64,000 nt of DNA from assembly GCA_963665575.2 (NCBI GenBank), contig CAXXDW010000002.1:71936-135935 (forward strand), in the 5' to 3' direction. The stretch comes from Gammaproteobacteria bacterium. GTDB lineage: Bacteria; Pseudomonadota; Gammaproteobacteria; Steroidobacterales; Rariloculaceae. Below, piece by piece: positions 1-64,000 of the stretch (position 1 is its first letter; each line of letters opens with the position of its first letter). The position numbers and the translations under genes were made by a program. Under the pieces are notes generated by a model, which searched no databases, was not told the DNA's origin, and worked only from the letters and a program-made list of their open reading frames with translations.

Positions 1-533
1 CCCCGATGGACCGTGCTGACCGCGTGATACGATCGGGGCGAGATTGCGAACGCCTGTACAGACCCGTGTAGGGGTTCGACTACTCTGCCAACCGTTTCAG
101 GCTCGGGTCCGTTGAATAACATCAGATACCCTCCGTACTCGGATTTCCAACCTCGGTTGAGTTGGAGAAGCAGGCGGTGGCTTTCGCCGTTCGGTAGGTA
201 GTCGTTGTGGATTCGAATGGTTTGATCCGCGACGAGTTTGTGCGCGGTGACGTCGACCCGTTCGGACAACGGTTGCCCGAAACGCTGCGCCATCCATCGC
301 CGCATCAAAGCCAGCGTCTCCGGGCAGGTGAGCCGCTCGACGACGGCAGCGAGCGGAACGTCAAGCAGGCTGAATTCGTACTGCTCGTAGAAGTCGGTCG
401 CGGTGAACTTCCATGGCGCGCCACCTTCAAGCCAATTGAGCCAATCCTCAGAATCGCTCGTCAACGTGCAATGCCCAACGACGTGCTCAAAGGGCCGTGT
501 TTCGTGCTTGATGGAATTGAATTCAGGAAACAC
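1..533 (-). CDS. yhhC: 2OG-Fe(II) oxygenase of triceptide cluster (YhhC-like), 3' end runs off window
   Basis: Not in the ORF track. Manual translation from GTG at 533, overlapping the rSAM stop, is open to the window edge: MFPEFNSIKHETRPFEH...TDFYEQYEFSL...AHKLVADQTIRIHNDY...SHRLLLQLNRGWKSEYGGYLMLF...SPRSYHAVSTVHR. It has the HxD...H facial triad (HND; SYHAVS) of 2OG-Fe(II) oxygenases. Confidence 0.85.
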   Translation of the reverse strand, partial: MFPEFNSIKHETRPFEHVVGHCTLTSDSEDWLNWLEGGAPWKFTATDFYEQYEFSLLDVPLAAVVERLTCPETLALMRRWMAQRFGQPLSERVDVTAHKLVADQTIRIHNDYLPNGESHRLLLQLNRGWKSEYGGYLMLFNGPEPETVGRVVEPLHGSVQAFAISPRSYHAVSTVHR

Positions 534-1695
534 GCGTAGCTGAAGGTTGTACGACGATACCGTCACCCAGTCCCATTTCGCCGAGTCGGGCGACGGTATG
601 TCGAATCATGGTCTTGTGGTCGCGGCAGTAAACCGATGGATTGTCGTAGCCGCGTTCGGCGCTCCAGCGATACAGCGGCATCCCTCCGCCGCAAACAGCC
701 AGCAACTCACAGTCTCGGCAAGCGTCGGACTCGGGGATCTGCATGCTTGTGTAGGCGATGTACTCTTGAGATGCGAGCACCGTCGAAAGGGGTGTGCTCG
801 TGACATTCCACGGATTGCCGAACCGGTCCGCGCCGTCGAACGAAGCGCGGAGCGTGTCGTTCTTTCGTATTTCGCCATCCGTTTCAACGACGAGAATGCC
901 ATAGGGGTTTACGCCCCGGCCTTCCTTTACGCTTTCTCCGCCGAGGCAAAGCTTGATGATGTCGTCGCAAACGCGAATCGGAACCGGCGACGGGTCGGCG
1001 AGGTACGAATCCAGCACTCCGCTCAGCCACTGGCCGTATTCCGTGCTCTCGAACTGCGCTTTGCCGGGCGGTAGGCGGTCGTGATTGCCGTCCTGGAACA
1101 AAAAATCCATGCTCGGACTGCCCAGATCCTTCAGGAACCTGTAAACGATCTCCGGGTCGGAGGCGGACTGAATGACCGATAGCGTGCCCGCAAAAAGAAA
1201 ATCGCGGTCGTCGCACGAGTCGAGGAGAACGATTCCACGCATCGTCGCTTCGTAAGTGCTTTCTTGGCGATGATTCAGTCTTGCAAGGTCGTTGACCTCT
1301 GCCGGCCCGTCAATGCTCACAGACACGCTCGTACGCGTTTCGGAAAAAAGGTCGAGCAATTCACGCGTCAGAAGCGTGCCGTTCGTCTGGATGCTGATGG
1401 GATGGCGCTCGGGAGACAACCGCTCGCGCAAGCCGCGCAGCAACGTGGCGAGACCGCCAAAGCCGAGCAGCAGGGGTTCGCCGCCGTGTAGGACGATCGC
1501 GAACCCCGCGCGTTGCCGGTCGGCCTGCTCGACCAAGCGATCGATTACCGTGGCCACAACGGCCGGCGGCATGCGCTTGGGCTGGTTGCGCCACGCGGTG
1601 TCCGGCCCCCGATAAACGTAGCAGTACGAGCAGTCGATGTTGCAGCGGCTAGCGGTCTTCAGGAGAACCGTATCCAATTGGCCCGCGGCGGCCAT
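523..1695 (-). CDS. yhhB: Cyclophane-forming radical SAM/SPASM peptide maturase (YhhB-like)
   Basis: LLKTASRCNIDCSYCY (CX3CX2C), LHGGEPLL, IQTNG, SIDGP, and C-terminal SPASM cysteines (CRDC...CGGG...YC). Lies directly downstream of a Y/H-motif precursor. Confidence 0.9.
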   Translation of the reverse strand: MAAAGQLDTVLLKTASRCNIDCSYCYVYRGPDTAWRNQPKRMPPAVVATVIDRLVEQADRQRAGFAIVLHGGEPLLLGFGGLATLLRGLRERLSPERHPISIQTNGTLLTRELLDLFSETRTSVSVSIDGPAEVNDLARLNHRQESTYEATMRGIVLLDSCDDRDFLFAGTLSVIQSASDPEIVYRFLKDLGSPSMDFLFQDGNHDRLPPGKAQFESTEYGQWLSGVLDSYLADPSPVPIRVCDDIIKLCLGGESVKEGRGVNPYGILVVETDGEIRKNDTLRASFDGADRFGNPWNVTSTPLSTVLASQEYIAYTSMQIPESDACRDCELLAVCGGGMPLYRWSAERGYDNPSVYCRDHKTMIRHTVARLGEMGLGDGIVVQPSATRVS

Positions 1696-1718
1696 GTCGG
1701 GCGTCGGCCGGTTTGCCC

Positions 1719-1904
1719 TTACCGGCCCCGGTTGTGCCGGTGGTGGACGCGGTCATAAGCCTCGTCAACGCGCTTCTCGTTTCTTACCTCTTCGAGAAGG
1801 CGCGAGAGAACCGGGTTAGCGACATCGACCGCAGGCGTCTCGGTGTCGGTGCGCATCGAAGTGTCTGACAACTCGGATGAAGGATTGTCGATGCGGCGGT
1901 TCAT
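1719..1904 (-). CDS. yhhA: Triceptide RiPP precursor peptide (YhhA-like), core ...YDRVHHRHNRGR
   Basis: 61 aa with a GAGGAG RBS. Helical leader NPVLSRLLEEVRNE, then three aromatic-X-X motifs: YDR, HHR, HNR. Confidence 0.88.
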   Translation of the reverse strand: MNRRIDNPSSELSDTSMRTDTETPAVDVANPVLSRLLEEVRNEKRVDEAYDRVHHRHNRGR

Positions 1905-2044
1905 GAGGCTATCTCCTCGGCTGCGGTAGTGGGCGTTGTCCGCGCCTGTTTCGGGATATGATTACTAAGATGATAGCTTCACGTTGATGATAGAAACAAG
2001 CGTGAATGCATGCCTCTGAAATCAAAGGTGAAATAAATTCTATG

Positions 2045-2080
2045 AAATTACAACCTATTGTTTATAAAAGGTTGTATTTT
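2045..2080. promoter_or_regulatory. Inverted repeat / putative operator in AT-rich divergent promoter region
   Basis: TACAACCT-N12-AGGTTGTA (2049-2056 / 2069-2076), extendable into A/T flanks, between yhhA and the thiamine operon. Confidence 0.4.
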
Positions 2081-2269
2081 CTATTGTAGACTTGAGATTT
2101 CCAGCCGCCTGTCATCGACCAGCAGACCGCCGGGGCAGCATAACTGCCGTACGCAAGGCGATCCGGCGAATCGTATTTTCACGCTTACGCGATTCCGGTG
2201 GGCCAAATCGGACGCTGGCTCTATACTTGACGGAGCCGTGACGTTTTCGGCTATCATCGAACCGTTCGT

Positions 2270-2365
2270 ATCCGAGGGGTGGCCGGCAACGGCCTGAGAG
2301 AGCCGCGCGACGAGCGCGATTCAACCCTTAGAACCTGATCCGGTTAGTACCGGCGTAGGGACGGG
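2270..2365 (+). ncRNA. TPP (thiamine pyrophosphate) riboswitch
   Basis: GAGGGGT...CTGAGA...AACCC.TAGAACCTGATCCGGTTAGTACCGGCGTAGGGA matches the THI-box consensus and lies upstream of thiamine-uptake genes. Confidence 0.93.
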
Positions 2366-2396
2366 AATTCCCACCAAACCCACTCGCTAGACAGAC

Positions 2397-2422
2397 CGGA
2401 TCTCGCTCGTAGAGGAGATCCG
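2397..2422 (+). promoter_or_regulatory. RBS-sequestering hairpin (riboswitch expression platform)
   Basis: CGGATCTC (2397-2404) pairs with GAGATCCG (2415-2422), which overlaps the GAGGAG SD before GTG 2425. Confidence 0.65.
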
Positions 2423-2424
2423 CC

Positions 2425-4890
2425 GTGAAACTGTTGTCAGCCGCCCGGTCGGCACTGTCTCGAACCCGATTGACGATGTTTGCCCCGCGGCGCGCGCACG
2501 CTTCGAACGGGGCTGCGGCAGGAGCCACGTTGTCCGGGCCACGCCTCGCACGCACGACCTGCCGCGTCGAGCCACGCACGATCTGCCCCTCCGAGCCACG
2601 CACGACCTGCCGCTCCGAGCCGAGCACGCCTTGCCACGCCGTGCTTCGCACGACGCTTCCCGCAGCCAGCACGTTTCCGGCGCTCACCGCCTTGCTCGGG
2701 CTCGCAACCTTCCCCGCGCCGCTCCCGGCCCAGGAGCCCGAGGAGGCCCAGGACCTCGAGGAGATCGTCGTAACGGCCGGGTTTCGCGACCGCGACCTCA
2801 TGACGAGCCCCGGCAGCGCGACGGTGGTCGATGAGGAAACCGCCCGCGACCGTGCGGCCCAGCACCTCGAATCGATCCTGAGCGTCGCCCCGAACATCAA
2901 CTACGCGAGCGGGGGATCGCGCGCACGGTTCATCCAGGTGCGCGGCATCGGCGATCTCGAGCAGTTCATCGATCCGAAGCACTTTCCGTCGGTCGGCGTC
3001 TCGTTCGACGACATCAACCTCGGCGGCACGGCCAATGCGGGCATGCTGTTCGACGCGGGGCAGGTCGAGATCCTGCGCGGGCCGCAGGGCACGCGCTTCG
3101 GCACCGGCGCGCTCGCGGGGCTCATCAACATCCGCGGCAACCGGCCGTCGGACGAGTTCACGTCGTTCATCGAAGCCGGCGCCGGCAACTACGGCGCCTG
3201 GAACCTCGGCGCCGTCGTGAGCGGCCCGCTCGGCAACAGCGCCGGCGGGCGCATCGCCGTGCAGAAGAACCGCGGCGACGGCTATATCGACAACGCCGCC
3301 CTCAACCGCTCCGACACCAACGGCTACGACGAGACGACCGTCCGCGCGACGCTCGAGGCCGCGCCGAACGACCGTTCGACCTACGGCCTGACCGTGTTCC
3401 ATTTCGACGGACAAAACGGCTACGACGCCTTCTCGCTCGACAACACGCGCACGACGCTCGCCGACGAACCCGGCCGCGACGACCAGCAAAGCACGGCGCT
3501 GGCCGGACGCGCGGAGTGGTCGCTCGGCGAGTCCACGACGCTGAGCGCCGTTGCCACATGGCTCGACAGCGATCTCGCCTACGGCTACGACGAAGACTGG
3601 ACATTCGACGGCATCTGCGACGGCACGCTCTGCGACCCGGTCTGGGACCGCTACGTGGCCGCCGACGAATACCTCAGGGACCGCTCCGAGGCCTCGCTTG
3701 ACCTGCGCCTGCTCGGCGACGCGCGGCCGGGCGGGCAGGGCGCTTCGATCGAGTACGTCGTCGGCGCCTACGCCCAGCGCCGCGACGAGGACCTGCACCG
3801 GATCCGCACCGACCCCTGGAGCCTCACCGAGTTTTTCAGCGCCTACGAGACCGACCGGGAGGCGGTCTACGGGCAGATCGATATCGTGCCGGGGGGTAGG
3901 GGAGCCCGAGGCGGCGCGGGAAGCGCTGGCGATGCCGGCGGAGCAACCGCCGCAACTGGCAGCCGCCGCAGCCGGCTCTCCTTCACCGCCGGCTTCCGCT
4001 ACGAGCGATTCAACGATGCCTACGACGACTCGGGGGGCTTCGCCTCCGCGAGCGACGACACGCTCACGAGCGGCGAGTTCACGGTGGCCTGGGAGGCCGG
4101 CGCCGAAACGACGCTTTACGCGACCGTCGCGCGCGGCAACAAGGCTGGGGGTGTCAACACCGCGGCAAGCTCCAACTTCGCGCTCATGCAGCCGGCGTTC
4201 CAGTCGTTCATGCAGGGGAGGCTCCGAGTCGGCAGGGAGACGCTGCTGAACCGCGAGTTCGGCCTCAAGGGCCGCTACGCCGACGGCCGCCTCGCGCTGC
4301 GCGCCGCGCTCTTCGCCATGGACCGCGACAACGCCCAGCTCGAATCCTGGATGTGGGACGGCGTGAGCTTTCTCTGGATCGGCTTCCTCGACAACGTCGA
4401 CGGCAGCAACACGGGTGCGGAACTCGAGCTCGAATTCGACGCCACCGACCGCACGCGGCTCTTCGCCTCGCTCGGCTGGCTCGATACCGAAGTCGACCGT
4501 ATCGAGACCTACGACCTCGACCTCGGCGATTTCGTCGTGCGCACCGGCATCGACCAGGCCAGGTCGCCCGAGTTCCAGTTCAATGTCGGCGCAAATGTGC
4601 GCTTCTCCGACCGCTGGCGCGCGCGCATTGAGGTCGAAGGCCGCGACGACAACCGCTTCGGCTACTATCACTCGGGATCGCTGCCGAGCTACACGCTGCT
4701 CAACGCCAGCCTCGTCGCGAACTTCGGCTCGACCGAGTTCAGGCTCTGGGGCCGCAACCTCGCCGACGAGGACTACGCCGTCCACGGCCTCTACTTCGGC
4801 AACGACCCGCGCAAGGGCTGGATCAACGAGACCTACCTGCAGTATGGCGAACCGCGCGTGGTCGGCGTCAGCGTCAGGTACTCGTTCTGA
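2425..4890 (+). CDS. TonB-dependent receptor, probably for thiamine
   Basis: TonB box LEEIVVTA, plug motif VEILRGPQGTRFG, C-terminal RYSF. TPP riboswitch upstream. Confidence 0.92.
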   Translation: MKLLSAARSALSRTRLTMFAPRRAHASNGAAAGATLSGPRLARTTCRVEPRTICPSEPRTTCRSEPSTPCHAVLRTTLPAASTFPALTALLGLATFPAPLPAQEPEEAQDLEEIVVTAGFRDRDLMTSPGSATVVDEETARDRAAQHLESILSVAPNINYASGGSRARFIQVRGIGDLEQFIDPKHFPSVGVSFDDINLGGTANAGMLFDAGQVEILRGPQGTRFGTGALAGLINIRGNRPSDEFTSFIEAGAGNYGAWNLGAVVSGPLGNSAGGRIAVQKNRGDGYIDNAALNRSDTNGYDETTVRATLEAAPNDRSTYGLTVFHFDGQNGYDAFSLDNTRTTLADEPGRDDQQSTALAGRAEWSLGESTTLSAVATWLDSDLAYGYDEDWTFDGICDGTLCDPVWDRYVAADEYLRDRSEASLDLRLLGDARPGGQGASIEYVVGAYAQRRDEDLHRIRTDPWSLTEFFSAYETDREAVYGQIDIVPGGRGARGGAGSAGDAGGATAATGSRRSRLSFTAGFRYERFNDAYDDSGGFASASDDTLTSGEFTVAWEAGAETTLYATVARGNKAGGVNTAASSNFALMQPAFQSFMQGRLRVGRETLLNREFGLKGRYADGRLALRAALFAMDRDNAQLESWMWDGVSFLWIGFLDNVDGSNTGAELELEFDATDRTRLFASLGWLDTEVDRIETYDLDLGDFVVRTGIDQARSPEFQFNVGANVRFSDRWRARIEVEGRDDNRFGYYHSGSLPSYTLLNASLVANFGSTEFRLWGRNLADEDYAVHGLYFGNDPRKGWINETYLQYGEPRVVGVSVRYSF
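2551..2670 (+). repeat. Degenerate 24-bp tandem repeat (~5 units) in the receptor signal region
   Basis: cgcacgacctgccgcgtcgagcca / cgcacgatctgcccctccgagcca / cgcacgacctgccgctccgagccg ... encoding RTTCRVEP RTICPSEP RTTCRSEP. Confidence 0.8.
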
Positions 4891-5004
4891 ACGGTCAGGC
4901 TGCGGTCATCCGCCAACCACGAGCTGCTCTTGAGAAAATCATTCACGACTTGAGAACAATGGATTGGAGACTGAAGGATCAGAAAACAAAACTGAGGAAA
5001 TATC

Positions 5005-5283
5005 ATGCGCGTCACGGCCGAACTCAGCCTCTACCCGATCAGCGACAACCACATCCCGAAGATCCTGGACTTCGTTCGCACCTTGCACGAGGTGCCGGGG
5101 CTCGAAGTCCTGACGAACCAGATGAGCACGCAGCTTCGCGGAGAACTCACCGACGTCATGCCGGGAATCGCGATCGCTGCCGAGCGCTCGTTCGCGGACG
5201 GCGGCGCACAGGCGCTCGTCATCAAGATCCTCAACGCCGATCTGCCGATCGGCGAGGCGCCGGAACTTGGCCTGGCTGACTGA
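5005..5283 (+). CDS. YkoF-like thiamine/HMP-binding protein
   Basis: MRVTAELSLYP...LEVLTNQMSTQLRGE pattern, GAGG RBS, operon context. Confidence 0.8.
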   Translation: MRVTAELSLYPISDNHIPKILDFVRTLHEVPGLEVLTNQMSTQLRGELTDVMPGIAIAAERSFADGGAQALVIKILNADLPIGEAPELGLAD

Positions 5284-5884
5284 GCTTCTCGCCGGCATCT
5301 CGCCGCTCGAGGGCGCGGCGGTCGCCTTTGCGGTGGCCTATCTCGTGCTCGTCATCCGGCAGAACATCCTGTGCTGGGCCGCGGCGCTGGTCTCCGTGCT
5401 GCTGTCGCTGATCCTCTTCTACGAGGTCGCCCTGTATATGGAATCGGCGTTGCAGATCTTCTACGCCGGCATGGCCGTCTACGGCTGGCAGCAATGGCAG
5501 AGCGGCGGCGCCGACAAGCAGGGCGTGCGCATCGCTACCTGGCCGCTGCGCGTGCACGCGGTCGTGCTCGCGCTGATCGTCGCGCTGAGCGCCGCGTTCG
5601 GCTGGTTCCTGAGCGGCACCGACGCGGCGTTCCCTTATCTCGATTCATTCACGACCGTCGCGGCCGTGGTCACGACTTACATGGTGGCGAAGAAGGTGCT
5701 CGAGAACTGGATCTACTGGTTCGTCATCGACAGCGTGTCCGTCTATCTGTACGCGGCCCGCGAGTTGCCCCTTTACGCTGCGCTTTTCGTCTTCTATCTC
5801 GTGCTCATCGTCATCGGTTTCAGGCAATGGCTTGCGGACTGGCGCACCGAGCAGGCGATCGGTTCGGCGGCTCGCGATGGCTGA
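5267..5884 (+). CDS. pnuC: PnuC-family transporter (PnuT-type thiamine transporter by context)
   Basis: Multi-TM with RQNILCW, YGWQQW, PYLDSFTT and KKVLENWIYW motifs. Confidence 0.88.
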   Translation: MAWLTELLAGISPLEGAAVAFAVAYLVLVIRQNILCWAAALVSVLLSLILFYEVALYMESALQIFYAGMAVYGWQQWQSGGADKQGVRIATWPLRVHAVVLALIVALSAAFGWFLSGTDAAFPYLDSFTTVAAVVTTYMVAKKVLENWIYWFVIDSVSVYLYAARELPLYAALFVFYLVLIVIGFRQWLADWRTEQAIGSAARDG

Positions 5885-6070
5885 CGCTCGCTGGCGCAGA
5901 GCGCTTGATGTGCGGCCGCCTCGGGCCAGCCTGTTGTGGCACGAAAACACGATGACCGACCGGCGCTACCCCGGAGCGCTTGTCGTTCGGCCACTCGTGT
6001 CAGCCCATAGTGGCAGAAGCGCGCAATGACTGACCGGCGCTCACGCAAAGCGCTCATCGCGCAGGTGCTC
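5877..6070 (+). repeat. Degenerate ~75-bp triplication of the kinase start region
   Basis: ATGs at 5877, 5952 and 6026 begin MADARWRRAL, MTDRRYPGAL and MTDRRSRKAL. Confidence 0.6.
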
Positions 6071-6928
6071 GGACGGGTTCTCGGCCGGGACGTTGCGATC
6101 GACGAGTGCCGCCTGCTCGGCGGCAGCACCGGCAAACGCAGCTACCGCGTTGCAGCGGCAGGCCAACAATATGTCGTGAGGCTTGGCGAGGGGCTCCACG
6201 GCATGACGCTCGATCTTGCCGCGGAGGCCGGGCTCACGCGCGCCGCAGCGGCCGCGGGGCTCGCGCCCGAAGTGATCGGCATCGATCCCTCGACCGGCAC
6301 GCTCGTCACCCGCTGGCTCGCCGGTGCCCGGGTCTGGACCGAAGCCACGGCGCGCAGCCCTCGCGAGATCGCGCGCGTCGCAACGCTGCTCAGGAGGCTG
6401 CACACGCTGGAGGTTGTCCTGCCGACATTCGAAGCGCAGGAGGTTCGCCTACCGAAGTTCAAGGCGCAGGAGGTCGCCCGTCACTACGTCGCCGAGGCGC
6501 AGCGCCGCAGGCCGCAAGACATCGAAAGCGCGGCACTCGCGCGCGAACTCGCGACGCTAGCCCGACGATACGACGAGCGATTCCCCCCGACCGCGATCTG
6601 CCACAATGATCTCGTCGCCGCCAACATCCTCGACGCCGGCGAACTGAAGCTCATCGACTTCGAGTACGCGGTCCGCGCAGCTCCCGTACTCGACCTCGCG
6701 TCGATCGCCGCGATGAACCGCATGAACGCGCGCCAGCGACGACTGCTGGTCGAGGCCTACTATCCCGACAGGAACTCGCCGTTCGGCGAAGACGAGTTCG
6801 ACCGGGTCGTCCGCATGTCGAACCTGATCACGCTTTTCTGGGCGAATTCACAGGACGATCAGAACCAGGGAATGATTTCCGAATACGCTGACCGTTCACG
6901 GCTGCCGGGCGGGCGCCCGTTGCGTTAG
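6026..6928 (+). CDS. Choline/APH-family phosphotransferase (probable thiamine kinase)
   Basis: CHNDLVAANIL and LIDFEYA motifs; last gene of the thiamine operon. Internal 30-bp duplication at 6419-6478. Confidence 0.82.
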   Translation: MTDRRSRKALIAQVLGRVLGRDVAIDECRLLGGSTGKRSYRVAAAGQQYVVRLGEGLHGMTLDLAAEAGLTRAAAAAGLAPEVIGIDPSTGTLVTRWLAGARVWTEATARSPREIARVATLLRRLHTLEVVLPTFEAQEVRLPKFKAQEVARHYVAEAQRRRPQDIESAALARELATLARRYDERFPPTAICHNDLVAANILDAGELKLIDFEYAVRAAPVLDLASIAAMNRMNARQRRLLVEAYYPDRNSPFGEDEFDRVVRMSNLITLFWANSQDDQNQGMISEYADRSRLPGGRPLR

Positions 6929-6953
6929 CGTCTGAGGGCGCTTCGTGGCGCCG

Positions 6954-7352
6954 TTACTCTGTGGTCTGCTGATCCGGCGCGATCTCGATGCCGAACAAGT
7001 GGCCTTCGATCCGGGCGGTGCGGCGGTCGACGCTGTCGAGTTGGGCGCGCATTGCCGCGTGCTCGCCCCGCATTTCCATGCGGATGTCGCGGAGGTCGCC
7101 TCGAATGGCCGCGTGCTCGCCCCGCACTTCCATGCGGATGTCAGCGTGCTCGCCCCGCATTTCCATACGGATGTCAGCGTGCTCGTCCCGCATTGTGGCG
7201 TGTTCGTCGCGCATCTGCATTCGAATGGTGTCGAACCCGGCGCGCATCTCGGCTCGCATGCCGGCAAACTGGAACTGCATCAATGTCGCAAGCGCCGCAA
7301 TCGCCAGAACGCCGGTGCAAATCGCGGTGATTACTTGCAGCCACTCTTTCAT
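6954..7352 (-). CDS. Small N-terminal-TM coiled-coil protein with EHA heptad/hendecad repeats
   Basis: MKEWLQVITAICTGVLAIAALATL TM segment, repeats of EHADIRMEMRG, end RRTARIEGHL. Start set at 7352 because TGCTACGAT lies 7 nt upstream. Confidence 0.7.
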   Translation of the reverse strand: MKEWLQVITAICTGVLAIAALATLMQFQFAGMRAEMRAGFDTIRMQMRDEHATMRDEHADIRMEMRGEHADIRMEVRGEHAAIRGDLRDIRMEMRGEHAAMRAQLDSVDRRTARIEGHLFGIEIAPDQQTTE

Positions 7353-7642
7353 CGTTGTGATCGTAGCACGCGGTCGCAGGTATTCCACGGGCGAATCGGG
7401 ACGATCCGTTCAGTTTCGGCCCGGCCGCCAAGAGGCGTGGCTTCGCGGTCGCTCCGGTAGCCGAGAGGCGTGGCTTCTCGAACGCTTCGGCCGCCGGGTC
7501 CCAGGCGTCGCTAAATGCTCTCGCCCACCACGTTGATCCGCCAGACGCCGTCGCCCTGGTGCGAGGCAGCACGCCTGCCCAGGCACTCGAAAAGCGCTGG
7601 TCGCCCGATGACGATGGGCGGCGTCGCGTCCGATCCTGCCCC

Positions 7643-10600
7643 TCATTCCTCCTGCGCCAGCGGGTAATCGTCGAGGTACCGGATGAGCACGTTGACGTTG
7701 TCGCGCACCTCCACGAGGCGTTGCGGGCTCGCGACCTGCAGATCGCCGCCGAGGTCGTTCGCGATCCCCACGAGGTTCTCGCGCAACTGTGCCAGTTCTT
7801 CCGCAGACAACCTGTAACCGAGGTTGGCGAGTGCGGTCAGGTTGTCGTTGTTGAACCTTGCGAGCGCGTTTGACGATTCGACGAGTCGGTCGGCGTCGCC
7901 GAGCGTCAGGGCGCTCATGGCCCTGAGCGTGTGCAGAGCATCGTTCGGCGCCACGATCAGGGCGTCCTCGATGATTCGCAGCGCCTCCGCGGCGAGCTGT
8001 TCCCGGTTTTCGCCGGCGTTGAGCCGCCAGGCGGCGCGCAGTTGCGCCGCTTCCGGGTACCAGACGTCGGTCACGATGCTCTCGGCCAGGGCTTCGTCGA
8101 GCGCCGCGAGCGCCTCCCAGTCGCCCGCTGAATCGTACGCCGCACCCTCGATCACGGCTGCCGGCGTGGCGGAAAGCTCGGCCGCAATCTGCCGGATTTC
8201 TTCGGGTGCTTCGCCGCGGCTCAGCGCGTTGAGGTCTTCGCTGACGAAGCTGTAGCGCGCCTGCATGTTGAGCGGGTCCGCCCCCAGCGCATTGGTCAGG
8301 GATTCGCGCGCACGTTCGGACTCTCCGGCAGCCCTGAAGAGCTGTCCGAATATCTCGAGCTGTGTGGAAAAGTCAGGCAGTGCCGCGGCCATCTGCGTTG
8401 CGCGCAGTGTCTGCCCCTTGGCCACGAGCCGCCGCGCGAGGTAGCCGTAGTCGATGCGCTCGCCCATCTCCGCGTGGACCCAGCTTTCGGCGCGCTCCAA
8501 CGGGTCGTACGGCATGAGCAGGTCCAGCAGCTCTGCGCGCTGCAGGCCGTCGCCGCGCGGCCGACTCCGAGTCGCCATGAGGTTGTTGTCGTCGGTGCTG
8601 ACATCGGCGCGGCTCGCGAACAACCGAGTGCTTTCTTCATCGAGCACCAGTGCCGCCAACAGATCCTCAACGCCGTTGATGCCGATTCGGTTGTAGTGCC
8701 TGACGTCGTCGCTGATCGGCCGGCCGCTCCGCGCAAGCTCGAGCTCGACGTCGAGAGCTGCGTCAGACGCCAGGAACATGAGTACACGAGCGAACGGCTG
8801 GTAGAGCCTCACGTAGTCGTACTCGGCGACCAGCGTGGCAGCGAGGCTCCGCAACAGCGGTGCATCCACGAATTCGGAGTTCATCCACTGCAGAAACACT
8901 CCGCCCTCGTTGAGGTGGCTCTTGGCCTCGGCGACGAACTCGCGCGTAAATAGATGCGACGCGCCGGCGGTCCATGGATGCGACGGCTGGGAGACGATCG
9001 CGTCATACGACTTGTCGGTCAGCCTCAGGGCATTGCGCGCGTCGTTGGTCACGATATTGACCCTGGGATCCGCCAGCGGGTCGACGTCGCGTATGCCCGA
9101 AAGCTGCCGATTGGCCTCGATCACCTCGGGTTCGAGCTCGATTACGTCGATCGTCTCGACGGACGGCGGTGTCGCCTCGAGCGCGACTCCGCCGCCGAAG
9201 CCGACCACGAGCATGTCCCGCGTGTCGGGACGCGCGACGACGGGCAGCGCCGTCAGCCACTTTTGCGAATCGAGCACCGGCGGCGATCCCTTGATCCAGA
9301 CGGCAGCTTCGGCAAGGCCGTTGGTGCGCAGAAAGATATTTGTGTCCGCGGCCAGCACCATGACCGTCGAGGAGCGCCCGACGGCATAGTGCAGTTCCCG
9401 GGGCGGGGTCGCATAGGTCACGTTGAATCCGGCGCTCGACATCACCGCCTCGGGTCGGGCGGGGCTGTAGATCGTCAATACGGCAACGAGGCCGGCAGCG
9501 GCGACCCCGATGGGGACGGGGCGCGGTTTCGCCACGCAGCTCGCGGCCCAAAGCGCCAACAGGCAGTTGGCGCCAACGGCGAAGCGGATCGAGCCCTCGA
9601 ATCCGAGGCCGGGAATGAGTACGAACCCGGCAAGAATCGCGCCGATGATCGCGCCCACCGTGTTCCAGGCGTAGATGCGCGCCGTGCCCGTCGTGGCTTC
9701 GCTCTCGTCGCGTGCCAGCACTCTTATAGAAAGAGGCAGAGTGGCACCGATGAAAATCGTCGCCGGCAACATGACCGCCGCCGCGAATACCGCCAGCGTC
9801 CAGGTGGTCCGGACCTCGGGAATCAGCCGCTCCATCCAGGCGTAGACCCCGATGGAGAGCACCGCGACCGCAAACTGCGCGAAAGCGAACGCGACCGCAG
9901 CCCGGTCGCGGCGCTCTGCGATCCTGCCTGCCAGCCCGCCGCCGAGCGCGATGCCGGTCAGAAACGCGGCGAGCATCGTGGCGAACGCGTAAATGCTGCC
10001 GCCGATGACGTGCGTCAGTATCCGGGTCCAGAGCACCTCGTACAGAAAGGCGGTGGCGCCCGAGGCCAGCATGAGCACCGGCATCCAGGCGGGCTGAGTG
10101 AGGAACACGGTGGCCAGGCGCTCCCGAAGCGTTGTCGTACCCTCGATCAGCGGCCGCACGCAGGCCGAGACGAAACCCGGCGGCCCCGCCGCGGCTGCGG
10201 CGTGCTCCGCCGGTGCGCTGTCACGCCGGCCGCGGGCCAGCGCCGCCGCGATGACGAATACGAGTGCGTTGACGGCGACGCCGACCCACACGGTGCGACT
10301 GAGACCGAGCGCCGGCAACAGCAAGAACGCGGCGAGGACCGTACCGCAGACGGCGCCCGCCGTGTTGATCGCGTAGAACAGCGCGACCCGCGGCCCGACT
10401 TCCCGGTCTGTCCTCACGGCATAGCGGATCAAGAGCGGCAGCGTCGCGCCCATGAAACCCGTAGGGATGGCGAGCACCACGAACGCCACGAGCAGGTAGA
10501 AGATCGGCTGGCCGATGGCCGCGGCATCCGGCGGCGTCGGCTGGTCGCCGAGCATCGACGCGTAGAGCGCCCGGGCGGCGAAGAGCAGCAGCGGAACCGC

Positions 10601-10972
10601 CAACGCCGAAAGCGCAATGCCGGCTTCGAGAACGCCGTAAACGAGCACCGGTCGCGTTATGCGCCCCGCGTAGCGCCCGGCTATGGCAGAGCCCAGCGCA
10701 AGCCCTCCCATATAGGCGGCCAGCACGGTGGCAACGGCCAGCTCGCTCGTCCCGAAAACGAGCGAGAACTGCCTGAGCCACGCGGTCTGGTACAACAGCG
10801 CTGCGAGACCGGAGAGGAAAAAGCAGGCGACAACGCCGACGTACACCAGCCGGGGAGATCGCCCGGCCGCAGGCACGGCCGACTCGCCAACAACGCGGCG
10901 TGTTCCGCTTGCCGTAGTGGCGCGGCGGCGCTTTGCCGCCTTCTGTCGTTTTCGGTAGCTGCGCGACCCCAA
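7643..10972 (-). CDS. Fused multi-TM / spermidine-synthase-like SAM-binding protein with helical C-terminus
   Basis: Two hydrophobic MFS-like halves (FFLSGLAALLYQTAW, YAINTAGA, YAWNTVGA), then LVVGFGGG, VIELEPEV, DARNAL, YDAIVSQPSHPW. Probable TTG start at 10972 after AGGGA. Confidence 0.85.
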   Translation of the reverse strand: MGSRSYRKRQKAAKRRRATTASGTRRVVGESAVPAAGRSPRLVYVGVVACFFLSGLAALLYQTAWLRQFSLVFGTSELAVATVLAAYMGGLALGSAIAGRYAGRITRPVLVYGVLEAGIALSALAVPLLLFAARALYASMLGDQPTPPDAAAIGQPIFYLLVAFVVLAIPTGFMGATLPLLIRYAVRTDREVGPRVALFYAINTAGAVCGTVLAAFLLLPALGLSRTVWVGVAVNALVFVIAAALARGRRDSAPAEHAAAAAGPPGFVSACVRPLIEGTTTLRERLATVFLTQPAWMPVLMLASGATAFLYEVLWTRILTHVIGGSIYAFATMLAAFLTGIALGGGLAGRIAERRDRAAVAFAFAQFAVAVLSIGVYAWMERLIPEVRTTWTLAVFAAAVMLPATIFIGATLPLSIRVLARDESEATTGTARIYAWNTVGAIIGAILAGFVLIPGLGFEGSIRFAVGANCLLALWAASCVAKPRPVPIGVAAAGLVAVLTIYSPARPEAVMSSAGFNVTYATPPRELHYAVGRSSTVMVLAADTNIFLRTNGLAEAAVWIKGSPPVLDSQKWLTALPVVARPDTRDMLVVGFGGGVALEATPPSVETIDVIELEPEVIEANRQLSGIRDVDPLADPRVNIVTNDARNALRLTDKSYDAIVSQPSHPWTAGASHLFTREFVAEAKSHLNEGGVFLQWMNSEFVDAPLLRSLAATLVAEYDYVRLYQPFARVLMFLASDAALDVELELARSGRPISDDVRHYNRIGINGVEDLLAALVLDEESTRLFASRADVSTDDNNLMATRSRPRGDGLQRAELLDLLMPYDPLERAESWVHAEMGERIDYGYLARRLVAKGQTLRATQMAAALPDFSTQLEIFGQLFRAAGESERARESLTNALGADPLNMQARYSFVSEDLNALSRGEAPEEIRQIAAELSATPAAVIEGAAYDSAGDWEALAALDEALAESIVTDVWYPEAAQLRAAWRLNAGENREQLAAEALRIIEDALIVAPNDALHTLRAMSALTLGDADRLVESSNALARFNNDNLTALANLGYRLSAEELAQLRENLVGIANDLGGDLQVASPQRLVEVRDNVNVLIRYLDDYPLAQEE

Positions 10973-11477
10973 CGTGACGGGTCCCTGAGGAGAGTGTGGG
11001 CGATGCACGGCTATTATGACGGAGTGCGAATCGAAGGGGTGGCTTGTCGTGCTGCAAGGTTCCGGTACGGGCAGCTCGCTCGGTACGCCGCATCTGTTTA
11101 TAAGGTGTCCTGCGGCGTTCGTCCTTGCCCGTAAATGGCGCAAACCACCCTCGACCCCGACACGTGGATCCGCCCGGTTTCGCATGGCACGGCGACAGCT
11201 TCGCCGCGGGCGGTCGCAGGCGGGAGCCGCAGCACGAGTGGATCCAGGGCCCGGCGAAAACCGCACAGGCTTCCAATCGCCGCAAAATGCCCCTACACTT
11301 TCGGAGTCGTAACGCGCGTCAGCTTGAAACCCTCTCGGGCGATGCAGACGACATAGCCAAGATTGTTGTTGACGGACAGTAGTTACGCGGCGACAATTAC
11401 GGCGGTTGGGGCAGCGGCGTTATGGGACGGTAGGTTTTGTACCACACTGTCTGCCGCAAAAAATGTTGACCGGAAGG

Positions 11478-11506
11478 TTGTGCAATTGTTTTTCAGTGAC
11501 TAGAAT
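11478..11506 (+). promoter_or_regulatory. Putative sigma70 promoter for the adhesin
   Basis: TTGTGC-N17-TAGAAT. Confidence 0.45.
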
Positions 11507-11649
11507 CCGGCCTGAGTGTGGTCTGTTTTCTTGGAGAGGCATGCGCTTCCCGGACTTGGGCCGCGATGCGGAGTTGACTGGCTCGATTCTTTTCTGAGCT
11601 AATTTTTTTGTTAGGGGCAAACTTGATGTCTGATCATAGGGGAACTCGC

Positions 11650-14196
11650 ATGATGACTCTGAAACGTTTACTGGCTACGGCGCTGGGTGCGCTCGGGTTG
11701 TGGGCACTCGGTGTAGCGCCAGCATCCGCACAGCAGATCCCGGCCCCTGATGCATACGAAAATCCGCTGGCGTGTCAGAACGCTCTTCCGGTGGGGCCGC
11801 CCATGCGGCCGAGCACGAAGCACCCGCTTGATGACGCGATAAAGGCAGGCATGCTGGGTGATCTGGAAGCCACGCTTACGTTCATGGCCGAAGCATGTCT
11901 TCCGGATACAGATCCCGTCGGCGGCGGCATCGCAAAGGCTCGCACGCTCTACAACGCTGTTGTGGACGCGCAGGCCGACGTGGATGCGGCGCAAATGGCG
12001 TACGACGACGATGATTCCGCCGGCAATCTCGAAGACCTGAACGAAGCCAAGATGACTCGCGACATGGCGGTCATGGCCCGCAACAACTTCGCCGGCGGTA
12101 TGGCCGGTTCTGAGGGCATTGGCGCGGTGTACCAGTCAGTCTTCGATGAGGAAAAAGCCAAGGCCGATGCAACTGCCGCACACAGCGCATGGATGACGGC
12201 CCTCGAGGCGGAGACGGTAGCCGAGGAGCTCAAGGACTTGGTCTCACGCGACGACTTCATTTCGTCGTTTGCCGGGTTCGATTCGGACGGTAACCCGCTG
12301 ACGTTCGAGCTCTACGAACGTGCGGCAATTGACCTCAACGACGATGGTGATACGGACGACAGTGGCGAATTCGCTGCTACCACGTTTGTCCGTGTCAAGA
12401 AGGCAGACGGTACCTACGTTGGAACGGATGAGGCGGGCAACGCTCCTGAGTTAACTGTCAACGCTTTCGACCACGAGGCTGACATTATAAACGCCGACGA
12501 TACCTTGGCAGAGGGCGAGCTGGTTGCCCTCAGGCTAGAGACCTGGGATCCCGACGGCGCCGACGGTGACGCCGAAGCGCAGACCATCGTCGTTGTTACG
12601 ACCGATACTGAAGTTCTCGCCAACGTGATGTTCGGCGACGACACCACGAATGACGTTGACGGAGTCGACTCGCGGTACATGGACGCCAAGGATGCGTATG
12701 AGACCGCGCAAGAGAACAATGAAAACAACGTGGACGGTACGCGGGACGCCGCATTGGCGGAAGCCGAGCGCAGAGCGAAGGCACGCTACGACCACTTCAA
12801 GGCACAGCGCGATGCCGCGTACGACGACCTGCGCAAGGGCCGCCTGAGCTATACCGTGGACGGCGACAACCCGGACACCACCGAAATAGAAACTAGCTAC
12901 ATGGTCACCTACTCGGACGACGACTACGACAGCCTGATGGATCTGCAGGGTGACGAGGCATCTGCCGCCGCCGCCTTGAAGAGGGCTTACGATGATCGGA
13001 TTGCGAAGAGTAACGCCGTCGAGTCCAGCCAGCGGGACACCGAAGCGTACCTTGAGCAGTTGGTCAAATTGCGCGAATACGACAAGGCGCAGGCCGACGC
13101 CGCTGCCGAGGATGCCGACGCGGACGATCTGAATGACGACGGTCTGACAGCCGACCAGGTTGCTGCGAACATGGCGTTGGCGAATGCGCAGGGTCAGCAA
13201 ACTGCCTTTAACGACGTTCAGGCACTCCCGGACGGCCATCCCATCAAGAACTTGGTGAACGGGCTCTTGGCAGCCGATAACTCGATGGCTGACGACGACG
13301 GCCAGACGCTCGTGGATGCGATCTCCGATACGTACCAGACGGCCAACGATGCGGAGACCAAGGCCAACAACGCGATGAACGCTGTCTCCGGCCTGACCCG
13401 CGAAGATGGTGCGGTAGCCCAGAACACCGGGCGCGTCGAAAGCATCGAGTCCGAGCTCATGATCGATTCGGACGGCAACGGCACGATCATGCAAGACGAC
13501 GGGACCAGCATCAGCCGGCTCACCGACATCGAGAACAAGCTGGCGTTGAAGAAGGAATACATCGGAAACCTCGGCACACATATCGGTGTCGACCCCGTGA
13601 CGGGCTTGGGAACGGGCCCGGACGGCATGAGCCGCATCGACATCAACCAGGCGCTCAGCGAGGCCAACAGGGACGAGATCGGCATGGACGAGAACGGCAT
13701 GAGCCGCATCGACCATAACCAGGCGCGCAGCGAGGCCAACGCCGCGGAGATCGGCGTGGACGAGGACGGCAACAGCCGGATCGACCACAACGAGGCGCGC
13801 AGCCAGGCCAACTATATGGAAATCGGCATGGATGCCGACGGCATGAGCCGGATCGACCATAACCAGGCGCGTAGCATGGATAACGCGACCGATATCATGG
13901 CGATCCGTGGCATGGTCGATACCAATAGTTCGGGCATCAGTTCGAACAGGATGGCCATCGCCCGGAACTCCGAAGCCATCGAGACCCTGCGCTCAGGCGT
14001 GGCGGCTTCCATGGCGCTCGCGGGCATGCCCGAGATCGGCGACCGCGGTGTCTCCGTCGGTGCGGCGAGCTACGACGGCGAGTCGGCCTTCGCGGTTGGC
14101 GTGCACTTCTCCGGCGAGAACTCCCGCTTCAAGCTCGGTGTCACGAGCAGCGGTGGCGAGACCGGCGCCTCCGTCGGTGCGGGCTGGAGCTTCTGA
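11650..14196 (+). CDS. Trimeric autotransporter adhesin (YadA-like C-terminal anchor)
   Basis: Signal peptide (…VAPASAQQ), acidic coiled-coil passenger, anchor LRSGVAASMALAGMP…VSVGAASYDGESAFAVG…GASVGAGWSF. Start could also be 11626. Confidence 0.88.
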   Translation: MMTLKRLLATALGALGLWALGVAPASAQQIPAPDAYENPLACQNALPVGPPMRPSTKHPLDDAIKAGMLGDLEATLTFMAEACLPDTDPVGGGIAKARTLYNAVVDAQADVDAAQMAYDDDDSAGNLEDLNEAKMTRDMAVMARNNFAGGMAGSEGIGAVYQSVFDEEKAKADATAAHSAWMTALEAETVAEELKDLVSRDDFISSFAGFDSDGNPLTFELYERAAIDLNDDGDTDDSGEFAATTFVRVKKADGTYVGTDEAGNAPELTVNAFDHEADIINADDTLAEGELVALRLETWDPDGADGDAEAQTIVVVTTDTEVLANVMFGDDTTNDVDGVDSRYMDAKDAYETAQENNENNVDGTRDAALAEAERRAKARYDHFKAQRDAAYDDLRKGRLSYTVDGDNPDTTEIETSYMVTYSDDDYDSLMDLQGDEASAAAALKRAYDDRIAKSNAVESSQRDTEAYLEQLVKLREYDKAQADAAAEDADADDLNDDGLTADQVAANMALANAQGQQTAFNDVQALPDGHPIKNLVNGLLAADNSMADDDGQTLVDAISDTYQTANDAETKANNAMNAVSGLTREDGAVAQNTGRVESIESELMIDSDGNGTIMQDDGTSISRLTDIENKLALKKEYIGNLGTHIGVDPVTGLGTGPDGMSRIDINQALSEANRDEIGMDENGMSRIDHNQARSEANAAEIGVDEDGNSRIDHNEARSQANYMEIGMDADGMSRIDHNQARSMDNATDIMAIRGMVDTNSSGISSNRMAIARNSEAIETLRSGVAASMALAGMPEIGDRGVSVGAASYDGESAFAVGVHFSGENSRFKLGVTSSGGETGASVGAGWSF
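13624..13884 (+). repeat. 72-bp (24-aa) tandem repeat x~3.6 in the adhesin stalk
   Basis: GMSRIDHNQARSEANxxEIGMDEN units start at 13624, 13696, 13768 and 13840. Confidence 0.85.
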
Positions 14197-14264
14197 ACCC
14201 ACCCCGATCTGACGGTTGACCTTACAACCGGCGGTCCGAGCAATCGGGCCGCCGGTTTCTCTTT
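14038..14264 (+). repeat. Direct repeat copy 1 (adhesin 3' end + terminator)
   Basis: Aligns without gaps to 14964-15190 (offset 926). Confidence 0.9.
14226..14264 (+). terminator. Rho-independent terminator
   Basis: AACCGGCGGTCCGA-GCAA-TCGGGCCGCCGGTT followed by TCTCTTT. Confidence 0.8.
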
Positions 14265-14317
14265 GGGGGCGCCAAAACTGCCGGGAACCGAATGGTGCCG
14301 ACGCTCCGGACTGTTCG

Positions 14318-14644
14318 CTAAGCTGAAACGCGCAAGATCTGCGCTCGTGGCCGGTTGGCCAGAATGTCAATGATCTCCGGGACTCGCGGGCGCAAGTCCT
14401 GAAAACGATTGCGATGCGCAAGGAGAACGATCACCGCAATCGGCAGATTGCTCTCGTTCTGTTGATACTCGAACCCGCGGTCGACGGTGACCAACGCGTC
14501 GAATCCGCTCGCGGCAGCAAGTTCGAGCAATTCGCCGTTCGAACGCCCGGCCCAGCCCATTGCGGGCACAGTCCGCACATCAAATGAGTCGGGGAAGCAG
14601 GACGCGAGGCGCCGCGGAACGGGTTCGTCAAGCAGCAGCTTCAA
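14318..14644 (-). CDS. DUF5615-type PIN-like toxin (VapC45-like)
   Basis: MKLLLDE…GWAG…NGELL…FDALVTVDRG…QQN; overlaps a DUF433 gene. Confidence 0.85.
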   Translation of the reverse strand: MKLLLDEPVPRRLASCFPDSFDVRTVPAMGWAGRSNGELLELAAASGFDALVTVDRGFEYQQNESNLPIAVIVLLAHRNRFQDLRPRVPEIIDILANRPRAQILRVSA

Positions 14645-14864
14645 TCGAATCGGACAACACCATGGTGGTTGCCCTCTCCAGCAACGCTATCGCTTGTTCG
14701 CGAGTTACGGTAGGAAAGTCGTCCAGAAACTCCTCGAGCCGATCACCGGCTTCAAGGTGATCCATCAGTATGCGTACGGGTACCCGGGTTCCGGCGAACA
14801 CCGGAGTTCCGCCCAGGATCTCGGGGTTTCGATCAATGAGCTTCTCGGTCATGATGCTTGCCAT
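14628..14864 (-). CDS. DUF433 antitoxin
   Basis: IDRNPEILGGTPVFAGTRVPV…FLDDFPTVTREQ. Start at 14864 or 14852. Confidence 0.9.
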   Translation of the reverse strand: MASIMTEKLIDRNPEILGGTPVFAGTRVPVRILMDHLEAGDRLEEFLDDFPTVTREQAIALLERATTMVLSDSIEAAA

Positions 14865-14963
14865 CTTGGGAGCAGGGTGAACACGCTCTTGCTGGACTTC
14901 CGGTTGGTCTATCCCTTTGCAACGCTGAAAGTATGCCACAACTGCGTAGCTGTTCAGCAGTCC

Positions 14964-15122
14964 GGTGACCGCGGCGTTGCGGTCGGCGCCGGCAGCTACG
15001 ACGGCGAGTCGGCCCTTGCGGTTGGCGTACACTTCTCCGGTGAGAACTCCCGGTTCAAGCTCGCCGTCACGAGTGCGGACGGCGAGACCGGAGCGTCGGT
15101 CGGTGCGGGCTGGAGCTTCTGA
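14964..15122 (+). pseudogene. Remnant YadA anchor (3' fragment of a second adhesin gene)
   Basis: GDRGVAVGAGSYDGESALAVGVHFSGENSRFKLAVTSADGETGASVGAGWSF*. No passenger or start; mostly synonymous differences from copy 1. Confidence 0.8.
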
Positions 15123-15151
15123 GCCAACTCCGATCTGACGGTTGACCTTAC

Positions 15152-15190
15152 AACCGGCAGTCCGAGCAATCGGGCCGCCGGTTTCTTTTT
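15152..15190 (+). terminator. Rho-independent terminator (duplicate of 14226)
   Basis: AACCGGCAGTCCGA-GCAA-TCGGGCCGCCGGTT followed by TCTTTTT. Confidence 0.75.
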
Positions 15191-15323
15191 CTGGGCATCG
15201 AAGCCATTCGGCCAGGCACAAGTGCAGTCCGACAAAGCAAATTAAGTATCCCGGGTATGTGTACAAAAATATTAAAATTCTGCTTCACATGGGCGTAACA
15301 ATCGGCTATTGTGCACTTCCATC

Positions 15324-18300
15324 ATGGCGACAGAGTGGCTGTGGGAGTTCCGCCACCGTCGGCGCCTGATTGGCGCGTACCCCGCGACCAACTACCCCCT
15401 CCTGAAATGCCTTCTGATCGTCCTTGCCGCCGTGCCATTTGCGGCGGCGGCTCAGCAGGGGCATGCACCCGAAACGGGTATTGAGCAACCAAACGCTCTG
15501 CTGTCCAACGCCGGTGCATCGTCCGCTGGATGGACGGATTCGGTCCTGGCGCAGGGCTTCATCACCGGCCACATCCCCGGCGGCTACCGGCTCGGCGGCG
15601 TGGAACTGTTTCTCGACGAGCCGCCGGACACACTACCTGCCCGGCCGGTCGTCACGCTCCACGAAGACGAGATTGGCGAGCCCGGCGAGCGCGTGGTGGT
15701 CTTCGCGAATCCCGCGAGCTACACGGCGGGCGGCAACCGCTTCGAGGCGCCGCTTCCGATCGTACTCAGTGCCCGCAAGGCCTATCACCTGCTCGTAAAC
15801 CTCGGCGCTGACCGGCCACTGGCATTGGAACTCGTGTTTCCAGGCAAGGCGGATGGCCCGAGCGCGGATGCCCAGTGGGTCGCGCGGACGGGATCCCAAA
15901 CGCTGCTCGACAACTTGGAGTGGCGCTTCAATGACGGTTTTGCGCTGCGCTTCACGCTCCTTGAAGCCGGCGAGGACATACCGCCGCCTGCACCGCGCCT
16001 CTCACTGACTGTTGCCGCGGCGGTGCCGGTTGCCGCACCGCCAGGCGATTCGGAGGATTCCGGCGGCAGTACGGCGCAGGTCGAGCCCGATCCGCGGGAC
16101 GAGAGTTTCGAGCCCGCTCCGATGTCTGCGCCCGGTTCGAGTGAGGCCACCAGCGCGGGTTTTGAAGGCGCGGCGTCGTCGTCAGCGTCGATTGCAGCAA
16201 CCGACGAAAGCGCGGCAACGGCTGACACGCCCGATCCTCCGCCGGCCGAGGCAGCGATGCCTGCGCCACCGCCACCTGCCGCGCCGGAGGCCGCCGCCGA
16301 TTCACCGACACCGATCATGGCGCAAAACTCTCGGCTGCCGGAAACGTCGGACGATGACGACGACGAGGCAGCCGTGCCAGTGCCGCGCAGCAGTCCCAGC
16401 CGAACCGGAGTGATTGTGGGTGCAGCGCTCGCCGGCGTCGCACTCATTGCGGGGTCCGATGGCGACGACTCACCACCGGGAGAGCAACCGAGCCAGACGA
16501 CACCGCCGGATCCACCGCCGCCTCCGCCCCCGCCGCCGCTGTCGGACGACGCGGCGCTGAGCGCACTGGCTGTCAGCGATACGGACGGCGCTGCCGTGGC
16601 GTTAATGCCGATGTTCTCGTCGACGGTTGCGAGCTACCTGGCGTCCGTTTCGAATTCTGTGTCGGTGGTCACGGTCCTGCCGATGGCGAACCACGCCGAA
16701 GCTGAGTTCGAGTTCCTCGGCGGCGACGATATGCCGCTCGCGGTTGCCAATGGCGGGACGGCCGACTTTCAGGCGAATCTCGTGGTCGGAACGACAACGG
16801 TCAAGGTCAAGGTTACCGCCGAGGACGGTGAGGCGACGCAGACGTATGCGGTTGCAATCGAGCGCGCAGCACCGCCTCCGCCGCCCCCGCCGCCATTGTC
16901 GGACGACGCGACGTTGCGAGCGCTGTCGGTGAGCGACGGTGCGGGCAGCGTCGTGCCTCTGACACCGATGTTCTCATCGGCGCTAACGAGCTATGCGGCG
17001 TCGGTCGTGCATTCCGTGGCGACGGTGACGATCGTGCCGACGACGAATCAAGCCGAAGCGGAGTTCGGGTTTCTCGACGGTAACGACATGCCGCTCGCAG
17101 ACGCCGATACCGGGACGGACGACTTCCAGTTGGACCTCGTCGTCGGCATGACCACCGTGCAAGTCAAGGTCACGGCCGAGAACGGCGAGGCGATGCAGAC
17201 GTATGCAATTGCAATCGAGCGGGCGATGCCCCCGCCCCCGCCGCCGCTGTCGGACGACGCGAGGCTGAGAGCGCTGGCGGTAACCGACGCGGCGCGCATC
17301 GCCATACCGCTGACTCCGACGTTCTCGTCGGCCGTGACGAGCTATACGGCCTCTGTGGCGCACTCCGTGGCGACGGTGACGATCCTGCCGATGGTGAGCC
17401 ACGCGGGCGCCACGGTCGAGTTTCTCGACAGTACGGGCATGGGCCTTGAAGACGCGGATACCGGGGCCGCTGACTTCCAGTTCAATCTCGACGTCGGTCA
17501 GAACACGGTAAAGGTCAAGGTCACCGCCGAAAACGGCGAGGCCATGCAGACCTATGCAGTCACTTTGACACGTCCCATCGGCCCGCCCGAACGGGTACTG
17601 ATCACTCGGGTTCTTCCGGGTGCCGAAGCCCTGATCGTGTTCTGGAACGCGGTGAGCCTTGCCGACGGTTACCGGGTGCAGTGGAAGTCTGGAAACCAGG
17701 ACTTCGAACAGGGCGGCTCTCGTGAAGCCATCGTCACCGACGGCAATGCGGAGTCCTACACGATCCTGTACTTGCTGGCGGGCCGCGAATACACGGTGCG
17801 CGTGATCGCGACTCGCAACGGTGCCCAGGACGCCCCGCCGTCGAACGAGGCCAAGGGAACGCCCTTCGGCCAAACGGCGAGCGTCCAGCCAAATTCTGAC
17901 GGCGGCAGGAACGATGACGGTGCATCAAACGACGGGTCGGACGACGGCGACGACTCCGAACCCGAGGCCTGGCTGGCCGATCTCGAGGTTTTCGACCCCG
18001 ACGGCGACGAGGTCGCGCTGAGCCCGCCGTTCTCGACCCCGACTGCGAGCTACAGTGCAACTGTCGCCAACGACGTCGCCTGGGTCACCTTCAAGCCCAC
18101 GAAGAACGACCCGGCTTCGGTCGTCGTGTACGAGGACGGCTCCAACCAGACGCTGACCGACGCCGACGCGTTCCGTGGCGACTTTCAGGTGAACCTCAAC
18201 GTTGGCGCGAACGTGGTGAAGGTCCGGGTCTCTCACCCCGAGGCGCAGAGCCAGGGCACCTACACGGTGACGATCACCCGCGCGGCTGCGAACGACGTCA

Positions 18301-21300
18301 ACAACGACAACGAAGACAACAACCAGGGCGATAGCAACAACGCGCCGGAGTTCCCGGCGTCGACCGCCTCGCGCGATTTCGACGAAAACGTCGGCGACGC
18401 AACCTCGTCAGGCATCGACCTCGGCGCGCCGATTACGGCCGCCGATGACGACAGCGACACGCTGACCTACAGCCTCGAGGGCGCGGACGAGGCGGATTTC
18501 CTCATCGAGCCCTCGACCGGGCAGCTCTCGACGCGCTCAGGCACAAACTACAGCTACGAAACCCAAACCAGCTACTCGGTGACCGTAAAGGCCGACGACA
18601 GCAACGGCGGCACGGACACGATCGCCGTGACGATCGACCTCAACGACCTCGACGAGAAGCCGCTCAAGCCCGCCGCGCCTGGCGTGTCGTCAGTGTCCGA
18701 GCGCTGGACGAGACTCACCGTGAGCTGGTCGCCGCCGGACAACACCGGCCGCCCGTCCATCGCGACCTACGACCTGCAGTACAAGAAGCGCACCGAGACG
18801 GATCAGGACTGGAAGGACGGCCCGCAGAACGTCTCCGGCTCGCCGGCGAACCTGGATAACCTCGAAGCGAGCACGGCCTACGACGTGCAGATTCGCGCCA
18901 CCAATGCCGACGGCGACGGACCCTGGTCCGACTCCGGTTCCGGAACCACCAGCGACGCGCCGCCCGAGATCGAAAGCAACACGACCCGCAGCTTCGACGA
19001 GGACGTGGGCGACGGCACGCGAACCGGGGCCGATGTCGGCGCGCCCGTGACCGCGTCCGACCACGGCGCCAACCACAGTTATACGCTGAGCGGCACGGAT
19101 GCGGGCGCCTTCTCGATCGGTTCCACGACCGGGCAGATCCGCACGCTGAGCGGCGCCAACTACGACTACGAGGCCCAGAGCAGCTACTCGGTGATCGTGG
19201 ATTCCGACGACGGCAACAGCGGCACCGAGGCGATCCAGGTGATCATCAACGTCAACGACGTGACGGAGAAGCCGACGAAGCCCGCCGCGCCGATGGTCGA
19301 TAACATCGCCGGCAATACGCAGGTCATCTACGTGACCTGGACGGCGCCGTCGAACACGGGCCGCCCGCCGATCCTGAGCTACGACCTGCAATACCGCGAA
19401 GCGCCGAGCGGTTCCTGGTTCGACGGCCCGCAGGACGAGACCGGAATCACGGCAACCATCAGAGGCCTGTCGCCGAGCACCGAGTACGACGTGCAGGTTC
19501 GCGCCACCAACGCCGACGGCGACGGCCCCTGGTCCGACGACGGCAGCGCCACCACGAGCGCGGCGCTGCCAGCGACCTGCCTGATGTCGGAGAACGGCAA
19601 TTCGCGCTTGGCCGACGGCTTCACACCGAAAGAGGGGCGCGTTGAAGTCTGTGCCGAAGACCCCGACAACAGCGGCAGCTACATCTGGGGCGCGGTCTGC
19701 GACGACTACTGGACGGACGAGGAGGCGGGCGTGGTCTGCAGGCAGCTCGGCTATTACAACTCCGAACCCATCGGCGGCCGCTTCCTCAGGGCGTACTTCG
19801 GCGAGAGCGCGCTCGACTTCCTGCTCGACGACATGCAATGCGAGGGCACGGAATCGAATCTTCTGGGGTGCATGGTCGCAAGCGGCGGATTGGCCAGCAC
19901 GAAGATCGGCATGCACAACTGCAAGGCGACCGAAGCCGTTGGCGTGCGCTGCCTGACACAATCCGAATACGAGCAGCATGTACTTCAGATCGGGCCGGAC
20001 GAAAACAACCCGTCGGCCACGCTCTCGATCGCCGACGTGGACGTCTACGAGACCGCCGGCACGACCATGGACTTTGTGGTGACGCTCGCGGGAACCGCGC
20101 AGGGCACGGTGACCGTCAACTACGCGACTCAGGACGGCACGGCAAAGGCCAACGTCGATTACGTGCCCAAGAGCGGCATGGTGACCTTCCCGCCGGGTAC
20201 GACATCGCAAACGATCCGGATCACCGTTCTGGACGACCTCGTCGACGAGCACGACGAGCACGGCGAGCGGATGACCGTGCGGCTCTCTAGCGCCATCGGC
20301 GCGCGCATTGTAGACGGCGTGGGCTATGGGACCATCGAGAACAGCGACCCGCTGCCGCAGGCCTGGCTCGTCCGCTTCGGCCGCGCCGCCGCCGACCAGG
20401 CTGTCGAGGCGGTCACCAGCCGGATGTTCGAGCAGCAGGGCGCCCGGGCGTCGGAGCTCACTGTTGCGGGCCACAGGCTCGATCTCACCGGCGACGTGGA
20501 TCCGGCCGTGGCGGCTGCGATGGCGCAGGGGATGTACGGGGCGTATGGCTGGCCCTCCTCTGGGAGGGGGGTGGCGGGTTGGCCCTCCTCTGGGAGGGGC
20601 GTGGGCGGCTGGCCCTCCTCTGGGAGGGGGTCGGTTGGCTGGCCCTCCGGCGGGAGGGGGGTGGCTGGGTGGCCCTCCTTTGGGATGGGGTCGGCCGGAT
20701 TCGGGCAGGCCGGCCTCGCGAATGCGGGCTACGGCGGCAGCAATGCGTACGGATTGCTGGCCGGCAGTTCCTTCCGATGGGCGCTCGGCGCGGACGGCGA
20801 TATCGATGCCGACTCCGGCCGTGCTGGCCGCGAACCGGGCGCGATCTGGACGGCCTGGGGCTCGGGTGCCGCAACGCGCTTCAGCGGCAGCGACGACACG
20901 CTGTCGCTCTACGGCGACATCGCGACCGCCACGCTCGGCCTCGACCGCGAGCTCGGGTCATGGCTCACGGGCGTCGCGCTCGCCTTCAGCGTGGGCGAGG
21001 GCGGGTTCGCTCCGATCGGCGATGCCTCGGCTGTCGCCGCAGCCGGCGGCGCGGCGGCGCTCGACGCGGCAGTGGTCGGCGCGGCGGACGGGGCCATCGC
21101 GGGCGGCCTGATCGAAACGACCCTCACGACGCTCTATCCCTACGCGCGTTATGCGGTCAACGACCGGCTCTCGGTCTGGGGAATGCTCGGCTACGGCCAG
21201 GGCGATCTCAGGCTCATCGAGGGGCGGGCCGGCACGGCCTACGTTACCGACACCGGCATGGTCATGGGTGCGTTCGGTGCCCGCGGCGTGATTCTCGAGC

Positions 21301-22065
21301 GCAACGGCTTCGAACTGGCGCTGCGCACCGACGCGATGCAGGTGCGCACGGATTCAGACTCGGCGCCGGGGCTCGCAAGCTCCACGGGCGACACCGGCCG
21401 GGTCCGGGCGCTGCTTGAGGGCTCGCGATCGTTCGCCCTGGGCACGGGCCGCTCGCTTGAGCCGACCGTGGAGTTCGGGCTTCGCAACGACTCCGGCGAC
21501 GCCGAAACCGGCAGCGGCGTCGAGCTCGGGCTCGGCGTGCGTTACTCCGATGCGGCGCTCGGGCTGAGTGTCGAGGCCCGCGCCCGCGGCCTCGTGACCC
21601 ACCAGGACGCGAACTACGAAGAGTGGGGCGCCTGGGCGACGGTCAGGATCGATCCGGGCGACGACGGCCGCGGCGTCTCGCTGTCGCTGTCGCCGAGCTG
21701 GGGCGTGGCCGGCAGCGGCATGAACCGGATCTGGAACTCAGGCTTCGGCGGCGGTTACGGGGCGGGCTTCGGGCGCGGCTACGGCGGCGCCCCGGGCTAC
21801 GGCGGCACGTCCGGCAATCAATTCGACACGGCCGGTCGGCTGACCGCCGAACTCGGCTACGGCGTCGGCGCCTTCCAGGGGCTCGGCCTCGGCACCTGGT
21901 ACCTCGGCCTCGACCGGGGCCGGCCAGGACGCGCAACGCTTGCGCCTCGGCCGCCGCTGGCAACTCGGCACGCAACTGCACATGAGCGTCGAAGGCGCCC
22001 GCAACGAGTACTGGCTGCTCGATCCGGACCACTCCATCAGCGTCGGCGGGCTCGTGATCTGGTAG
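15324..22065 (+). CDS. Giant surface protein: 4 cadherin-like beta-sandwich, 3 FN3, 2 cadherin, SRCR, Calx-beta, C-terminal autotransporter-like barrel; +1 frameshift near 3' end
   Basis: LSDDA(A/T/R)LxAL repeats; FN3 (WSPPDNTGRP, YDVQxRATN); NNAPEF and DYE cadherin motifs; SRCR (EGRVEV…WGAVCDD…VVCRQLG…DDMQCEG…GVRC); Calx-beta (TVNYATQDGTA). Removing one G from GGGG at 21916-21919 gives …LRLGRRWQLG…ISVGGLVIW* with TAG at 22063-22065. Start uncertain. Confidence 0.85.
20547..20696 (+). repeat. 30-bp in-frame tandem repeat x5 (GWPSSGRGxx) with internal palindrome
   Basis: ggytggCCCTCCtctgGGAGGGg… units. Confidence 0.9.
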
Positions 22066-22135
22066 CGCGCGAAACGGGCGCGGTTCCCCAGGAATCCAAA
22101 TTGCCTTCCTGGCGCTGCGTGCTACGCTGGTGCGC

Positions 22136-22391
22136 ATGTCGCCGGAAATGTACACGATCATCAGCGTCGCCATAGGTCTTGCGGCGCTCATCCTGAACGG
22201 CCAGCGCGGCGTGTGGGAATTGCGCAAGGAGATAATTGGCCTGCGCAAGGAAATTACCTACCTGCGCAAGGAAATCGCGGTGGTTCGTGAACAGATTGCG
22301 GCGCTCGCAGAGCGCGTGGCCCCGCCTGGAGGGCGTCATTCTCGGTCCCCGCGGCTTTGCTCGCGAAACCGGTACGGGTGAGCCCGCGTAG
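22136..22391 (+). CDS. MSPEMY-family TM + coiled-coil protein, copy 1 (+1 frameshift at CCCC 22320-22323)
   Basis: MSPEMYTIISVAIGLAALIL…LRKEI heptads…ERVA/RLEGVILGP; paralog of 34572 and 36145. Confidence 0.75.
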
Positions 22392-22655
22392 CGAGACTTT
22401 CGTACTGTCCAGCGGGCACCAGGTCCGGTCATCCACGTTAAGCGACAGAGCACCCTCCACCGTTATTGTGAATGCATCGGCGCTGGTTCCTGCCTTGGGT
22501 GCGGCCCAGGATCAGCCTACCGAGGACGGATCAGAAGTCCGCGTATGGGTCGTCTATACCCCGGCGCTTCTCCGTTTCGCGAATCCGGACCAGTCACTCT
22601 AACCTTGAGTGTCTACATTGAATACACTGGATTCGAACTACGGTCGGAGCAAGAA

Positions 22656-22922
22656 ATGCGTATCGAGACGGAAATAAAAAAGTGGGGCAACAGCCTGGCA
22701 TTGAGGGTAACCGGCGCCATGGCCGAACTACCTCGATTCAAGCCCGGTACGCGGGTTACCGTCGACGTGAGCGGGGACGGATTTGTCGTCAAGCGTGCGC
22801 AGGGGCGGATCGGAAAGTTCCGCTTTCCCCATGATGAAGCCGCGCTGTTGGCGGAAATGACTGCGGAAAATTCACATGCGGATTTGCTTGCAGATCCGGT
22901 CGGTCCCGAGATCGGCGACTAG
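22656..22922 (+). CDS. mazE: MazE/AbrB-family antitoxin
   Basis: MRIETEIKKWGNSLALR…; directly upstream of a PemK/MazF toxin. Confidence 0.9.
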   Translation: MRIETEIKKWGNSLALRVTGAMAELPRFKPGTRVTVDVSGDGFVVKRAQGRIGKFRFPHDEAALLAEMTAENSHADLLADPVGPEIGD

Positions 22923-23282
22923 ATGGCCGCGCTGGCCTATGTCCCCGAACGGCAGGACATCGTTTGGCTCGACTTCGAGCTGACCAAGGGCAAGGAGATC
23001 GGCAAGAATCGGCCAGCGCTCGTGTTGAGCAGTCGCGACTACAACAGCAGGGCGGGTCTGCTGATCTGTTGTCCGATCAGCACCAGCATTCGCGGCGGGT
23101 CCACGGAAGTGCCGATCGCCCATCTTGACCAGCCTACCGGCGTTGCCGCGAACCTGGTCCAGACCCTGGCCTGGAGGGAGCGAAAGGCGCGAAGGATCGC
23201 TGCTGCGACGTCTGAGGAGTTCAGGTCGACCTTGTTGAAGCTGTTGCCGTTGCTGGGCGCTCTCGACATTCCTGGCGACTGA
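22923..23282 (+). CDS. mazF: PemK/MazF endoribonuclease toxin
   Basis: YVPERQDIVWLDF…GKEIGKNRPALVLS…YN…CCPIST. Confidence 0.9.
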   Translation: MAALAYVPERQDIVWLDFELTKGKEIGKNRPALVLSSRDYNSRAGLLICCPISTSIRGGSTEVPIAHLDQPTGVAANLVQTLAWRERKARRIAAATSEEFRSTLLKLLPLLGALDIPGD

Positions 23283-23416
23283 CGACCTCGGCGCCACCGA
23301 CCGGCGGGCCACGTCAGTCGCACAGAACCACTTGATGCCGTACGTATGCGCCTGCGCGAGGAGAACGAGCTGCGCGAGGCGTATGGCCAATGACCGAGCG
23401 AATCTCCCACCACTGC

Positions 23417-23491
23417 TCAAGAACACCGATAGGCGGCGATATCTTCCGGCGTTTGCAGAAATTCGCTGGCCCGATGAATCTTGATTGGCAT
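23417..23491 (-). pseudogene. Fragment of addiction-module antidote (HI1420-like), copy 1
   Basis: MPIKIHRASEFLQTPEDIAAY, then truncated. Confidence 0.55.
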
Positions 23492-23588
23492 CTTGTTTCT
23501 CCCACTTGTAGGCATTTCAGTTTCCGGTTATTTGATTGCATTGCTAGCATTGCGTAAATTGTCGCTACGGACCTGAGAGGAGCCGAGA

Positions 23589-23833
23589 ATGGCGAGCATT
23601 ACGATCCGAAATATCGACGACGAGGTGAAGACACGGCTACGTGTGCGCGCAGCACAAAACGGCCGATCCATGGAAGAGGAAGCCCGTCGCATCTTGCGCG
23701 AAGCGGTCCGGCGCAAGCACGACTCGCAAGATCTCGCGAGGCTTATCGGTGCTCGGTTCGGGGGCCTCTTGGTGGCGTGGAGCTCGAGTTGCCGCCGCGA
23801 GAGCCGGGTCGCGAGCCGCCCATTTTCGACTAG
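23589..23833 (+). CDS. fitA: FitA-like ribbon-helix-helix antitoxin (frameshift in G run ~23760-23764 reads it through into VapC)
   Basis: MASITIRNIDDEVKTRLRVRAAQNGRSMEEEAR. The paralog at 36667 shows the normal C-terminus, which here ends at TAG 23831-23833 in another frame. TGCTAGCA palindrome upstream. Confidence 0.8.
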
Positions 23834-23843
23834 GCAGGCGGCG

Positions 23844-24266
23844 ATGATCCTGCTGGACACCAACGTCGTTTCCGAACTTATGCGTTTGTCGCCTGACCCG
23901 GTCGTTGTAGCCTGGGTGTCCGATCGTCCGGCGGACAGTCTGTACTTTTCCGCCATTGGCGAGGCGGAACTGCGCTACGGACTGCAAGTTATGCCGATGG
24001 GACGGCGCAAGGAGAGAATTGGTTCCGAGGTGGAAGCCATGCTGCAGGAGGATTTCCAGGGGAGGATCCTGCCCTTCGACAGCGCTGCGGCTCGTGCATA
24101 CGCGAGCATTGCCGCAACGCGACGGGCGGCTGGCCGTCGCGTTGCCCTGGCCGATAGCCAGATCGCGGCAATCGCTGTTTCCCGCGGCATGGCGGTGGCG
24201 ACCCGCAATGTCCGGGATTTCGAGGACACGGAAATAGAGGTGATCAATCCCTGGTTGCAGGCATGA
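23844..24266 (+). CDS. vapC: VapC/FitB PIN toxin
   Basis: MILLDTNVVSELMR…ELRYG…DSQIAAIA…VATRNVRDF…INPW. Confidence 0.92.
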   Translation: MILLDTNVVSELMRLSPDPVVVAWVSDRPADSLYFSAIGEAELRYGLQVMPMGRRKERIGSEVEAMLQEDFQGRILPFDSAAARAYASIAATRRAAGRRVALADSQIAAIAVSRGMAVATRNVRDFEDTEIEVINPWLQA

Positions 24267-24320
24267 ACGGACTGCCGGTGATTGAATCGCCTTCCTGCTG
24301 CCGCGTGCTACGGTGCTGGC

Positions 24321-24359
24321 ATGCCCGACGTCATATACGTTGCGAAGGTACTGGCCTGA
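24321..24359 (+). pseudogene. Last 12 codons of a VapC (paralog of 35644-36039) fused behind an MSPEMY-type promoter
   Basis: atgcccgacgtcatatacgttgcgaaggtactggcctga versus 36001-36039. Confidence 0.7.
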
Positions 24360-24575
24360 CGCGGCCGTGTTTGCGATTCAACACCTGGACTGCGGACACT
24401 TATCGACGTGAATTTGCATCCGATCAGGTCTGCTGCATCGGTTCTCGCGTGTCTTGCGTTGGTCTCTGGCCGGCTGTCGGCGAGATCAACGCGGACACCG
24501 CGCTCGATGAAACGACCATTGGCGCTAGTCTGTGCCTGGTTCGCGGCGACATCAGCACGGGCAATACTACGTAGC

Positions 24576-24613
24576 TTGCCCGTGTATTCAATATTGTTTA
24601 ACTTGAATACACG
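24576..24613 (+). promoter_or_regulatory. parDE promoter/operator
   Basis: TTGCCC-N17-TAACTT overlapped by a perfect 11-bp inverted repeat CGTGTATTCAA-N11-TTGAATACACG. Confidence 0.75.
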
Positions 24614-24633
24614 ATACGCGGTGAGAGGAGTTC

Positions 24634-24900
24634 ATGCGGCGCACGACCACGATGACGGTGCGCATCAGCGGTGCACTTAGCGACTTTGTCTCGGCCAATG
24701 TGGGCGAATCGGGGGCATACGAGAGCGTCAGTGAGTACATTCGCGACCTGATTCGCCGCGACAAGACTCGGGCCGAGCGGGAAGCCCTGGAACTTCTGAA
24801 GGCCGAGCTGAAACGCGCCTTTGCTGCGCCGGACGATTCCTACCATGCGCTGTCGGCTTCCGACGTGATCGCGAGAAACCGGTTGCTACCGAAGGCATGA
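24634..24900 (+). CDS. parD: ParD-like RHH antitoxin
   Basis: TMTVRISGALSDFV…GAYESVSEYIRDLIRRD. Confidence 0.88.
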   Translation: MRRTTTMTVRISGALSDFVSANVGESGAYESVSEYIRDLIRRDKTRAEREALELLKAELKRAFAAPDDSYHALSASDVIARNRLLPKA

Positions 24901-25211
24901 CGCGGATACGCGTCCAGGAAGCGGCCGCAGCACGCATCGACGATATCTACCGCTACACCCGAGAGCGCTGGGGCGAGGCCCAGGCAGACGAATACGTCAC
25001 CGGCCTGTTTGACGCATTCGAAGGCATCGAGGCTGGCACGGCCGCATCGCGGCCGGTTCCCGCGCAGTTCGGGGTGGAGGGTTACGTCTTCCGATACAGG
25101 TCGCACTTCGTCTACTGGAAGCGATTGGCCGACGGAACACTCGGCATTGTCACGGTGCTGCATGAACGCATGCACCAGATCGGTCGATTCCTCGCGGATC
25201 ACGAGTCCTGA
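24897..25211 (+). CDS. parE: ParE/RelE toxin
   Basis: DDIYRYTRERWGEAQADEY…HFVYW…IVTVLHERM; ATGA overlap with parD. Confidence 0.9.
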   Translation: MTRIRVQEAAAARIDDIYRYTRERWGEAQADEYVTGLFDAFEGIEAGTAASRPVPAQFGVEGYVFRYRSHFVYWKRLADGTLGIVTVLHERMHQIGRFLADHES

Positions 25212-25636
25212 GAGGCGCCCGCAACCGGCACGCATCAGCTCCCGCTCGCAGTTACTCCGTCCGGTGGCCGGCAAAGCCCAACCGTCTGACGAGGAACTGA
25301 AGGCCATGCTGCGCTGGGCCAACGAGCCGCGCAAGGCGAATGGTTAGCGACTATGCGAGATCGTTCAGGTCGAGCGGAACGACACGGGCGAAGAACGCAA
25401 CGGCACCGTCGGCGTGGCCGGTGCCAACATAGAGTTCCGCCAACTGGCAGTTGACGCGGCCATCGAAGCGCTGGTACTTCCAAAAAAACCAAGTAAATCG
25501 AGTTTCGCCACTTTCGCCAGCAATTCCGCGCGGTTCCGGCGCGTGAATTGGCCAGGCGGCTCACGCTTGGGCAGAATCTCGTTTGCAGTCGCTCGGCACT
25601 TACGCGCGGGCGTCATTTGGTCGAAGGAGAGTCGCT

Positions 25637-28351
25637 GTGCGGACAGGAACGTTGTTTCGGGTTGTCGGGTTGTCGATGATGTGTGGGCTCGCGTTCCCGA
25701 CAGGAGGGCAGGTACTGCCGATCGAGCCGACGATCGTCCAGGGGCGGCCGGTCGTGCTTCTGCCGTCCGGCGTCGCGGAGCTTTCCGGTTCTGCGATGGC
25801 CGATGACGTGAATATCAGCGTATCGACCGACGAAAACCTGCGCACCCACCGCGCGTTCTATCACGGCAGCATCTACACGGCCTACGAGGATGCATCGAGG
25901 CCGGCGACTCGACTCGCGTTCGATCCGGCGTCACGACGGTTCAGAACCTTGTCGTCGACCATCCGGGTCGAACTGCACGATCCCGACAATATCGAAACAC
26001 TGGTCCGCGACCAGGGTGCGTTCCATGGCAAGTCATACCCCGAACTGGGGTTCGCGTTGATCCGGCTGGGACGCGACGTGGACCTTGCGCGCGCCGTCGG
26101 ACTATTGAACGCGGACCCGCGCGTCCGTGAAGCGCATCTCCAGTTTGAGCCCGTGCTGCGCGAGCCAATGGTCGCGCCGATCCTCCGCGCTCGGCCAGGA
26201 GCATCTTCGACGCGCCCATCAGGTAAGTCGGGAACGACGGACTCGCTTGCATCGAAGATTTACATCTTTACCAGAATCGACATTCAGGAAGACGACTTTG
26301 CCCTGAACGTCCGGATTGCGAACTTCGGCGCAGGCGCTTCGGTTGCGGCAACGTTTCGAGCCCAGTTGTTCAGGTTCGTGCCGGACGACTCGACGATGGA
26401 CGTAAACGACGTAACCATATCGCTTGTCGCGACTACGGATGCGCAGATTCCTGCCCTCGATGGCAAGGACGCGTCGCTGAAGATAGAGTTGCTGTTCAGC
26501 ACCAACGAACTCCATGCGGGCGAGACCTACTATGTGTTGCTCCGCGCATTCGAAGGAACCGACATGCTGGACGACGCTGAGGTGCTCGCGCGAAGCTTCA
26601 GCGGCTTTACTCTGGACGGCCTGAAACGCGTGCAGCATGTCTGCATCGAGCCGGGCCGGGGTTCTGCCGCCGGCACCCCGGACCCTCTCTTGGCGCAGCA
26701 ATGGTATCTGGACAACACCGGTCAGACCGCTTATGCCGCCAGTGGCGGAGTTCGCGACGAGGACGTGCAGATGGACGATGTGCTTGAGGATGGCCCCACC
26801 GGCAACGGCGTACGGGTGGCCGTTGTCGATTCCGGCCTTGAGATTTGTCATCCTGATCTCAGAGCCAATGTCGAGGCCGGCGCATCCTACAACTTCAATG
26901 CGATCGAGTCGGTCGCTGCATTTTATGTACCGGAGGCGTTTCGACTCGACTCGACCGACCCGTTCAATTTCGAGTCCGTGGGCGATCACGGAACCAGCGT
27001 CGCGGGCATCATCGCGGCGGAGGCCGACAACGGCATCGGCATTCGCGGGATCGCGCCCGACGTCCGGCTGCGCGGTTACAATTTTCTTAACGCGGTCGAC
27101 TCGTTGCAGGCGTTTATCGGATCGCTCGGCGCAAGTCGTTTCCTGCCGGATTCAAGCGATGTCGATGTCTTCAATTTGAGCTGGGGAAGCCTCGGGGAAT
27201 CGCCGGTCAACCCCGATCCGATAACCGAACAGGTGTTCGCGCTCGGCACTCGAACGTTGCGCTCCGGGCTTGGCGCCGTCTATGTCAAGGCGGCGGGCAA
27301 CGGCTTTCAGCGGTGCATGTCGCTCGAACAAGAGATCAACGCTGAGATCGGCTGCGTATCGTCCAACTCCGACGACGTCAACAACCTGCCTTACGTGATC
27401 GTCGTCGGTGCCTTCAACGCGCGCGGCAAGCGATCGAGTTACTCCAGTGCCGGGCCGAACCTGTGGGTCAGCGCGCCCGGGGGCGAGTACGGTGTCAGCG
27501 AACCGGCGTTGGCAACGGTGGATCAGATGGGCCTCAAGCGTGGCTTGCCGGTGATCCTGGAACCGTTGTTCGGGTTTGCAGCTCCGCTCGACGATCAATC
27601 GACGGTGAATCCCGATGGCGACTACACGGCGCTCATAAACGGTACTTCGGCGGCCGTACCGAACGTGACCGGGGCCGTCGCGCTGCTGCTTGAAGAGGAG
27701 CCAGGTCTGACCTGGCGCGATGTCAAGTATGTTCTCGCGAAGACCGCTCGCAAGATCGACCCCAACATTGCGGCGTTCAGGGAAACGTTCGGTACGAACC
27801 CGCGCACGCTGCGGCTTGCCTGGACGAACAATGCCGCAGGCTACAGCTATCACGACTGGTACGGCTTCGGTGCCGTGGACATCGACGCCGCGGTCGACTT
27901 CCTTGACGACTACACTCCTGACTCTCTGGGCGAATTCAGACAATCCGGGTGGTTCGAGAAGAACACTTCGCTTTCGATACCGGACAACAATGGCGCAGGC
28001 GCCATTCAAACGCTATCGGTGAGCGGCTTGCCTGACGATGCGAGCATCGAAGCGGTGGTTCTGGAGGTAGACGTCAGCCATGATTTTCCGAACGATCTCG
28101 GCATTCATCTCGATTCGCCGCACGGCACGCGCAGCGTTCTCAACCAGGCGTTCAGTGAAACGCTTGCTATTGACGACGGCGACAACAAGGTTGAGTTCAA
28201 GTGGCGCATCCTGAGCAACGCCTTCTTCGGGGAAACGCCGAACGGAACCTGGAGGATCGAGGTGTTCGATGCGGCGGCCGAAGATACCGGTACGCTCGAG
28301 GCGTGGCGCCTGCAGATCTATTACGGCACGCATCCTTCAGACGATGACTGA
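25637..28351 (+). CDS. S8 subtilisin/kexin-like serine protease with proprotein-convertase P domain
   Basis: VAVVDSG, HGTSVAG, AAGNG, GTSAAVP, LTWRDV, YGFG and P-domain (IPDN…GTWRIEVFD) motifs. GTG start after GAAGGAG. Confidence 0.92.
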   Translation: MRTGTLFRVVGLSMMCGLAFPTGGQVLPIEPTIVQGRPVVLLPSGVAELSGSAMADDVNISVSTDENLRTHRAFYHGSIYTAYEDASRPATRLAFDPASRRFRTLSSTIRVELHDPDNIETLVRDQGAFHGKSYPELGFALIRLGRDVDLARAVGLLNADPRVREAHLQFEPVLREPMVAPILRARPGASSTRPSGKSGTTDSLASKIYIFTRIDIQEDDFALNVRIANFGAGASVAATFRAQLFRFVPDDSTMDVNDVTISLVATTDAQIPALDGKDASLKIELLFSTNELHAGETYYVLLRAFEGTDMLDDAEVLARSFSGFTLDGLKRVQHVCIEPGRGSAAGTPDPLLAQQWYLDNTGQTAYAASGGVRDEDVQMDDVLEDGPTGNGVRVAVVDSGLEICHPDLRANVEAGASYNFNAIESVAAFYVPEAFRLDSTDPFNFESVGDHGTSVAGIIAAEADNGIGIRGIAPDVRLRGYNFLNAVDSLQAFIGSLGASRFLPDSSDVDVFNLSWGSLGESPVNPDPITEQVFALGTRTLRSGLGAVYVKAAGNGFQRCMSLEQEINAEIGCVSSNSDDVNNLPYVIVVGAFNARGKRSSYSSAGPNLWVSAPGGEYGVSEPALATVDQMGLKRGLPVILEPLFGFAAPLDDQSTVNPDGDYTALINGTSAAVPNVTGAVALLLEEEPGLTWRDVKYVLAKTARKIDPNIAAFRETFGTNPRTLRLAWTNNAAGYSYHDWYGFGAVDIDAAVDFLDDYTPDSLGEFRQSGWFEKNTSLSIPDNNGAGAIQTLSVSGLPDDASIEAVVLEVDVSHDFPNDLGIHLDSPHGTRSVLNQAFSETLAIDDGDNKVEFKWRILSNAFFGETPNGTWRIEVFDAAAEDTGTLEAWRLQIYYGTHPSDDD

Positions 28352-28441
28352 AACCAGGAGTAAGAAAAGTTCGCGTCGGCGCGCTGACGGTGCGATGGTG
28401 AGGCGCCGCCTATTCTTGTCCCTGTTATTTCCTGCGGGCGG

Positions 28442-37640: not shown

Positions 37641-37776
37641 CAGCCGAAGGCGTGTCGTCGTCCATCGATTCCCGCCAAGCCGTCCACGGCTTCGAGTCCT
37701 TCCTGGGGCGCTTCTGACGAGCGCCAGGCACCGTTGCAACTGGCGCGATAGCGAGCCACCTGATCGGTGTTCTGGC

Positions 37777-38070
37777 TCAGGGTGTGGTCTCGGTTTGCCG
37801 CTCGATGCTGTCGAAGCGTTGATCGATGGAGTCGAAACGGCGGTCGATGGCGTCAAAACGACGATCGATGGAATCGAAACGGCGGTCGATGGCGTCAAAA
37901 CGACGATCGATGGAATCGAAGCGGAGGTCGATGGCGTCAAAACGGCGATCGATGGAATCGAAGCGGAGGTTAATCGAGTGGTGGCCGGACACCATCAGCG
38001 TTCCGAGCGCGACGCCCACACCGACGACGGTTACGCCGAGACCCATGATGGCCCAGATTTCCTTGCCCAC
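37777..38070 (-). CDS. Small N-terminal-TM protein with RFD(S/A)ID(R/L) heptad repeats
   Basis: Hydrophobic N-terminus plus about eight 21-bp tandem units. Confidence 0.72.
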   Translation of the reverse strand: MGKEIWAIMGLGVTVVGVGVALGTLMVSGHHSINLRFDSIDRRFDAIDLRFDSIDRRFDAIDRRFDSIDRRFDAIDRRFDSIDQRFDSIERQTETTP

Positions 38071-38294
38071 GCTGGAACACCGCGCTTACAAGTCATGACT
38101 GATGCTAGCACGCCGCCGCAGTAGGGCCGGTACTTCCAAATCTGGACGGTAGCTCGAGATTCTCCATAGGCTGGGAGGAGACACGCGCCCGACACGGTAT
38201 CGTTCCCTATTGGCGCAACTCACGCAGCGTACTATGCTAGCCGGTCAGGCTGCTTACGCCGCCGCACACCACAACAAGCAGCGGGGAGACGATC

Positions 38295-39431
38295 ATGATC
38301 AGGTCCGGTCGCAGCGCTTTGGTGTTCGCGCTTGGCGCGTTGGCCGGTCTCGTCGGCGGCGCCGTTCTTGCCCAGTCGTCGATTCTGGCGACGGTTCCGG
38401 ATCCGACGATCCCTTCGGACTTGCGCTCTGAGCCGGCGGAAACCATCGCGGCAGCGGCGCTCGACCCCGAATGGCAGGCGCCGCGCACGTCCTGGGGGGA
38501 TCCGAGCCTCGACGGCGTCTGGACGAGCGACGACATGCGCAGCGTCCCGATGACCCGCCCCGAGCGCTTCGGCACGCGCGAGTCGCTCGACGAGGAGGAG
38601 TTCTTCGCGCGGGCGAGCCAGGACGAAGGCCTGCACGACGACGCGGTCAATGTCGGCGCCTTCCTGCAGCACGAGTACGGCGTTCGCAGCTTCGGCTGGA
38701 CGTCGATGATCGTCGATCCGCCGGACGGCCGCATGCCGGCGCTGACCGAGGCCGGCCGGGCCATCAACGCGTCGCGGACCCGCGGCACCTACGGTCCCGG
38801 TCCCTTCGACAGCTTCGCGGACTTCTCGCTCTACGACCGCTGCATCACGCGCGGCCCCATGGGCTCGATAACGCCCTCGATCTACGGCAACGGTGTCAGG
38901 ATCACGCAGGGTCCGGGTTTTGTCGCCGTGAGTTCCGAGATGGTCCACGAGACGCGGATCATTCATCTTGGCGATACTCCGCCGCTTGACGACGGACTGC
39001 GGCAGTTTCCGGGCAGCGCGCGCGGTTACTGGGAGGGCGACACGCTCGTGGTCGAGTCGCGCAACTTCACCGACAGGACGAGCGCCGCGCGGGTGCCGAC
39101 CAGCTCCGAATTCGTGCTCACGGAGCGATTCACGCGCGTGGATCCCGAGATGATCGAATACGTCGCAACGATCGAGGACCCGGTCACGCTCACGGCGCCG
39201 ATGACGCTGCGGCTCATGCTCACGACTCAGCCCGGCTACACGCTGCTCGAGTACAACTGCCACGAGGGCAACCAGGCGGTACGCAACGCCCTGAGCGGCG
39301 AGCGCGTCTACGAGGTGCAGGTCGCAGAGGCCATCGCGAACGGCGAGCCGATCCCGGCGCGCGCGACCGAGCACACGCAGATCAGGAACGGCGAGCCCGA
39401 CAGGCTCTTCAACATCAATCTCGGCGAATGA
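38295..39431 (+). CDS. Secreted hypothetical protein (PRTxWGDP…GxWEGDTLVVE…EYxCHEGN family)
   Basis: Signal peptide; motifs shared with 40052, 61127 and 63316. Confidence 0.8.
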   Translation: MIRSGRSALVFALGALAGLVGGAVLAQSSILATVPDPTIPSDLRSEPAETIAAAALDPEWQAPRTSWGDPSLDGVWTSDDMRSVPMTRPERFGTRESLDEEEFFARASQDEGLHDDAVNVGAFLQHEYGVRSFGWTSMIVDPPDGRMPALTEAGRAINASRTRGTYGPGPFDSFADFSLYDRCITRGPMGSITPSIYGNGVRITQGPGFVAVSSEMVHETRIIHLGDTPPLDDGLRQFPGSARGYWEGDTLVVESRNFTDRTSAARVPTSSEFVLTERFTRVDPEMIEYVATIEDPVTLTAPMTLRLMLTTQPGYTLLEYNCHEGNQAVRNALSGERVYEVQVAEAIANGEPIPARATEHTQIRNGEPDRLFNINLGE

Positions 39432-39467
39432 CGCTGCGCCGTCGTCGAAAGAACGGGAAGAGCCACG

Positions 39468-39665
39468 AAACAGCGGTCAGGCAAACATTGAGACGAGGCA
39501 GGAAACAGCGTTCAGGCAAACGTTGAGACGAGGCAGGAAGCTGTGGTCAGACAAACGTTGAGACGGCGCAGGAAACACCGTTCAGGCAAACGTTTGAACG
39601 AGGCAGGAACCAGTGGCCAGGCAGACGTTGACAGGAGACAGGAAATGATCAGGCAAACGTTGAAA
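39468..39665 (+). repeat. 35-bp degenerate tandem repeat (5 units plus a partial sixth containing the next gene's start)
   Basis: aaacagcggtcaggcaaacattgagacgaggcagg and variants at 39468, 39503, 39538, 39573 and 39608. No spacers. Confidence 0.88.
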
Positions 39666-40046
39666 TACGGCGTCATCGTCCTCGGCGGCTGGCTCATGGC
39701 TACCGCGTCGCTGCAGGCACACCACTCGCTTGCCGCCACCTATGCGATGGGCGACGAAGGGCAGGTGTCCGGAGCGTTCAAGGAGTTCAGGATCGTCAAT
39801 CCGCACTCCTCGATGAAGATGGACGTGACGAATCACGACGGCACGGTCACGGAATGGACCTTCACCGGCGGCAGCGTCAGCACGCTCGCGCGCCTCGGGC
39901 TCGGCCGGACCGGGCCGAACGCGCTCAGCCGCGGCGACCCGATCACGGTCACCTACATGCCGGCAATCCGGGGCGAGACCCCCCTCGGGCTTTTGAAGAC
40001 GATCACGTACGAAGACGGACGCGTGCTCGAATTCCGCGTGGATTGA
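39645..40046 (+). CDS. DUF6152-like secreted protein
   Basis: Signal peptide ending A|HHS, NPHS motif, W…G, GDPITV. Confidence 0.75.
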   Translation: MIRQTLKYGVIVLGGWLMATASLQAHHSLAATYAMGDEGQVSGAFKEFRIVNPHSSMKMDVTNHDGTVTEWTFTGGSVSTLARLGLGRTGPNALSRGDPITVTYMPAIRGETPLGLLKTITYEDGRVLEFRVD

Positions 40047-40051
40047 TCGCC

Positions 40052-41798
40052 ATGAACGCCAAGAAAACCATTATTGCGGCTGGCATCGCAGTCGGCGTGA
40101 CCCTCGTGATCGGCGCGGCATCGACGGCCAGCGCGCAGAGCGGTACCGAGCGCGAGAGCTTCGAACCCTTCACGCCCGCGCCCGACGCCACGGATCTGAA
40201 GTCCGTGCTCTTCAACTGGATGTGGCACATGGGCATGCTCAAGGGCCACGACGAGCGCGACGTGGTCGCGACGCTCGAGTACCAGGGCACGGGGACGCTC
40301 GAGGTCGGCGGCGAGCCTTGCGCGCTCACGCGCTACCGGGTCAGCACGCACTACCAGTCGCTGGCGCAGCGCACCGACTATGCCTGCACGCTATCGGACG
40401 GGCAGGAGCACTCCAACATCGAGGTCGTGAGCGGGCTGTACGCCTGGGACGAAGACGTGCGCGGCGCCGGGATCGGCCGCACGGGCGGCCAGGCCACGCC
40501 GAGGCCCGAAACCGTCGAGGAACGGCTCATCCGCCTCTGGGCGAGTCCGCAGGGCGCACCGAAGGCGGCCGTGGCGGCGTCCGTCGAGACCTTCTGGCTC
40601 GGCGCCAACCCCGGAACGCTCTTCGACGACGGCATCATGGAGTCGGGCGAGACCTCGCTGACCTGGGAGTCGGGCCAGGCGGTGCTCACGTTCCCGCTCA
40701 TCGGCGTGCCGGGCGCGATGGCGACCGCGACCCTCGACGCGCTCTACATGACCGAACGCGTCCTGGTCGCGCACGGCGACAACACGACCGAGTTCAACTA
40801 CGGCGATTACGGGGACTGGAACAACCCGCTGCACAAGATCGAGGTGTTCCATGCCGGCGAGACACTCGAAAGGCTGAACGGCGAAGTCGTGCGCGAGCTT
40901 GCGACGGTCGAGACCGAAACCGGCAACGTCTACGTGGTCGCGCCGGTGCCGGCAAGCGTGCGCGCGGCGATCGGCGAGACGGCTGCGCTGCCAAGGGCCC
41001 GTCATGGCGAAGGTGGAACCGCCCGTCGACATGACCGTCCCGACGCCGCGTCTCAACGGCAAGCCCGACATGACGGGCGTCTGGGCGCATTCGGACCGCG
41101 TCGGCAACTACCAGACCGGCGGCGGGCGCCGCTGCGGCCCGACACAGAACGAGGAATGCAGCCGGCGCATCAACCAGACCGAGGACTACGCGCTCTACGC
41201 GCCGTCGCGCTTCGGCGGCACGGGTTACCCGCTGTATGAACCGGAATACTGGGACGAGATCCAGCAGCTCGACATGTGGACGAACCTCGAGGATCCCGTC
41301 ATGACCTGCCAGCCGCTCGGGATTCCGCGCCACGGCGTGCCCAGGCGCATCTACCAGACCGGGAACGACATCACGTTCATCTACGGGCAGTTCGCCGACG
41401 CCGGCGGCGGCACGGGCGAGTACCGCATCATCCCGACCGACGGCCGCGATCACGCGCCGAACGCGGAATACTCCTACACCTACATGGGCTCAACGGTCGG
41501 CCACTGGGAGGACGACACACTCGTGCTCGACTCGATCGGCTTCACGGATCGCACCTGGATCGGCCGCGGCGGCTTCTTCCACGCCGACCGCATGCGCGTC
41601 GTCGAACGGCTGACGCGGCGGGGCAACGCGCTGCTCTTCGACGTCACCATCGAGGACCCGGACGTGCTCGTCGAGCCCTACGTGATTCCGACCCGAACGC
41701 TCAGGCTCAACACGAACCCCGACGCGGGACTCCTGCCCGAGCGCGGCTCCTGCGAGATCTTCGAAGACGGAGCGATCGCCACGCAGATCCGGCACTAG
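40052..41798 (+). CDS. Two-domain secreted hypothetical protein with a frameshift near 40990; C-domain from the GxWExDTLV family
   Basis: ORFs 39854-41239 and 40899-41798 join near LP/QGPVMAK. C-part has PRLNGKPDMTGVW, DPVMTC, GSTVGHWEDDTLVLD and a terminal Cys. Confidence 0.72.
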
Positions 41799-43407
41799 CA
41801 GCCTGTCGGACTTAGGGCGCCAGACGGGCTTGTCGGGGCACTTTGACAGCGATTCTCAGGGCTGGCGCGCATGGGTCCTCCGGCAGTGGATGCCAGGCAG
41901 GTGAGTGTTCCAGAGGCCGCTCACGGCGCCTCTTGGCGGTGGGGCGGGGTTCTGACGCCCGTAGGGCGCGCACACACTCCCCCGGATGCCCCGGTCATGC
42001 TGACATCAGGCTGTGCAAGCGCCTACAGTTGTAGGCGAGCATCACCAGGCCCCACTCGCCCTGCACCTTGTCGATGCCGCGCAGCAGGAACTGCCGGAAG
42101 CCCATCGCCTGCTTGACGATGCCGAACACCGGCTCCACCGTCTGCTGGCGCAGCCGGTAACGGGCGCTGTGCTCCGGCTCAGCCATCTTCTTGCGCATCG
42201 CGACAACCCAGTCCGCGCGCACCTCCGGGCGCGGCCGGGGCGCAAGCAGTGGGCGGAAATCGTGTCGACGATGCCCCTCGGCGTGCGTCGCGACCAGCAC
42301 CTCCATGCCGCGGGCCTCCAGTTCGGCGACCTCGCTACCGGTCGCGTAGCCGTTGTCCGCCAGCACCTGTGTCGCGGTGCCGACCGACACCGGGATCGCT
42401 GCCACATCCGCCACCAACTCGCGGCGGTCGCTGGCGTTCGTACTCACCCGGGCACCCAACACCAACTGGCTACCGTCGGCATCCACCGCCGCCTGGGCGT
42501 TGTAGGCCTGACGGTACTCGTGCCGCTTGCTCTTGCGCATCAGCCCACTGTCCGCATCCGTCAGGTTGATCTGTTGCTTGCCTTCCGGCTCCTCCCGCGG
42601 CGGCTTGATGCGCGCCCCCTTGCGGCGCCCCGAACGACGCTCCCGCTCCGCCACCTTGCGTTCGTATGCCGCGCGTTCCGTGGCCGCCGCAGCCTGCGCG
42701 CGCCGCTCCCGCTCCGCACAGGCCTTGTCCAGCTTCTCGCTCAGCCGTTCGCGCCGCGACAACTCCTCCGGCAGCGCTTGCGGATCCGGCGCGTCCTGCG
42801 CATCCTCTCGCTCCGCCTGTCCCAGCAACTGCTCGATCTCCAGGCGCAACTGCGAGCGCAGTTCCCGCGCCCGGTCGTAGCGGAGGCTATGGCGCTTGTT
42901 CGCGTTCGCGTCCACCTTCGTGCCGTCCACGCTCACCGTCCCGACCCGCAACAGCTTCAACTCCCTGGCCAGCAGCAGAACCTGCTCGAACGCCTCCGCC
43001 ACCGCCTCGAAGTTGTTGCGCCGGAACGCGCAAATCGTGTCGTGGTCCGGGTGACAGTTCGACGCCACGTAACGCACCCCAATGTCCCGGTACGTCGCCC
43101 GCTCGATGCGCCGCGATCCAAACAGCCCGTTCGCGTAGCAGTACACCAGCAGCGCCAGCATCATCCGCGGGTGGTACTGGGCCGATCCCGTGCCGCGCTC
43201 GTTTACCACGAACGCATCCATCGGCACCCGCTCCACCGCTTCCAGCACAAAGTGCGCCAGGTCGTCTGCCGGCAGCCACTCCCGCATGTCTACCGGCAGC
43301 AGATACAGTTGCGACTGATCACCCGGTACGAACTTCGCCATCACACCAACCCCCAATCAGGCGCAGTACCTCAATTGTAGAATCACCGCCCTAAGTCCGA
43401 CAGGCTG
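41799..43407 (-). mobile_element. IS1182-family insertion sequence, 1609 bp
   Basis: Perfect 21-bp terminal IRs CAGCCTGTCGGACTTAGGGCG (41799-41819 / 43387-43407) flanked by CTAG on both sides (41795-41798, 43408-43411). Confidence 0.92.
41995..43341 (-). CDS. IS1182-family DDE transposase
   Basis: YHPRMMLALLVYCY, PDHDTICAFRR, VDGTKV, NLTDADS, YNAQ, LADNGY, YRLRQQTVEPVFG. Confidence 0.93.
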   Translation of the reverse strand: MAKFVPGDQSQLYLLPVDMREWLPADDLAHFVLEAVERVPMDAFVVNERGTGSAQYHPRMMLALLVYCYANGLFGSRRIERATYRDIGVRYVASNCHPDHDTICAFRRNNFEAVAEAFEQVLLLARELKLLRVGTVSVDGTKVDANANKRHSLRYDRARELRSQLRLEIEQLLGQAEREDAQDAPDPQALPEELSRRERLSEKLDKACAERERRAQAAAATERAAYERKVAERERRSGRRKGARIKPPREEPEGKQQINLTDADSGLMRKSKRHEYRQAYNAQAAVDADGSQLVLGARVSTNASDRRELVADVAAIPVSVGTATQVLADNGYATGSEVAELEARGMEVLVATHAEGHRRHDFRPLLAPRPRPEVRADWVVAMRKKMAEPEHSARYRLRQQTVEPVFGIVKQAMGFRQFLLRGIDKVQGEWGLVMLAYNCRRLHSLMSA

Positions 43408-43533
43408 CTAGCTCTCTTTTCCCTGATGCAGGCGCCGGCGACCTCAAGGTTGTCGCTCTCGCGATTGGCCAGGTCGTGTGCCGCAGCCAGCTTGGCGGTA
43501 GACGTTTCTGGCGTTGTTGGCCAGAAGTAGTCG

Positions 43534-43562
43534 TTGCAATGTCCGGCGATCTGCCGTACGTT
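43534..43562 (+). promoter_or_regulatory. Promoter/operator of the DUF1778-GNAT TA pair
   Basis: TTGCAA-N17-TACGTT with imperfect palindrome TGTCCGG-N7-CCGTACG. Confidence 0.55.
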
Positions 43563-43587
43563 TGAGTTCGGCAGAGGAGATCGTCAG

Positions 43588-43899
43588 ATGTTGGACTTTC
43601 GCGATTGGGCGGTGGACATTGAGGGACCGAAGACCGCCCGAATGGAGCAACGCACCAAACCACACGTCAAGGCACAGATCCAGCAGGCTGCGGCGCTGCT
43701 GGGCGTTGACGAGACGACGTTCGTGACCAGCGTGGCGCTTGAGCGTGCCCGCAAGACGATCGAGGATCATGAACGTACGCTCCTCTCGGCCGAAGACCAC
43801 GCCGTCGTCCTCGCCGCGCTTGACGACCCTGACGAACCAACCGAGGAACTGCGCGAAGCCATGGCGCTACACCGGGAACGGGTAGCGCATGGCCGATGA
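43588..43899 (+). CDS. DUF1778 RHH antitoxin (TacA/AtaR-like)
   Basis: KTARMEQRT…IQQAAALLG…F…A…LSAED…LDDP; GAGGAG RBS. Confidence 0.88.
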   Translation: MLDFRDWAVDIEGPKTARMEQRTKPHVKAQIQQAAALLGVDETTFVTSVALERARKTIEDHERTLLSAEDHAVVLAALDDPDEPTEELREAMALHRERVAHGR

Positions 43900-44440
43900 G
43901 GCCGCCCCGGATCGACAAGCGCTAGTCATCGAACCTCTCGACCCGGGCAGACACGATCGCCGATCGTTCTCCTGCGGGACCATCCGGCTGGACAACTTTC
44001 TCAAGCGGACCGCCCGAAAGCACCACGCGGACGACTTCACGCGTGTGTGGGTCGCGACCGATGGCCGCCGCCCTCGCATTCTCGGTTGGTATGCCCTGAA
44101 TGCCCACTCTCTTGAAGTCAGCGACCTCCCGGTCGACCTGGCGCGGCGTGCACCACGTCACGGCGTCATCCCGGCCGTGTACCTCTTGATGATCGCCGTC
44201 GACCACCGCCACCAGGGCCGGGGCATTGGCCGAGTTCTCATGGCTGATGCGTTGAAACGCGTTGCTTGTGCAGCCGACCAGGTTGGCATAAGGGTCGTGG
44301 TGCTTGATGTCATCGAGGACGGAGGAGACGAATCCACGGCAAGTCGCTTGGCGTTCTATGGTGCCATCGGGTTTCAGCCGCTACCCGCCCGCCCGCTCAG
44401 GATGTTCATCGGCGTCGAGACGATACGCGGAGCCTTGTAG
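43889..44440 (+). CDS. GNAT acetyltransferase toxin (TacT/AtaT-like)
   Basis: HDRRSFSCG…LDNFL…IAVDHRHQGRGIG…FY…GF. Confidence 0.9.
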   Translation: MADEAAPDRQALVIEPLDPGRHDRRSFSCGTIRLDNFLKRTARKHHADDFTRVWVATDGRRPRILGWYALNAHSLEVSDLPVDLARRAPRHGVIPAVYLLMIAVDHRHQGRGIGRVLMADALKRVACAADQVGIRVVVLDVIEDGGDESTASRLAFYGAIGFQPLPARPLRMFIGVETIRGAL

Positions 44441-44572
44441 CGGAAGAGTGCGGGTAGCGTTGCCCGTCGCGAAAAAGCGCTGCATGAACGCCAGGCGTGT
44501 GAACTGCCAATTTGGCATCAATTGGTAGTTAATTGACGTTTCGCCCGGGTTCGCGCCCAGGCTCACAGTCGC

Positions 44573-46487
44573 CTACGGCGCCTCGACGACTCTGAGAACC
44601 AGTTCGCCGATACGCAGGTCCCTGAACTCCGCGTCGACCGTCTCGACCGCTCCTTCCGTCAATGCCGTCTGAAATGGGTCGCGGCCGTCCGTTGCGACCG
44701 GGCCGTCGGTCTGGACACCGTCGGGTTCTACGGCGCCAGGGGGTGCGACGACGACGGGCGTCCTGCCGGCTACGGGGCGCCCGCCGGATTCGAAGGTGAT
44801 CCCGGCCAGTCGTCCGCTTGCCGGCCCTCGCACGAACTCCAGCGCAAGCGCCCGCCAGGCATCGTCGCGCCGCTGAAAGGCCCAGGCCTGAAACTCGTTG
44901 AAGACGAGGACGTATTCCATGACGCCGTCGTCGCTGAGGTCCACTTCGATGAGCACCGGATTCGTCGGAATGTTGCCGGTCCGCGTCACGAGCGCCCGCG
45001 GCAGACTGAACGCATCGATCGTCGCCCGGAGGTCGTCTGGAACCTCGAAAGGCGCCGGCCGGTAGACCATCTCGTCCCAGATGTCGCGGTCTTCGACCCT
45101 GGCAGCGCGAATCCATGGCGGCTCCGCGTTGCGGATCAGCTCGGCCAGCTCCGGATCCGATTCCCCGTACTGCTCGAGCAGTTCCTGGGTCCACAGGTAC
45201 GCGGGTCGTCCAAGGAACTCGCTCGCGTAGTAGAAATCGAACTCGCGAAGCTCGATCTCGCTGCTTTCCACGCGCCGTTGCTGGCTCTCGAGCGAAATCA
45301 GCCGGAAATCGAGAAGGGGGCTGTTCGAAAGCAGCATGAACGCGAGAATCGCAAGGCCCATCGATCTGTTGACGAAGGCCAGGTTGCGCGGCCAGGCATC
45401 GCGAAGCCTGAGGATGCTGCCGGCATAGCCGCATGAGAAGAGCGCGAGAATGATGCACACGGCAAGCGCCCAGCAGCGCTCCACGGTCCAGCCGTACTGC
45501 GCGATCCTGAGCGACAGGCCGTACAGCGCAAGCGCGGACACGATCGGCAGCAGAATGGCCCCGACGTAGACCAGCCGATGCACGAGCGCCGGATACGGTT
45601 CGCGGCGCCCGGTCTGGTAGACGGCGTTGAGGAAGAAGAGCGCCAGCCCGTTGAGGGCCATGAGCAGCGCCGTGCCGCTGCCGACGTCCCAGAGGGGTTC
45701 AAGGCCCGTGAAGGGGAGCGCGGCGAGGAATATCGCGAGCATCACGATCAACAGCGGCAACAGCAGGCGCATCAGGCCTTCGAGCAGCCCCGTCAGCCCG
45801 TCGATGACGCGGGCGAGTCCGCGGAAGATGAAGACGCCGAGCCCGAAGCAGACGGCGATGACCGGGAACGCGAACCACATCTCCTGGAACAGCTCCAGGA
45901 AAAACGCGATGCCGATCACGTTGAGGAGGCTCGCCCAGAGCATGAGCACGAGGTAGATGCCGCCCGCCATGACGGCCGAGAGCCCGGCCACGAGGAAGTT
46001 GCGCCAGGAATTGGCGAAGAGCTCGGCGTAAATGACGGGACGGCGCGCCGCGAGGGGCTGCAGGTACATGAGCGCCTTGAAACAGGCGACCGCCGAGGTG
46101 ATCAGGAACACCGCGACGATGGATTCGGTCGGAAAGGCGCCCGGCGGCGACATCTGCGCGCCGGTGTAGGGCCGCCACGGCCACGAGTACGCTCGCGAAC
46201 AGGCTCGCGCCGACGATTGCGCGGCGGGTGATGCCGGATTCGATGCTCAACAGCAGCAGCGCCGGCCAGGCCACGGCAAGCGTCCACAACGGCAGGTTCC
46301 AGATCGGCTGCCCGCTCGGCCAGGCGTCGTTGTTCGCGGCAATGACCAGCAGGTAGAGCACCAGCCCCTGGGTCAGCGAGATCGCGAGCGTCAGCTTCAG
46401 AGGCGTGCGGGCCGAACGCCGGTTCCTCGCACGCCCGGCCACGCGGGCGCGGCCGGCGACATTTTCTGACCTGGATTGCGTCGGCAT
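44573..46487 (-). CDS. DUF4153-like multi-TM membrane protein (frameshift at GGG 46169-46171)
   Basis: ORFs 45699-46487 and 44573-46153 join at VAA/YTGAQM; LRIAQYGWTVER motif. Confidence 0.72.
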
Positions 46488-46557
46488 GGGCCGCGATTCT
46501 AGCAGATTATTTGATGATACAAAGAACTTTGTGAAAGAGAGTACAGGCGCCCATGCG

Positions 46558-47679
46558 TCAGCCCCGCTCGGCCAGCGGCACGAAGGTCTGCAAACCGGGC
46601 CCCGTGTACTCGGCGCCCGGGCGGATGAGCTTGTTGTCGGCGCGCTGCTCGAAGACGTGCGCCGACCAGCCCGTGATGCGTGAACACACGAAGATGGGCG
46701 TGAAGAGATAGGTCGGGATGCCCATGAAGTGGTACATGCTGGCGGAAAAAAAGTCCGCGTTCGCGAAGAGCTTCTTCTCCTCCCACATGACCTGCTCGAT
46801 GGCTTCGGAGACGCGGTAGAGACGCTCGTCGCCCGCTTCTTCGGCGAGCCGCTTCGACATGCGCTTGTTGACGGAGTTGCGCGGGTCGGAGCGCGTGTAG
46901 ACGCGGTGGCCGAAGCCCATGATCAGTTCCCTGCTCGCGAGCATGTCCCGCACGCCCCGGGCGGCGTCCTCCGCCGAGTCGAACCGTTCGATCAGTTCCA
47001 TGGCCGCCTCGTTGGCGCCGCCGTGCAAGGGTCCGCGCAGCGCGCCGATGGCGCCCGTGATGGCGGAGTGAAAGTCCGGGAGCGTCGCGGCGATCACCCG
47101 CGCCGTGAAGGTCGAGGCGTTGAACTCGTGTTCGGCGTAGAGGATCAGCGAGATGTCGAGCGTGCGGCGGTGCAGTTCGCTCGGCGGCGTGTCGTGCAGC
47201 AGGTGCAGGAAGTGTCCCGCCACGCTGTCGTCGTCGGTGGCCGTGTCGATGCGCTTGCCGTCGGCGTGAAAGCGATGCCAGTACATGACGATGGACGGGA
47301 AGGCGGCGAGCAGCCGGTCGGCGGCGTCGCGTTGCACGGCGAAATCCCGTTCGGGTTCGAGGTTGCCGAGCACCGAGCAGCCGGTGCGCAGCACGTCCAT
47401 CGGATGCGTGTCGGCGGGAATGGATTCCAGCGTCTTCCTGAGCGCGGCGGGCAGGGCGCGCAGCGACCTGAGCTTGTCGCGGTAGTCGGCCAGTTCCCGC
47501 GCGTTGGGCAGACGGCCGTGATGGAGCAGGTAGGCGACTTCCTCGAAGGAGGCGCCGTCGGCGAGGTCGTAGATGTCGTAGCCGCGGTAGGTCAGCCCAG
47601 CGCCTTCCTTGCCGACGGTGCAGATATCTGTGCGTCCGGCGATGACCCCGGCGAGGCCTCCTGATTTCTTTGCGCTCAT
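46558..47679 (-). CDS. prpC: 2-methylcitrate synthase
   Basis: GLAGVIAG…[52 protein letters not shown]. Confidence 0.88.
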
Positions 47680-47776
47680 TACTTTTCCTTGCGCGCAGCG
47701 GGCGAGGGTCGCGCCCGAAGCGTGTTCGCGAACGGCTCCGATGGCCGGCAGCAGACCCGGTTCGAGCCGCCCGCGC

Positions 47777-47902
47777 CGTCACCGAAAATCGCGGTGCCGG
47801 CGAAAGTGGCGGCGTCTCCGAATGTCGCGGCGTCACCGAGAACCGCGGCGTCAATAAGAACCGCGGCGACGGCAAAAGTCGCGGTGTCGCCGACGATCCC
47901 GT
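47777..47902. repeat. 18-bp degenerate tandem repeat x7 in the divergent prpC/PPTase intergenic region
   Basis: cgtcaccgaaaatcgcgg / cgtctccgaatgtcgcgg / cgtcaccgagaaccgcgg…. Confidence 0.8.
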
Positions 47903-48016
47903 TCGTGGTCGATCGCCGCCGGCCATTGTATAGTTTCGCGGCCAGCGACGCCGGGGAAGTCCGGGGGCACGGCTTGTCGGCGTCCGGGCGAGCCGGACCT
48001 TTCCGCGCAGGTTTCG

Positions 48017-48730
48017 ATGCCGATAACGACGACTGAACCTCCCTGGTGGGGCCGTTGGCGCGAAGCCGACGGCGCGACGATCCTGCACGTCGACCTGAGT
48101 GCGGATGCCGGGCGGGAGGTGCTCGCCGTTGCCCTGCTTGACGAGGCGGAGCAGGTGCGCCGGCGCCGCCTGCTCGCGGCCCGCGCCCGGCGCGAGTTCG
48201 CGCTGTGCCGCGCGGCGCTGCGGGTCGTTCTCGCCGAGCGCCTGGGCTGCGACAACCTGCAGCTTTCCTTCGGCTACCTCGAGCACGGCAAACCCTTCGC
48301 GATGGTGGACGGCCTGCGCGCGGCTACGGCGTTCAACGTCAGCCACAGCGGCCGACACGGTCTGATCGCGATCGCCGAGCACAAGCAGGTCGGCGTCGAC
48401 GTGGAGGAGCGCCGTCCGAGAAAGGACCTCGAGGGCATCGGCAGCCTGGTCTTCAGCACGGCCGAGCGGCAGTTGCTGGCGGCGGCCGACGACCGGAACA
48501 AGCGCGAGGTGTTCTACCGGCTCTGGAGCCTCAAGGAAGCGCTGATCAAGGCGATCGGCACGGGCTTTTCGCTGGCTCCGACGGGCATCGAACTCCCGGC
48601 CACGATGTTGCGCGGCGCCAGGTCGGGGGAGTACCGGTTCGCGCATTCGCCTGCGGAGACCTGGAAGCTCGTTGACCTCGGTGAACGACGGTTTGCGGCC
48701 GCGCTGGCCTACCCGGTGACGTTGCCGTAG
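48017..48730 (+). CDS. Sfp-type 4'-phosphopantetheinyl transferase (sup cluster)
   Basis: HGKP, FNVSHSG, VGVDVE, FYRLWSLKEALIKA. Confidence 0.93.
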   Translation: MPITTTEPPWWGRWREADGATILHVDLSADAGREVLAVALLDEAEQVRRRRLLAARARREFALCRAALRVVLAERLGCDNLQLSFGYLEHGKPFAMVDGLRAATAFNVSHSGRHGLIAIAEHKQVGVDVEERRPRKDLEGIGSLVFSTAERQLLAAADDRNKREVFYRLWSLKEALIKAIGTGFSLAPTGIELPATMLRGARSGEYRFAHSPAETWKLVDLGERRFAAALAYPVTLP

Positions 48731-48887
48731 CGATCCGCGGCTGCCCCCCGCGGCTCACTCAACTCCAATCGCTGCAGCGCTTGTGCCCGGAATTGCCCGT
48801 GTCCTACAATCGCCGCGCTATTGTCGCAGCAAAAAACCCGATTTTTTCACTGGCTTGCAATAGCTTTCGTACACGGGGAGTACGTTC

Positions 48888-49118
48888 ATGTCCAATACCG
48901 CAGATCGCCTCGGAACACTCATCAGAGACAATCTCGACCTCGATCACGATCCCGATCTCGACGCGAAATTTTCCGACGTGGCCATCTCGTCGGTTGAAGC
49001 GGTCGCGTTCTTCAAGTTGGTCAACGAGGAATTCAGCCTCGGCCTGGCTGCTGAAGAGTGCCGTCAGTTCGAGACCCTGAGACAACTCGTCGACTTCATC
49101 GACGCACGTGGAGGCTGA
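48888..49118 (+). CDS. Stand-alone acyl carrier protein (sup cluster)
   Basis: 76 aa, acidic, ISSVEAV serine motif, F…TLRQLVDFI. Confidence 0.85.
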   Translation: MSNTADRLGTLIRDNLDLDHDPDLDAKFSDVAISSVEAVAFFKLVNEEFSLGLAAEECRQFETLRQLVDFIDARGG

Positions 49119-49280
49119 GCAGTCTCAGCCACTTCGGGACAACCGTCGCCGCTGCCTTCACGGGCCGTCGAACGGGGCCGTCCCACGCGACATTCGAAGA
49201 CAGACCTCTTCGTCGCCTGACCATGCCGTCGCTGGTGCCGGCCTGAAGGCTGGCGCCGGCCGGTCCACGCGTGTTCGCTC

Positions 49281-50180
49281 GTGAGCACGCAGACCCTCTG
49301 GGAACTCCCCGAACCGCTCGCAACGCTCGAGGTTCGTCTCGACGACAACACCGTCACGACGGTGCGCCGGCACGGCAATCCCCTGGGCCCCCGCCTGGTC
49401 CTGAGCCACGCCAACGGCCTTGCGATCGATCTTTACTATCCCTTCTGGTCGTTGTTCGCCGACGATTTCGACCTCGTCGTCTACGATCTCAGGAATCACG
49501 GCTGGAACGCGGTCGGGCCGCAGCGGGACCACAACATCCCGACGCTGATCCAGGATCAGAATCTGATTCTCGAGTGCGTCGCCGAGACCTGGGGCCATAC
49601 ACGGACCTATGGGATATTTCATTCGGTCTCCACACTCGTGGCCATTCTCGCTGCCACCGAACTGTATTCGGGACTCGTTCTGTTCGACCCGCCCTTGTGC
49701 AAGCCTGCCGCGAACGAATCGGAATTCGACGCGGCGGCCGAGCGCACGGCCGCCATGACACGGCGTCGGAGCGCGACTTTTCGAACGATGTACGAACTCG
49801 TGGAAGTCCTCATGGTCGTCCCCGGCTTCAGCCGTGTCGTTCCCGGCGTGCGCGAGCTCATGGCGAGCACGACGCTTCGCCCACGCCGCGACGGCGACGG
49901 CTACGAACTGCGCTGCCCGCGCGAATACGAAGCCCAGATCAGCGAATACATCCGGGGCTTTGCGCCGTTGCTGGACCTCTCGCTCCTGACCTGCCCGACG
50001 AAGGTCATCGGCGCCGACCCCACGCTGCCGTACGCCTATCTGCCGACCTTCGACCTGAGTCAGGCGACGGCCGTCGACTACGACTTCGTCCCCGAGGCGA
50101 CGCACCTGCTGCAGCTTGAGAAGCCCGGGGAATGCGCGGCGCTCGTCAGGGAGTTTCTGGCAGCAAACGGCGCAGGCTGA
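49281..50180 (+). CDS. Alpha/beta hydrolase (sup cluster)
   Basis: SHANG, YDLRNHG, FHSVS nucleophile-like elbow, HLLQLEKP. Confidence 0.85.
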   Translation: MSTQTLWELPEPLATLEVRLDDNTVTTVRRHGNPLGPRLVLSHANGLAIDLYYPFWSLFADDFDLVVYDLRNHGWNAVGPQRDHNIPTLIQDQNLILECVAETWGHTRTYGIFHSVSTLVAILAATELYSGLVLFDPPLCKPAANESEFDAAAERTAAMTRRRSATFRTMYELVEVLMVVPGFSRVVPGVRELMASTTLRPRRDGDGYELRCPREYEAQISEYIRGFAPLLDLSLLTCPTKVIGADPTLPYAYLPTFDLSQATAVDYDFVPEATHLLQLEKPGECAALVREFLAANGAG

Positions 50181-50290
50181 CGGCGCACGGCCGAAGGCAC
50201 GCCGGCCAAGCCGCGTCCAACTTGGCGAACCGCGAGAGCGCGACGCGAATTACCCCGGCTGGCGACGCTCGATCGGGTTCCGTGCCCGTG

Positions 50291-53200
50291 TCAGCTCACC
50301 GATTTTCGTTCCGGAAGCCAGAAGCGGCGTTGCTGGAACGGATAATCGGGCAGCGCGATCCGCCGCCGCATTTCTCCGGCAAAAAGCTTCTCGAAGGACA
50401 GCGCGTGCCCCGCCTCGTAGGCCGAGGCACAGGCTTGCACCAGGTCCGTATCCGAGTCCGCGAACTGGTCCGGTTCCGCAGCGGCGCCTTCCGGTCGTGG
50501 GAACGCAGCCGATGCCGGGTCGCCGGGCGCGGCCGGCGATCCGGAATGCTCGTATGTGTCGGCGATCGCACTGAGCCGCTCGCGCAGCGAATCGGCATCG
50601 TGAAACACGACGGCGGCGCGATGGCTGAAATGACTGCGCCCCACGGAGGCGGTCCAGGCCATGTCCGAGAGCAGCGCTGCGCCCGCCCCGTCATCGCCAT
50701 CGAGGATGTCCGCCGCCTCGTCGAGCCAGGCCAGGTAGCGCCGCGCGAGCGCACGGAGCGCTTCGCCGGATTTGGCGGACAACGGCAGGAGCCGCTTGTC
50801 CTGCGGCTCACTCCCGTCCTCGCGCGGGGGCGATTCCGCACCTGTGCCCGGCGCTGCGCCGGCACCCGGTACGGCACCCGCACGCGGCACGGTGCCCGCG
50901 CCCGACACGGCACCTGCACGCGCACCCGGCGCTGCACCCGCACCCGGCGCTGCACCTGCACCCAGCACGGCACCTGCACGCGATACGGCACCCGCATCCG
51001 GTACGGACGGCGCGACGAGGCGCGCATTGCCGGCGGGAGGCCGCCAGCCGTTGCCGCCGGCAATGCCCTCGGCCACGCTGGCGCCGTCGGTCATGGCAGC
51101 GTCGCCCGTTTCGGTGGCCCGGTCGGCGCCGGCAGTTCGTTCAGCCCCGGTCGTTGGATCCGTCGAGGCAGCTCGGTCGGCCCCGGTCGTTGGATCCGTC
51201 GAGGCAGCTCGGTCGGTCCCGGTCGTTGGATTCGTCGGCGCGGCCCGGTCCGCCTCGGCATAGCCCTCGATGACGACGTGGGCGTTCACGCCCGATATCC
51301 CGAACGCACTGACACCGGCTCGCGGCGGCCGGCCGGGCACTTGCGGCCAGGCGGCCGGCTCCGACACCACTCTGAGCGGTAGCCGCTCCCAATCGACGAG
51401 CGTACTCGGGTCGCGAAAATGCAGTTGCCGCGGGATCGCGCCGTGGCGCATCGCGAGTACGGCCTTGATCAGGCTCGCGATTCCGGCCGCCGACTCGAGA
51501 TGACCGATGTTGGTCTTGACCGAACCCACGAGTAGCGGATGGTCCGCATCGCGTCCCTTGCCGTAGGCCGCGGCCGCGGCCTGCAGTTCGATGGGATCGC
51601 CGAACGCGGAGCCCGCGCCGTGGGCCTCGAGGTAGTCCACTTCCGCCGGCGCGACGCCCGCCTGCGACAGGGCGCGCTCGATGACCCTTTCCTGGGCCGG
51701 ACCGTTCGGAACGGTTGCACCGGCCGTGGCCCCGTTCTGGTTGACCGCCGAGCCGCGGATCACGGCCCAGACGCGGTCGCCGTCGGCCTCGGCGTCGGCA
51801 AGCCGTTTCAGCACGATCATCCCGCAGCCTTCGCCGCGCACGAAGCCGTTCGCGCCGGCATCGAAGGTCCGGCAGGCGCCCTCGTTCGACAGCATCCCGA
51901 GGTCCGCCATTTCCCGTGTGATCCCCGCCGAGAGCACCGCGCTCGCGCCGCCGACGAGCGCCATGTCCGCTTCGCCGAGGCAGAGCCCCATGACGGCCTG
52001 GTGCACGGCCACCAGCGACGAGGCGCAGTTCAGTTCCACGGGCATGCTGGGTCCGGCGAGGCCGAAGCGATACGCGAGCCGGCCTGCCGCCATGCTCGCG
52101 GCGGTGGCGAGATAACCGATGCCGTAGTCACCGCGCTTCATGAGGTCGCGGTATTCGCTCGTCGCGATGCCGATATAGACGCCGGTGAGGCTGCCCTTGA
52201 GCCCGTCGGGATCGAGCCCGGCGTCCTCGAACGCCCGCCAGCTCGTCTCGAGCAGCATGCGTTGCTGTGGATCGATGAGCCGCGCCTCGATCGGAGCGAT
52301 GCCGAAGAAGCGCGCATCGAAGCGGTCGATGCCCTCGACGAAACCGGCCCGGCGATAGGCGGCGTAGTGGCCGCTCAGTTCGTTGAGGTAGTCGTCGCGA
52401 ATACCCGATTCCTGGCGCTGCGCGCTCACGGCATCGTAACCGGCACCGAGCTGGCGCCAGAACGAGGGCAGGTCGGGCGCGCCGGGGAAGCGGCATGCCA
52501 TGCCGATGACGGCGATGGCGTTGTCGGCGATGGCGTTGTCGGCGATGGCCTGGCCCGGCGCCGCTGCCATGAATTGCGGCGCGGGTTGCGCCACGGATTG
52601 CGGCACGGGTTGCGCGATGGCTTGAGGAGTGCCGGAGGGAGCGCCGGCTGGGGCGGCAACAGGAGCCACAGCAGGACCGGCAGCAGGAGCCGCCGCAGGA
52701 CCGGCAGCACGAGCGCCGGCGGAAACGGTGGCCGGAGCCGTAGCAGTGCCGGAGGCAACAGCGCCTGCAACGGCAGCGCCCGCAGCGTCTCCGCCGGCCA
52801 GGTCGGCCAGTTCGGTCGCGAGGTGGCCCGCGAGCGCGGCGATGTCCGGGTAGTCGAACACGACCGTGTTCGAGGCCGTGTAGGCGCCGGCGAACGCGCG
52901 GTTCAGCCGGTTGCGCAATTCCACGGCCATGAGCGAGTCCATGCCGAGATCGAAAAAGCCCACCGTCGGCGCGGGCGTCGACGGCAGCCTCAGCACGGCC
53001 TTGACTTCCTCCTGCAGGAACGACACGAGCACTTCGGTGCGCGCCGCCTCGGGCGCGCTCTGCAGGCGCGACTGCAGGTCCTCGCCGGAGGCCCCGTCCG
53101 CCTCGTCGTCCTGGCCTTCGGCCAGCAGATCCTCGAGCAGCGGTGGGCGGTTCTCGAGCGACTCGCCGAACGCGACCCAGTCGCGCGTGACCACGACGCT

Positions 53201-56200
53201 GGTCGTGGCATCGTCGCGCACGAGCCGGTCGAAGGCCCTCAGGCCCTGTTGGGGAGTGATCCACTCGATCCCGCCGCTTGCCGAGCGCCGGCTCATCCGC
53301 TCGCGCTGTTCCTCGGCTTCGCCGATTTCCGACCACGCGCCCCAGGCGATGGCCTGGCCCGCGAGCCCGAGCGCGCGCCTGTGCGCTGCGAGTTGGTCGA
53401 GGAAGGCATTGGCCGCGGCGTGGTTCGATTGCCCGGGATTGCCGAGCACGCCCGCGACGCTCGAGAAGAGCACGAACATGTCGAGGTCGCGGTCGACGGT
53501 CGCGCGGTGAAGCTGCCAGGCGCCGAGCACCTTCGGCCAAAGCACCGTCTCGAAGCTCTCCCAGGTCTGGTTGCCGATCGCGGCATCGGCCAGCACGCCG
53601 ACGCTGTGAATGACGCCGCCGAGCGGCGGCAGGCTCGCATCCATTCGCTCGAACATGGCGTCGAGCGCGGCCGGGTCCGTGACGTCCGCAAGTTCCACCT
53701 GCACCGTGGCTCCGCGCCCGCGCAACGCCTCGAGCGCGGCTTCGGCCTCGGCGTCCGGAGCCCGCCGGCCGTTGAGCACGATGACGCCCGCGCCGCGCTC
53801 GGCGAGCCAGCCGGCCACGGCAATCCCGATGCCGCCGAGTCCACCGGTTACGAGGTAGCTGCGGTCGTCGCGAAGCTCTCCCCGGGCGAGCGGCGAGTTG
53901 GTCAGGACGATCTTGCCGATGTGCCGGGCTGCCCGCATGCACTTGATCGCCGCGGAGGTCTCGGCCAACGGCCAGCGCGCGTGGCGCAACGGTTGCAGTG
54001 TGCCGTCGGCCAACTGGGCGAGCACGCGGCGCAGGATGACTCCGGCATGGGCCGGGTCGTCTTCCTTGAGCGCATCGATCGCGAGAATGTCGTAGGACAG
54101 GTCCGGACGAGCCGCCGTCATCTGCTCCTCGCTGAGGATGTCGACGCGCGACATCTCTATGAAGCGTCCGCCCTCGGCGAGGCAGGCGAGGCTCGCATCG
54201 ATGAAGCCTTCGGTCGTCAGGCTGTTGAGAACGACGTCGACGCCGGCGCCGACCGTGATACCGAGAATCTGCTCGCTGAACGCGGTCGTTCGGCTGTCGA
54301 ACACGTGCTCAACGCCGAGCGAGCGCAGGTAGTCGCGCTTGCGCGCGCTTGCGGTCGCGAACACCTCGGCGCCCGCGGCCCGGGCCAACTGGATCGCCGC
54401 GAGCCCAACGCCGCCGGCGCCCGCGTGGATGAGCACCCGGTCGCCGGACTTGAGATCCGCAAGGTCGAACGACAGTGCCGCGGATACGAAGGCCGTCGGA
54501 ATCGTTGCAAGCTCGCTGACCGGGAACGCGTCCGGGGCGGGCGCCACCATCGCTTCGAGAGTCACGGTCTCCGACGCAAAGCCGCGGAACGTCAGTCCGA
54601 CGACGCGCTCGCCGACGGCGACGCTGTTGACGGCCTCGCCGACCTCGAGCACGCGGCCGCAGAACTCGCCGCCCATGAAGTCGTCGACGAGCCCGATGGC
54701 GATGAATACGTCGCGGAAATTCAGCCCGAAGGCCTCGATCGACGCGCGGATCTGGGTCGGTTCGAGTTCGTGCTCAGGCAGGGGTTCCACCGTGATGGCT
54801 TCGAGCGAACCTCCGGCATCGGGCTTGAGCGCCCAACCGGGCTCGTCCGGCAGGGCGAGCCGGTCGGTTACCGCCGCGGCGCGGACCAGCCGCGCGCACT
54901 GGCGGCGGCCGAAGCGCCAGGCGATGTGGGTTTCCTCGTCAGGGTAGAGAAGCTCGTCCGCGAGTTCGGCTGCGGCTATGTCGTCGGCCGGGTCGAGATC
55001 GAACATCCTCGGCTGAAACTGCGGCAGCTCCCTGGCCGCGACCTTGCCGAGACCCCAGAGCGTGGCGCCGGCGAGCTCTCCACCGCGCTCGCGTTCGAGC
55101 ACCTGGGCGCCGCGCGTGACGTACCAGAGGCCTTTCGCGGGAACGTGGTCGCTCTCGGCGAGCGCCTGCGTCAACGCGAGCGCGCCCGCCGCGGTCCGCC
55201 GCGTGTCCGTGGCCATTTCCTGCGTGGAAGCCTCGGCGCCGTGCCCGTCCAGCCCCGCGAGATGGACGATGCCGGCGAGCGGCGGTTCCGCCGGAAGTTC
55301 GTCGAACAGGGATGTCCACGATTCGCGCCGCTCCGTCTCGACGAAGGCCTCGACGATGCGCTCGTGGTGCGCCGCCGTCGGGCGGCTGCCTAGCGCCGCG
55401 TTGGCGCCTGCAAGCAGCACCGTCTGGTTGCGCTCGGCCAGGTGCTCGGCCAGCCGGGCCGCCACGCCGCCGCGATCGGCGGCCACCAGCCAGACGCCGG
55501 CTTCCTCGGTCACCTCCGCCGGTCCCTGCGCGACGATGACGCCGCGATCGGGGTTGGCGTTGGGGTCGGACTCGTCGAAACCGAGGATCGCGATGTCCCC
55601 GAAGCCCGCGTCTTCGAGCGCCCGGCGCCAGACGGGCGGCGTCGCGAGTGCATGGTGCGCGCGGTAGTCGTCGGCGAAACGCCACCAGCCGTCGAGCTGC
55701 CCGAACGTCAGGTCGAGCCAGCCCTGGCCGCGCAGGTTCTCAAGTGCGACGACCTGGCCCGACGGCGCGAGCAGCGTCAGGCAGTGCGCCAGCGTCTCGT
55801 TCAGGTAGCGCGTGGCGTGCAGGACGTTGGAGGCGATGACGAGATCGTAGCCGTGGCGATCGAAGCCCTGTTCGATGGGGTCCTTCTCGATGTCGAGCAC
55901 GCGGTAGTCGATCGACGCCTCGGCGCCGCCGAAGCGCGCTTCGGCTTCGGCAAAGAAACCGGCGGAGATGTCCGTATAGACGAAGTCGTAGCGGCCTTCG
56001 GGCAGTTCCGGGAGGATGGCCGCAGTTGCCGAACCCGTGCCTGCGCCGACCTCGATGATTCTGAGCTTTCGGCTGGCGGGCAGCGAGGCGAGCAGCGTTG
56101 CCGTCGCATCGGCGAGCAGCCGGTTGGCGGCGCGGGCCACGGGCGCCTTGAGGTAGAGATCCGCGGCCGTCGGTTCGCCGCTGCTGAAGAGCAGCGTCAG

Positions 56201-59200
56201 CGGGTCCATGCGGCCCTGGAGCACGTCGGGAAGCGCCGCGGCGCTGCGCCGGAACAAACCGATTTCGGTCGTTCCGTGCGCATACAGTCCCGCCATCCGG
56301 GCGGCTTCGGCATCCGGGTCCGCCGCGAGCCCGTCGGGGAACGGCTCACCCGACGCGACAACGACCCTGAACCCGTCGCCGTTTGCTTCGAGCACGCCGG
56401 CACGCGCGCACATTTCGAGCAGCCGCCGAAATACGCGCACGTGCTCGTCGCCTACCTCGAGACTCTTTCGCAGCGTTTCCGAATCCACGACCTCGCCGGC
56501 GACGCGCTGCCAGCCGAGCGTGTCGAGCGTCGCAAGCGCGTAGGCGAGCGACAGTTGTTCGAGATCGGCGAGCAACGCCGCGCGGTCCGCAGGGTCGACG
56601 CCCTCGTCGGCGACGTACTGCGGGAAGAGATTCGTGCTTGCCCGAATCTCGGCGGGCGGCGTCAGGAAATCGGCGGGCAGCACGCCCGGCTCGCGGGCGC
56701 CGTCTTGCCAGACGAGTTCGTAGAGCAGCGGGTCGATGCCTTCCACGGCCGAGAGCAGCGCCGCGCGTGTCGCACGCTTCACGGCGAAGCCTTCGATCTC
56801 CCCGACAAGCGCACCGTTCGGGCCGAGCAGCCGCAGGTCGGCGGTCCGGACCTCCGGCGCCGCGTCGCCGCGGATGTCCGCCGCGTCGCCACCCGGCGTC
56901 TCGCGCATTCGCACATGACAGACGAGCTTCTCCGGCAGGCTGTCCGCGAGCCAGAGCCGCTCCCAGGCAAACGGCAACCAGGTGATGCCCGCGTCGTCGC
57001 CGTCCGGGTTGCGGGCGGCGCCCATGGCCTGGAAGCAGCCGTCGAGCAGGAGCGGGTGAACGTCGAGCGGACCTCGTTCGAGACCGGCCGGCAGCGCCAC
57101 CGCGGCGACCGCCTCGCCCTGCCTCGCCACGAGACTTTCAAGAGTGCGGAAGGCGGGACCCAGATCGATGCCGACCGTGGTCTTGGCCTGGTAGTAGGCG
57201 GCGATGTCGACGGGCGCGAGCCCGGCCTTGAGGCCCTCGACATCGGTCGGTGGTGCAGACGTCGGCGCGGCGGACGGGTCTGCCGAGATGCGGCCCTCCC
57301 CGTGCAGCGTCCAGCCGTTCTCGCCGTCGCCCCGGCTCAGGATGCGGACTCGTGGACCGCCGCCGTCGCTGCCATCGTCGATCAGAACCTGCACGCGACG
57401 GCCGGGTTCCGCGCCGCCGTCGACGAGTCCCGTCCCGCCGTCGACGACACCCGCGCCGCCGCCGTCCGCGCCGCTGTCCGCGAACACCAGCGCGCTTTGC
57501 ATCTGGAAATCCTTGACGACAGCCGCATCTCCGCCCTCGGCGAGCGAGGCCGCGGCCGCCATGGCGCCGTAGAGCGCCCCTGGCGCGATGAGCCGGCCGA
57601 AGACGCGGTGGTCGGCGAGCCATTCGGGATCGGAGGGGAACAGCTCGGTGTCGAACACGATCTCGCCGCTCGCCGATTCGTGGCGCGTGCCGAGCAAGGG
57701 GTGACCGGCGCCGAGCCGGCGTCCCCGCGGCGGCCTGACCCAGTGGACCTCTCGCTGGAAGGGATAAGCCGGCAGCGCGATCCGCCGCCGCGCCTCGCCC
57801 GCGAAGAGCCCCTCGAAGGCGAGCGCAAGCCCCGCCTCCCAAGCGCCGGCGGCCGCCTCGATGAAGCCGCCGCCGGTTCCGGGCGCGGGCGGTTGCTCGT
57901 CCTTCGAGGGCCGGTGCAGGCTCGAGACGATGGCGGGCACGGCGCCGCCGCCTTCCGGCCAGGACAGGGCCAGCATCGGGCCGAGCACGGCGTGAGGGCC
58001 GATTTCGACGACGGCATCGACCCCGAACTTGGCGAGCGTCTCGATGCAGGCGCGAAACGCCACCGGTTCGCGCGCCTGACGACGCCAGTAGATCGCATCG
58101 GGCGCTTCGCCGGCTGCAAGGAGTTCGCCGCTCAGGTTGCTGACGAAGGGCAGGGCCGGGGGTTCGAACGCGATTCTTGCAAGCGCAGCCTCCAGATCGC
58201 CGAGCGCCGGCTCGATCATGGCGCTGTGGTAGGCCGGGCTCTTGCGCAGCCGCGCGACGCGAACCTCGTCGGCCTCGAACCTTGCGAGAAGCGTTTCGAT
58301 GTCCGCCGCGGGCCCGCTCACGACCTGGTGGGCGCCGTTGTCCGCAGCAACGCTCACGCCGGGTCCGGCCGAAGCGGCATTGTGCTCCGCCACGGCCTCG
58401 GCAACGAGCACGGGTCGGGCGAATATGGCCGCCATTGCGCCTTCGCCGGGCAATGCACCGATAAGGTCGCCGCGCGCGGCCGCGAATCGGAGACCGTCCT
58501 CGAGGCTGAACACTCCGGAAGCCTCCGCGACGGCGATTTCGCCGAGGCTGTGGCCGAGCACGATGTCCGGCCGCACCCCGACGCTCGTCCAGAGGGCCGT
58601 GAGCGCACACTCGAGCGCGTAGATCGCCGGTTGCTTCCAGCGCGGGTCGTCGAGGTCGGCGACAGCGTCGTGCCGGCCGAACATGACGTCGAGCAGGGAG
58701 GCGCCGTCTCGGTCCTCGGCCAGCAGCGCATCGCAGCGGTCGAGCACCGCACGCACGATCGGCTCGCTCGCATAAAGTGCCGCGCCCATGCCGGGCCACT
58801 GGCTCGCCTGTCCCGTGTAGACGAACGCGACCTTCCTGCGCTCGCGTGCCGTGGCGCCGGCGGTCTCGCCCACGAGTGCGCCGAGGCTCGTGCGCAACGA
58901 ATCCGCGTCGCGGAATACGACGCCTGCACGGTGGTCGAAATGGCTGCGGCCGACGGCGGCCGTGAAAGCCATGTCTGACAGCAAAGCATCGGACATGGCC
59001 CCGTCGGCAAGCGCGTCCGCCCGCTCGTCGAGCCATTCGAGGTAGCGTGCCGCGAGTTCCCCGAGCGCCGTGTCGGACTTGGCGGAAAGCGGCAGGAAAC
59101 GGGCTGCGCGCGGGTCCAGGCCGGCCCCGGCCGGCGCCGATGCGCCGACCGATTCGGGCAGGTCGACGGCGATGGGTCGCGGTGATCCGGCGGTACGCAG

Positions 59201-60799
59201 GTGTCCGGACTCGGCAACCGCGTCGGCAAGCGCCTGTGGCGGGCCGATGACGATCGGCCGCGGCTGACCGGCGCTTCGCAGATGCGCGGCATCCGCATCC
59301 GCGCCGACAACCGCTTGTGGCCGACCGATGACGATCGGCCGCGCTGCGCCGGCGATCCGCAGGTGCCCGCTGTCATCATCCGCGCCGTCCCGCTTCCCGT
59401 AGCCTTCGAGCACGACGTGCGCATTGGTGCCGGACCAGCCGAACCCGCTGATCCCCGCGCGCGGCGGCCGGCCGCCGTTCTGCGGCCAGTCCGTCTGCTC
59501 CGCGGTGACCTTCAGCGGCAGCCGCGACCAGTCCACGGCAGGCGTCGGGGTCGAGTAGTTGAGGTGCTTCGGGATCACGCCGCGCTTCATGGCGAGCACC
59601 GTCTTGATGACGCCTGCGACGCCCGCGGCGGCTTCGAGATGGCCGATGTTGGTCTTCACCGAGCCGATCAGGAGCGGACGGTCCGGATCCCGTCCGAGGC
59701 TGTAGGCCGTGCCGGTTGCCTGCGCCTCGATCGGGTCGCCGACCTCCGTACCCGTCCCGTGCGCCTCGACGTAGTCGACGTCCGCAGGCTCGAGCCCTGC
59801 CCGTTGCAGCGCCGCGGCGATGACCTTCTCCTGTGCGGGCCCGCTCGGCACGGTCAATCCGGGGCTCGCGCCGTCCTGGTTGAGCGCCGAGCCGCGAACC
59901 ACGGCCCAGATGCGGTCGCCGTCGGCCTCGGCGTCCTCGAGACGCTTGAGCACGACGATGCCGCAGCCCTCGCCGCGTACGTAGCCGTTCGCGGCCGCGT
60001 CGAAAGTGGCGCAGCGGCCGTCGGGGGAGAGCATGCCGGCTTCGGCGCGCATCTGGAGAAGCGCTCCGGAGAGGATCGCGTGCACGCCGCCCGCGAGCGC
60101 GAGATCCGCTTCGCCGCGCACGAGTCCGGTCACGGCCTGGTGTATCGCGACCAGCGACGACGAGCAGGCCGTATCGAGCGCAAGCGCCGGACCCTCCAGC
60201 CCGAGCGCGAAGGACACCCGGCCGATGGCCGTGTTGAAGGAGGTGCCGGTGACGGAATAGAGACTCGCGGCCGGCCCTTCCGGCTTGCTCGTGTCGAGGA
60301 TCAGCCCGCGGTACTCGTTGTTGCTGATCCCGGCATAAACGCCGGTGCGCGTACCCCTGAGGCGCTCCGGGTCGATCCCCGCATCTTCGAGCGCCTTCCA
60401 GGAGGTTTCGAGCATCATCCGCTGCTGCGGATCGAGCAACTGCGCCTCGACCGGCGAAATGCGGAAGAAGGCCGCGTCGAAGCGGTCGAGTTCGTCGAGA
60501 TAGGCACCGAACCGGCAGGCCCGGTTCTGCACGCCCGCGTCCGGGAAGAGTTCGCCGAAACGGCCGACGCCGGAGCCCGGATCGCCCTCGATCACGCCGC
60601 TTTCGCCTTGTTCGAGCATGCGCCAGAAATCGGCGAGGCTGCCCGCGCGCGGAAAGCGGCAAGCCATGCCGACGATCGCTATGGGGGCGTCGGTCGCGAT
60701 GGGGGCGTCGGTGCCGGTCGGCGTCTCGCCACGATCCGCGGCGGCGACCTCAAGTGCGCCCGCAGACGCGTCCGAACGGGTGCGGTCGGTCATGTGCAA
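50291..60799 (-). CDS. supA: SupA-type type I PKS: KS-AT-DH-cMT-ER-KR-ACP-KS-(AT core missing)
   Basis: KS (DTACSSS, HGTGT, NIGHLE), AT (GHSLG, PAYHS), DH (HRVFGRLIAP), MT (EVGAGTG), ER (HAGAGGVG), KR (TGGLGGIG), ACP (GMDSL), KS2 (NCASS, HGAGS). Adjacent PPTase, ACP and hydrolase. Confidence 0.85.
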   Translation of the reverse strand: MHMTDRTRSDASAGALEVAAADRGETPTGTDAPIATDAPIAIVGMACRFPRAGSLADFWRMLEQGESGVIEGDPGSGVGRFGELFPDAGVQNRACRFGAYLDELDRFDAAFFRISPVEAQLLDPQQRMMLETSWKALEDAGIDPERLRGTRTGVYAGISNNEYRGLILDTSKPEGPAASLYSVTGTSFNTAIGRVSFALGLEGPALALDTACSSSLVAIHQAVTGLVRGEADLALAGGVHAILSGALLQMRAEAGMLSPDGRCATFDAAANGYVRGEGCGIVVLKRLEDAEADGDRIWAVVRGSALNQDGASPGLTVPSGPAQEKVIAAALQRAGLEPADVDYVEAHGTGTEVGDPIEAQATGTAYSLGRDPDRPLLIGSVKTNIGHLEAAAGVAGVIKTVLAMKRGVIPKHLNYSTPTPAVDWSRLPLKVTAEQTDWPQNGGRPPRAGISGFGWSGTNAHVVLEGYGKRDGADDDSGHLRIAGAARPIVIGRPQAVVGADADAAHLRSAGQPRPIVIGPPQALADAVAESGHLRTAGSPRPIAVDLPESVGASAPAGAGLDPRAARFLPLSAKSDTALGELAARYLEWLDERADALADGAMSDALLSDMAFTAAVGRSHFDHRAGVVFRDADSLRTSLGALVGETAGATARERRKVAFVYTGQASQWPGMGAALYASEPIVRAVLDRCDALLAEDRDGASLLDVMFGRHDAVADLDDPRWKQPAIYALECALTALWTSVGVRPDIVLGHSLGEIAVAEASGVFSLEDGLRFAAARGDLIGALPGEGAMAAIFARPVLVAEAVAEHNAASAGPGVSVAADNGAHQVVSGPAADIETLLARFEADEVRVARLRKSPAYHSAMIEPALGDLEAALARIAFEPPALPFVSNLSGELLAAGEAPDAIYWRRQAREPVAFRACIETLAKFGVDAVVEIGPHAVLGPMLALSWPEGGGAVPAIVSSLHRPSKDEQPPAPGTGGGFIEAAAGAWEAGLALAFEGLFAGEARRRIALPAYPFQREVHWVRPPRGRRLGAGHPLLGTRHESASGEIVFDTELFPSDPEWLADHRVFGRLIAPGALYGAMAAAASLAEGGDAAVVKDFQMQSALVFADSGADGGGAGVVDGGTGLVDGGAEPGRRVQVLIDDGSDGGGPRVRILSRGDGENGWTLHGEGRISADPSAAPTSAPPTDVEGLKAGLAPVDIAAYYQAKTTVGIDLGPAFRTLESLVARQGEAVAAVALPAGLERGPLDVHPLLLDGCFQAMGAARNPDGDDAGITWLPFAWERLWLADSLPEKLVCHVRMRETPGGDAADIRGDAAPEVRTADLRLLGPNGALVGEIEGFAVKRATRAALLSAVEGIDPLLYELVWQDGAREPGVLPADFLTPPAEIRASTNLFPQYVADEGVDPADRAALLADLEQLSLAYALATLDTLGWQRVAGEVVDSETLRKSLEVGDEHVRVFRRLLEMCARAGVLEANGDGFRVVVASGEPFPDGLAADPDAEAARMAGLYAHGTTEIGLFRRSAAALPDVLQGRMDPLTLLFSSGEPTAADLYLKAPVARAANRLLADATATLLASLPASRKLRIIEVGAGTGSATAAILPELPEGRYDFVYTDISAGFFAEAEARFGGAEASIDYRVLDIEKDPIEQGFDRHGYDLVIASNVLHATRYLNETLAHCLTLLAPSGQVVALENLRGQGWLDLTFGQLDGWWRFADDYRAHHALATPPVWRRALEDAGFGDIAILGFDESDPNANPDRGVIVAQGPAEVTEEAGVWLVAADRGGVAARLAEHLAERNQTVLLAGANAALGSRPTAAHHERIVEAFVETERRESWTSLFDELPAEPPLAGIVHLAGLDGHGAEASTQEMATDTRRTAAGALALTQALAESDHVPAKGLWYVTRGAQVLERERGGELAGATLWGLGKVAARELPQFQPRMFDLDPADDIAAAELADELLYPDEETHIAWRFGRRQCARLVRAAAVTDRLALPDEPGWALKPDAGGSLEAITVEPLPEHELEPTQIRASIEAFGLNFRDVFIAIGLVDDFMGGEFCGRVLEVGEAVNSVAVGERVVGLTFRGFASETVTLEAMVAPAPDAFPVSELATIPTAFVSAALSFDLADLKSGDRVLIHAGAGGVGLAAIQLARAAGAEVFATASARKRDYLRSLGVEHVFDSRTTAFSEQILGITVGAGVDVVLNSLTTEGFIDASLACLAEGGRFIEMSRVDILSEEQMTAARPDLSYDILAIDALKEDDPAHAGVILRRVLAQLADGTLQPLRHARWPLAETSAAIKCMRAARHIGKIVLTNSPLARGELRDDRSYLVTGGLGGIGIAVAGWLAERGAGVIVLNGRRAPDAEAEAALEALRGRGATVQVELADVTDPAALDAMFERMDASLPPLGGVIHSVGVLADAAIGNQTWESFETVLWPKVLGAWQLHRATVDRDLDMFVLFSSVAGVLGNPGQSNHAAANAFLDQLAAHRRALGLAGQAIAWGAWSEIGEAEEQRERMSRRSASGGIEWITPQQGLRAFDRLVRDDATTSVVVTRDWVAFGESLENRPPLLEDLLAEGQDDEADGASGEDLQSRLQSAPEAARTEVLVSFLQEEVKAVLRLPSTPAPTVGFFDLGMDSLMAVELRNRLNRAFAGAYTASNTVVFDYPDIAALAGHLATELADLAGGDAAGAAVAGAVASGTATAPATVSAGARAAGPAAAPAAGPAVAPVAAPAGAPSGTPQAIAQPVPQSVAQPAPQFMAAAPGQAIADNAIADNAIAVIGMACRFPGAPDLPSFWRQLGAGYDAVSAQRQESGIRDDYLNELSGHYAAYRRAGFVEGIDRFDARFFGIAPIEARLIDPQQRMLLETSWRAFEDAGLDPDGLKGSLTGVYIGIATSEYRDLMKRGDYGIGYLATAASMAAGRLAYRFGLAGPSMPVELNCASSLVAVHQAVMGLCLGEADMALVGGASAVLSAGITREMADLGMLSNEGACRTFDAGANGFVRGEGCGMIVLKRLADAEADGDRVWAVIRGSAVNQNGATAGATVPNGPAQERVIERALSQAGVAPAEVDYLEAHGAGSAFGDPIELQAAAAAYGKGRDADHPLLVGSVKTNIGHLESAAGIASLIKAVLAMRHGAIPRQLHFRDPSTLVDWERLPLRVVSEPAAWPQVPGRPPRAGVSAFGISGVNAHVVIEGYAEADRAAPTNPTTGTDRAASTDPTTGADRAASTDPTTGAERTAGADRATETGDAAMTDGASVAEGIAGGNGWRPPAGNARLVAPSVPDAGAVSRAGAVLGAGAAPGAGAAPGARAGAVSGAGTVPRAGAVPGAGAAPGTGAESPPREDGSEPQDKRLLPLSAKSGEALRALARRYLAWLDEAADILDGDDGAGAALLSDMAWTASVGRSHFSHRAAVVFHDADSLRERLSAIADTYEHSGSPAAPGDPASAAFPRPEGAAAEPDQFADSDTDLVQACASAYEAGHALSFEKLFAGEMRRRIALPDYPFQQRRFWLPERKSVS

Positions 60800-61126
60800 C
60801 GCTTTTTCATCCGGAAAACGCCTATGGTCGCGCGTTCCCGCGAATCAGCACAAGTACCCGGCCGCCGCGCCCGGAACCGCTGTCCCGGACCGCTTGCTCC
60901 GACCGATTTCGCCGACCGGCCACCTCGGACCGGCCACCCGGGACCGGCCACTCTGGACCGGTTGCCTCGGGCCGTCCATCCCCCGTACCGGCCGCCCCGG
61001 ACCGGCGGCCCACGGCAATCGGGTACACTAGCGAAACAACGATCCACGGAGCCCGGCAAGGCGCTCCCGGTACGAACAACAGGCAAGACGATCACAGCGC
61101 GGATGCGCTCAGCGTTGACCGCAACC

Positions 61127-61930
61127 ATGACAACCGGCAAACGATTCCTTCCCGGCGGCCTGATCGTGGTGTGGCCGCTGCTCAACCTGCCGCAGGCAGT
61201 CGCGCAGGACCCGCCGCCCGCACTATCGGGCGTCTGGAGCACGACCGTGACGGCCCTCGAACATCCGGAGTGGACGCTCGAGGAACTCTTTCAGTGCACC
61301 TGCACGCCGGAGACCTACGAACGGATCCCCGAACTCCTGGACGACCCCGCCAACGAATCTCTGTCCGCTACCGAGATTCTCAGGGAGATCGGCGCACAGA
61401 ACCGCCGGAGCATCGCGGCACTCTTTACCGAGACCGCGCGGGACTATGCCGCGGCCTTCGACCACGCGGACGACCCCGCGATCCAGTGCGAGCCCTTCGG
61501 GGTGTTCCGGAGCCTGCTGCACGGCGATCCCATCGAGTTCGAGCAGCAGGAGGACCGCGTGATCGTCCGGGGCGAGGACATGGCCTCGGACCGCATCATC
61601 TTCATCGACGGCCGCGGCCACCCGGCCGACCTGCAGCCGAGCCCGATGGGGCACTCGATCGGCTGGTACGAAGGGTCGACGCTCATGGTCGAGACGGTCG
61701 CCGTCAGCGCGGCCATCGCCGAAGATTCGCTCAACATCCACAACAGCGACGAAGCCACGAGCGTCGAGCGTTACACGGTCAGCGAGGACGGCAGCAGGCT
61801 GCACATGACGTTCACGCTCGACGATCCGTTGATGTTCCGCGAGCCGCTGACGCTCAGAAGCACCCGGCTCTTCACGCCCGAGGTGCCGTTGCAGGACCTG
61901 CCCTGCGAGGCGATTTCGGGCCAACTCTGA
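61127..61930 (+). CDS. Secreted hypothetical protein (LSGVW…C…GHSIGWYEGxTL family)
   Basis: Signal peptide; DDPAIQCEP, GHSIGWYEGSTLMVET, ERY, terminal LPCE. Start at 61127 or 61103. Confidence 0.78.
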   Translation: MTTGKRFLPGGLIVVWPLLNLPQAVAQDPPPALSGVWSTTVTALEHPEWTLEELFQCTCTPETYERIPELLDDPANESLSATEILREIGAQNRRSIAALFTETARDYAAAFDHADDPAIQCEPFGVFRSLLHGDPIEFEQQEDRVIVRGEDMASDRIIFIDGRGHPADLQPSPMGHSIGWYEGSTLMVETVAVSAAIAEDSLNIHNSDEATSVERYTVSEDGSRLHMTFTLDDPLMFREPLTLRSTRLFTPEVPLQDLPCEAISGQL

Positions 61931-61957
61931 GGGGCCGGACGTGAACGGGGGAGTGAC

Positions 61958-62404
61958 ATGAGAGGCACGATACTTCCGGTGGCCGGTCTGCTCGTGACGG
62001 CGCCCGTCGCCGCACATCACAACGCGTCCGCGCACTACCGGATCGGCGAGAGCATGACGATCTCGGGCGTCGTGACGGAGTTTCGCGCCGTGAATCCGCA
62101 CGCGCGGGTCTATTTCGATGCCGTCAATGACGATGGTGTGATCGAGTCCTGGATGGCCGAAGGCGACAGCTTCATCAACCTCAGGCGCGTCGGCTGGACG
62201 ATCGATGAGCTCGAGCCCGGCGACCGCATCGAGATCGTCGGGCGCCCGTCGCGCGATGGCTCCAATCTCGTCGAGTGGACATCGATCGTGGTCGCCGAGG
62301 GCGCGGAACTCGGCGGCGGCAACGGCCAGGTCGAAGAGCGCAGGCGCTACCTCGAACAGCGGCTGGCGGAATACCGAGCGCAGCGCGGTCGGTCGGCACA
62401 GTGA
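61958..62404 (+). CDS. DUF6152-like secreted protein
   Basis: Signal peptide ending A|HHN, NPHA, W.AE, GW…LEPGD. Confidence 0.8.
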   Translation: MRGTILPVAGLLVTAPVAAHHNASAHYRIGESMTISGVVTEFRAVNPHARVYFDAVNDDGVIESWMAEGDSFINLRRVGWTIDELEPGDRIEIVGRPSRDGSNLVEWTSIVVAEGAELGGGNGQVEERRRYLEQRLAEYRAQRGRSAQ

Positions 62405-62543
62405 ATCGGGCGTTCGGCGCAGCGAGCGGCGCACTCGGCGCATCGCAATCAGTCGGCTCAGCTCGATCAGTCGGCGCAGTGAGCGGGCATTCCGTACAGC
62501 GTCCGGCAACCGGGAAAAAAGCGGGCGTGAAGGGAGACGGACG

Positions 62544-63164
62544 ATGAGCGATTTCCGACCGGGCGTGTCCTTGCACGCATTACGCAGGCTGACGACTGCG
62601 GTGTTGCTGGGCGCGCTCGCGGCGTGGACGCTGCCCGGCGCCGCGCATCACTCCTTCCCGGCGCTGTTGACGGAGGATGGCGAGGAAGTCATCGAGGTGC
62701 TCGAGGGCACGGTGAGGGTGTTCCGGATACTGAATCCGCACGGTGCACTGATCGTCGATGTCCCCGATGAGGCCGGCGAAAACGAAGGCTGGCTGATCGA
62801 GCTCAGCCCCGCTTCGCAGCTCGCACGCGAGGGCTGGAGCGACGACATGCTCGTTCCCGGCGACCCGGTCAGCGTCGCGATCTACAGGTCCCGCACGCCC
62901 GGCCGCGCGCGGATTCGGGCTCTGCTCATGCCCGGGAAAGGCGAGGGCGGCGCCGCGCGACTGCTCGTGTCCTACGGCATCCGCGGCGATACACCGGTCA
63001 TGCGCCGCTTGCGCGAACGAGTGCCCACCTGCGGCATCATCGACCAGAGCTTCCAGAGAACCGAGTGCTTCAGGATCGACGCCGAGGCCGAGCGCGCGCT
63101 CGCGGAGGAGTTTCCAGGCCCGATGGGTTACGTGATGCCCATAGAGCCGGAGACGACGCGCTAG
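62544..63164 (+). CDS. DUF6152-like secreted protein with C-terminal Cys-containing extension
   Basis: A|HHS, NPHG, WLIEL, GW…LVPGD; GGAG RBS. Confidence 0.75.
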   Translation: MSDFRPGVSLHALRRLTTAVLLGALAAWTLPGAAHHSFPALLTEDGEEVIEVLEGTVRVFRILNPHGALIVDVPDEAGENEGWLIELSPASQLAREGWSDDMLVPGDPVSVAIYRSRTPGRARIRALLMPGKGEGGAARLLVSYGIRGDTPVMRRLRERVPTCGIIDQSFQRTECFRIDAEAERALAEEFPGPMGYVMPIEPETTR

Positions 63165-63295
63165 GCGAAACCGGAGGCGCGGACGGAACGAGAGGGACGG
63201 ACGGGACCGGAAGCACAGACGGGACCGGAAGCATGGACGAGACCGGAAGCACGGACGGGACCGGAAGCACGGACGGGACCAGAGGCACAGACGGG
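63164..63295. repeat. 18-bp tandem repeat x~7, intergenic
   Basis: gacgggaccggaagcac(a/g) units. Confidence 0.85.
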
Positions 63296-63315
63296 GCGGT
63301 GCAGGAGGATTTTCG

Positions 63316-64000
63316 ATGAGAGCGCTGAAGTTGCTTGCGATTGTTGCCGGCGCGGTGACCCATATGCCGGCGGGCGCTCAGCAGGACGCCGACGTTGCAC
63401 GCGATTTGTCGGGAATCTACGAAGCCGCGCCCTTTATCGGCACGCCGGAAGTGCGCCAGCCGGACCCCTACCCGTACACACCGGTCGGCGAGAGCGCGTT
63501 CGAAGCCTACGATGCCCTTGTCATGGACCCGCGGGCGCTCGATGACTGTGCGCCGGACAGCGTGCCCGGTGTGCTCTGGTCAGCCAACCCGATGCAGATC
63601 GGCATGGAGGACGGCGTGATCCTGCTGCGTTTCGAGCGCGCCAACATCACCCGGTCGATTCCGCTCGGCGGCCGCTTGCCGGCAGATCCCGAGCCCACCG
63701 GACTCGGGCACTCGGTCGCGCGCTGGGAAGGCGACGTATTGACGATCGAGACCAGCCACATGTCGGGCGGCTATCTCTTCAACAACCGCGGGTATCCGCT
63801 GAGCGCCGAAGGGCGGATCACCGAGCGCTACCGGCGTGTTGGCGACGGCAATGACCTCGTGCTCGAAGTTCTCGTCGACGACCCCGTCAACTACACGGAG
63901 ACCTTCACGCTCGCGCGCGACTGGATCTGGGCGCCGCACGAGGAGATACGCCCGTGGGTGTGCATCGACCTCGGCCCGGGCGACGCCGAACCCGACCTCG
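63316..64000 (+). CDS. Secreted hypothetical protein (GHSVARWEGDVL family), runs off window
   Basis: Not in the ORF track. AGGAGG RBS; MRALKLLAIVAG…RDLSGIY…DDCAPD…GHSVARWEGDVLTIET…ERY…DDPVNY…WVC. Confidence 0.8.
   Translation, partial: MRALKLLAIVAGAVTHMPAGAQQDADVARDLSGIYEAAPFIGTPEVRQPDPYPYTPVGESAFEAYDALVMDPRALDDCAPDSVPGVLWSANPMQIGMEDGVILLRFERANITRSIPLGGRLPADPEPTGLGHSVARWEGDVLTIETSHMSGGYLFNNRGYPLSAEGRITERYRRVGDGNDLVLEVLVDDPVNYTETFTLARDWIWAPHEEIRPWVCIDLGPGDAEPDL

Follow-up and report, generated by a model that had tools for sequence, protein, structure and literature searches.

The 64,000-nucleotide stretch of gammaproteobacterial DNA analysed here (the window) begins inside a peptide-modifying operon. 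Positions 1-1904 carry, on the minus strand, the genes yhhA and yhhB and most of yhhC. These very probably open a cluster of the Yhh triceptide type (RiPPs with three-residue cyclophanes), an assignment of identity and biosynthesis that draws on curated NCBIfam models. All three products score above the cut-offs: YhhA with NF041705 (49.8 bits, cut-off 36, E 2.7e-13), YhhB with NF041707 (475.6 bits, cut-off 445, spanning model positions 1-367 of 369) and YhhC with NF041706 (211.1 bits, cut-off 150). A previous sequence-only reading had proposed a 61-aa precursor followed by a radical SAM/SPASM enzyme and a 2OG-Fe(II) oxygenase. The three minus-strand ORFs and their passage of these equivalog models bear that proposal out. 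The three genes were thus named correctly, but yhhC runs 52 nt past the window and the cluster continues beyond it.

The precursor gene yhhA (1719..1904, minus strand) is single-copy in the genome, and its 61-aa product ends in ...AYDRVHHRHNRGR. A leader recognition helix (residues 30-43; 1776-1817, minus strand) precedes the core, Y50-D-R-V-H-H-R-H-N-R59 (1728-1757, minus strand), which is followed by a Gly-Arg tail (1722-1727, minus strand). Read as YDR-V-HHR-HNR, the core gives the C-terminus three aromatic-x-Arg triplets, one with Tyr and two with His. Residues L33, S34, R35, L36, E39, N42, Y50, D51, R52, H54, R56, H57, N58, R59 and G60 are invariant in 76 YhhA homologues; because loci were fetched with the patterns YDRVH[NH]RH and PVLSRL[LM]EE, which came from the peptide itself, core invariance among the fetched loci is partly by construction. 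The region upstream of yhhA (1905..2264, minus strand) contains an A+T-rich stretch and, as read from the sequence, a GAGGAG Shine-Dalgarno at 1913-1918, 8 nt before the ATG. One sigma-70-like site (2064-2037) was found by a promoter scan against 0.8 expected and is therefore a lead only; overall, promoter and terminator scans returned counts about equal to those in shuffled sequence.

Separated from yhhA by 23 nt, yhhB (523..1695, minus strand) encodes a predicted radical SAM/SPASM three-residue cyclophane synthase of 390 aa. Its translation has the CX3CX2C motif (C18/C22/C25) and a Cys-rich C-terminal region, and Pfam detects Radical_SAM and Fer4_12. Were this enzyme an anaerobic sulfatase maturase (anSME) and the small ORF spurious, the locus would not be a RiPP cluster, and anSME models and structures are indeed detectable relatives of YhhB. 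The anSME model TIGR03942, however, reaches 136.5 bits, below its cut-off of 349.45 and well short of the YhhB model score. Against known structures, YhhB matches the triceptide synthase ChlB (9gm3) at E 3.3e-57 and anSME (4k36) at 1.1e-19. The small ORF, for its part, passes the YhhA model, and its core is invariant across 75 homologues. The model scores refute the anSME identity, a grouping that the sequence-only reading had itself raised against its proposal, and the chance that this is not a RiPP cluster is negligible.

The third gene, yhhC (1..533 in the window, minus strand), encodes a 2OG-Fe(II) oxygenase that would be an Asp beta-hydroxylase by homology; Pfam assigns 2OG-FeII_Oxy_3/4. 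Its longest ORF is open at the left edge of the window (3-566, 188 aa inside the window), while a start at the GTG at 533 places the first 177 codons in the window. The stop lies 52 nt to the left (G000:C2:71884), and the full gene occupies L002 13885-14502 (longest ORF) or 13885-14469 (GTG at window position 533). The start at 533 is preferred to that at 566 because it fits the 11-nt yhhB/yhhC overlap found in relatives.

The YhhA/YhhB/YhhC triceptide system was reportedly described by Sugiyama et al. in JACS in 2022, along with the product structure of a homologue. The product structure, which the sequence-only reading had taken to be unknown, has thus already been solved for a homologue. 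As set out in excerpts of three papers, YhhB bonds the C-beta of Arg to C3 of Tyr or to C2 of His (PMC11002830) and forms an HNR cyclophane (PMC11499958), and YhhC yields L-erythro-beta-hydroxy-Asp on YhhB-modified YhhA (PMC12186529). According to the same excerpts, A, B and C suffice for this chemistry in E. coli (PMC11002830, PMC11499958, PMC12186529), a point that counts against an intracellular or defence role of the peptide. The rings and oxidation that had been predicted for the present peptide agree with what the excerpts report for the homologue.

By homology, the leader helix of the precursor would dock YhhA onto YhhB. Radical SAM chemistry would then link Tyr50 C3 to Arg52 C-beta, His54 C2 to Arg56 C-beta and His57 C2 to Arg59 C-beta, giving three small rings at -2 Da each, and YhhC would next beta-hydroxylate Asp51 (+16 Da). 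We infer these ring positions and the hydroxylated residue by transfer from the characterised homologue, with which the locus shares the gene order A-B-C, three proteins over the family cut-offs and a core of Tyr-x-Arg, His-x-Arg and His-x-Arg triplets. Several features set it apart. The middle residue of ring 2 is His, against Asn in the majority consensus of the 76 homologues; the peptide carries a Gly-Arg tail; the operon is split by a Septu pair; and the NCBIfam Yhh naming leaves out a further conserved gene, the fourth (aKG-HExxH). The cluster is nonetheless an ordinary representative of the Yhh family, whose chemistry (Tyr-Arg and His-Arg cyclophanes, beta-hydroxy-Asp) is already in print, and it therefore adds another family representative, not a new type. 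On its own the contribution is modest: one more host, and a His-for-Asn variant of the core, for an already characterised RiPP family.

The fourth gene, here called D, encodes a predicted aKG-HExxH peptide hydroxylase of 275 aa and is located at G000:C2:68456-69283 (minus strand), 2.65 kb beyond the left edge of the window. It matches TIGR04267.2, ‘aKG-HExxH-type peptide beta-hydroxylase’, at 110.5 bits (cut-off 40), and residues H165, E166 and H169 are invariant in 44 homologues. Of 48 locus rows, 45 include gene D; the other three stop at a contig edge. A peptide beta-hydroxylase of this aKG-HExxH type, ChlH of ChlBH, was reportedly described by Morishita et al. in Nat Chem in 2024. Gene D aligns with ChlH (8s5f) at E 7.6e-12, across both the HExxH and a downstream SPW...H motif, and both belong to cyclophane clusters. 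ChlH is fused to its radical SAM enzyme, whereas D stands alone and coexists with a classical 2OG oxygenase, YhhC. According to sections 4 and 6 of one paper, HExxH enzymes hydroxylate Asp and His once the cyclophane has formed (PMC12636437). From the account of ChlBH in those sections we infer Fe(II)/2-oxoglutarate-dependent hydroxylation of the cyclised peptide by D. The enzyme probably places one more hydroxyl on a residue of a ring, and any choice of that residue is a guess. Conservation of a stand-alone aKG-HExxH gene would predict an extra, so far unreported modification on the Yhh scaffold, although a prior description of gene D is possible.

Nearly all relatives have gene D directly after yhhC. 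Here two plus-strand genes lie in between: a PtuA ATPase (G000:C2 69692-71062; PADLOC PDLC00304, 1.4e-139) and a PtuB HNH nuclease (G000:C2 71059-71832; PDLC00339, 1.7e-84), which overlap by ATGA. The sequence-only reading had suggested a look leftward for a protease or transporter; no dedicated one was found there, and the Septu pair and the second hydroxylase were found instead. The Walker A of PtuA reads GDNGVGKT; across 22 PtuA sequences the residues of Walker A, Walker B and the H-loop do not vary, and the HNH and Cys motifs of PtuB are intact. The retron-type NCBIfam models stay under their cut-offs (PtuA 134.7 against 500, PtuB 52.7 against 150), for which reason we class the pair as Septu-like and not as an Ec78 equivalog. 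By models and motifs the adjacent ATPase-HNH pair is Septu-like, and any protection against phage is putative. It shares with Septu the two overlapping genes, the ATPase-HNH combination, strong PADLOC matches and intact motifs.

Directly after the yhhC stop lies a 40-nt copy of the start of D, 70% identical, and the same relic occurs in the two other genomes that share the gene order A-B-C-PtuAB-D. Judged from this duplication, PtuAB is inserted into the first ~13 codons of D, which stayed intact because its start was duplicated. It could be argued that the insertion broke the operon and that the Yhh pathway is being lost: D is 2.6 kb from yhhC and needs its own promoter, the decayed relic persists after yhhC, and one genome with the identical order (L025 = G035) has yhhB in two pieces. 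Yet all four genes are full-length here with intact catalytic motifs. The gene order is also common to three genomes whose YhhB proteins are 85-86% identical, which marks it as old and maintained. Decay of the cluster is accordingly most improbable.

The available text of several papers describes co-option of Septu PtuAB by type I-A retrons, Retron-Eco7/Ec78 (PMC12640716, PMC12819146, PMC12673091), in which RT-msDNA is the antitoxin of PtuAB (PMC12640716). The present pair resembles retron PtuAB in being tightly linked to a second, unrelated module. The partner there is a reverse transcriptase with its ncRNA, whereas here it is a peptide-modifying operon, and the link to yhh is facultative. 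A type I-A retron was considered for this locus and rejected: the neighbours of PtuAB are yhhC and gene D, and a scan of 11 surrounding ORFs detected no reverse transcriptase domain.

As cargo, the cluster occupies a variable hot spot for toxin-antitoxin and defence genes, and it is inherited together with an apparently dedicated PtuAB subfamily. The site lies between a TetR-efflux operon and a TPP riboswitch, and its content differs among congeners: two of them (G003 and G002) have Phd/VapC, MazEF or an HTH-nucleotidyltransferase there, and a third (G001) has yhhABCD with an ATPase-Toprim gene. Two flanking functions were considered as parts of the cluster and rejected. The TetR-HlyD-ABC-ABC2 genes further left, a candidate exporter, are present at 80-92% DNA identity in yhh-less congeners and are left out of the cluster for that reason. 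The TonB receptor at the right, a candidate for peptide uptake, sits behind the TPP riboswitch and is conserved in the yhh-less G002 and G003.

Across the 48 locus rows no conserved protease, exporter or immunity gene was found. Once A-D and PtuAB are set aside, the commonest neighbour families are limited to six and five loci; neighbour clusters 6-15 were ORFs antisense to yhhB, yhhC and D and were treated as shadows. With no protease or exporter conserved, the modified peptide is most likely retained inside the cell and may keep its leader, as far as gene content can tell.

Of 47 distinct genome loci, 22 have a complete PtuAB pair beside yhh, and these pairs span five phyla and five gene arrangements; three further loci have fragments and 22 have neither. 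In metagenomes, PtuA or PtuB occurs at 12 of 19 decidable yhh loci. An OLD-like ATPase-Toprim gene takes the place of PtuAB at 6/47 genome loci and at one metagenome locus. The remaining 16 genome loci have no ATPase-nuclease neighbour of any kind, two of them on contigs too short to tell. The PtuA proteins of yhh loci form one subfamily, 31-89% identical to the PtuA of this locus. Among 400 other genomes of the class, one has a PtuA match at 1e-30, and it is 29% identical. Homologue totals were 2364 for PtuA and 1464 for YhhB; at least 46 of the best 120 of the 2364 PtuA homologues were assigned to yhhA/yhhB-matching genomes or yhh loci by equal length of the longest contig, an approximate assignment matched by hand. 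The PtuA and YhhB trees have their major clades in common (Mantel r 0.73, with 0 of 2000 permutations as high), although genes that share an island co-diverge even when they do not cooperate, and related loci are not independent samples. The operon thus behaves as defence-island cargo that is co-inherited with its own Septu subfamily across five phyla.

What the peptide does within this setting can be read in more than one way. No statement on the biological role of Yhh peptides was found in the literature searched, and none was found that joins Septu, PtuA or anti-phage defence with radical SAM enzymes, RiPPs or triceptides. The portion consulted of a preprint on modularity (10.1101/2025.09.30.679545) deals with a different radical SAM system. 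For YhhA-D, PADLOC offers nothing more specific than generic similarity to radical SAM and 2OG models. Our leading reading, offered tentatively and from genomic context, is that the peptide module may cooperate with the neighbouring ATPase-nuclease in phage defence, a sizeable possibility that falls short of being probable.

Alternatively, the operon could make a stand-alone bioactive peptide (an antimicrobial, a nucleic-acid binder or a metal binder), with Septu merely sharing a mobile island or hot spot. For a metal binder, beta-hydroxy-Asp, His and Tyr would serve as building blocks. This too is a real possibility that we would stop short of calling probable. It accounts for the 22 of 47 genome loci with yhhABCD and no PtuAB, and above all for the 16 of those 22 genomes in which nothing matches this PtuA model at 1e-20 anywhere, from which it follows that yhh can do without PtuAB. 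Unrelated defence genes (AbiEi, BrxL, type I REase, Avs/LmuA, DrmD) are numerous in the flanks of the PtuAB-less loci, as co-residence on islands predicts, and toxin-antitoxin genes fill the same hot spot in congeners. A core that is invariant across phyla would also suit a universal target. Against an independent peptide stand the missing exporter, protease and immunity gene, and the fact that the yhh-adjacent PtuA is one specific subfamily, rare elsewhere. The adjacency has, moreover, outlived at least five rearrangements, including co-directional operon-like orders, and the insertion at this locus duplicated the start of D and kept D intact.

Cooperation between the peptide module and its nuclease neighbour could take a specific form, in which a triply stapled, hydroxylated, cationic peptide would hold its dedicated ATPase-nuclease in check until a phage infects. 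The silenced nuclease would be Septu PtuAB or, interchangeably, the OLD-like ATPase-Toprim protein. That the Yhh operon provides a modular anti-phage system with its sensor or regulator in this sense is, on present gene-neighbourhood evidence, rather unlikely. The same low standing applies to a fully worked RiPP-Septu hybrid modelled on Retron-Eco7, in which modified YhhA would be a labile regulator of PtuAB (antitoxin-like, or a sensor arm), as RT-msDNA is in the retron, and its loss or titration during infection would release the nuclease; we consider it doubtful. The association of yhh with PtuAB in both directions and their co-divergence speak for such a hybrid, as does the precedent, in the part of the source available, of RT-msDNA as PtuAB antitoxin (PMC12640716). 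The alternative ATPase-Toprim neighbour matches both PADLOC HEC-04 and the retron I-B effector model, and yhh is thus paired with both retron I-A and I-B effector types.

Other observations weigh against the hybrid. One is the set of 16/47 loci without an ATPase-nuclease neighbour, and another is the charge of the core, cationic and so opposite to that of msDNA. PtuA diverges to below 40% identity while the YhhA core is invariant, which argues against a co-evolving peptide-PtuA interface. A complex prediction for PtuA with YhhA returned a score of 0.00, ‘no answer’, and counts neither way. If the link between peptide and nuclease is functional, post-translationally modified peptides would join the partners that control ATPase-nuclease effectors. 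If the hybrid is true, YhhA would be the first RiPP to act as an immune regulator, a peptide analogue of retron msDNA.

On the phage side, orphan YhhA-like peptides without any YhhB occur in one viral record (IMG/VR) and on a few phage-like metagenome contigs, as would be expected of a counter-defence decoy, and in this they speak for the hybrid. A second IMG/VR scan with an alignment of the phage-type peptides returned that one viral record and nothing further, and the small size of this set counts against the hybrid. Should the modified peptide regulate the ATPase-nuclease in the manner described, these maturase-less look-alikes of some phages could serve as counter-defence.

The left end of the window, at 1-1904, carries three closely packed minus-strand genes, and the precursor, radical SAM/SPASM enzyme and 2OG-Fe(II) oxygenase that the sequence-only reading placed there are all confirmed as ORFs of known families. 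The precursor gene yhhA (1719-1904) encodes 61 aa ending in AYDRVHHRHNRGR, with a GAGGAG located by sequence inspection 8 nt upstream. The maturase gene yhhB (523-1695; 390 aa) follows 23 nt downstream, and the oxygenase gene yhhC overlaps yhhB and leaves the window at its left edge. Against the triceptide family models of NCBIfam, all three genes exceed their cut-offs: YhhA at 49.8 bits (cut-off 36), YhhB at 475.6 bits over its full length (445) and YhhC at 211.1 bits (150). The sole correction to the original observation is that yhhC ends 52 nt beyond the window. Pfam matches in yhhB and yhhC are limited to Radical_SAM/Fer4_12 and 2OG-FeII_Oxy domains, and in the window's genome yhhA is a single copy, as is the FxsB-class maturase. 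Nor does YhhB group with the anaerobic sulfatase maturases, the alternative raised at the outset: it scores 136.5 bits against their model, below the cut-off of 349, and among solved structures it matches the triceptide synthase ChlB at E 3.3e-57 versus 1.1e-19 for an anaerobic sulfatase maturase.

The primary paper on the Yhh system is reportedly Sugiyama 2022. Passages in three open papers describe how YhhB forms bonds to Arg C-beta from both Tyr C3 and His C2 (PMC11002830), how an HNR cyclophane arises as a YhhB product (PMC11499958), and how YhhC forms L-erythro-beta-hydroxy-Asp on YhhB-modified YhhA (PMC12186529). Given these passages, the Tyr-Arg and His-Arg cyclophanes and the oxidation predicted from sequence were right, and already published. 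By homology, the identity and the predicted biosynthesis of the cluster are secure with high confidence. The cluster is a real, ordinary member of a known RiPP family; what is notable lies in its context, namely a fourth gene, a Septu insertion with its scar, a recurrent and specific PtuAB partnership, and orphan YhhA-like peptides on a viral contig and on phage-like contigs.

A search of 5.8 billion proteins returned 76 YhhA homologues, mostly of 63 aa. Their alignment is invariant at L33, S34, R35, L36, E39 and N42 of the leader helix and at Y50, D51, R52, H54, R56, H57, N58, R59 and G60 of the core. Position 55 is His in the window's YhhA and Asn in the majority consensus of the homologues and in 42 of 48 locus rows. 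A pattern search in which each species was represented by a single genome yielded 46 yhh loci among 126 matches, with hosts in the Gamma-, Alpha- and Betaproteobacteria, Acidobacteriota, Binatota, Tectimicrobiota and Bacteroidota; core invariance among these loci is partly by construction, since retrieval used the peptide's own motifs. Closer to home, YhhB exceeds its cut-off in two of 61 relatives, the window's genome and its congener G001, a tally that takes in one unpublished genome (G051, without YhhB).

All ORFs of the 48 locus rows (47 distinct loci, as L006 and L018 lie on the same contig) were clustered, and the cluster proved larger than first flagged. YhhB and YhhC each occur in 47 rows. 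A fourth family, named D, occurs in 45, and the rows without it, three in number, all stop at a contig edge; D directly follows yhhC in every row except three. At the window's locus, D lies 2.65 kb left of the window on the minus strand (L002, the leftward extension, 10457-11284; G000:C2:68456-69283). It is a predicted peptide beta-hydroxylase of the aKG-HExxH type (TIGR04267.2, 110.5 bits, cut-off 40). Its similarity to ChlH, whose structure is solved (8s5f; E 7.6e-12), includes an aligned HExxH, and H165, E166 and H169 do not vary across 44 sequences. Enzymes of this type, according to passages of PMC12636437, hydroxylate Asp and His beta-carbons on already formed cyclophanes, with oxidative backbone cleavage as a further activity of some. 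The suggestion that a cluster protease or transporter might lie to the left was not borne out, no such family being conserved among the 48 rows. Once genes A-D and PtuAB are set aside, the most frequent genuine neighbour families reach just six and five loci. One side observation is that L044 has no recognisable yhhB between yhhA and yhhC.

Between yhhC and D at the window's locus, convergent with yhhC, lie a PtuA-like ATPase (L002 11693-13063; PADLOC 1.4e-139) and an overlapping PtuB-like HNH nuclease (13060-13833; 1.7e-84), both with intact motifs. The yhhC stop is followed immediately by a 40-nt relic (L002 13854-13893; G000:C2:71853-71892; 43-82 nt left of the window) that copies about the first 13 codons of D and is 70% identical to D's true start (L002 11250-11289). 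Both other genomes of this gene order (L025 and L033) carry the same relic, which argues that the Septu pair entered the 5′ end of D in their common ancestor. The insertion would have duplicated its target stretch and left D whole, and the relic is best read as the resulting scar. In one of these genomes (L025; G035, order C|PtuBA|D), yhhB is present as two adjacent pieces (G035:C1:5827706-5828807) that match the model at 1-114 and 110-367; the split reflects either a frameshift or faulty assembly. Separately, yhhA and yhhB lie about 1.5 kb apart in an alphaproteobacterial MAG (L024 10192-11762), a gap that suggests another insertion within the operon.

A complete PtuAB pair occurs at 22 of the 47 loci, and a PtuA or PtuB piece stands at the contig end in three more (L027, L037, L063). 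The pair is upstream and divergent at six loci, upstream and co-directional at six, between C and D at three (probably also L027), and downstream and convergent at six, plus one at 1.5 kb; a downstream co-directional arrangement, cut by the contig end in L037, is confirmed by metagenome locus L098. At six of the 47, an ATPase-Toprim gene stands upstream instead, matching PADLOC HEC-04 (about 1e-36) and a retron I-B effector model. Such proteins, of 512-582 aa and encoded divergently upstream of yhhA, are seen in L018 (8122-9669; G001), L019, L020, L024, L028, L029 and L078. Five of the 47 have a HEAT-repeat protein without a match in the defence library. This protein has 457-494 aa, with HEAT repeats at the C-terminus and a central part of coiled-coil or membrane-like character. 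It is encoded convergently right after D (L034 12778-14151, L035, L046, L047, L051, L109, L110, L112, L127) and takes the position that PtuB has in sister loci (L042 and L043, for example). The remaining flanks hold AbiEi, BrxL, type I REase, Avs/LmuA and DrmD. A metagenome scan added 67 loci, 58 with YhhB; among these 58, some on contigs that duplicate MAG loci and so partly dependent on the first set, PtuA or PtuB is found at 12, HEC-04 at one and the HEAT protein at four, two have none of these within flanks of 2.5 kb or more on either side, and the contigs of the other 39 do not reach far enough for a decision.

The partnership appears specific on sequence evidence. Across yhh loci, PtuA identity to the copy at the window's locus ranges from 31 to 89% and rises and falls with that of YhhB; in a class-wide sample of 400 other genomes, a single one has a match to this PtuA at 1e-30, with 29% identity. 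By a hand-made proxy that gives a lower bound, at least 46 of the 120 PtuA clusters that rank nearest in a large protein collection equal yhh-linked records in longest-contig size (29 through a YhhB match, 13 more through YhhA and 4 more through a fetched yhh locus). PtuA and YhhB trees give the same major clades (Mantel r 0.73, reached by 0 of 2000 permutations), with the related loci not independent and L032 and L061 as long-branch outliers. We found no paper connecting Yhh or triceptides with Septu. One reading is that Yhh is a peptide module working with the ATPase-nuclease effector; within it, the peptide could conceivably act as a regulator of antitoxin type, much as RT-msDNA does in retrons (a passage of PMC12640716), although we consider this unlikely. 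Against an obligate coupling, this PtuA model finds no genome-wide match at 1e-20 in 16 of the 22 yhh genomes that have no PtuAB next to the cluster.

We give about equal weight to an independent bioactive peptide that travels along with defence genes. The genomic site has a TetR-HlyD-ABC operon on one side and, on the other, a TPP riboswitch that precedes a TonB receptor gene; both flanks are conserved in congeners. Its cargo is yhhABCD with ATPase-Toprim in G001, Phd/VapC with an HTH-nucleotidyltransferase in G003 (L074, C8:330300-333300) and MazE/MazF with Phd/VapC in G002 (L075, C1:3933200-3935800), the last two without yhh. With a different cargo in each congener, the site is a variable TA/defence hot spot, and the Yhh cluster behaves like one of its cargoes. 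The minus-strand TetR regulator, HlyD-family adaptor, ABC ATPase and ABC-2 permease left of D (L002 5886-9796; G000:C2:63885-67795) are probably an unrelated efflux system, since they are conserved in congeners without yhh. On the other side, the riboswitch (2265-2378; RF00059, 71.7 bits), TonB-dependent receptor (2425-4890), a weak YkoF/thiamine-binding-like ORF (5005-5283) and a PnuC-family transporter (5267-5884) look like a congener-conserved thiamine-uptake operon (2265-5884) unrelated to Yhh.

Nine metagenome loci encode a YhhA-like peptide with no YhhB in the available stretch; for four of them, a short contig or a contig end accounts for the absence. A distinct orphan group (L130, 240-494; L137/L138, 7983-8171 in L138; L140/L141, 369-572 in L141) has an invariant core (YDRVHNRHNRG) followed by a Pro-rich tail. 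The L138 contig looks like phage DNA from its gene content: a DNA polymerase (phrog_17, 6e-69), HNH endonucleases and phrog_2164. IMG/VR holds one peptide of this group, with the same core and Pro-rich tail (L145 7938-8231), on a 98.9-kb viral contig of CheckV completeness 88, and a second viral scan gave no further viral record with one. YhhB has no match at E 0.001 across that whole record, and the peptide's neighbours are a primase/helicase (phrog_239, 5.5e-91), a replication initiator and an HNH endonuclease. Very tentatively, such orphan peptides may be counter-defence decoys or antitoxin mimics.

Follow-up and report, generated by a model that had tools for sequence, protein, structure and literature searches.

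Small membrane-anchored coiled-coil proteins with a predicted leaderless promoter in a toxin–antitoxin-rich hot spot of a gammaproteobacterium

Five small genes and the islands around them

We analyzed a window of 64,000 nucleotides from a gammaproteobacterial genome (GCA_963665575.2 CAXXDW010000002.1:71936-135935), in which an original prediction made from the DNA had placed five genes for small membrane proteins, and found all five open reading frames (ORFs) at the predicted start codons. These are g1 (6954-7352, minus strand; 132 aa), g2 (22136-22391, plus strand, with an ORF of 22136-22381), which lies directly 3′ of a giant adhesin gene, g3 (34572-34817, plus strand; 81 aa), g4 (36145-36432, plus strand; 95 aa) and g5 (37777-38070, minus strand; 97 aa), which has a GTG start. 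In each, a hydrophobic N-terminal helix leads into a repeat-rich one, which is the shared plan that had been predicted. Judged from their sequences, g2-g4 are close paralogs, with g1 and g5 as more distant look-alikes: g1 matches the family profile weakly (E 4.7e-8; hhalign probability 54% over partial length), as does g5 (E 0.005; 83%, also partial length), which has a paralog in the same genome at C4:220305-220583.

The layout of the family comprises an N-terminal transmembrane (TM) helix at residues ~6-22, a heptad/hendecad stalk and a conserved tail, with LILNGQ and RLEG as the conserved motifs and no head domain. Structure prediction, one of the checks proposed at the outset, yielded for g4 an AlphaFold2 model of one continuous helix (residues 3-78, mostly with pLDDT >90) and a tail that is disordered (residues 82-95). 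K+R residues average 3.35 after the TM helix versus 0.05 before it (37/37 proteins), and by the positive-inside rule the coil is predicted to be cytoplasmic (N-out/C-in) in all of them, which argues against the earlier suggestion of a surface-variation factor.

Stalk length had been proposed to vary by 21- or 33-bp units, and Tandem Repeats Finder indeed detects these periods in g1 (period 33 ×2.5 at 7111-7194, 94% matches), g2 (period 21 ×2.6 at 22221-22275) and g5 (period 21 ×7.9, or 42 ×3.6 at 96%, at 37802-37970, i.e., about eight heptad repeats). Across 31 homologs, the stalk from NGQ to R[LIV]EG measures 29-79 residues, with length differences built from 7s and 11s and an additional 3/4-residue step. 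The length probably drifts because units of 21 and 33 bp slip, such steps keeping the coiled-coil register. The common ending R(V/T)AR(L/I)EG attributed to four of the genes stands only in part: the motif exists (RTARIEG in g1), but g4 reads CVARLEG, 14-22 residues follow the motif, and in g2 the tail is present only out of frame, where one extra base in a run of C near 22320 shifts the frame and RLEG resumes in the other frame to 22388. This frameshift marks either a recent pseudogene or an assembly error. No RLEG tail is found in g5.

Four of the genes, g2-g5, lie inside or at the edge of toxin–antitoxin (TA) islands, in which the original prediction had placed three as repeating units; g1 has no TA genes beside it, its neighbors being an APH-type kinase and a spermidine-synthase/MFS protein. 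Island A (22656-25211, plus strand) consists of a mazE-like gene, MazF (22923-23282), a FitA-RHH fused to PIN (23589-24266), parD and ParE (24897-25211). Island B (34127-37759) contains a mazE-like gene with a truncated mazF, g3, parD with a truncated parE, AbrB-PIN (35420-36039), g4, an antisense antitoxin remnant (36483-36593), FitA-RHH (36667-36909) and, on the minus strand, an HTH antitoxin (37017-37391) and a broken ParE-like toxin (37410-37544). The two are linked by duplicated and truncated blocks (e.g., 24555-25033 matches 34798-35277 at 93.8%). A 3′ remnant of a family gene (24545-24601, plus strand; last codons, stop and hairpin) precedes parD, as originally proposed, and matches 34788-34844, and an isolated copy of the initial 35 nt of the g3/g4 upstream block, with no family gene behind it, sits at a deletion junction in island A (23399-23433, plus strand). 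Contigs from four DNA runs over 34000-38200 were fragmentary and carry no information on population variation; their two joints do no more than repeat the arrangement of the paralogous island A, and they list no indel in stalk length.

The same backbone (giant adhesin, subtilase, cytochrome c) recurs with different cassette sets at four related loci (L001, L002, L004, L005), and the family copies thus reside in a hot spot of high variability in which they and the TA cassettes are shuffled together. Two other modes of spread were considered and rejected. Precise insertion of a mobile unit does not fit the deletion that island A carries relative to island B, within the antisense antitoxin remnant. 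As to integron cassettes, which call for an integron integrase and bounding attC sites, the best score against the integrase model TIGR02249 is 60.7 against a cut-off of 265 bits, with none on the hot-spot contig C2, and the boundaries are deletion junctions inside other genes.

A candidate leaderless promoter

The original prediction singled out CGTGCTA[CG]G[AC]T exactly 7 nt before the ATG, and this arrangement is present in g1-g4. We read it as the end of a sigma-70-type promoter with an extended -10, and each gene as a transcription unit of its own. In g1 (7360-7387, minus strand), TGGAAT is followed by 16 nt ending in the extended -10 TGC, by TACGAT and by 7 nt to the ATG; g2 (22101-22128, plus strand) has TTGCCT, 16 nt likewise ending in TGC, TACGCT and the same 7 nt. 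The conserved upstream blocks of g3 (34506-34571) and g4 (36079-36144), both on the plus strand, each contain a -35 TTGGAT (34537-34542 and 36110-36115) and TGC followed by a -10 TAGGAT (34559-34564 and 36132-36137). For g5, the CGTGCTAGCAT motif expected about 30 nt upstream lies 31 nt 5′ of the GTG (38102-38112, minus strand), with an out-of-frame ATG 5 nt after it.

The promoter reading gains from eight copies that share one geometry: GCGTG.TA.G.T, the ATG and, within the -35, T.G do not vary across 8/8 upstream regions, and the extended -10 always stands 7 nt from the ATG, whereas the 16-nt and 7-nt spacers diverge in sequence. Genome-wide (both strands, 3.78 Mb), TGnTAnnnT-N7-ATG occurs at 11 sites, five of which open coding-like ORFs of at least 60 codons, and four of these five are g1-g4. 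A further relative at C6:841905 has TGGTAGTCT, 6 nt and then ATG in unrelated flanks. TANNNT lies 5-9 nt before the start in 9/43 loci and an SD-like motif is seen in 20/43, the two together in 0/43; at control offsets TANNNT is found in 0, 1 and 2 of the 43. A generic sigma-70 promoter and terminator scan called nothing at the family genes, and no promoter because the -35 matches only 3 of 6 positions. A hairpin with a U-rich tract spans the g3 stop codon (~34795-34844), though the hairpins there and at the 3′ remnant reach z-scores of only -1.8. Given the invariant geometry with diverging spacers and the genome-wide rarity, the predicted leaderless expression of g1-g4 is well supported by sequence; with 7 nt between the extended -10 and the ATG, transcription should begin at or beside the start codon.

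A start further upstream, which would add a leader or lengthen the protein at its N terminus and make the block coding sequence or an operator, seems unlikely to us. In three homologs (P0004, P0006, P0009) an ORF from 24-29 codons upstream does pass in frame through the block into the gene, and P0009 has GTG in place of ATG at the family start; g4, however, has no in-frame upstream ATG, and the upstream frame of g3 crosses the mazF remnant. Conservation over ~70 nt exceeds the need of a minimal promoter, but the invariant positions are those of the -35, TGn and TAnnnT, and by our own reading the changes among the g3, g4 and L001 blocks would all be amino-acid-changing if taken as codons. Leaders are present for g5 and for a g1-like paralog at C2:53191, whereas the SD-like motif occurs at 0/9 loci having the -10 at 5-9 nt.

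The family may thereby constitute a natural leaderless gene set in a gammaproteobacterium, a class in which such genes are thought to be rare. For three enterobacteria only 18-83 leaderless mRNAs are cited (PMC3898074). The leaderless genes of Mycobacterium tuberculosis likewise lack an SD and have their -10 hexamer within a few nucleotides of the start codon; there, TANNNT is reported to be centered 7-12 bp 5′ of mapped start sites, with a TGn extension marking the stronger promoters (PMC3898074).

Extent of the family and its look-alikes

The family had been called undescribed, and this agrees with the databases: no Pfam, NCBIfam or PADLOC model reaches its own cut-off, and the nearest ESM-Atlas clusters are all labeled 'hypothetical protein'. 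Our literature search, which was by text and not by sequence and so falls short of showing absence from print, found no description of it. We obtained 39 close homologs and 57 loci in genome records; among 8,000 scored proteins 2,844 match at E≤0.001, and the wider family amounts to 1,912 representative clusters (~1,900 at 50% identity), 329 of them at E≤1e-10. Of 301 genomes searched, that of the window and 300 sampled evenly from the Gammaproteobacteria, the genome of the window alone has a match at E≤1e-10. Within the Rariloculaceae the sub-clade is present in 10/61 genomes from only two genera, with 2-12 clustered copies each. Core-type members are single and flanked by housekeeping genes (uvrA-tRNA synthetase-gene-ggt, clpA-infA-gene-aat, dinG-gene-efp), and no conserved neighbor gene was found across 32 related loci. 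A search for fused forms returned only one protein of 306-2000 aa among 7,999 candidates, an ankyrin read-through, and all nine of the long matches that we inspected are read-throughs at the N or C terminus.

For three ungapped full-length pairs dN/dS is 0.21-0.33, and over 30 end-segment comparisons it is 0.06-0.70 (≤0.43 in 29/30); values so far below 1 indicate that the family is under purifying selection. Its frequent broken copies (the g2 frameshift, in-frame stops, remnants) are equally compatible with a dispensable accessory gene and with an adaptor. Large, unnamed and lacking a curated model, the family is a clear candidate for an entry of its own and offers a small membrane protein for a first functional study.

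Several known families share features of this architecture. The CCDC90-like/DUF1640 proteins (PF07798), reported to be integral membrane proteins whose stalk is C-terminal (PMC4786415), are likewise small, cross the membrane once and have a long coiled-coil stalk, and the stalk repeats of two of them (P0038, P0039) are very like those of g4 (E 2.6e-4 and 8.5e-3). Against PF07798, g1 scores 21.2 bits (E 2.8e-4) versus a gathering score of 33.5, the homolog L008 scores 17.0 bits, and g2-g5 have no match at E≤1. The TM helix of P0038 and P0039 is C-terminal, whereas that of our family is N-terminal and not preceded by a head domain; we rejected DUF1640 membership on the score under the cut-off, the reversed domain order and a likeness limited to the repetitive coil. 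FtsB/DivIC (PF04977), ZapG/YhcB-like (PF06295), LapA (PF06305) and PspB proteins have the same size and an N-terminal TM helix followed by a coiled coil. Scores for DivIC are 28.4 (L003), 18.8 (g2) and 16.3 bits (g4) against a cut-off of 28.9, and L025 weakly matches the ZapG-like (E 0.0012) and LapA_dom (E 0.00047) models, neither at cut-off. The genes of these four groups are single-copy housekeeping genes in fixed contexts, whereas the present family is patchy and multi-copy in some genomes; FtsB/DivIC was set aside on its sub-threshold scores and on the multi-copy, island-borne state of the family. Profile searches of the PDB gave generic coiled coils only (E 0.002 or worse). Among PHROGs, g5 matches three families without an assigned function (E 2e-12 to 7e-10), its heptad repeats being the probable cause, and the remaining matches are weak.

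It is quite unlikely that these proteins are membrane-active killers or lysis helpers (holin, releasin, spanin-like, type I-like toxin or abortive-infection effector) that oligomerize via the coil and disrupt the membrane. Mu-like releasin (DUF2730), holins and Rz-type i-spanins are also small, with an N-terminal TM helix and a helical or coiled-coil part, and this resemblance to phage lysis proteins is echoed by weak leads: ESM-Atlas neighbors at 0.84-0.86 annotated as Mu-like releasin (DUF2730) or putative holin, Pfam Phage_holin_2_4 at E 0.014-0.017, and PHROGs Rz-like spanin (E 0.0022) and 'hol-like' (2.9e-5) entries. All these scores are under the tools' own trust levels, however, and neither a lysis cassette nor endolysin, o-spanin or other phage genes lie near the family loci. 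The coil of i-spanins projects into the periplasm; the topology predicted here, N-out/C-in, differs. A home in a variable island and many broken copies would suit such a role, but the solitary core-type members between housekeeping genes would not, the TM helix has no polar face, and the promoter appears strong and unregulated, which is hard to square with a lethal product. A type I toxin is usually a peptide of <60 aa with an overlapping antisense RNA gene; the family proteins have 81-132 aa, most of it soluble coil. Neither an antitoxin nor an antisense partner was seen, and Rfam gave no match over 6000-40000. The toxin or defense role suggested earlier finds no support; in PADLOC-DB the best E of 0.014 falls on coiled-coil parts of unrelated large proteins.

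TA neighbors and a proposed role

Co-occurrence with TA genes, which the original prediction had offered as a check, proved modest and local. Within the Rariloculaceae 4/21 merged loci lie ≤3 kb from a PIN gene versus 0.79 expected (permutation P 0.007), but a TA-type gene lies within 1.5 kb at only 7/32 related loci and at none of five further relatives in the same genome. Two adjacencies are kept between species: AbrB-PIN followed by g4 matches L001 (81% over 1,152 nt), and the family-gene remnant followed by parDE recurs in L005. These could reflect a functional tie instead of co-residence. The TA link is real but local, and nothing shows the family working with TA genes; we read the TA neighborhood as a shared address, not a shared operon.

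It is very unlikely, in our estimate, that the island copies are working partners of TA systems, i.e., membrane effectors or sensors made from leaderless mRNA when MazF and VapC halt ordinary translation. Their position within or bordering the islands, TA genes within 1.5 kb in 4/4 of the closest loci (L001, L002, L004, L005), the about five-fold enrichment of PIN proximity and the persistence of vapBC-g4 and g-parDE blocks across species speak for such a partnership, as does the precedent of M. tuberculosis, where 32/37 TA modules are leaderless and such modules are over-represented among leaderless genes (PMC3898074). Unlike those modules, the TA operons beside the family genes carry ordinary SD-bearing leaders, and the lack of a leader is predicted instead for the small membrane genes; the MazF/VapC idea stays pure speculation because of these SD-bearing leaders. 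The notion of a leaderless regulon made by MazF has itself been disputed. The toxin next to a family gene is variously PIN, ParE, HigB, YoeB, MazF or none, and may be found on either side of it, upstream or downstream. A separate promoter precedes every copy, and g3 also has a hairpin of its own; no TA family match was found in Pfam or NCBIfam, and no TA-type match lies nearby at 25/32 loci and 5/5 other relatives in the genome. With separate transcription units and neither partner nor order fixed, the label of a TA-associated component is not supported. A link proven functional would bring a membrane component into type II TA biology, which is unlikely on present evidence. Highly improbable, too, is a membrane-tethered coiled-coil 'landing pad' formed by the island paralogs as a novel type of accessory part of TA islands, translated from leaderless messages when MazF/VapC-type RNases silence leadered ones and capturing or positioning toxin, antitoxin or stalled ribosomes at the membrane, with habitat-linked horizontal transfer behind the spread in unrelated phyla of uncultured bacteria and the absence from the 300 Gammaproteobacteria.

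That the copies are decaying selfish or junk repeats without cellular function is barely credible, for although the g2 frameshift, the remnants at 24545-24601 and 23399-23433, in-frame stops in some matches from relatives and a degenerate copy at C3:901599 attest to decay, dN/dS is well below 1 at both protein ends with dS up to above 1, the promoter is conserved, indels preserve frame and coiled-coil register, and the family is large and found in many lineages.

Our best reading, which we hold with as much doubt as confidence, is a stand-alone family of membrane-tethered coiled-coil proteins, predicted to be leaderless and expanded in a plastic island, for which we propose a role as tether or adaptor. 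We posit that g2-g4, and more distantly g1 and g5, are bitopic inner-membrane proteins of 81-132 residues, with about five residues outside the membrane and one TM helix rich in small residues, which would continue unbroken as the cytoplasmic coiled-coil stalk and end in the conserved tail. As putative parallel homo-oligomers, they might hold the conserved C-terminal peptide away from the membrane for a putative cytoplasmic partner.

In the genus of the source genome (Ca. Rariloculus), one sub-clade of this otherwise solitary family has multiplied within a single hypervariable chromosomal hot spot, its copies and the TA cassettes being reshuffled, we suggest, by recombination between repeated copies. 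The hot spot illustrates how TA cassettes and small accessory genes recombine between close species. Its contig, C2, makes up 4.4% of the genome and holds 6/19 PIN genes and 6/10 family-like genes.

Five genes of a large unnamed family

The small genes g1 to g5 are members of a large stand-alone family, as yet without a name, of predicted N-terminally anchored cytoplasmic coiled-coil proteins. All five ORFs were found where the original prediction placed them: g1 at 6954-7352 (-, 132 aa), the close paralogs g2 at 22136-22381 (+), g3 at 34572-34817 (+, 81 aa) and g4 at 36145-36432 (+, 95 aa), and g5 at 37777-38070 (-, 97 aa, starting at GTG). A hydrophobic helix opens each protein and leads into a repeat-rich helix, in which Tandem Repeats Finder recovers a 33-bp unit (2.5 copies) in g1, a 21-bp unit (2.6 copies) in g2 and a 21-bp unit in g5 (7.9 copies, or 42 bp in 3.6 copies at 96% matches). 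The earlier observation stands, with small corrections: the proposed ending R(V/T)AR(L/I)EG reads CVARLEG in g4, and the motif is not terminal, with 14-22 residues beyond it. In g2, one extra base is present in a C run near 22320, and the conserved tail resumes in another frame; past this point, g2 shows no difference from its intact ortholog at the related locus L004 of another genome, suggesting either a very recent frameshift or an assembly error.

The claim that the family is undescribed was borne out: no Pfam, NCBIfam or PADLOC model matched g1-g5, and no Pfam model matched 18 diverse relatives, at or above cut-off, and the nearest ESM-Atlas clusters are all labelled 'hypothetical protein'. 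With g4 as the query, 39 homologs were found (among 75 candidates), in which the N-terminus and TM helix hardly vary (M-S/T-P-E-x-Y-T-I-I ... L-I-L-N-G-Q), the stalk differs in length and the tail reads A-L-A-E-R-V-A-R-L-E-G-V-I-L-G-P-R-D-F. A one-genome-per-species pattern scan recovered 57 loci, and their translations give the wider-family tail as R-E-R-M-A-R/H-L-E-G-L-L-E-G-L-R-E-A-I, with g2-g4 forming a sub-clade within the wider family; the conserved tail comes in two types, RLEGVILGPRDFARD and RLEGLLEGLREAI. A profile built from 22 diverse members matched 2,844 proteins at E<=0.001 (8,000 scored), none with a functional name, and 1,912 representative clusters (329 at E<=1e-10), a few of the top-scoring cluster matches being false positives because they are giant coiled-coil proteins. 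The PDB search returned generic coiled coils only, at E 0.002 or worse. Genes g1 and g5 are probably weaker relatives of g2-g4, as judged by the sub-clade HMM (E 4.7e-8 and 0.005, respectively) and by hhalign probabilities of 54% for g1 (tail only) and 83% for g5 (TM helix only); the promoter block of g2-g4 is also present at g1, and g5 has a clear paralog elsewhere in its own genome (BLASTP 1e-16).

Among 301 genomes (300 of them evenly sampled Gammaproteobacteria; at most 16 candidates scored per genome), the wider family was recovered at E<=1e-10 in the window's own genome only. The pattern-scan relatives come from MAGs of many phyla, in records titled Latescibacterota, Nitrospirales, Bryobacterales, Dehalococcoidia, Binatia and others, a patchy distribution that might reflect habitat-linked transfer or sampling bias.

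Toxin-antitoxin neighbours and a recombination-prone locus

Pfam matches in the window identify MazF (22923-23282), a FitA-RHH/PIN fusion in one 225-aa ORF (23589-24266; residues 2-40 and 87-214), ParE (24897-25211), AbrB-PIN pairs (29722-30409 and 35420-36039), a paralog of the fusion in which FitA-RHH (36667-36909) is a separate 80-aa antitoxin with a truncated toxin after it, an HTH antitoxin (37017-37391) and a DUF433/DUF5615 pair (14318-15266). The HTH antitoxin adjoins a broken ParE-like gene (37410-37544, -) with an in-frame TAG and an E-value of 4.1e-4, and this pair is 93% identical in L004. The predicted 3' remnant of a family gene before parD was confirmed. Genes g2-g5 do lie in or at the edge of TA islands, but g1 is without a TA neighbour.

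The further claim that the family is a TA-associated component survives as a matter of proximity only. For L001-L032, the 32 best of the 57 loci, the ORFs of at least 50 aa lying up to 1.5 kb away numbered 641; a GC3 filter removed 256 of them, and a scan of the other 385 found TA-type families in 7 of the 32 loci (L001, L002, L004, L005, L006, L007 and L027). The neighbours at the remaining 25 are housekeeping or secreted-protein genes, with gene orders such as uvrA, tRNA synthetase, family gene, ggt (L008 and L010), dinG, family gene, efp (L014) and clpA, infA, family gene, aat (L032), or with RTX proteins upstream (L016, L017, L018, L020 and L028). No TA-type match was found within 2.5 kb of five further own-genome relatives (104 ORFs). 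Across five complete Rariloculaceae genomes, a PIN gene lies within 3 kb of 7 of 28 family genes; with neighbours merged, 4 of 21 loci are near PIN against 0.79 expected by permutation (P 0.007), in a test of the PIN family only, among 150 of 172 PIN matches listed. An excess close to TA genes therefore exists, but most copies are distant from them, and the partner family and order vary. We give a functional tie between the family and TA modules lower odds than joint accumulation in a hot spot.

The sub-clade is present in 10 of 61 genomes of Rariloculaceae and in two genera only (all four others in its own genus, 5/8 in the second and 0/48 in twelve more), at 2-12 matches per genome, several with in-frame stops, and its copies are clustered (e.g., six within 145 kb in genome G012). 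Of the 19 PIN genes, 6 (P 1.2e-4) lie on the contig carrying the window, which makes up 4.4% of the genome, as do 6 of the 10 family-like genes. Islands A (22656..25211) and B (34127..37759) have common blocks of 86-94% identity that are broken at different positions: A has a complete mazF and B a truncated copy, and the 35-nt start of the family upstream block persists in A without the gene. The A-B junction falls inside an antisense antitoxin remnant, which argues for a deletion in A, and an insertion in B was rejected on this ground. Loci L001, L002, L004 and L005 share the window's backbone (giant adhesin, subtilase and cytochrome c) but carry differing cassette sets, in which two adjacencies persist, namely AbrB-PIN then g4, and family-gene remnant then parDE. 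An integron integrase was searched for in the window's genome and not found. Adjoining the g4 unit is a 37-codon remnant (36483-36593, -) that by eye resembles the start of an addiction-module antidote, with no Pfam match; a shorter version lies at ~23430-23491 in island A.

Upstream block and candidate leaderless start

The predicted motif, CGTGCTA[CG]G[AC]T exactly 7 nt before the ATG, was recovered before g1-g4, and that of g5 lies 31 nt from its GTG, close to the proposed 30. Eight upstream regions, those of g1-g4 and of the four nearest relatives in other genomes, were aligned without gaps. All of them carry GCGTG.TA.G.T, the T.G of a -35 hexamer located 16 nt further upstream and the ATG, while both spacers (16 nt and 7 nt) differ between copies; this invariance persists despite synonymous divergence of the coding part reaching above 1. 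The block is probably non-coding, because the g3/g4/L001 differences would all be amino-acid-changing if read as codons and because g4 is without an upstream in-frame ATG. TGnTAnnnT-N7-ATG occurs at 11 sites genome-wide; of the five that open a coding-like ORF, four belong to g1-g4. About two dozen other genes of this genome display TGnTAnnnT 6-10 nt before the ATG of a coding-like ORF, among them a further family relative in unrelated flanks (C6:841905), one resembling, by eye, a HigB/RelE-type toxin (C3:1062219(-)) and one resembling an HTH protein (C2:146387). A small leaderless regulon may thus exist in this organism.

Of the 43 loci with a match starting at ATG or GTG, 9 carry TANNNT 5-9 nt upstream, from at least five lineages, against 0, 1 and 2 loci at control offsets; 20 have an SD-like motif, 14 neither and none both. 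A study of M. tuberculosis, where leaderless genes are common, describes TANNNT centred 7-12 bp upstream of mapped starts and notes the rarity of such genes in enterobacteria (PMC3898074). Against the leaderless reading, a generic sigma-70 scan found no promoters at family genes, and certain relatives carry either an upstream ORF in frame or a GTG at the family start. We nonetheless rate a leadered start below the leaderless one. The TGCTAG-type -10 also occurs outside the family, at the vapB promoters of 23589, 36667 and 35420, all with leaders and the first two with clear SD sequences.

Constraint, topology and a candidate membrane tether

The family genes are real and under constraint, with dN/dS of 0.33, 0.21 and 0.25 in three full-length pairs without gaps and of 0.06-0.70 in 30 comparisons restricted to the ends, covering the first 26 or the last 35 codons (29 at <=0.43; the single outlier is based on six changes). 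Stalks span 29-79 residues in 31 homologs; their length differences are made up of 7s and 11s together with a 3/4-residue step, so the coiled-coil register is kept by indels. AlphaFold2, given an alignment of 26 sequences, predicts a single helix for g4 (residues 3-78), with pLDDT >90 at 69 residues and a disordered tail (82-95). In every one of the 37 family proteins whose TM end could be recognised, K+R are commoner in the 15 residues following the TM helix (mean 3.35) than in the preceding six (mean 0.05). By the established positive-inside rule, this predicts an outside N-terminus and a cytoplasmic coil, which counts against the suggested surface-variation role. We infer self-association from the heptad pattern only.

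As the reading we favour, we posit that the protein would be a homo-oligomeric membrane tether presenting its conserved C-terminal peptide, that it would be made from a leaderless message, and that the family may have expanded in a recombination-prone hot spot also gathering TA cassettes; for this joint reading, with its predicted function, we judge the chances to be even. A membrane-killing role of the family proteins has lower odds than the tether.

Genes for very large secreted or surface proteins often lie immediately upstream of family members; some of these loci are probably orthologous, so the independent cases may be fewer. The large proteins are RTX-repeat proteins at the five loci already named, subtilases with a P-domain (L002 and L024) and a cadherin/fn3/SRCR adhesin (L004 and, in the window, 15309-22175, a eukaryote-like 2,288-aa protein with cadherin, fn3, SRCR and Calx-beta domains). 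A eukaryote-like 759-aa ankyrin-repeat protein lies at 31893-34172, and a 35-bp tandem repeat (39460-39663; 5.9 copies, 78% matches) directly follows the gene at 38295-39431. The DUF433/DUF5615 pair is flanked by 234-nt direct repeats (14037-14270 and 14963-15196; 86% identical), each encoding the C-terminal end of the surface-protein gene 11608-14196, whose L004 counterpart matches the YadA_anchor model. This arrangement suggests that the TA pair was inserted and the gene's 3' end duplicated in the process.
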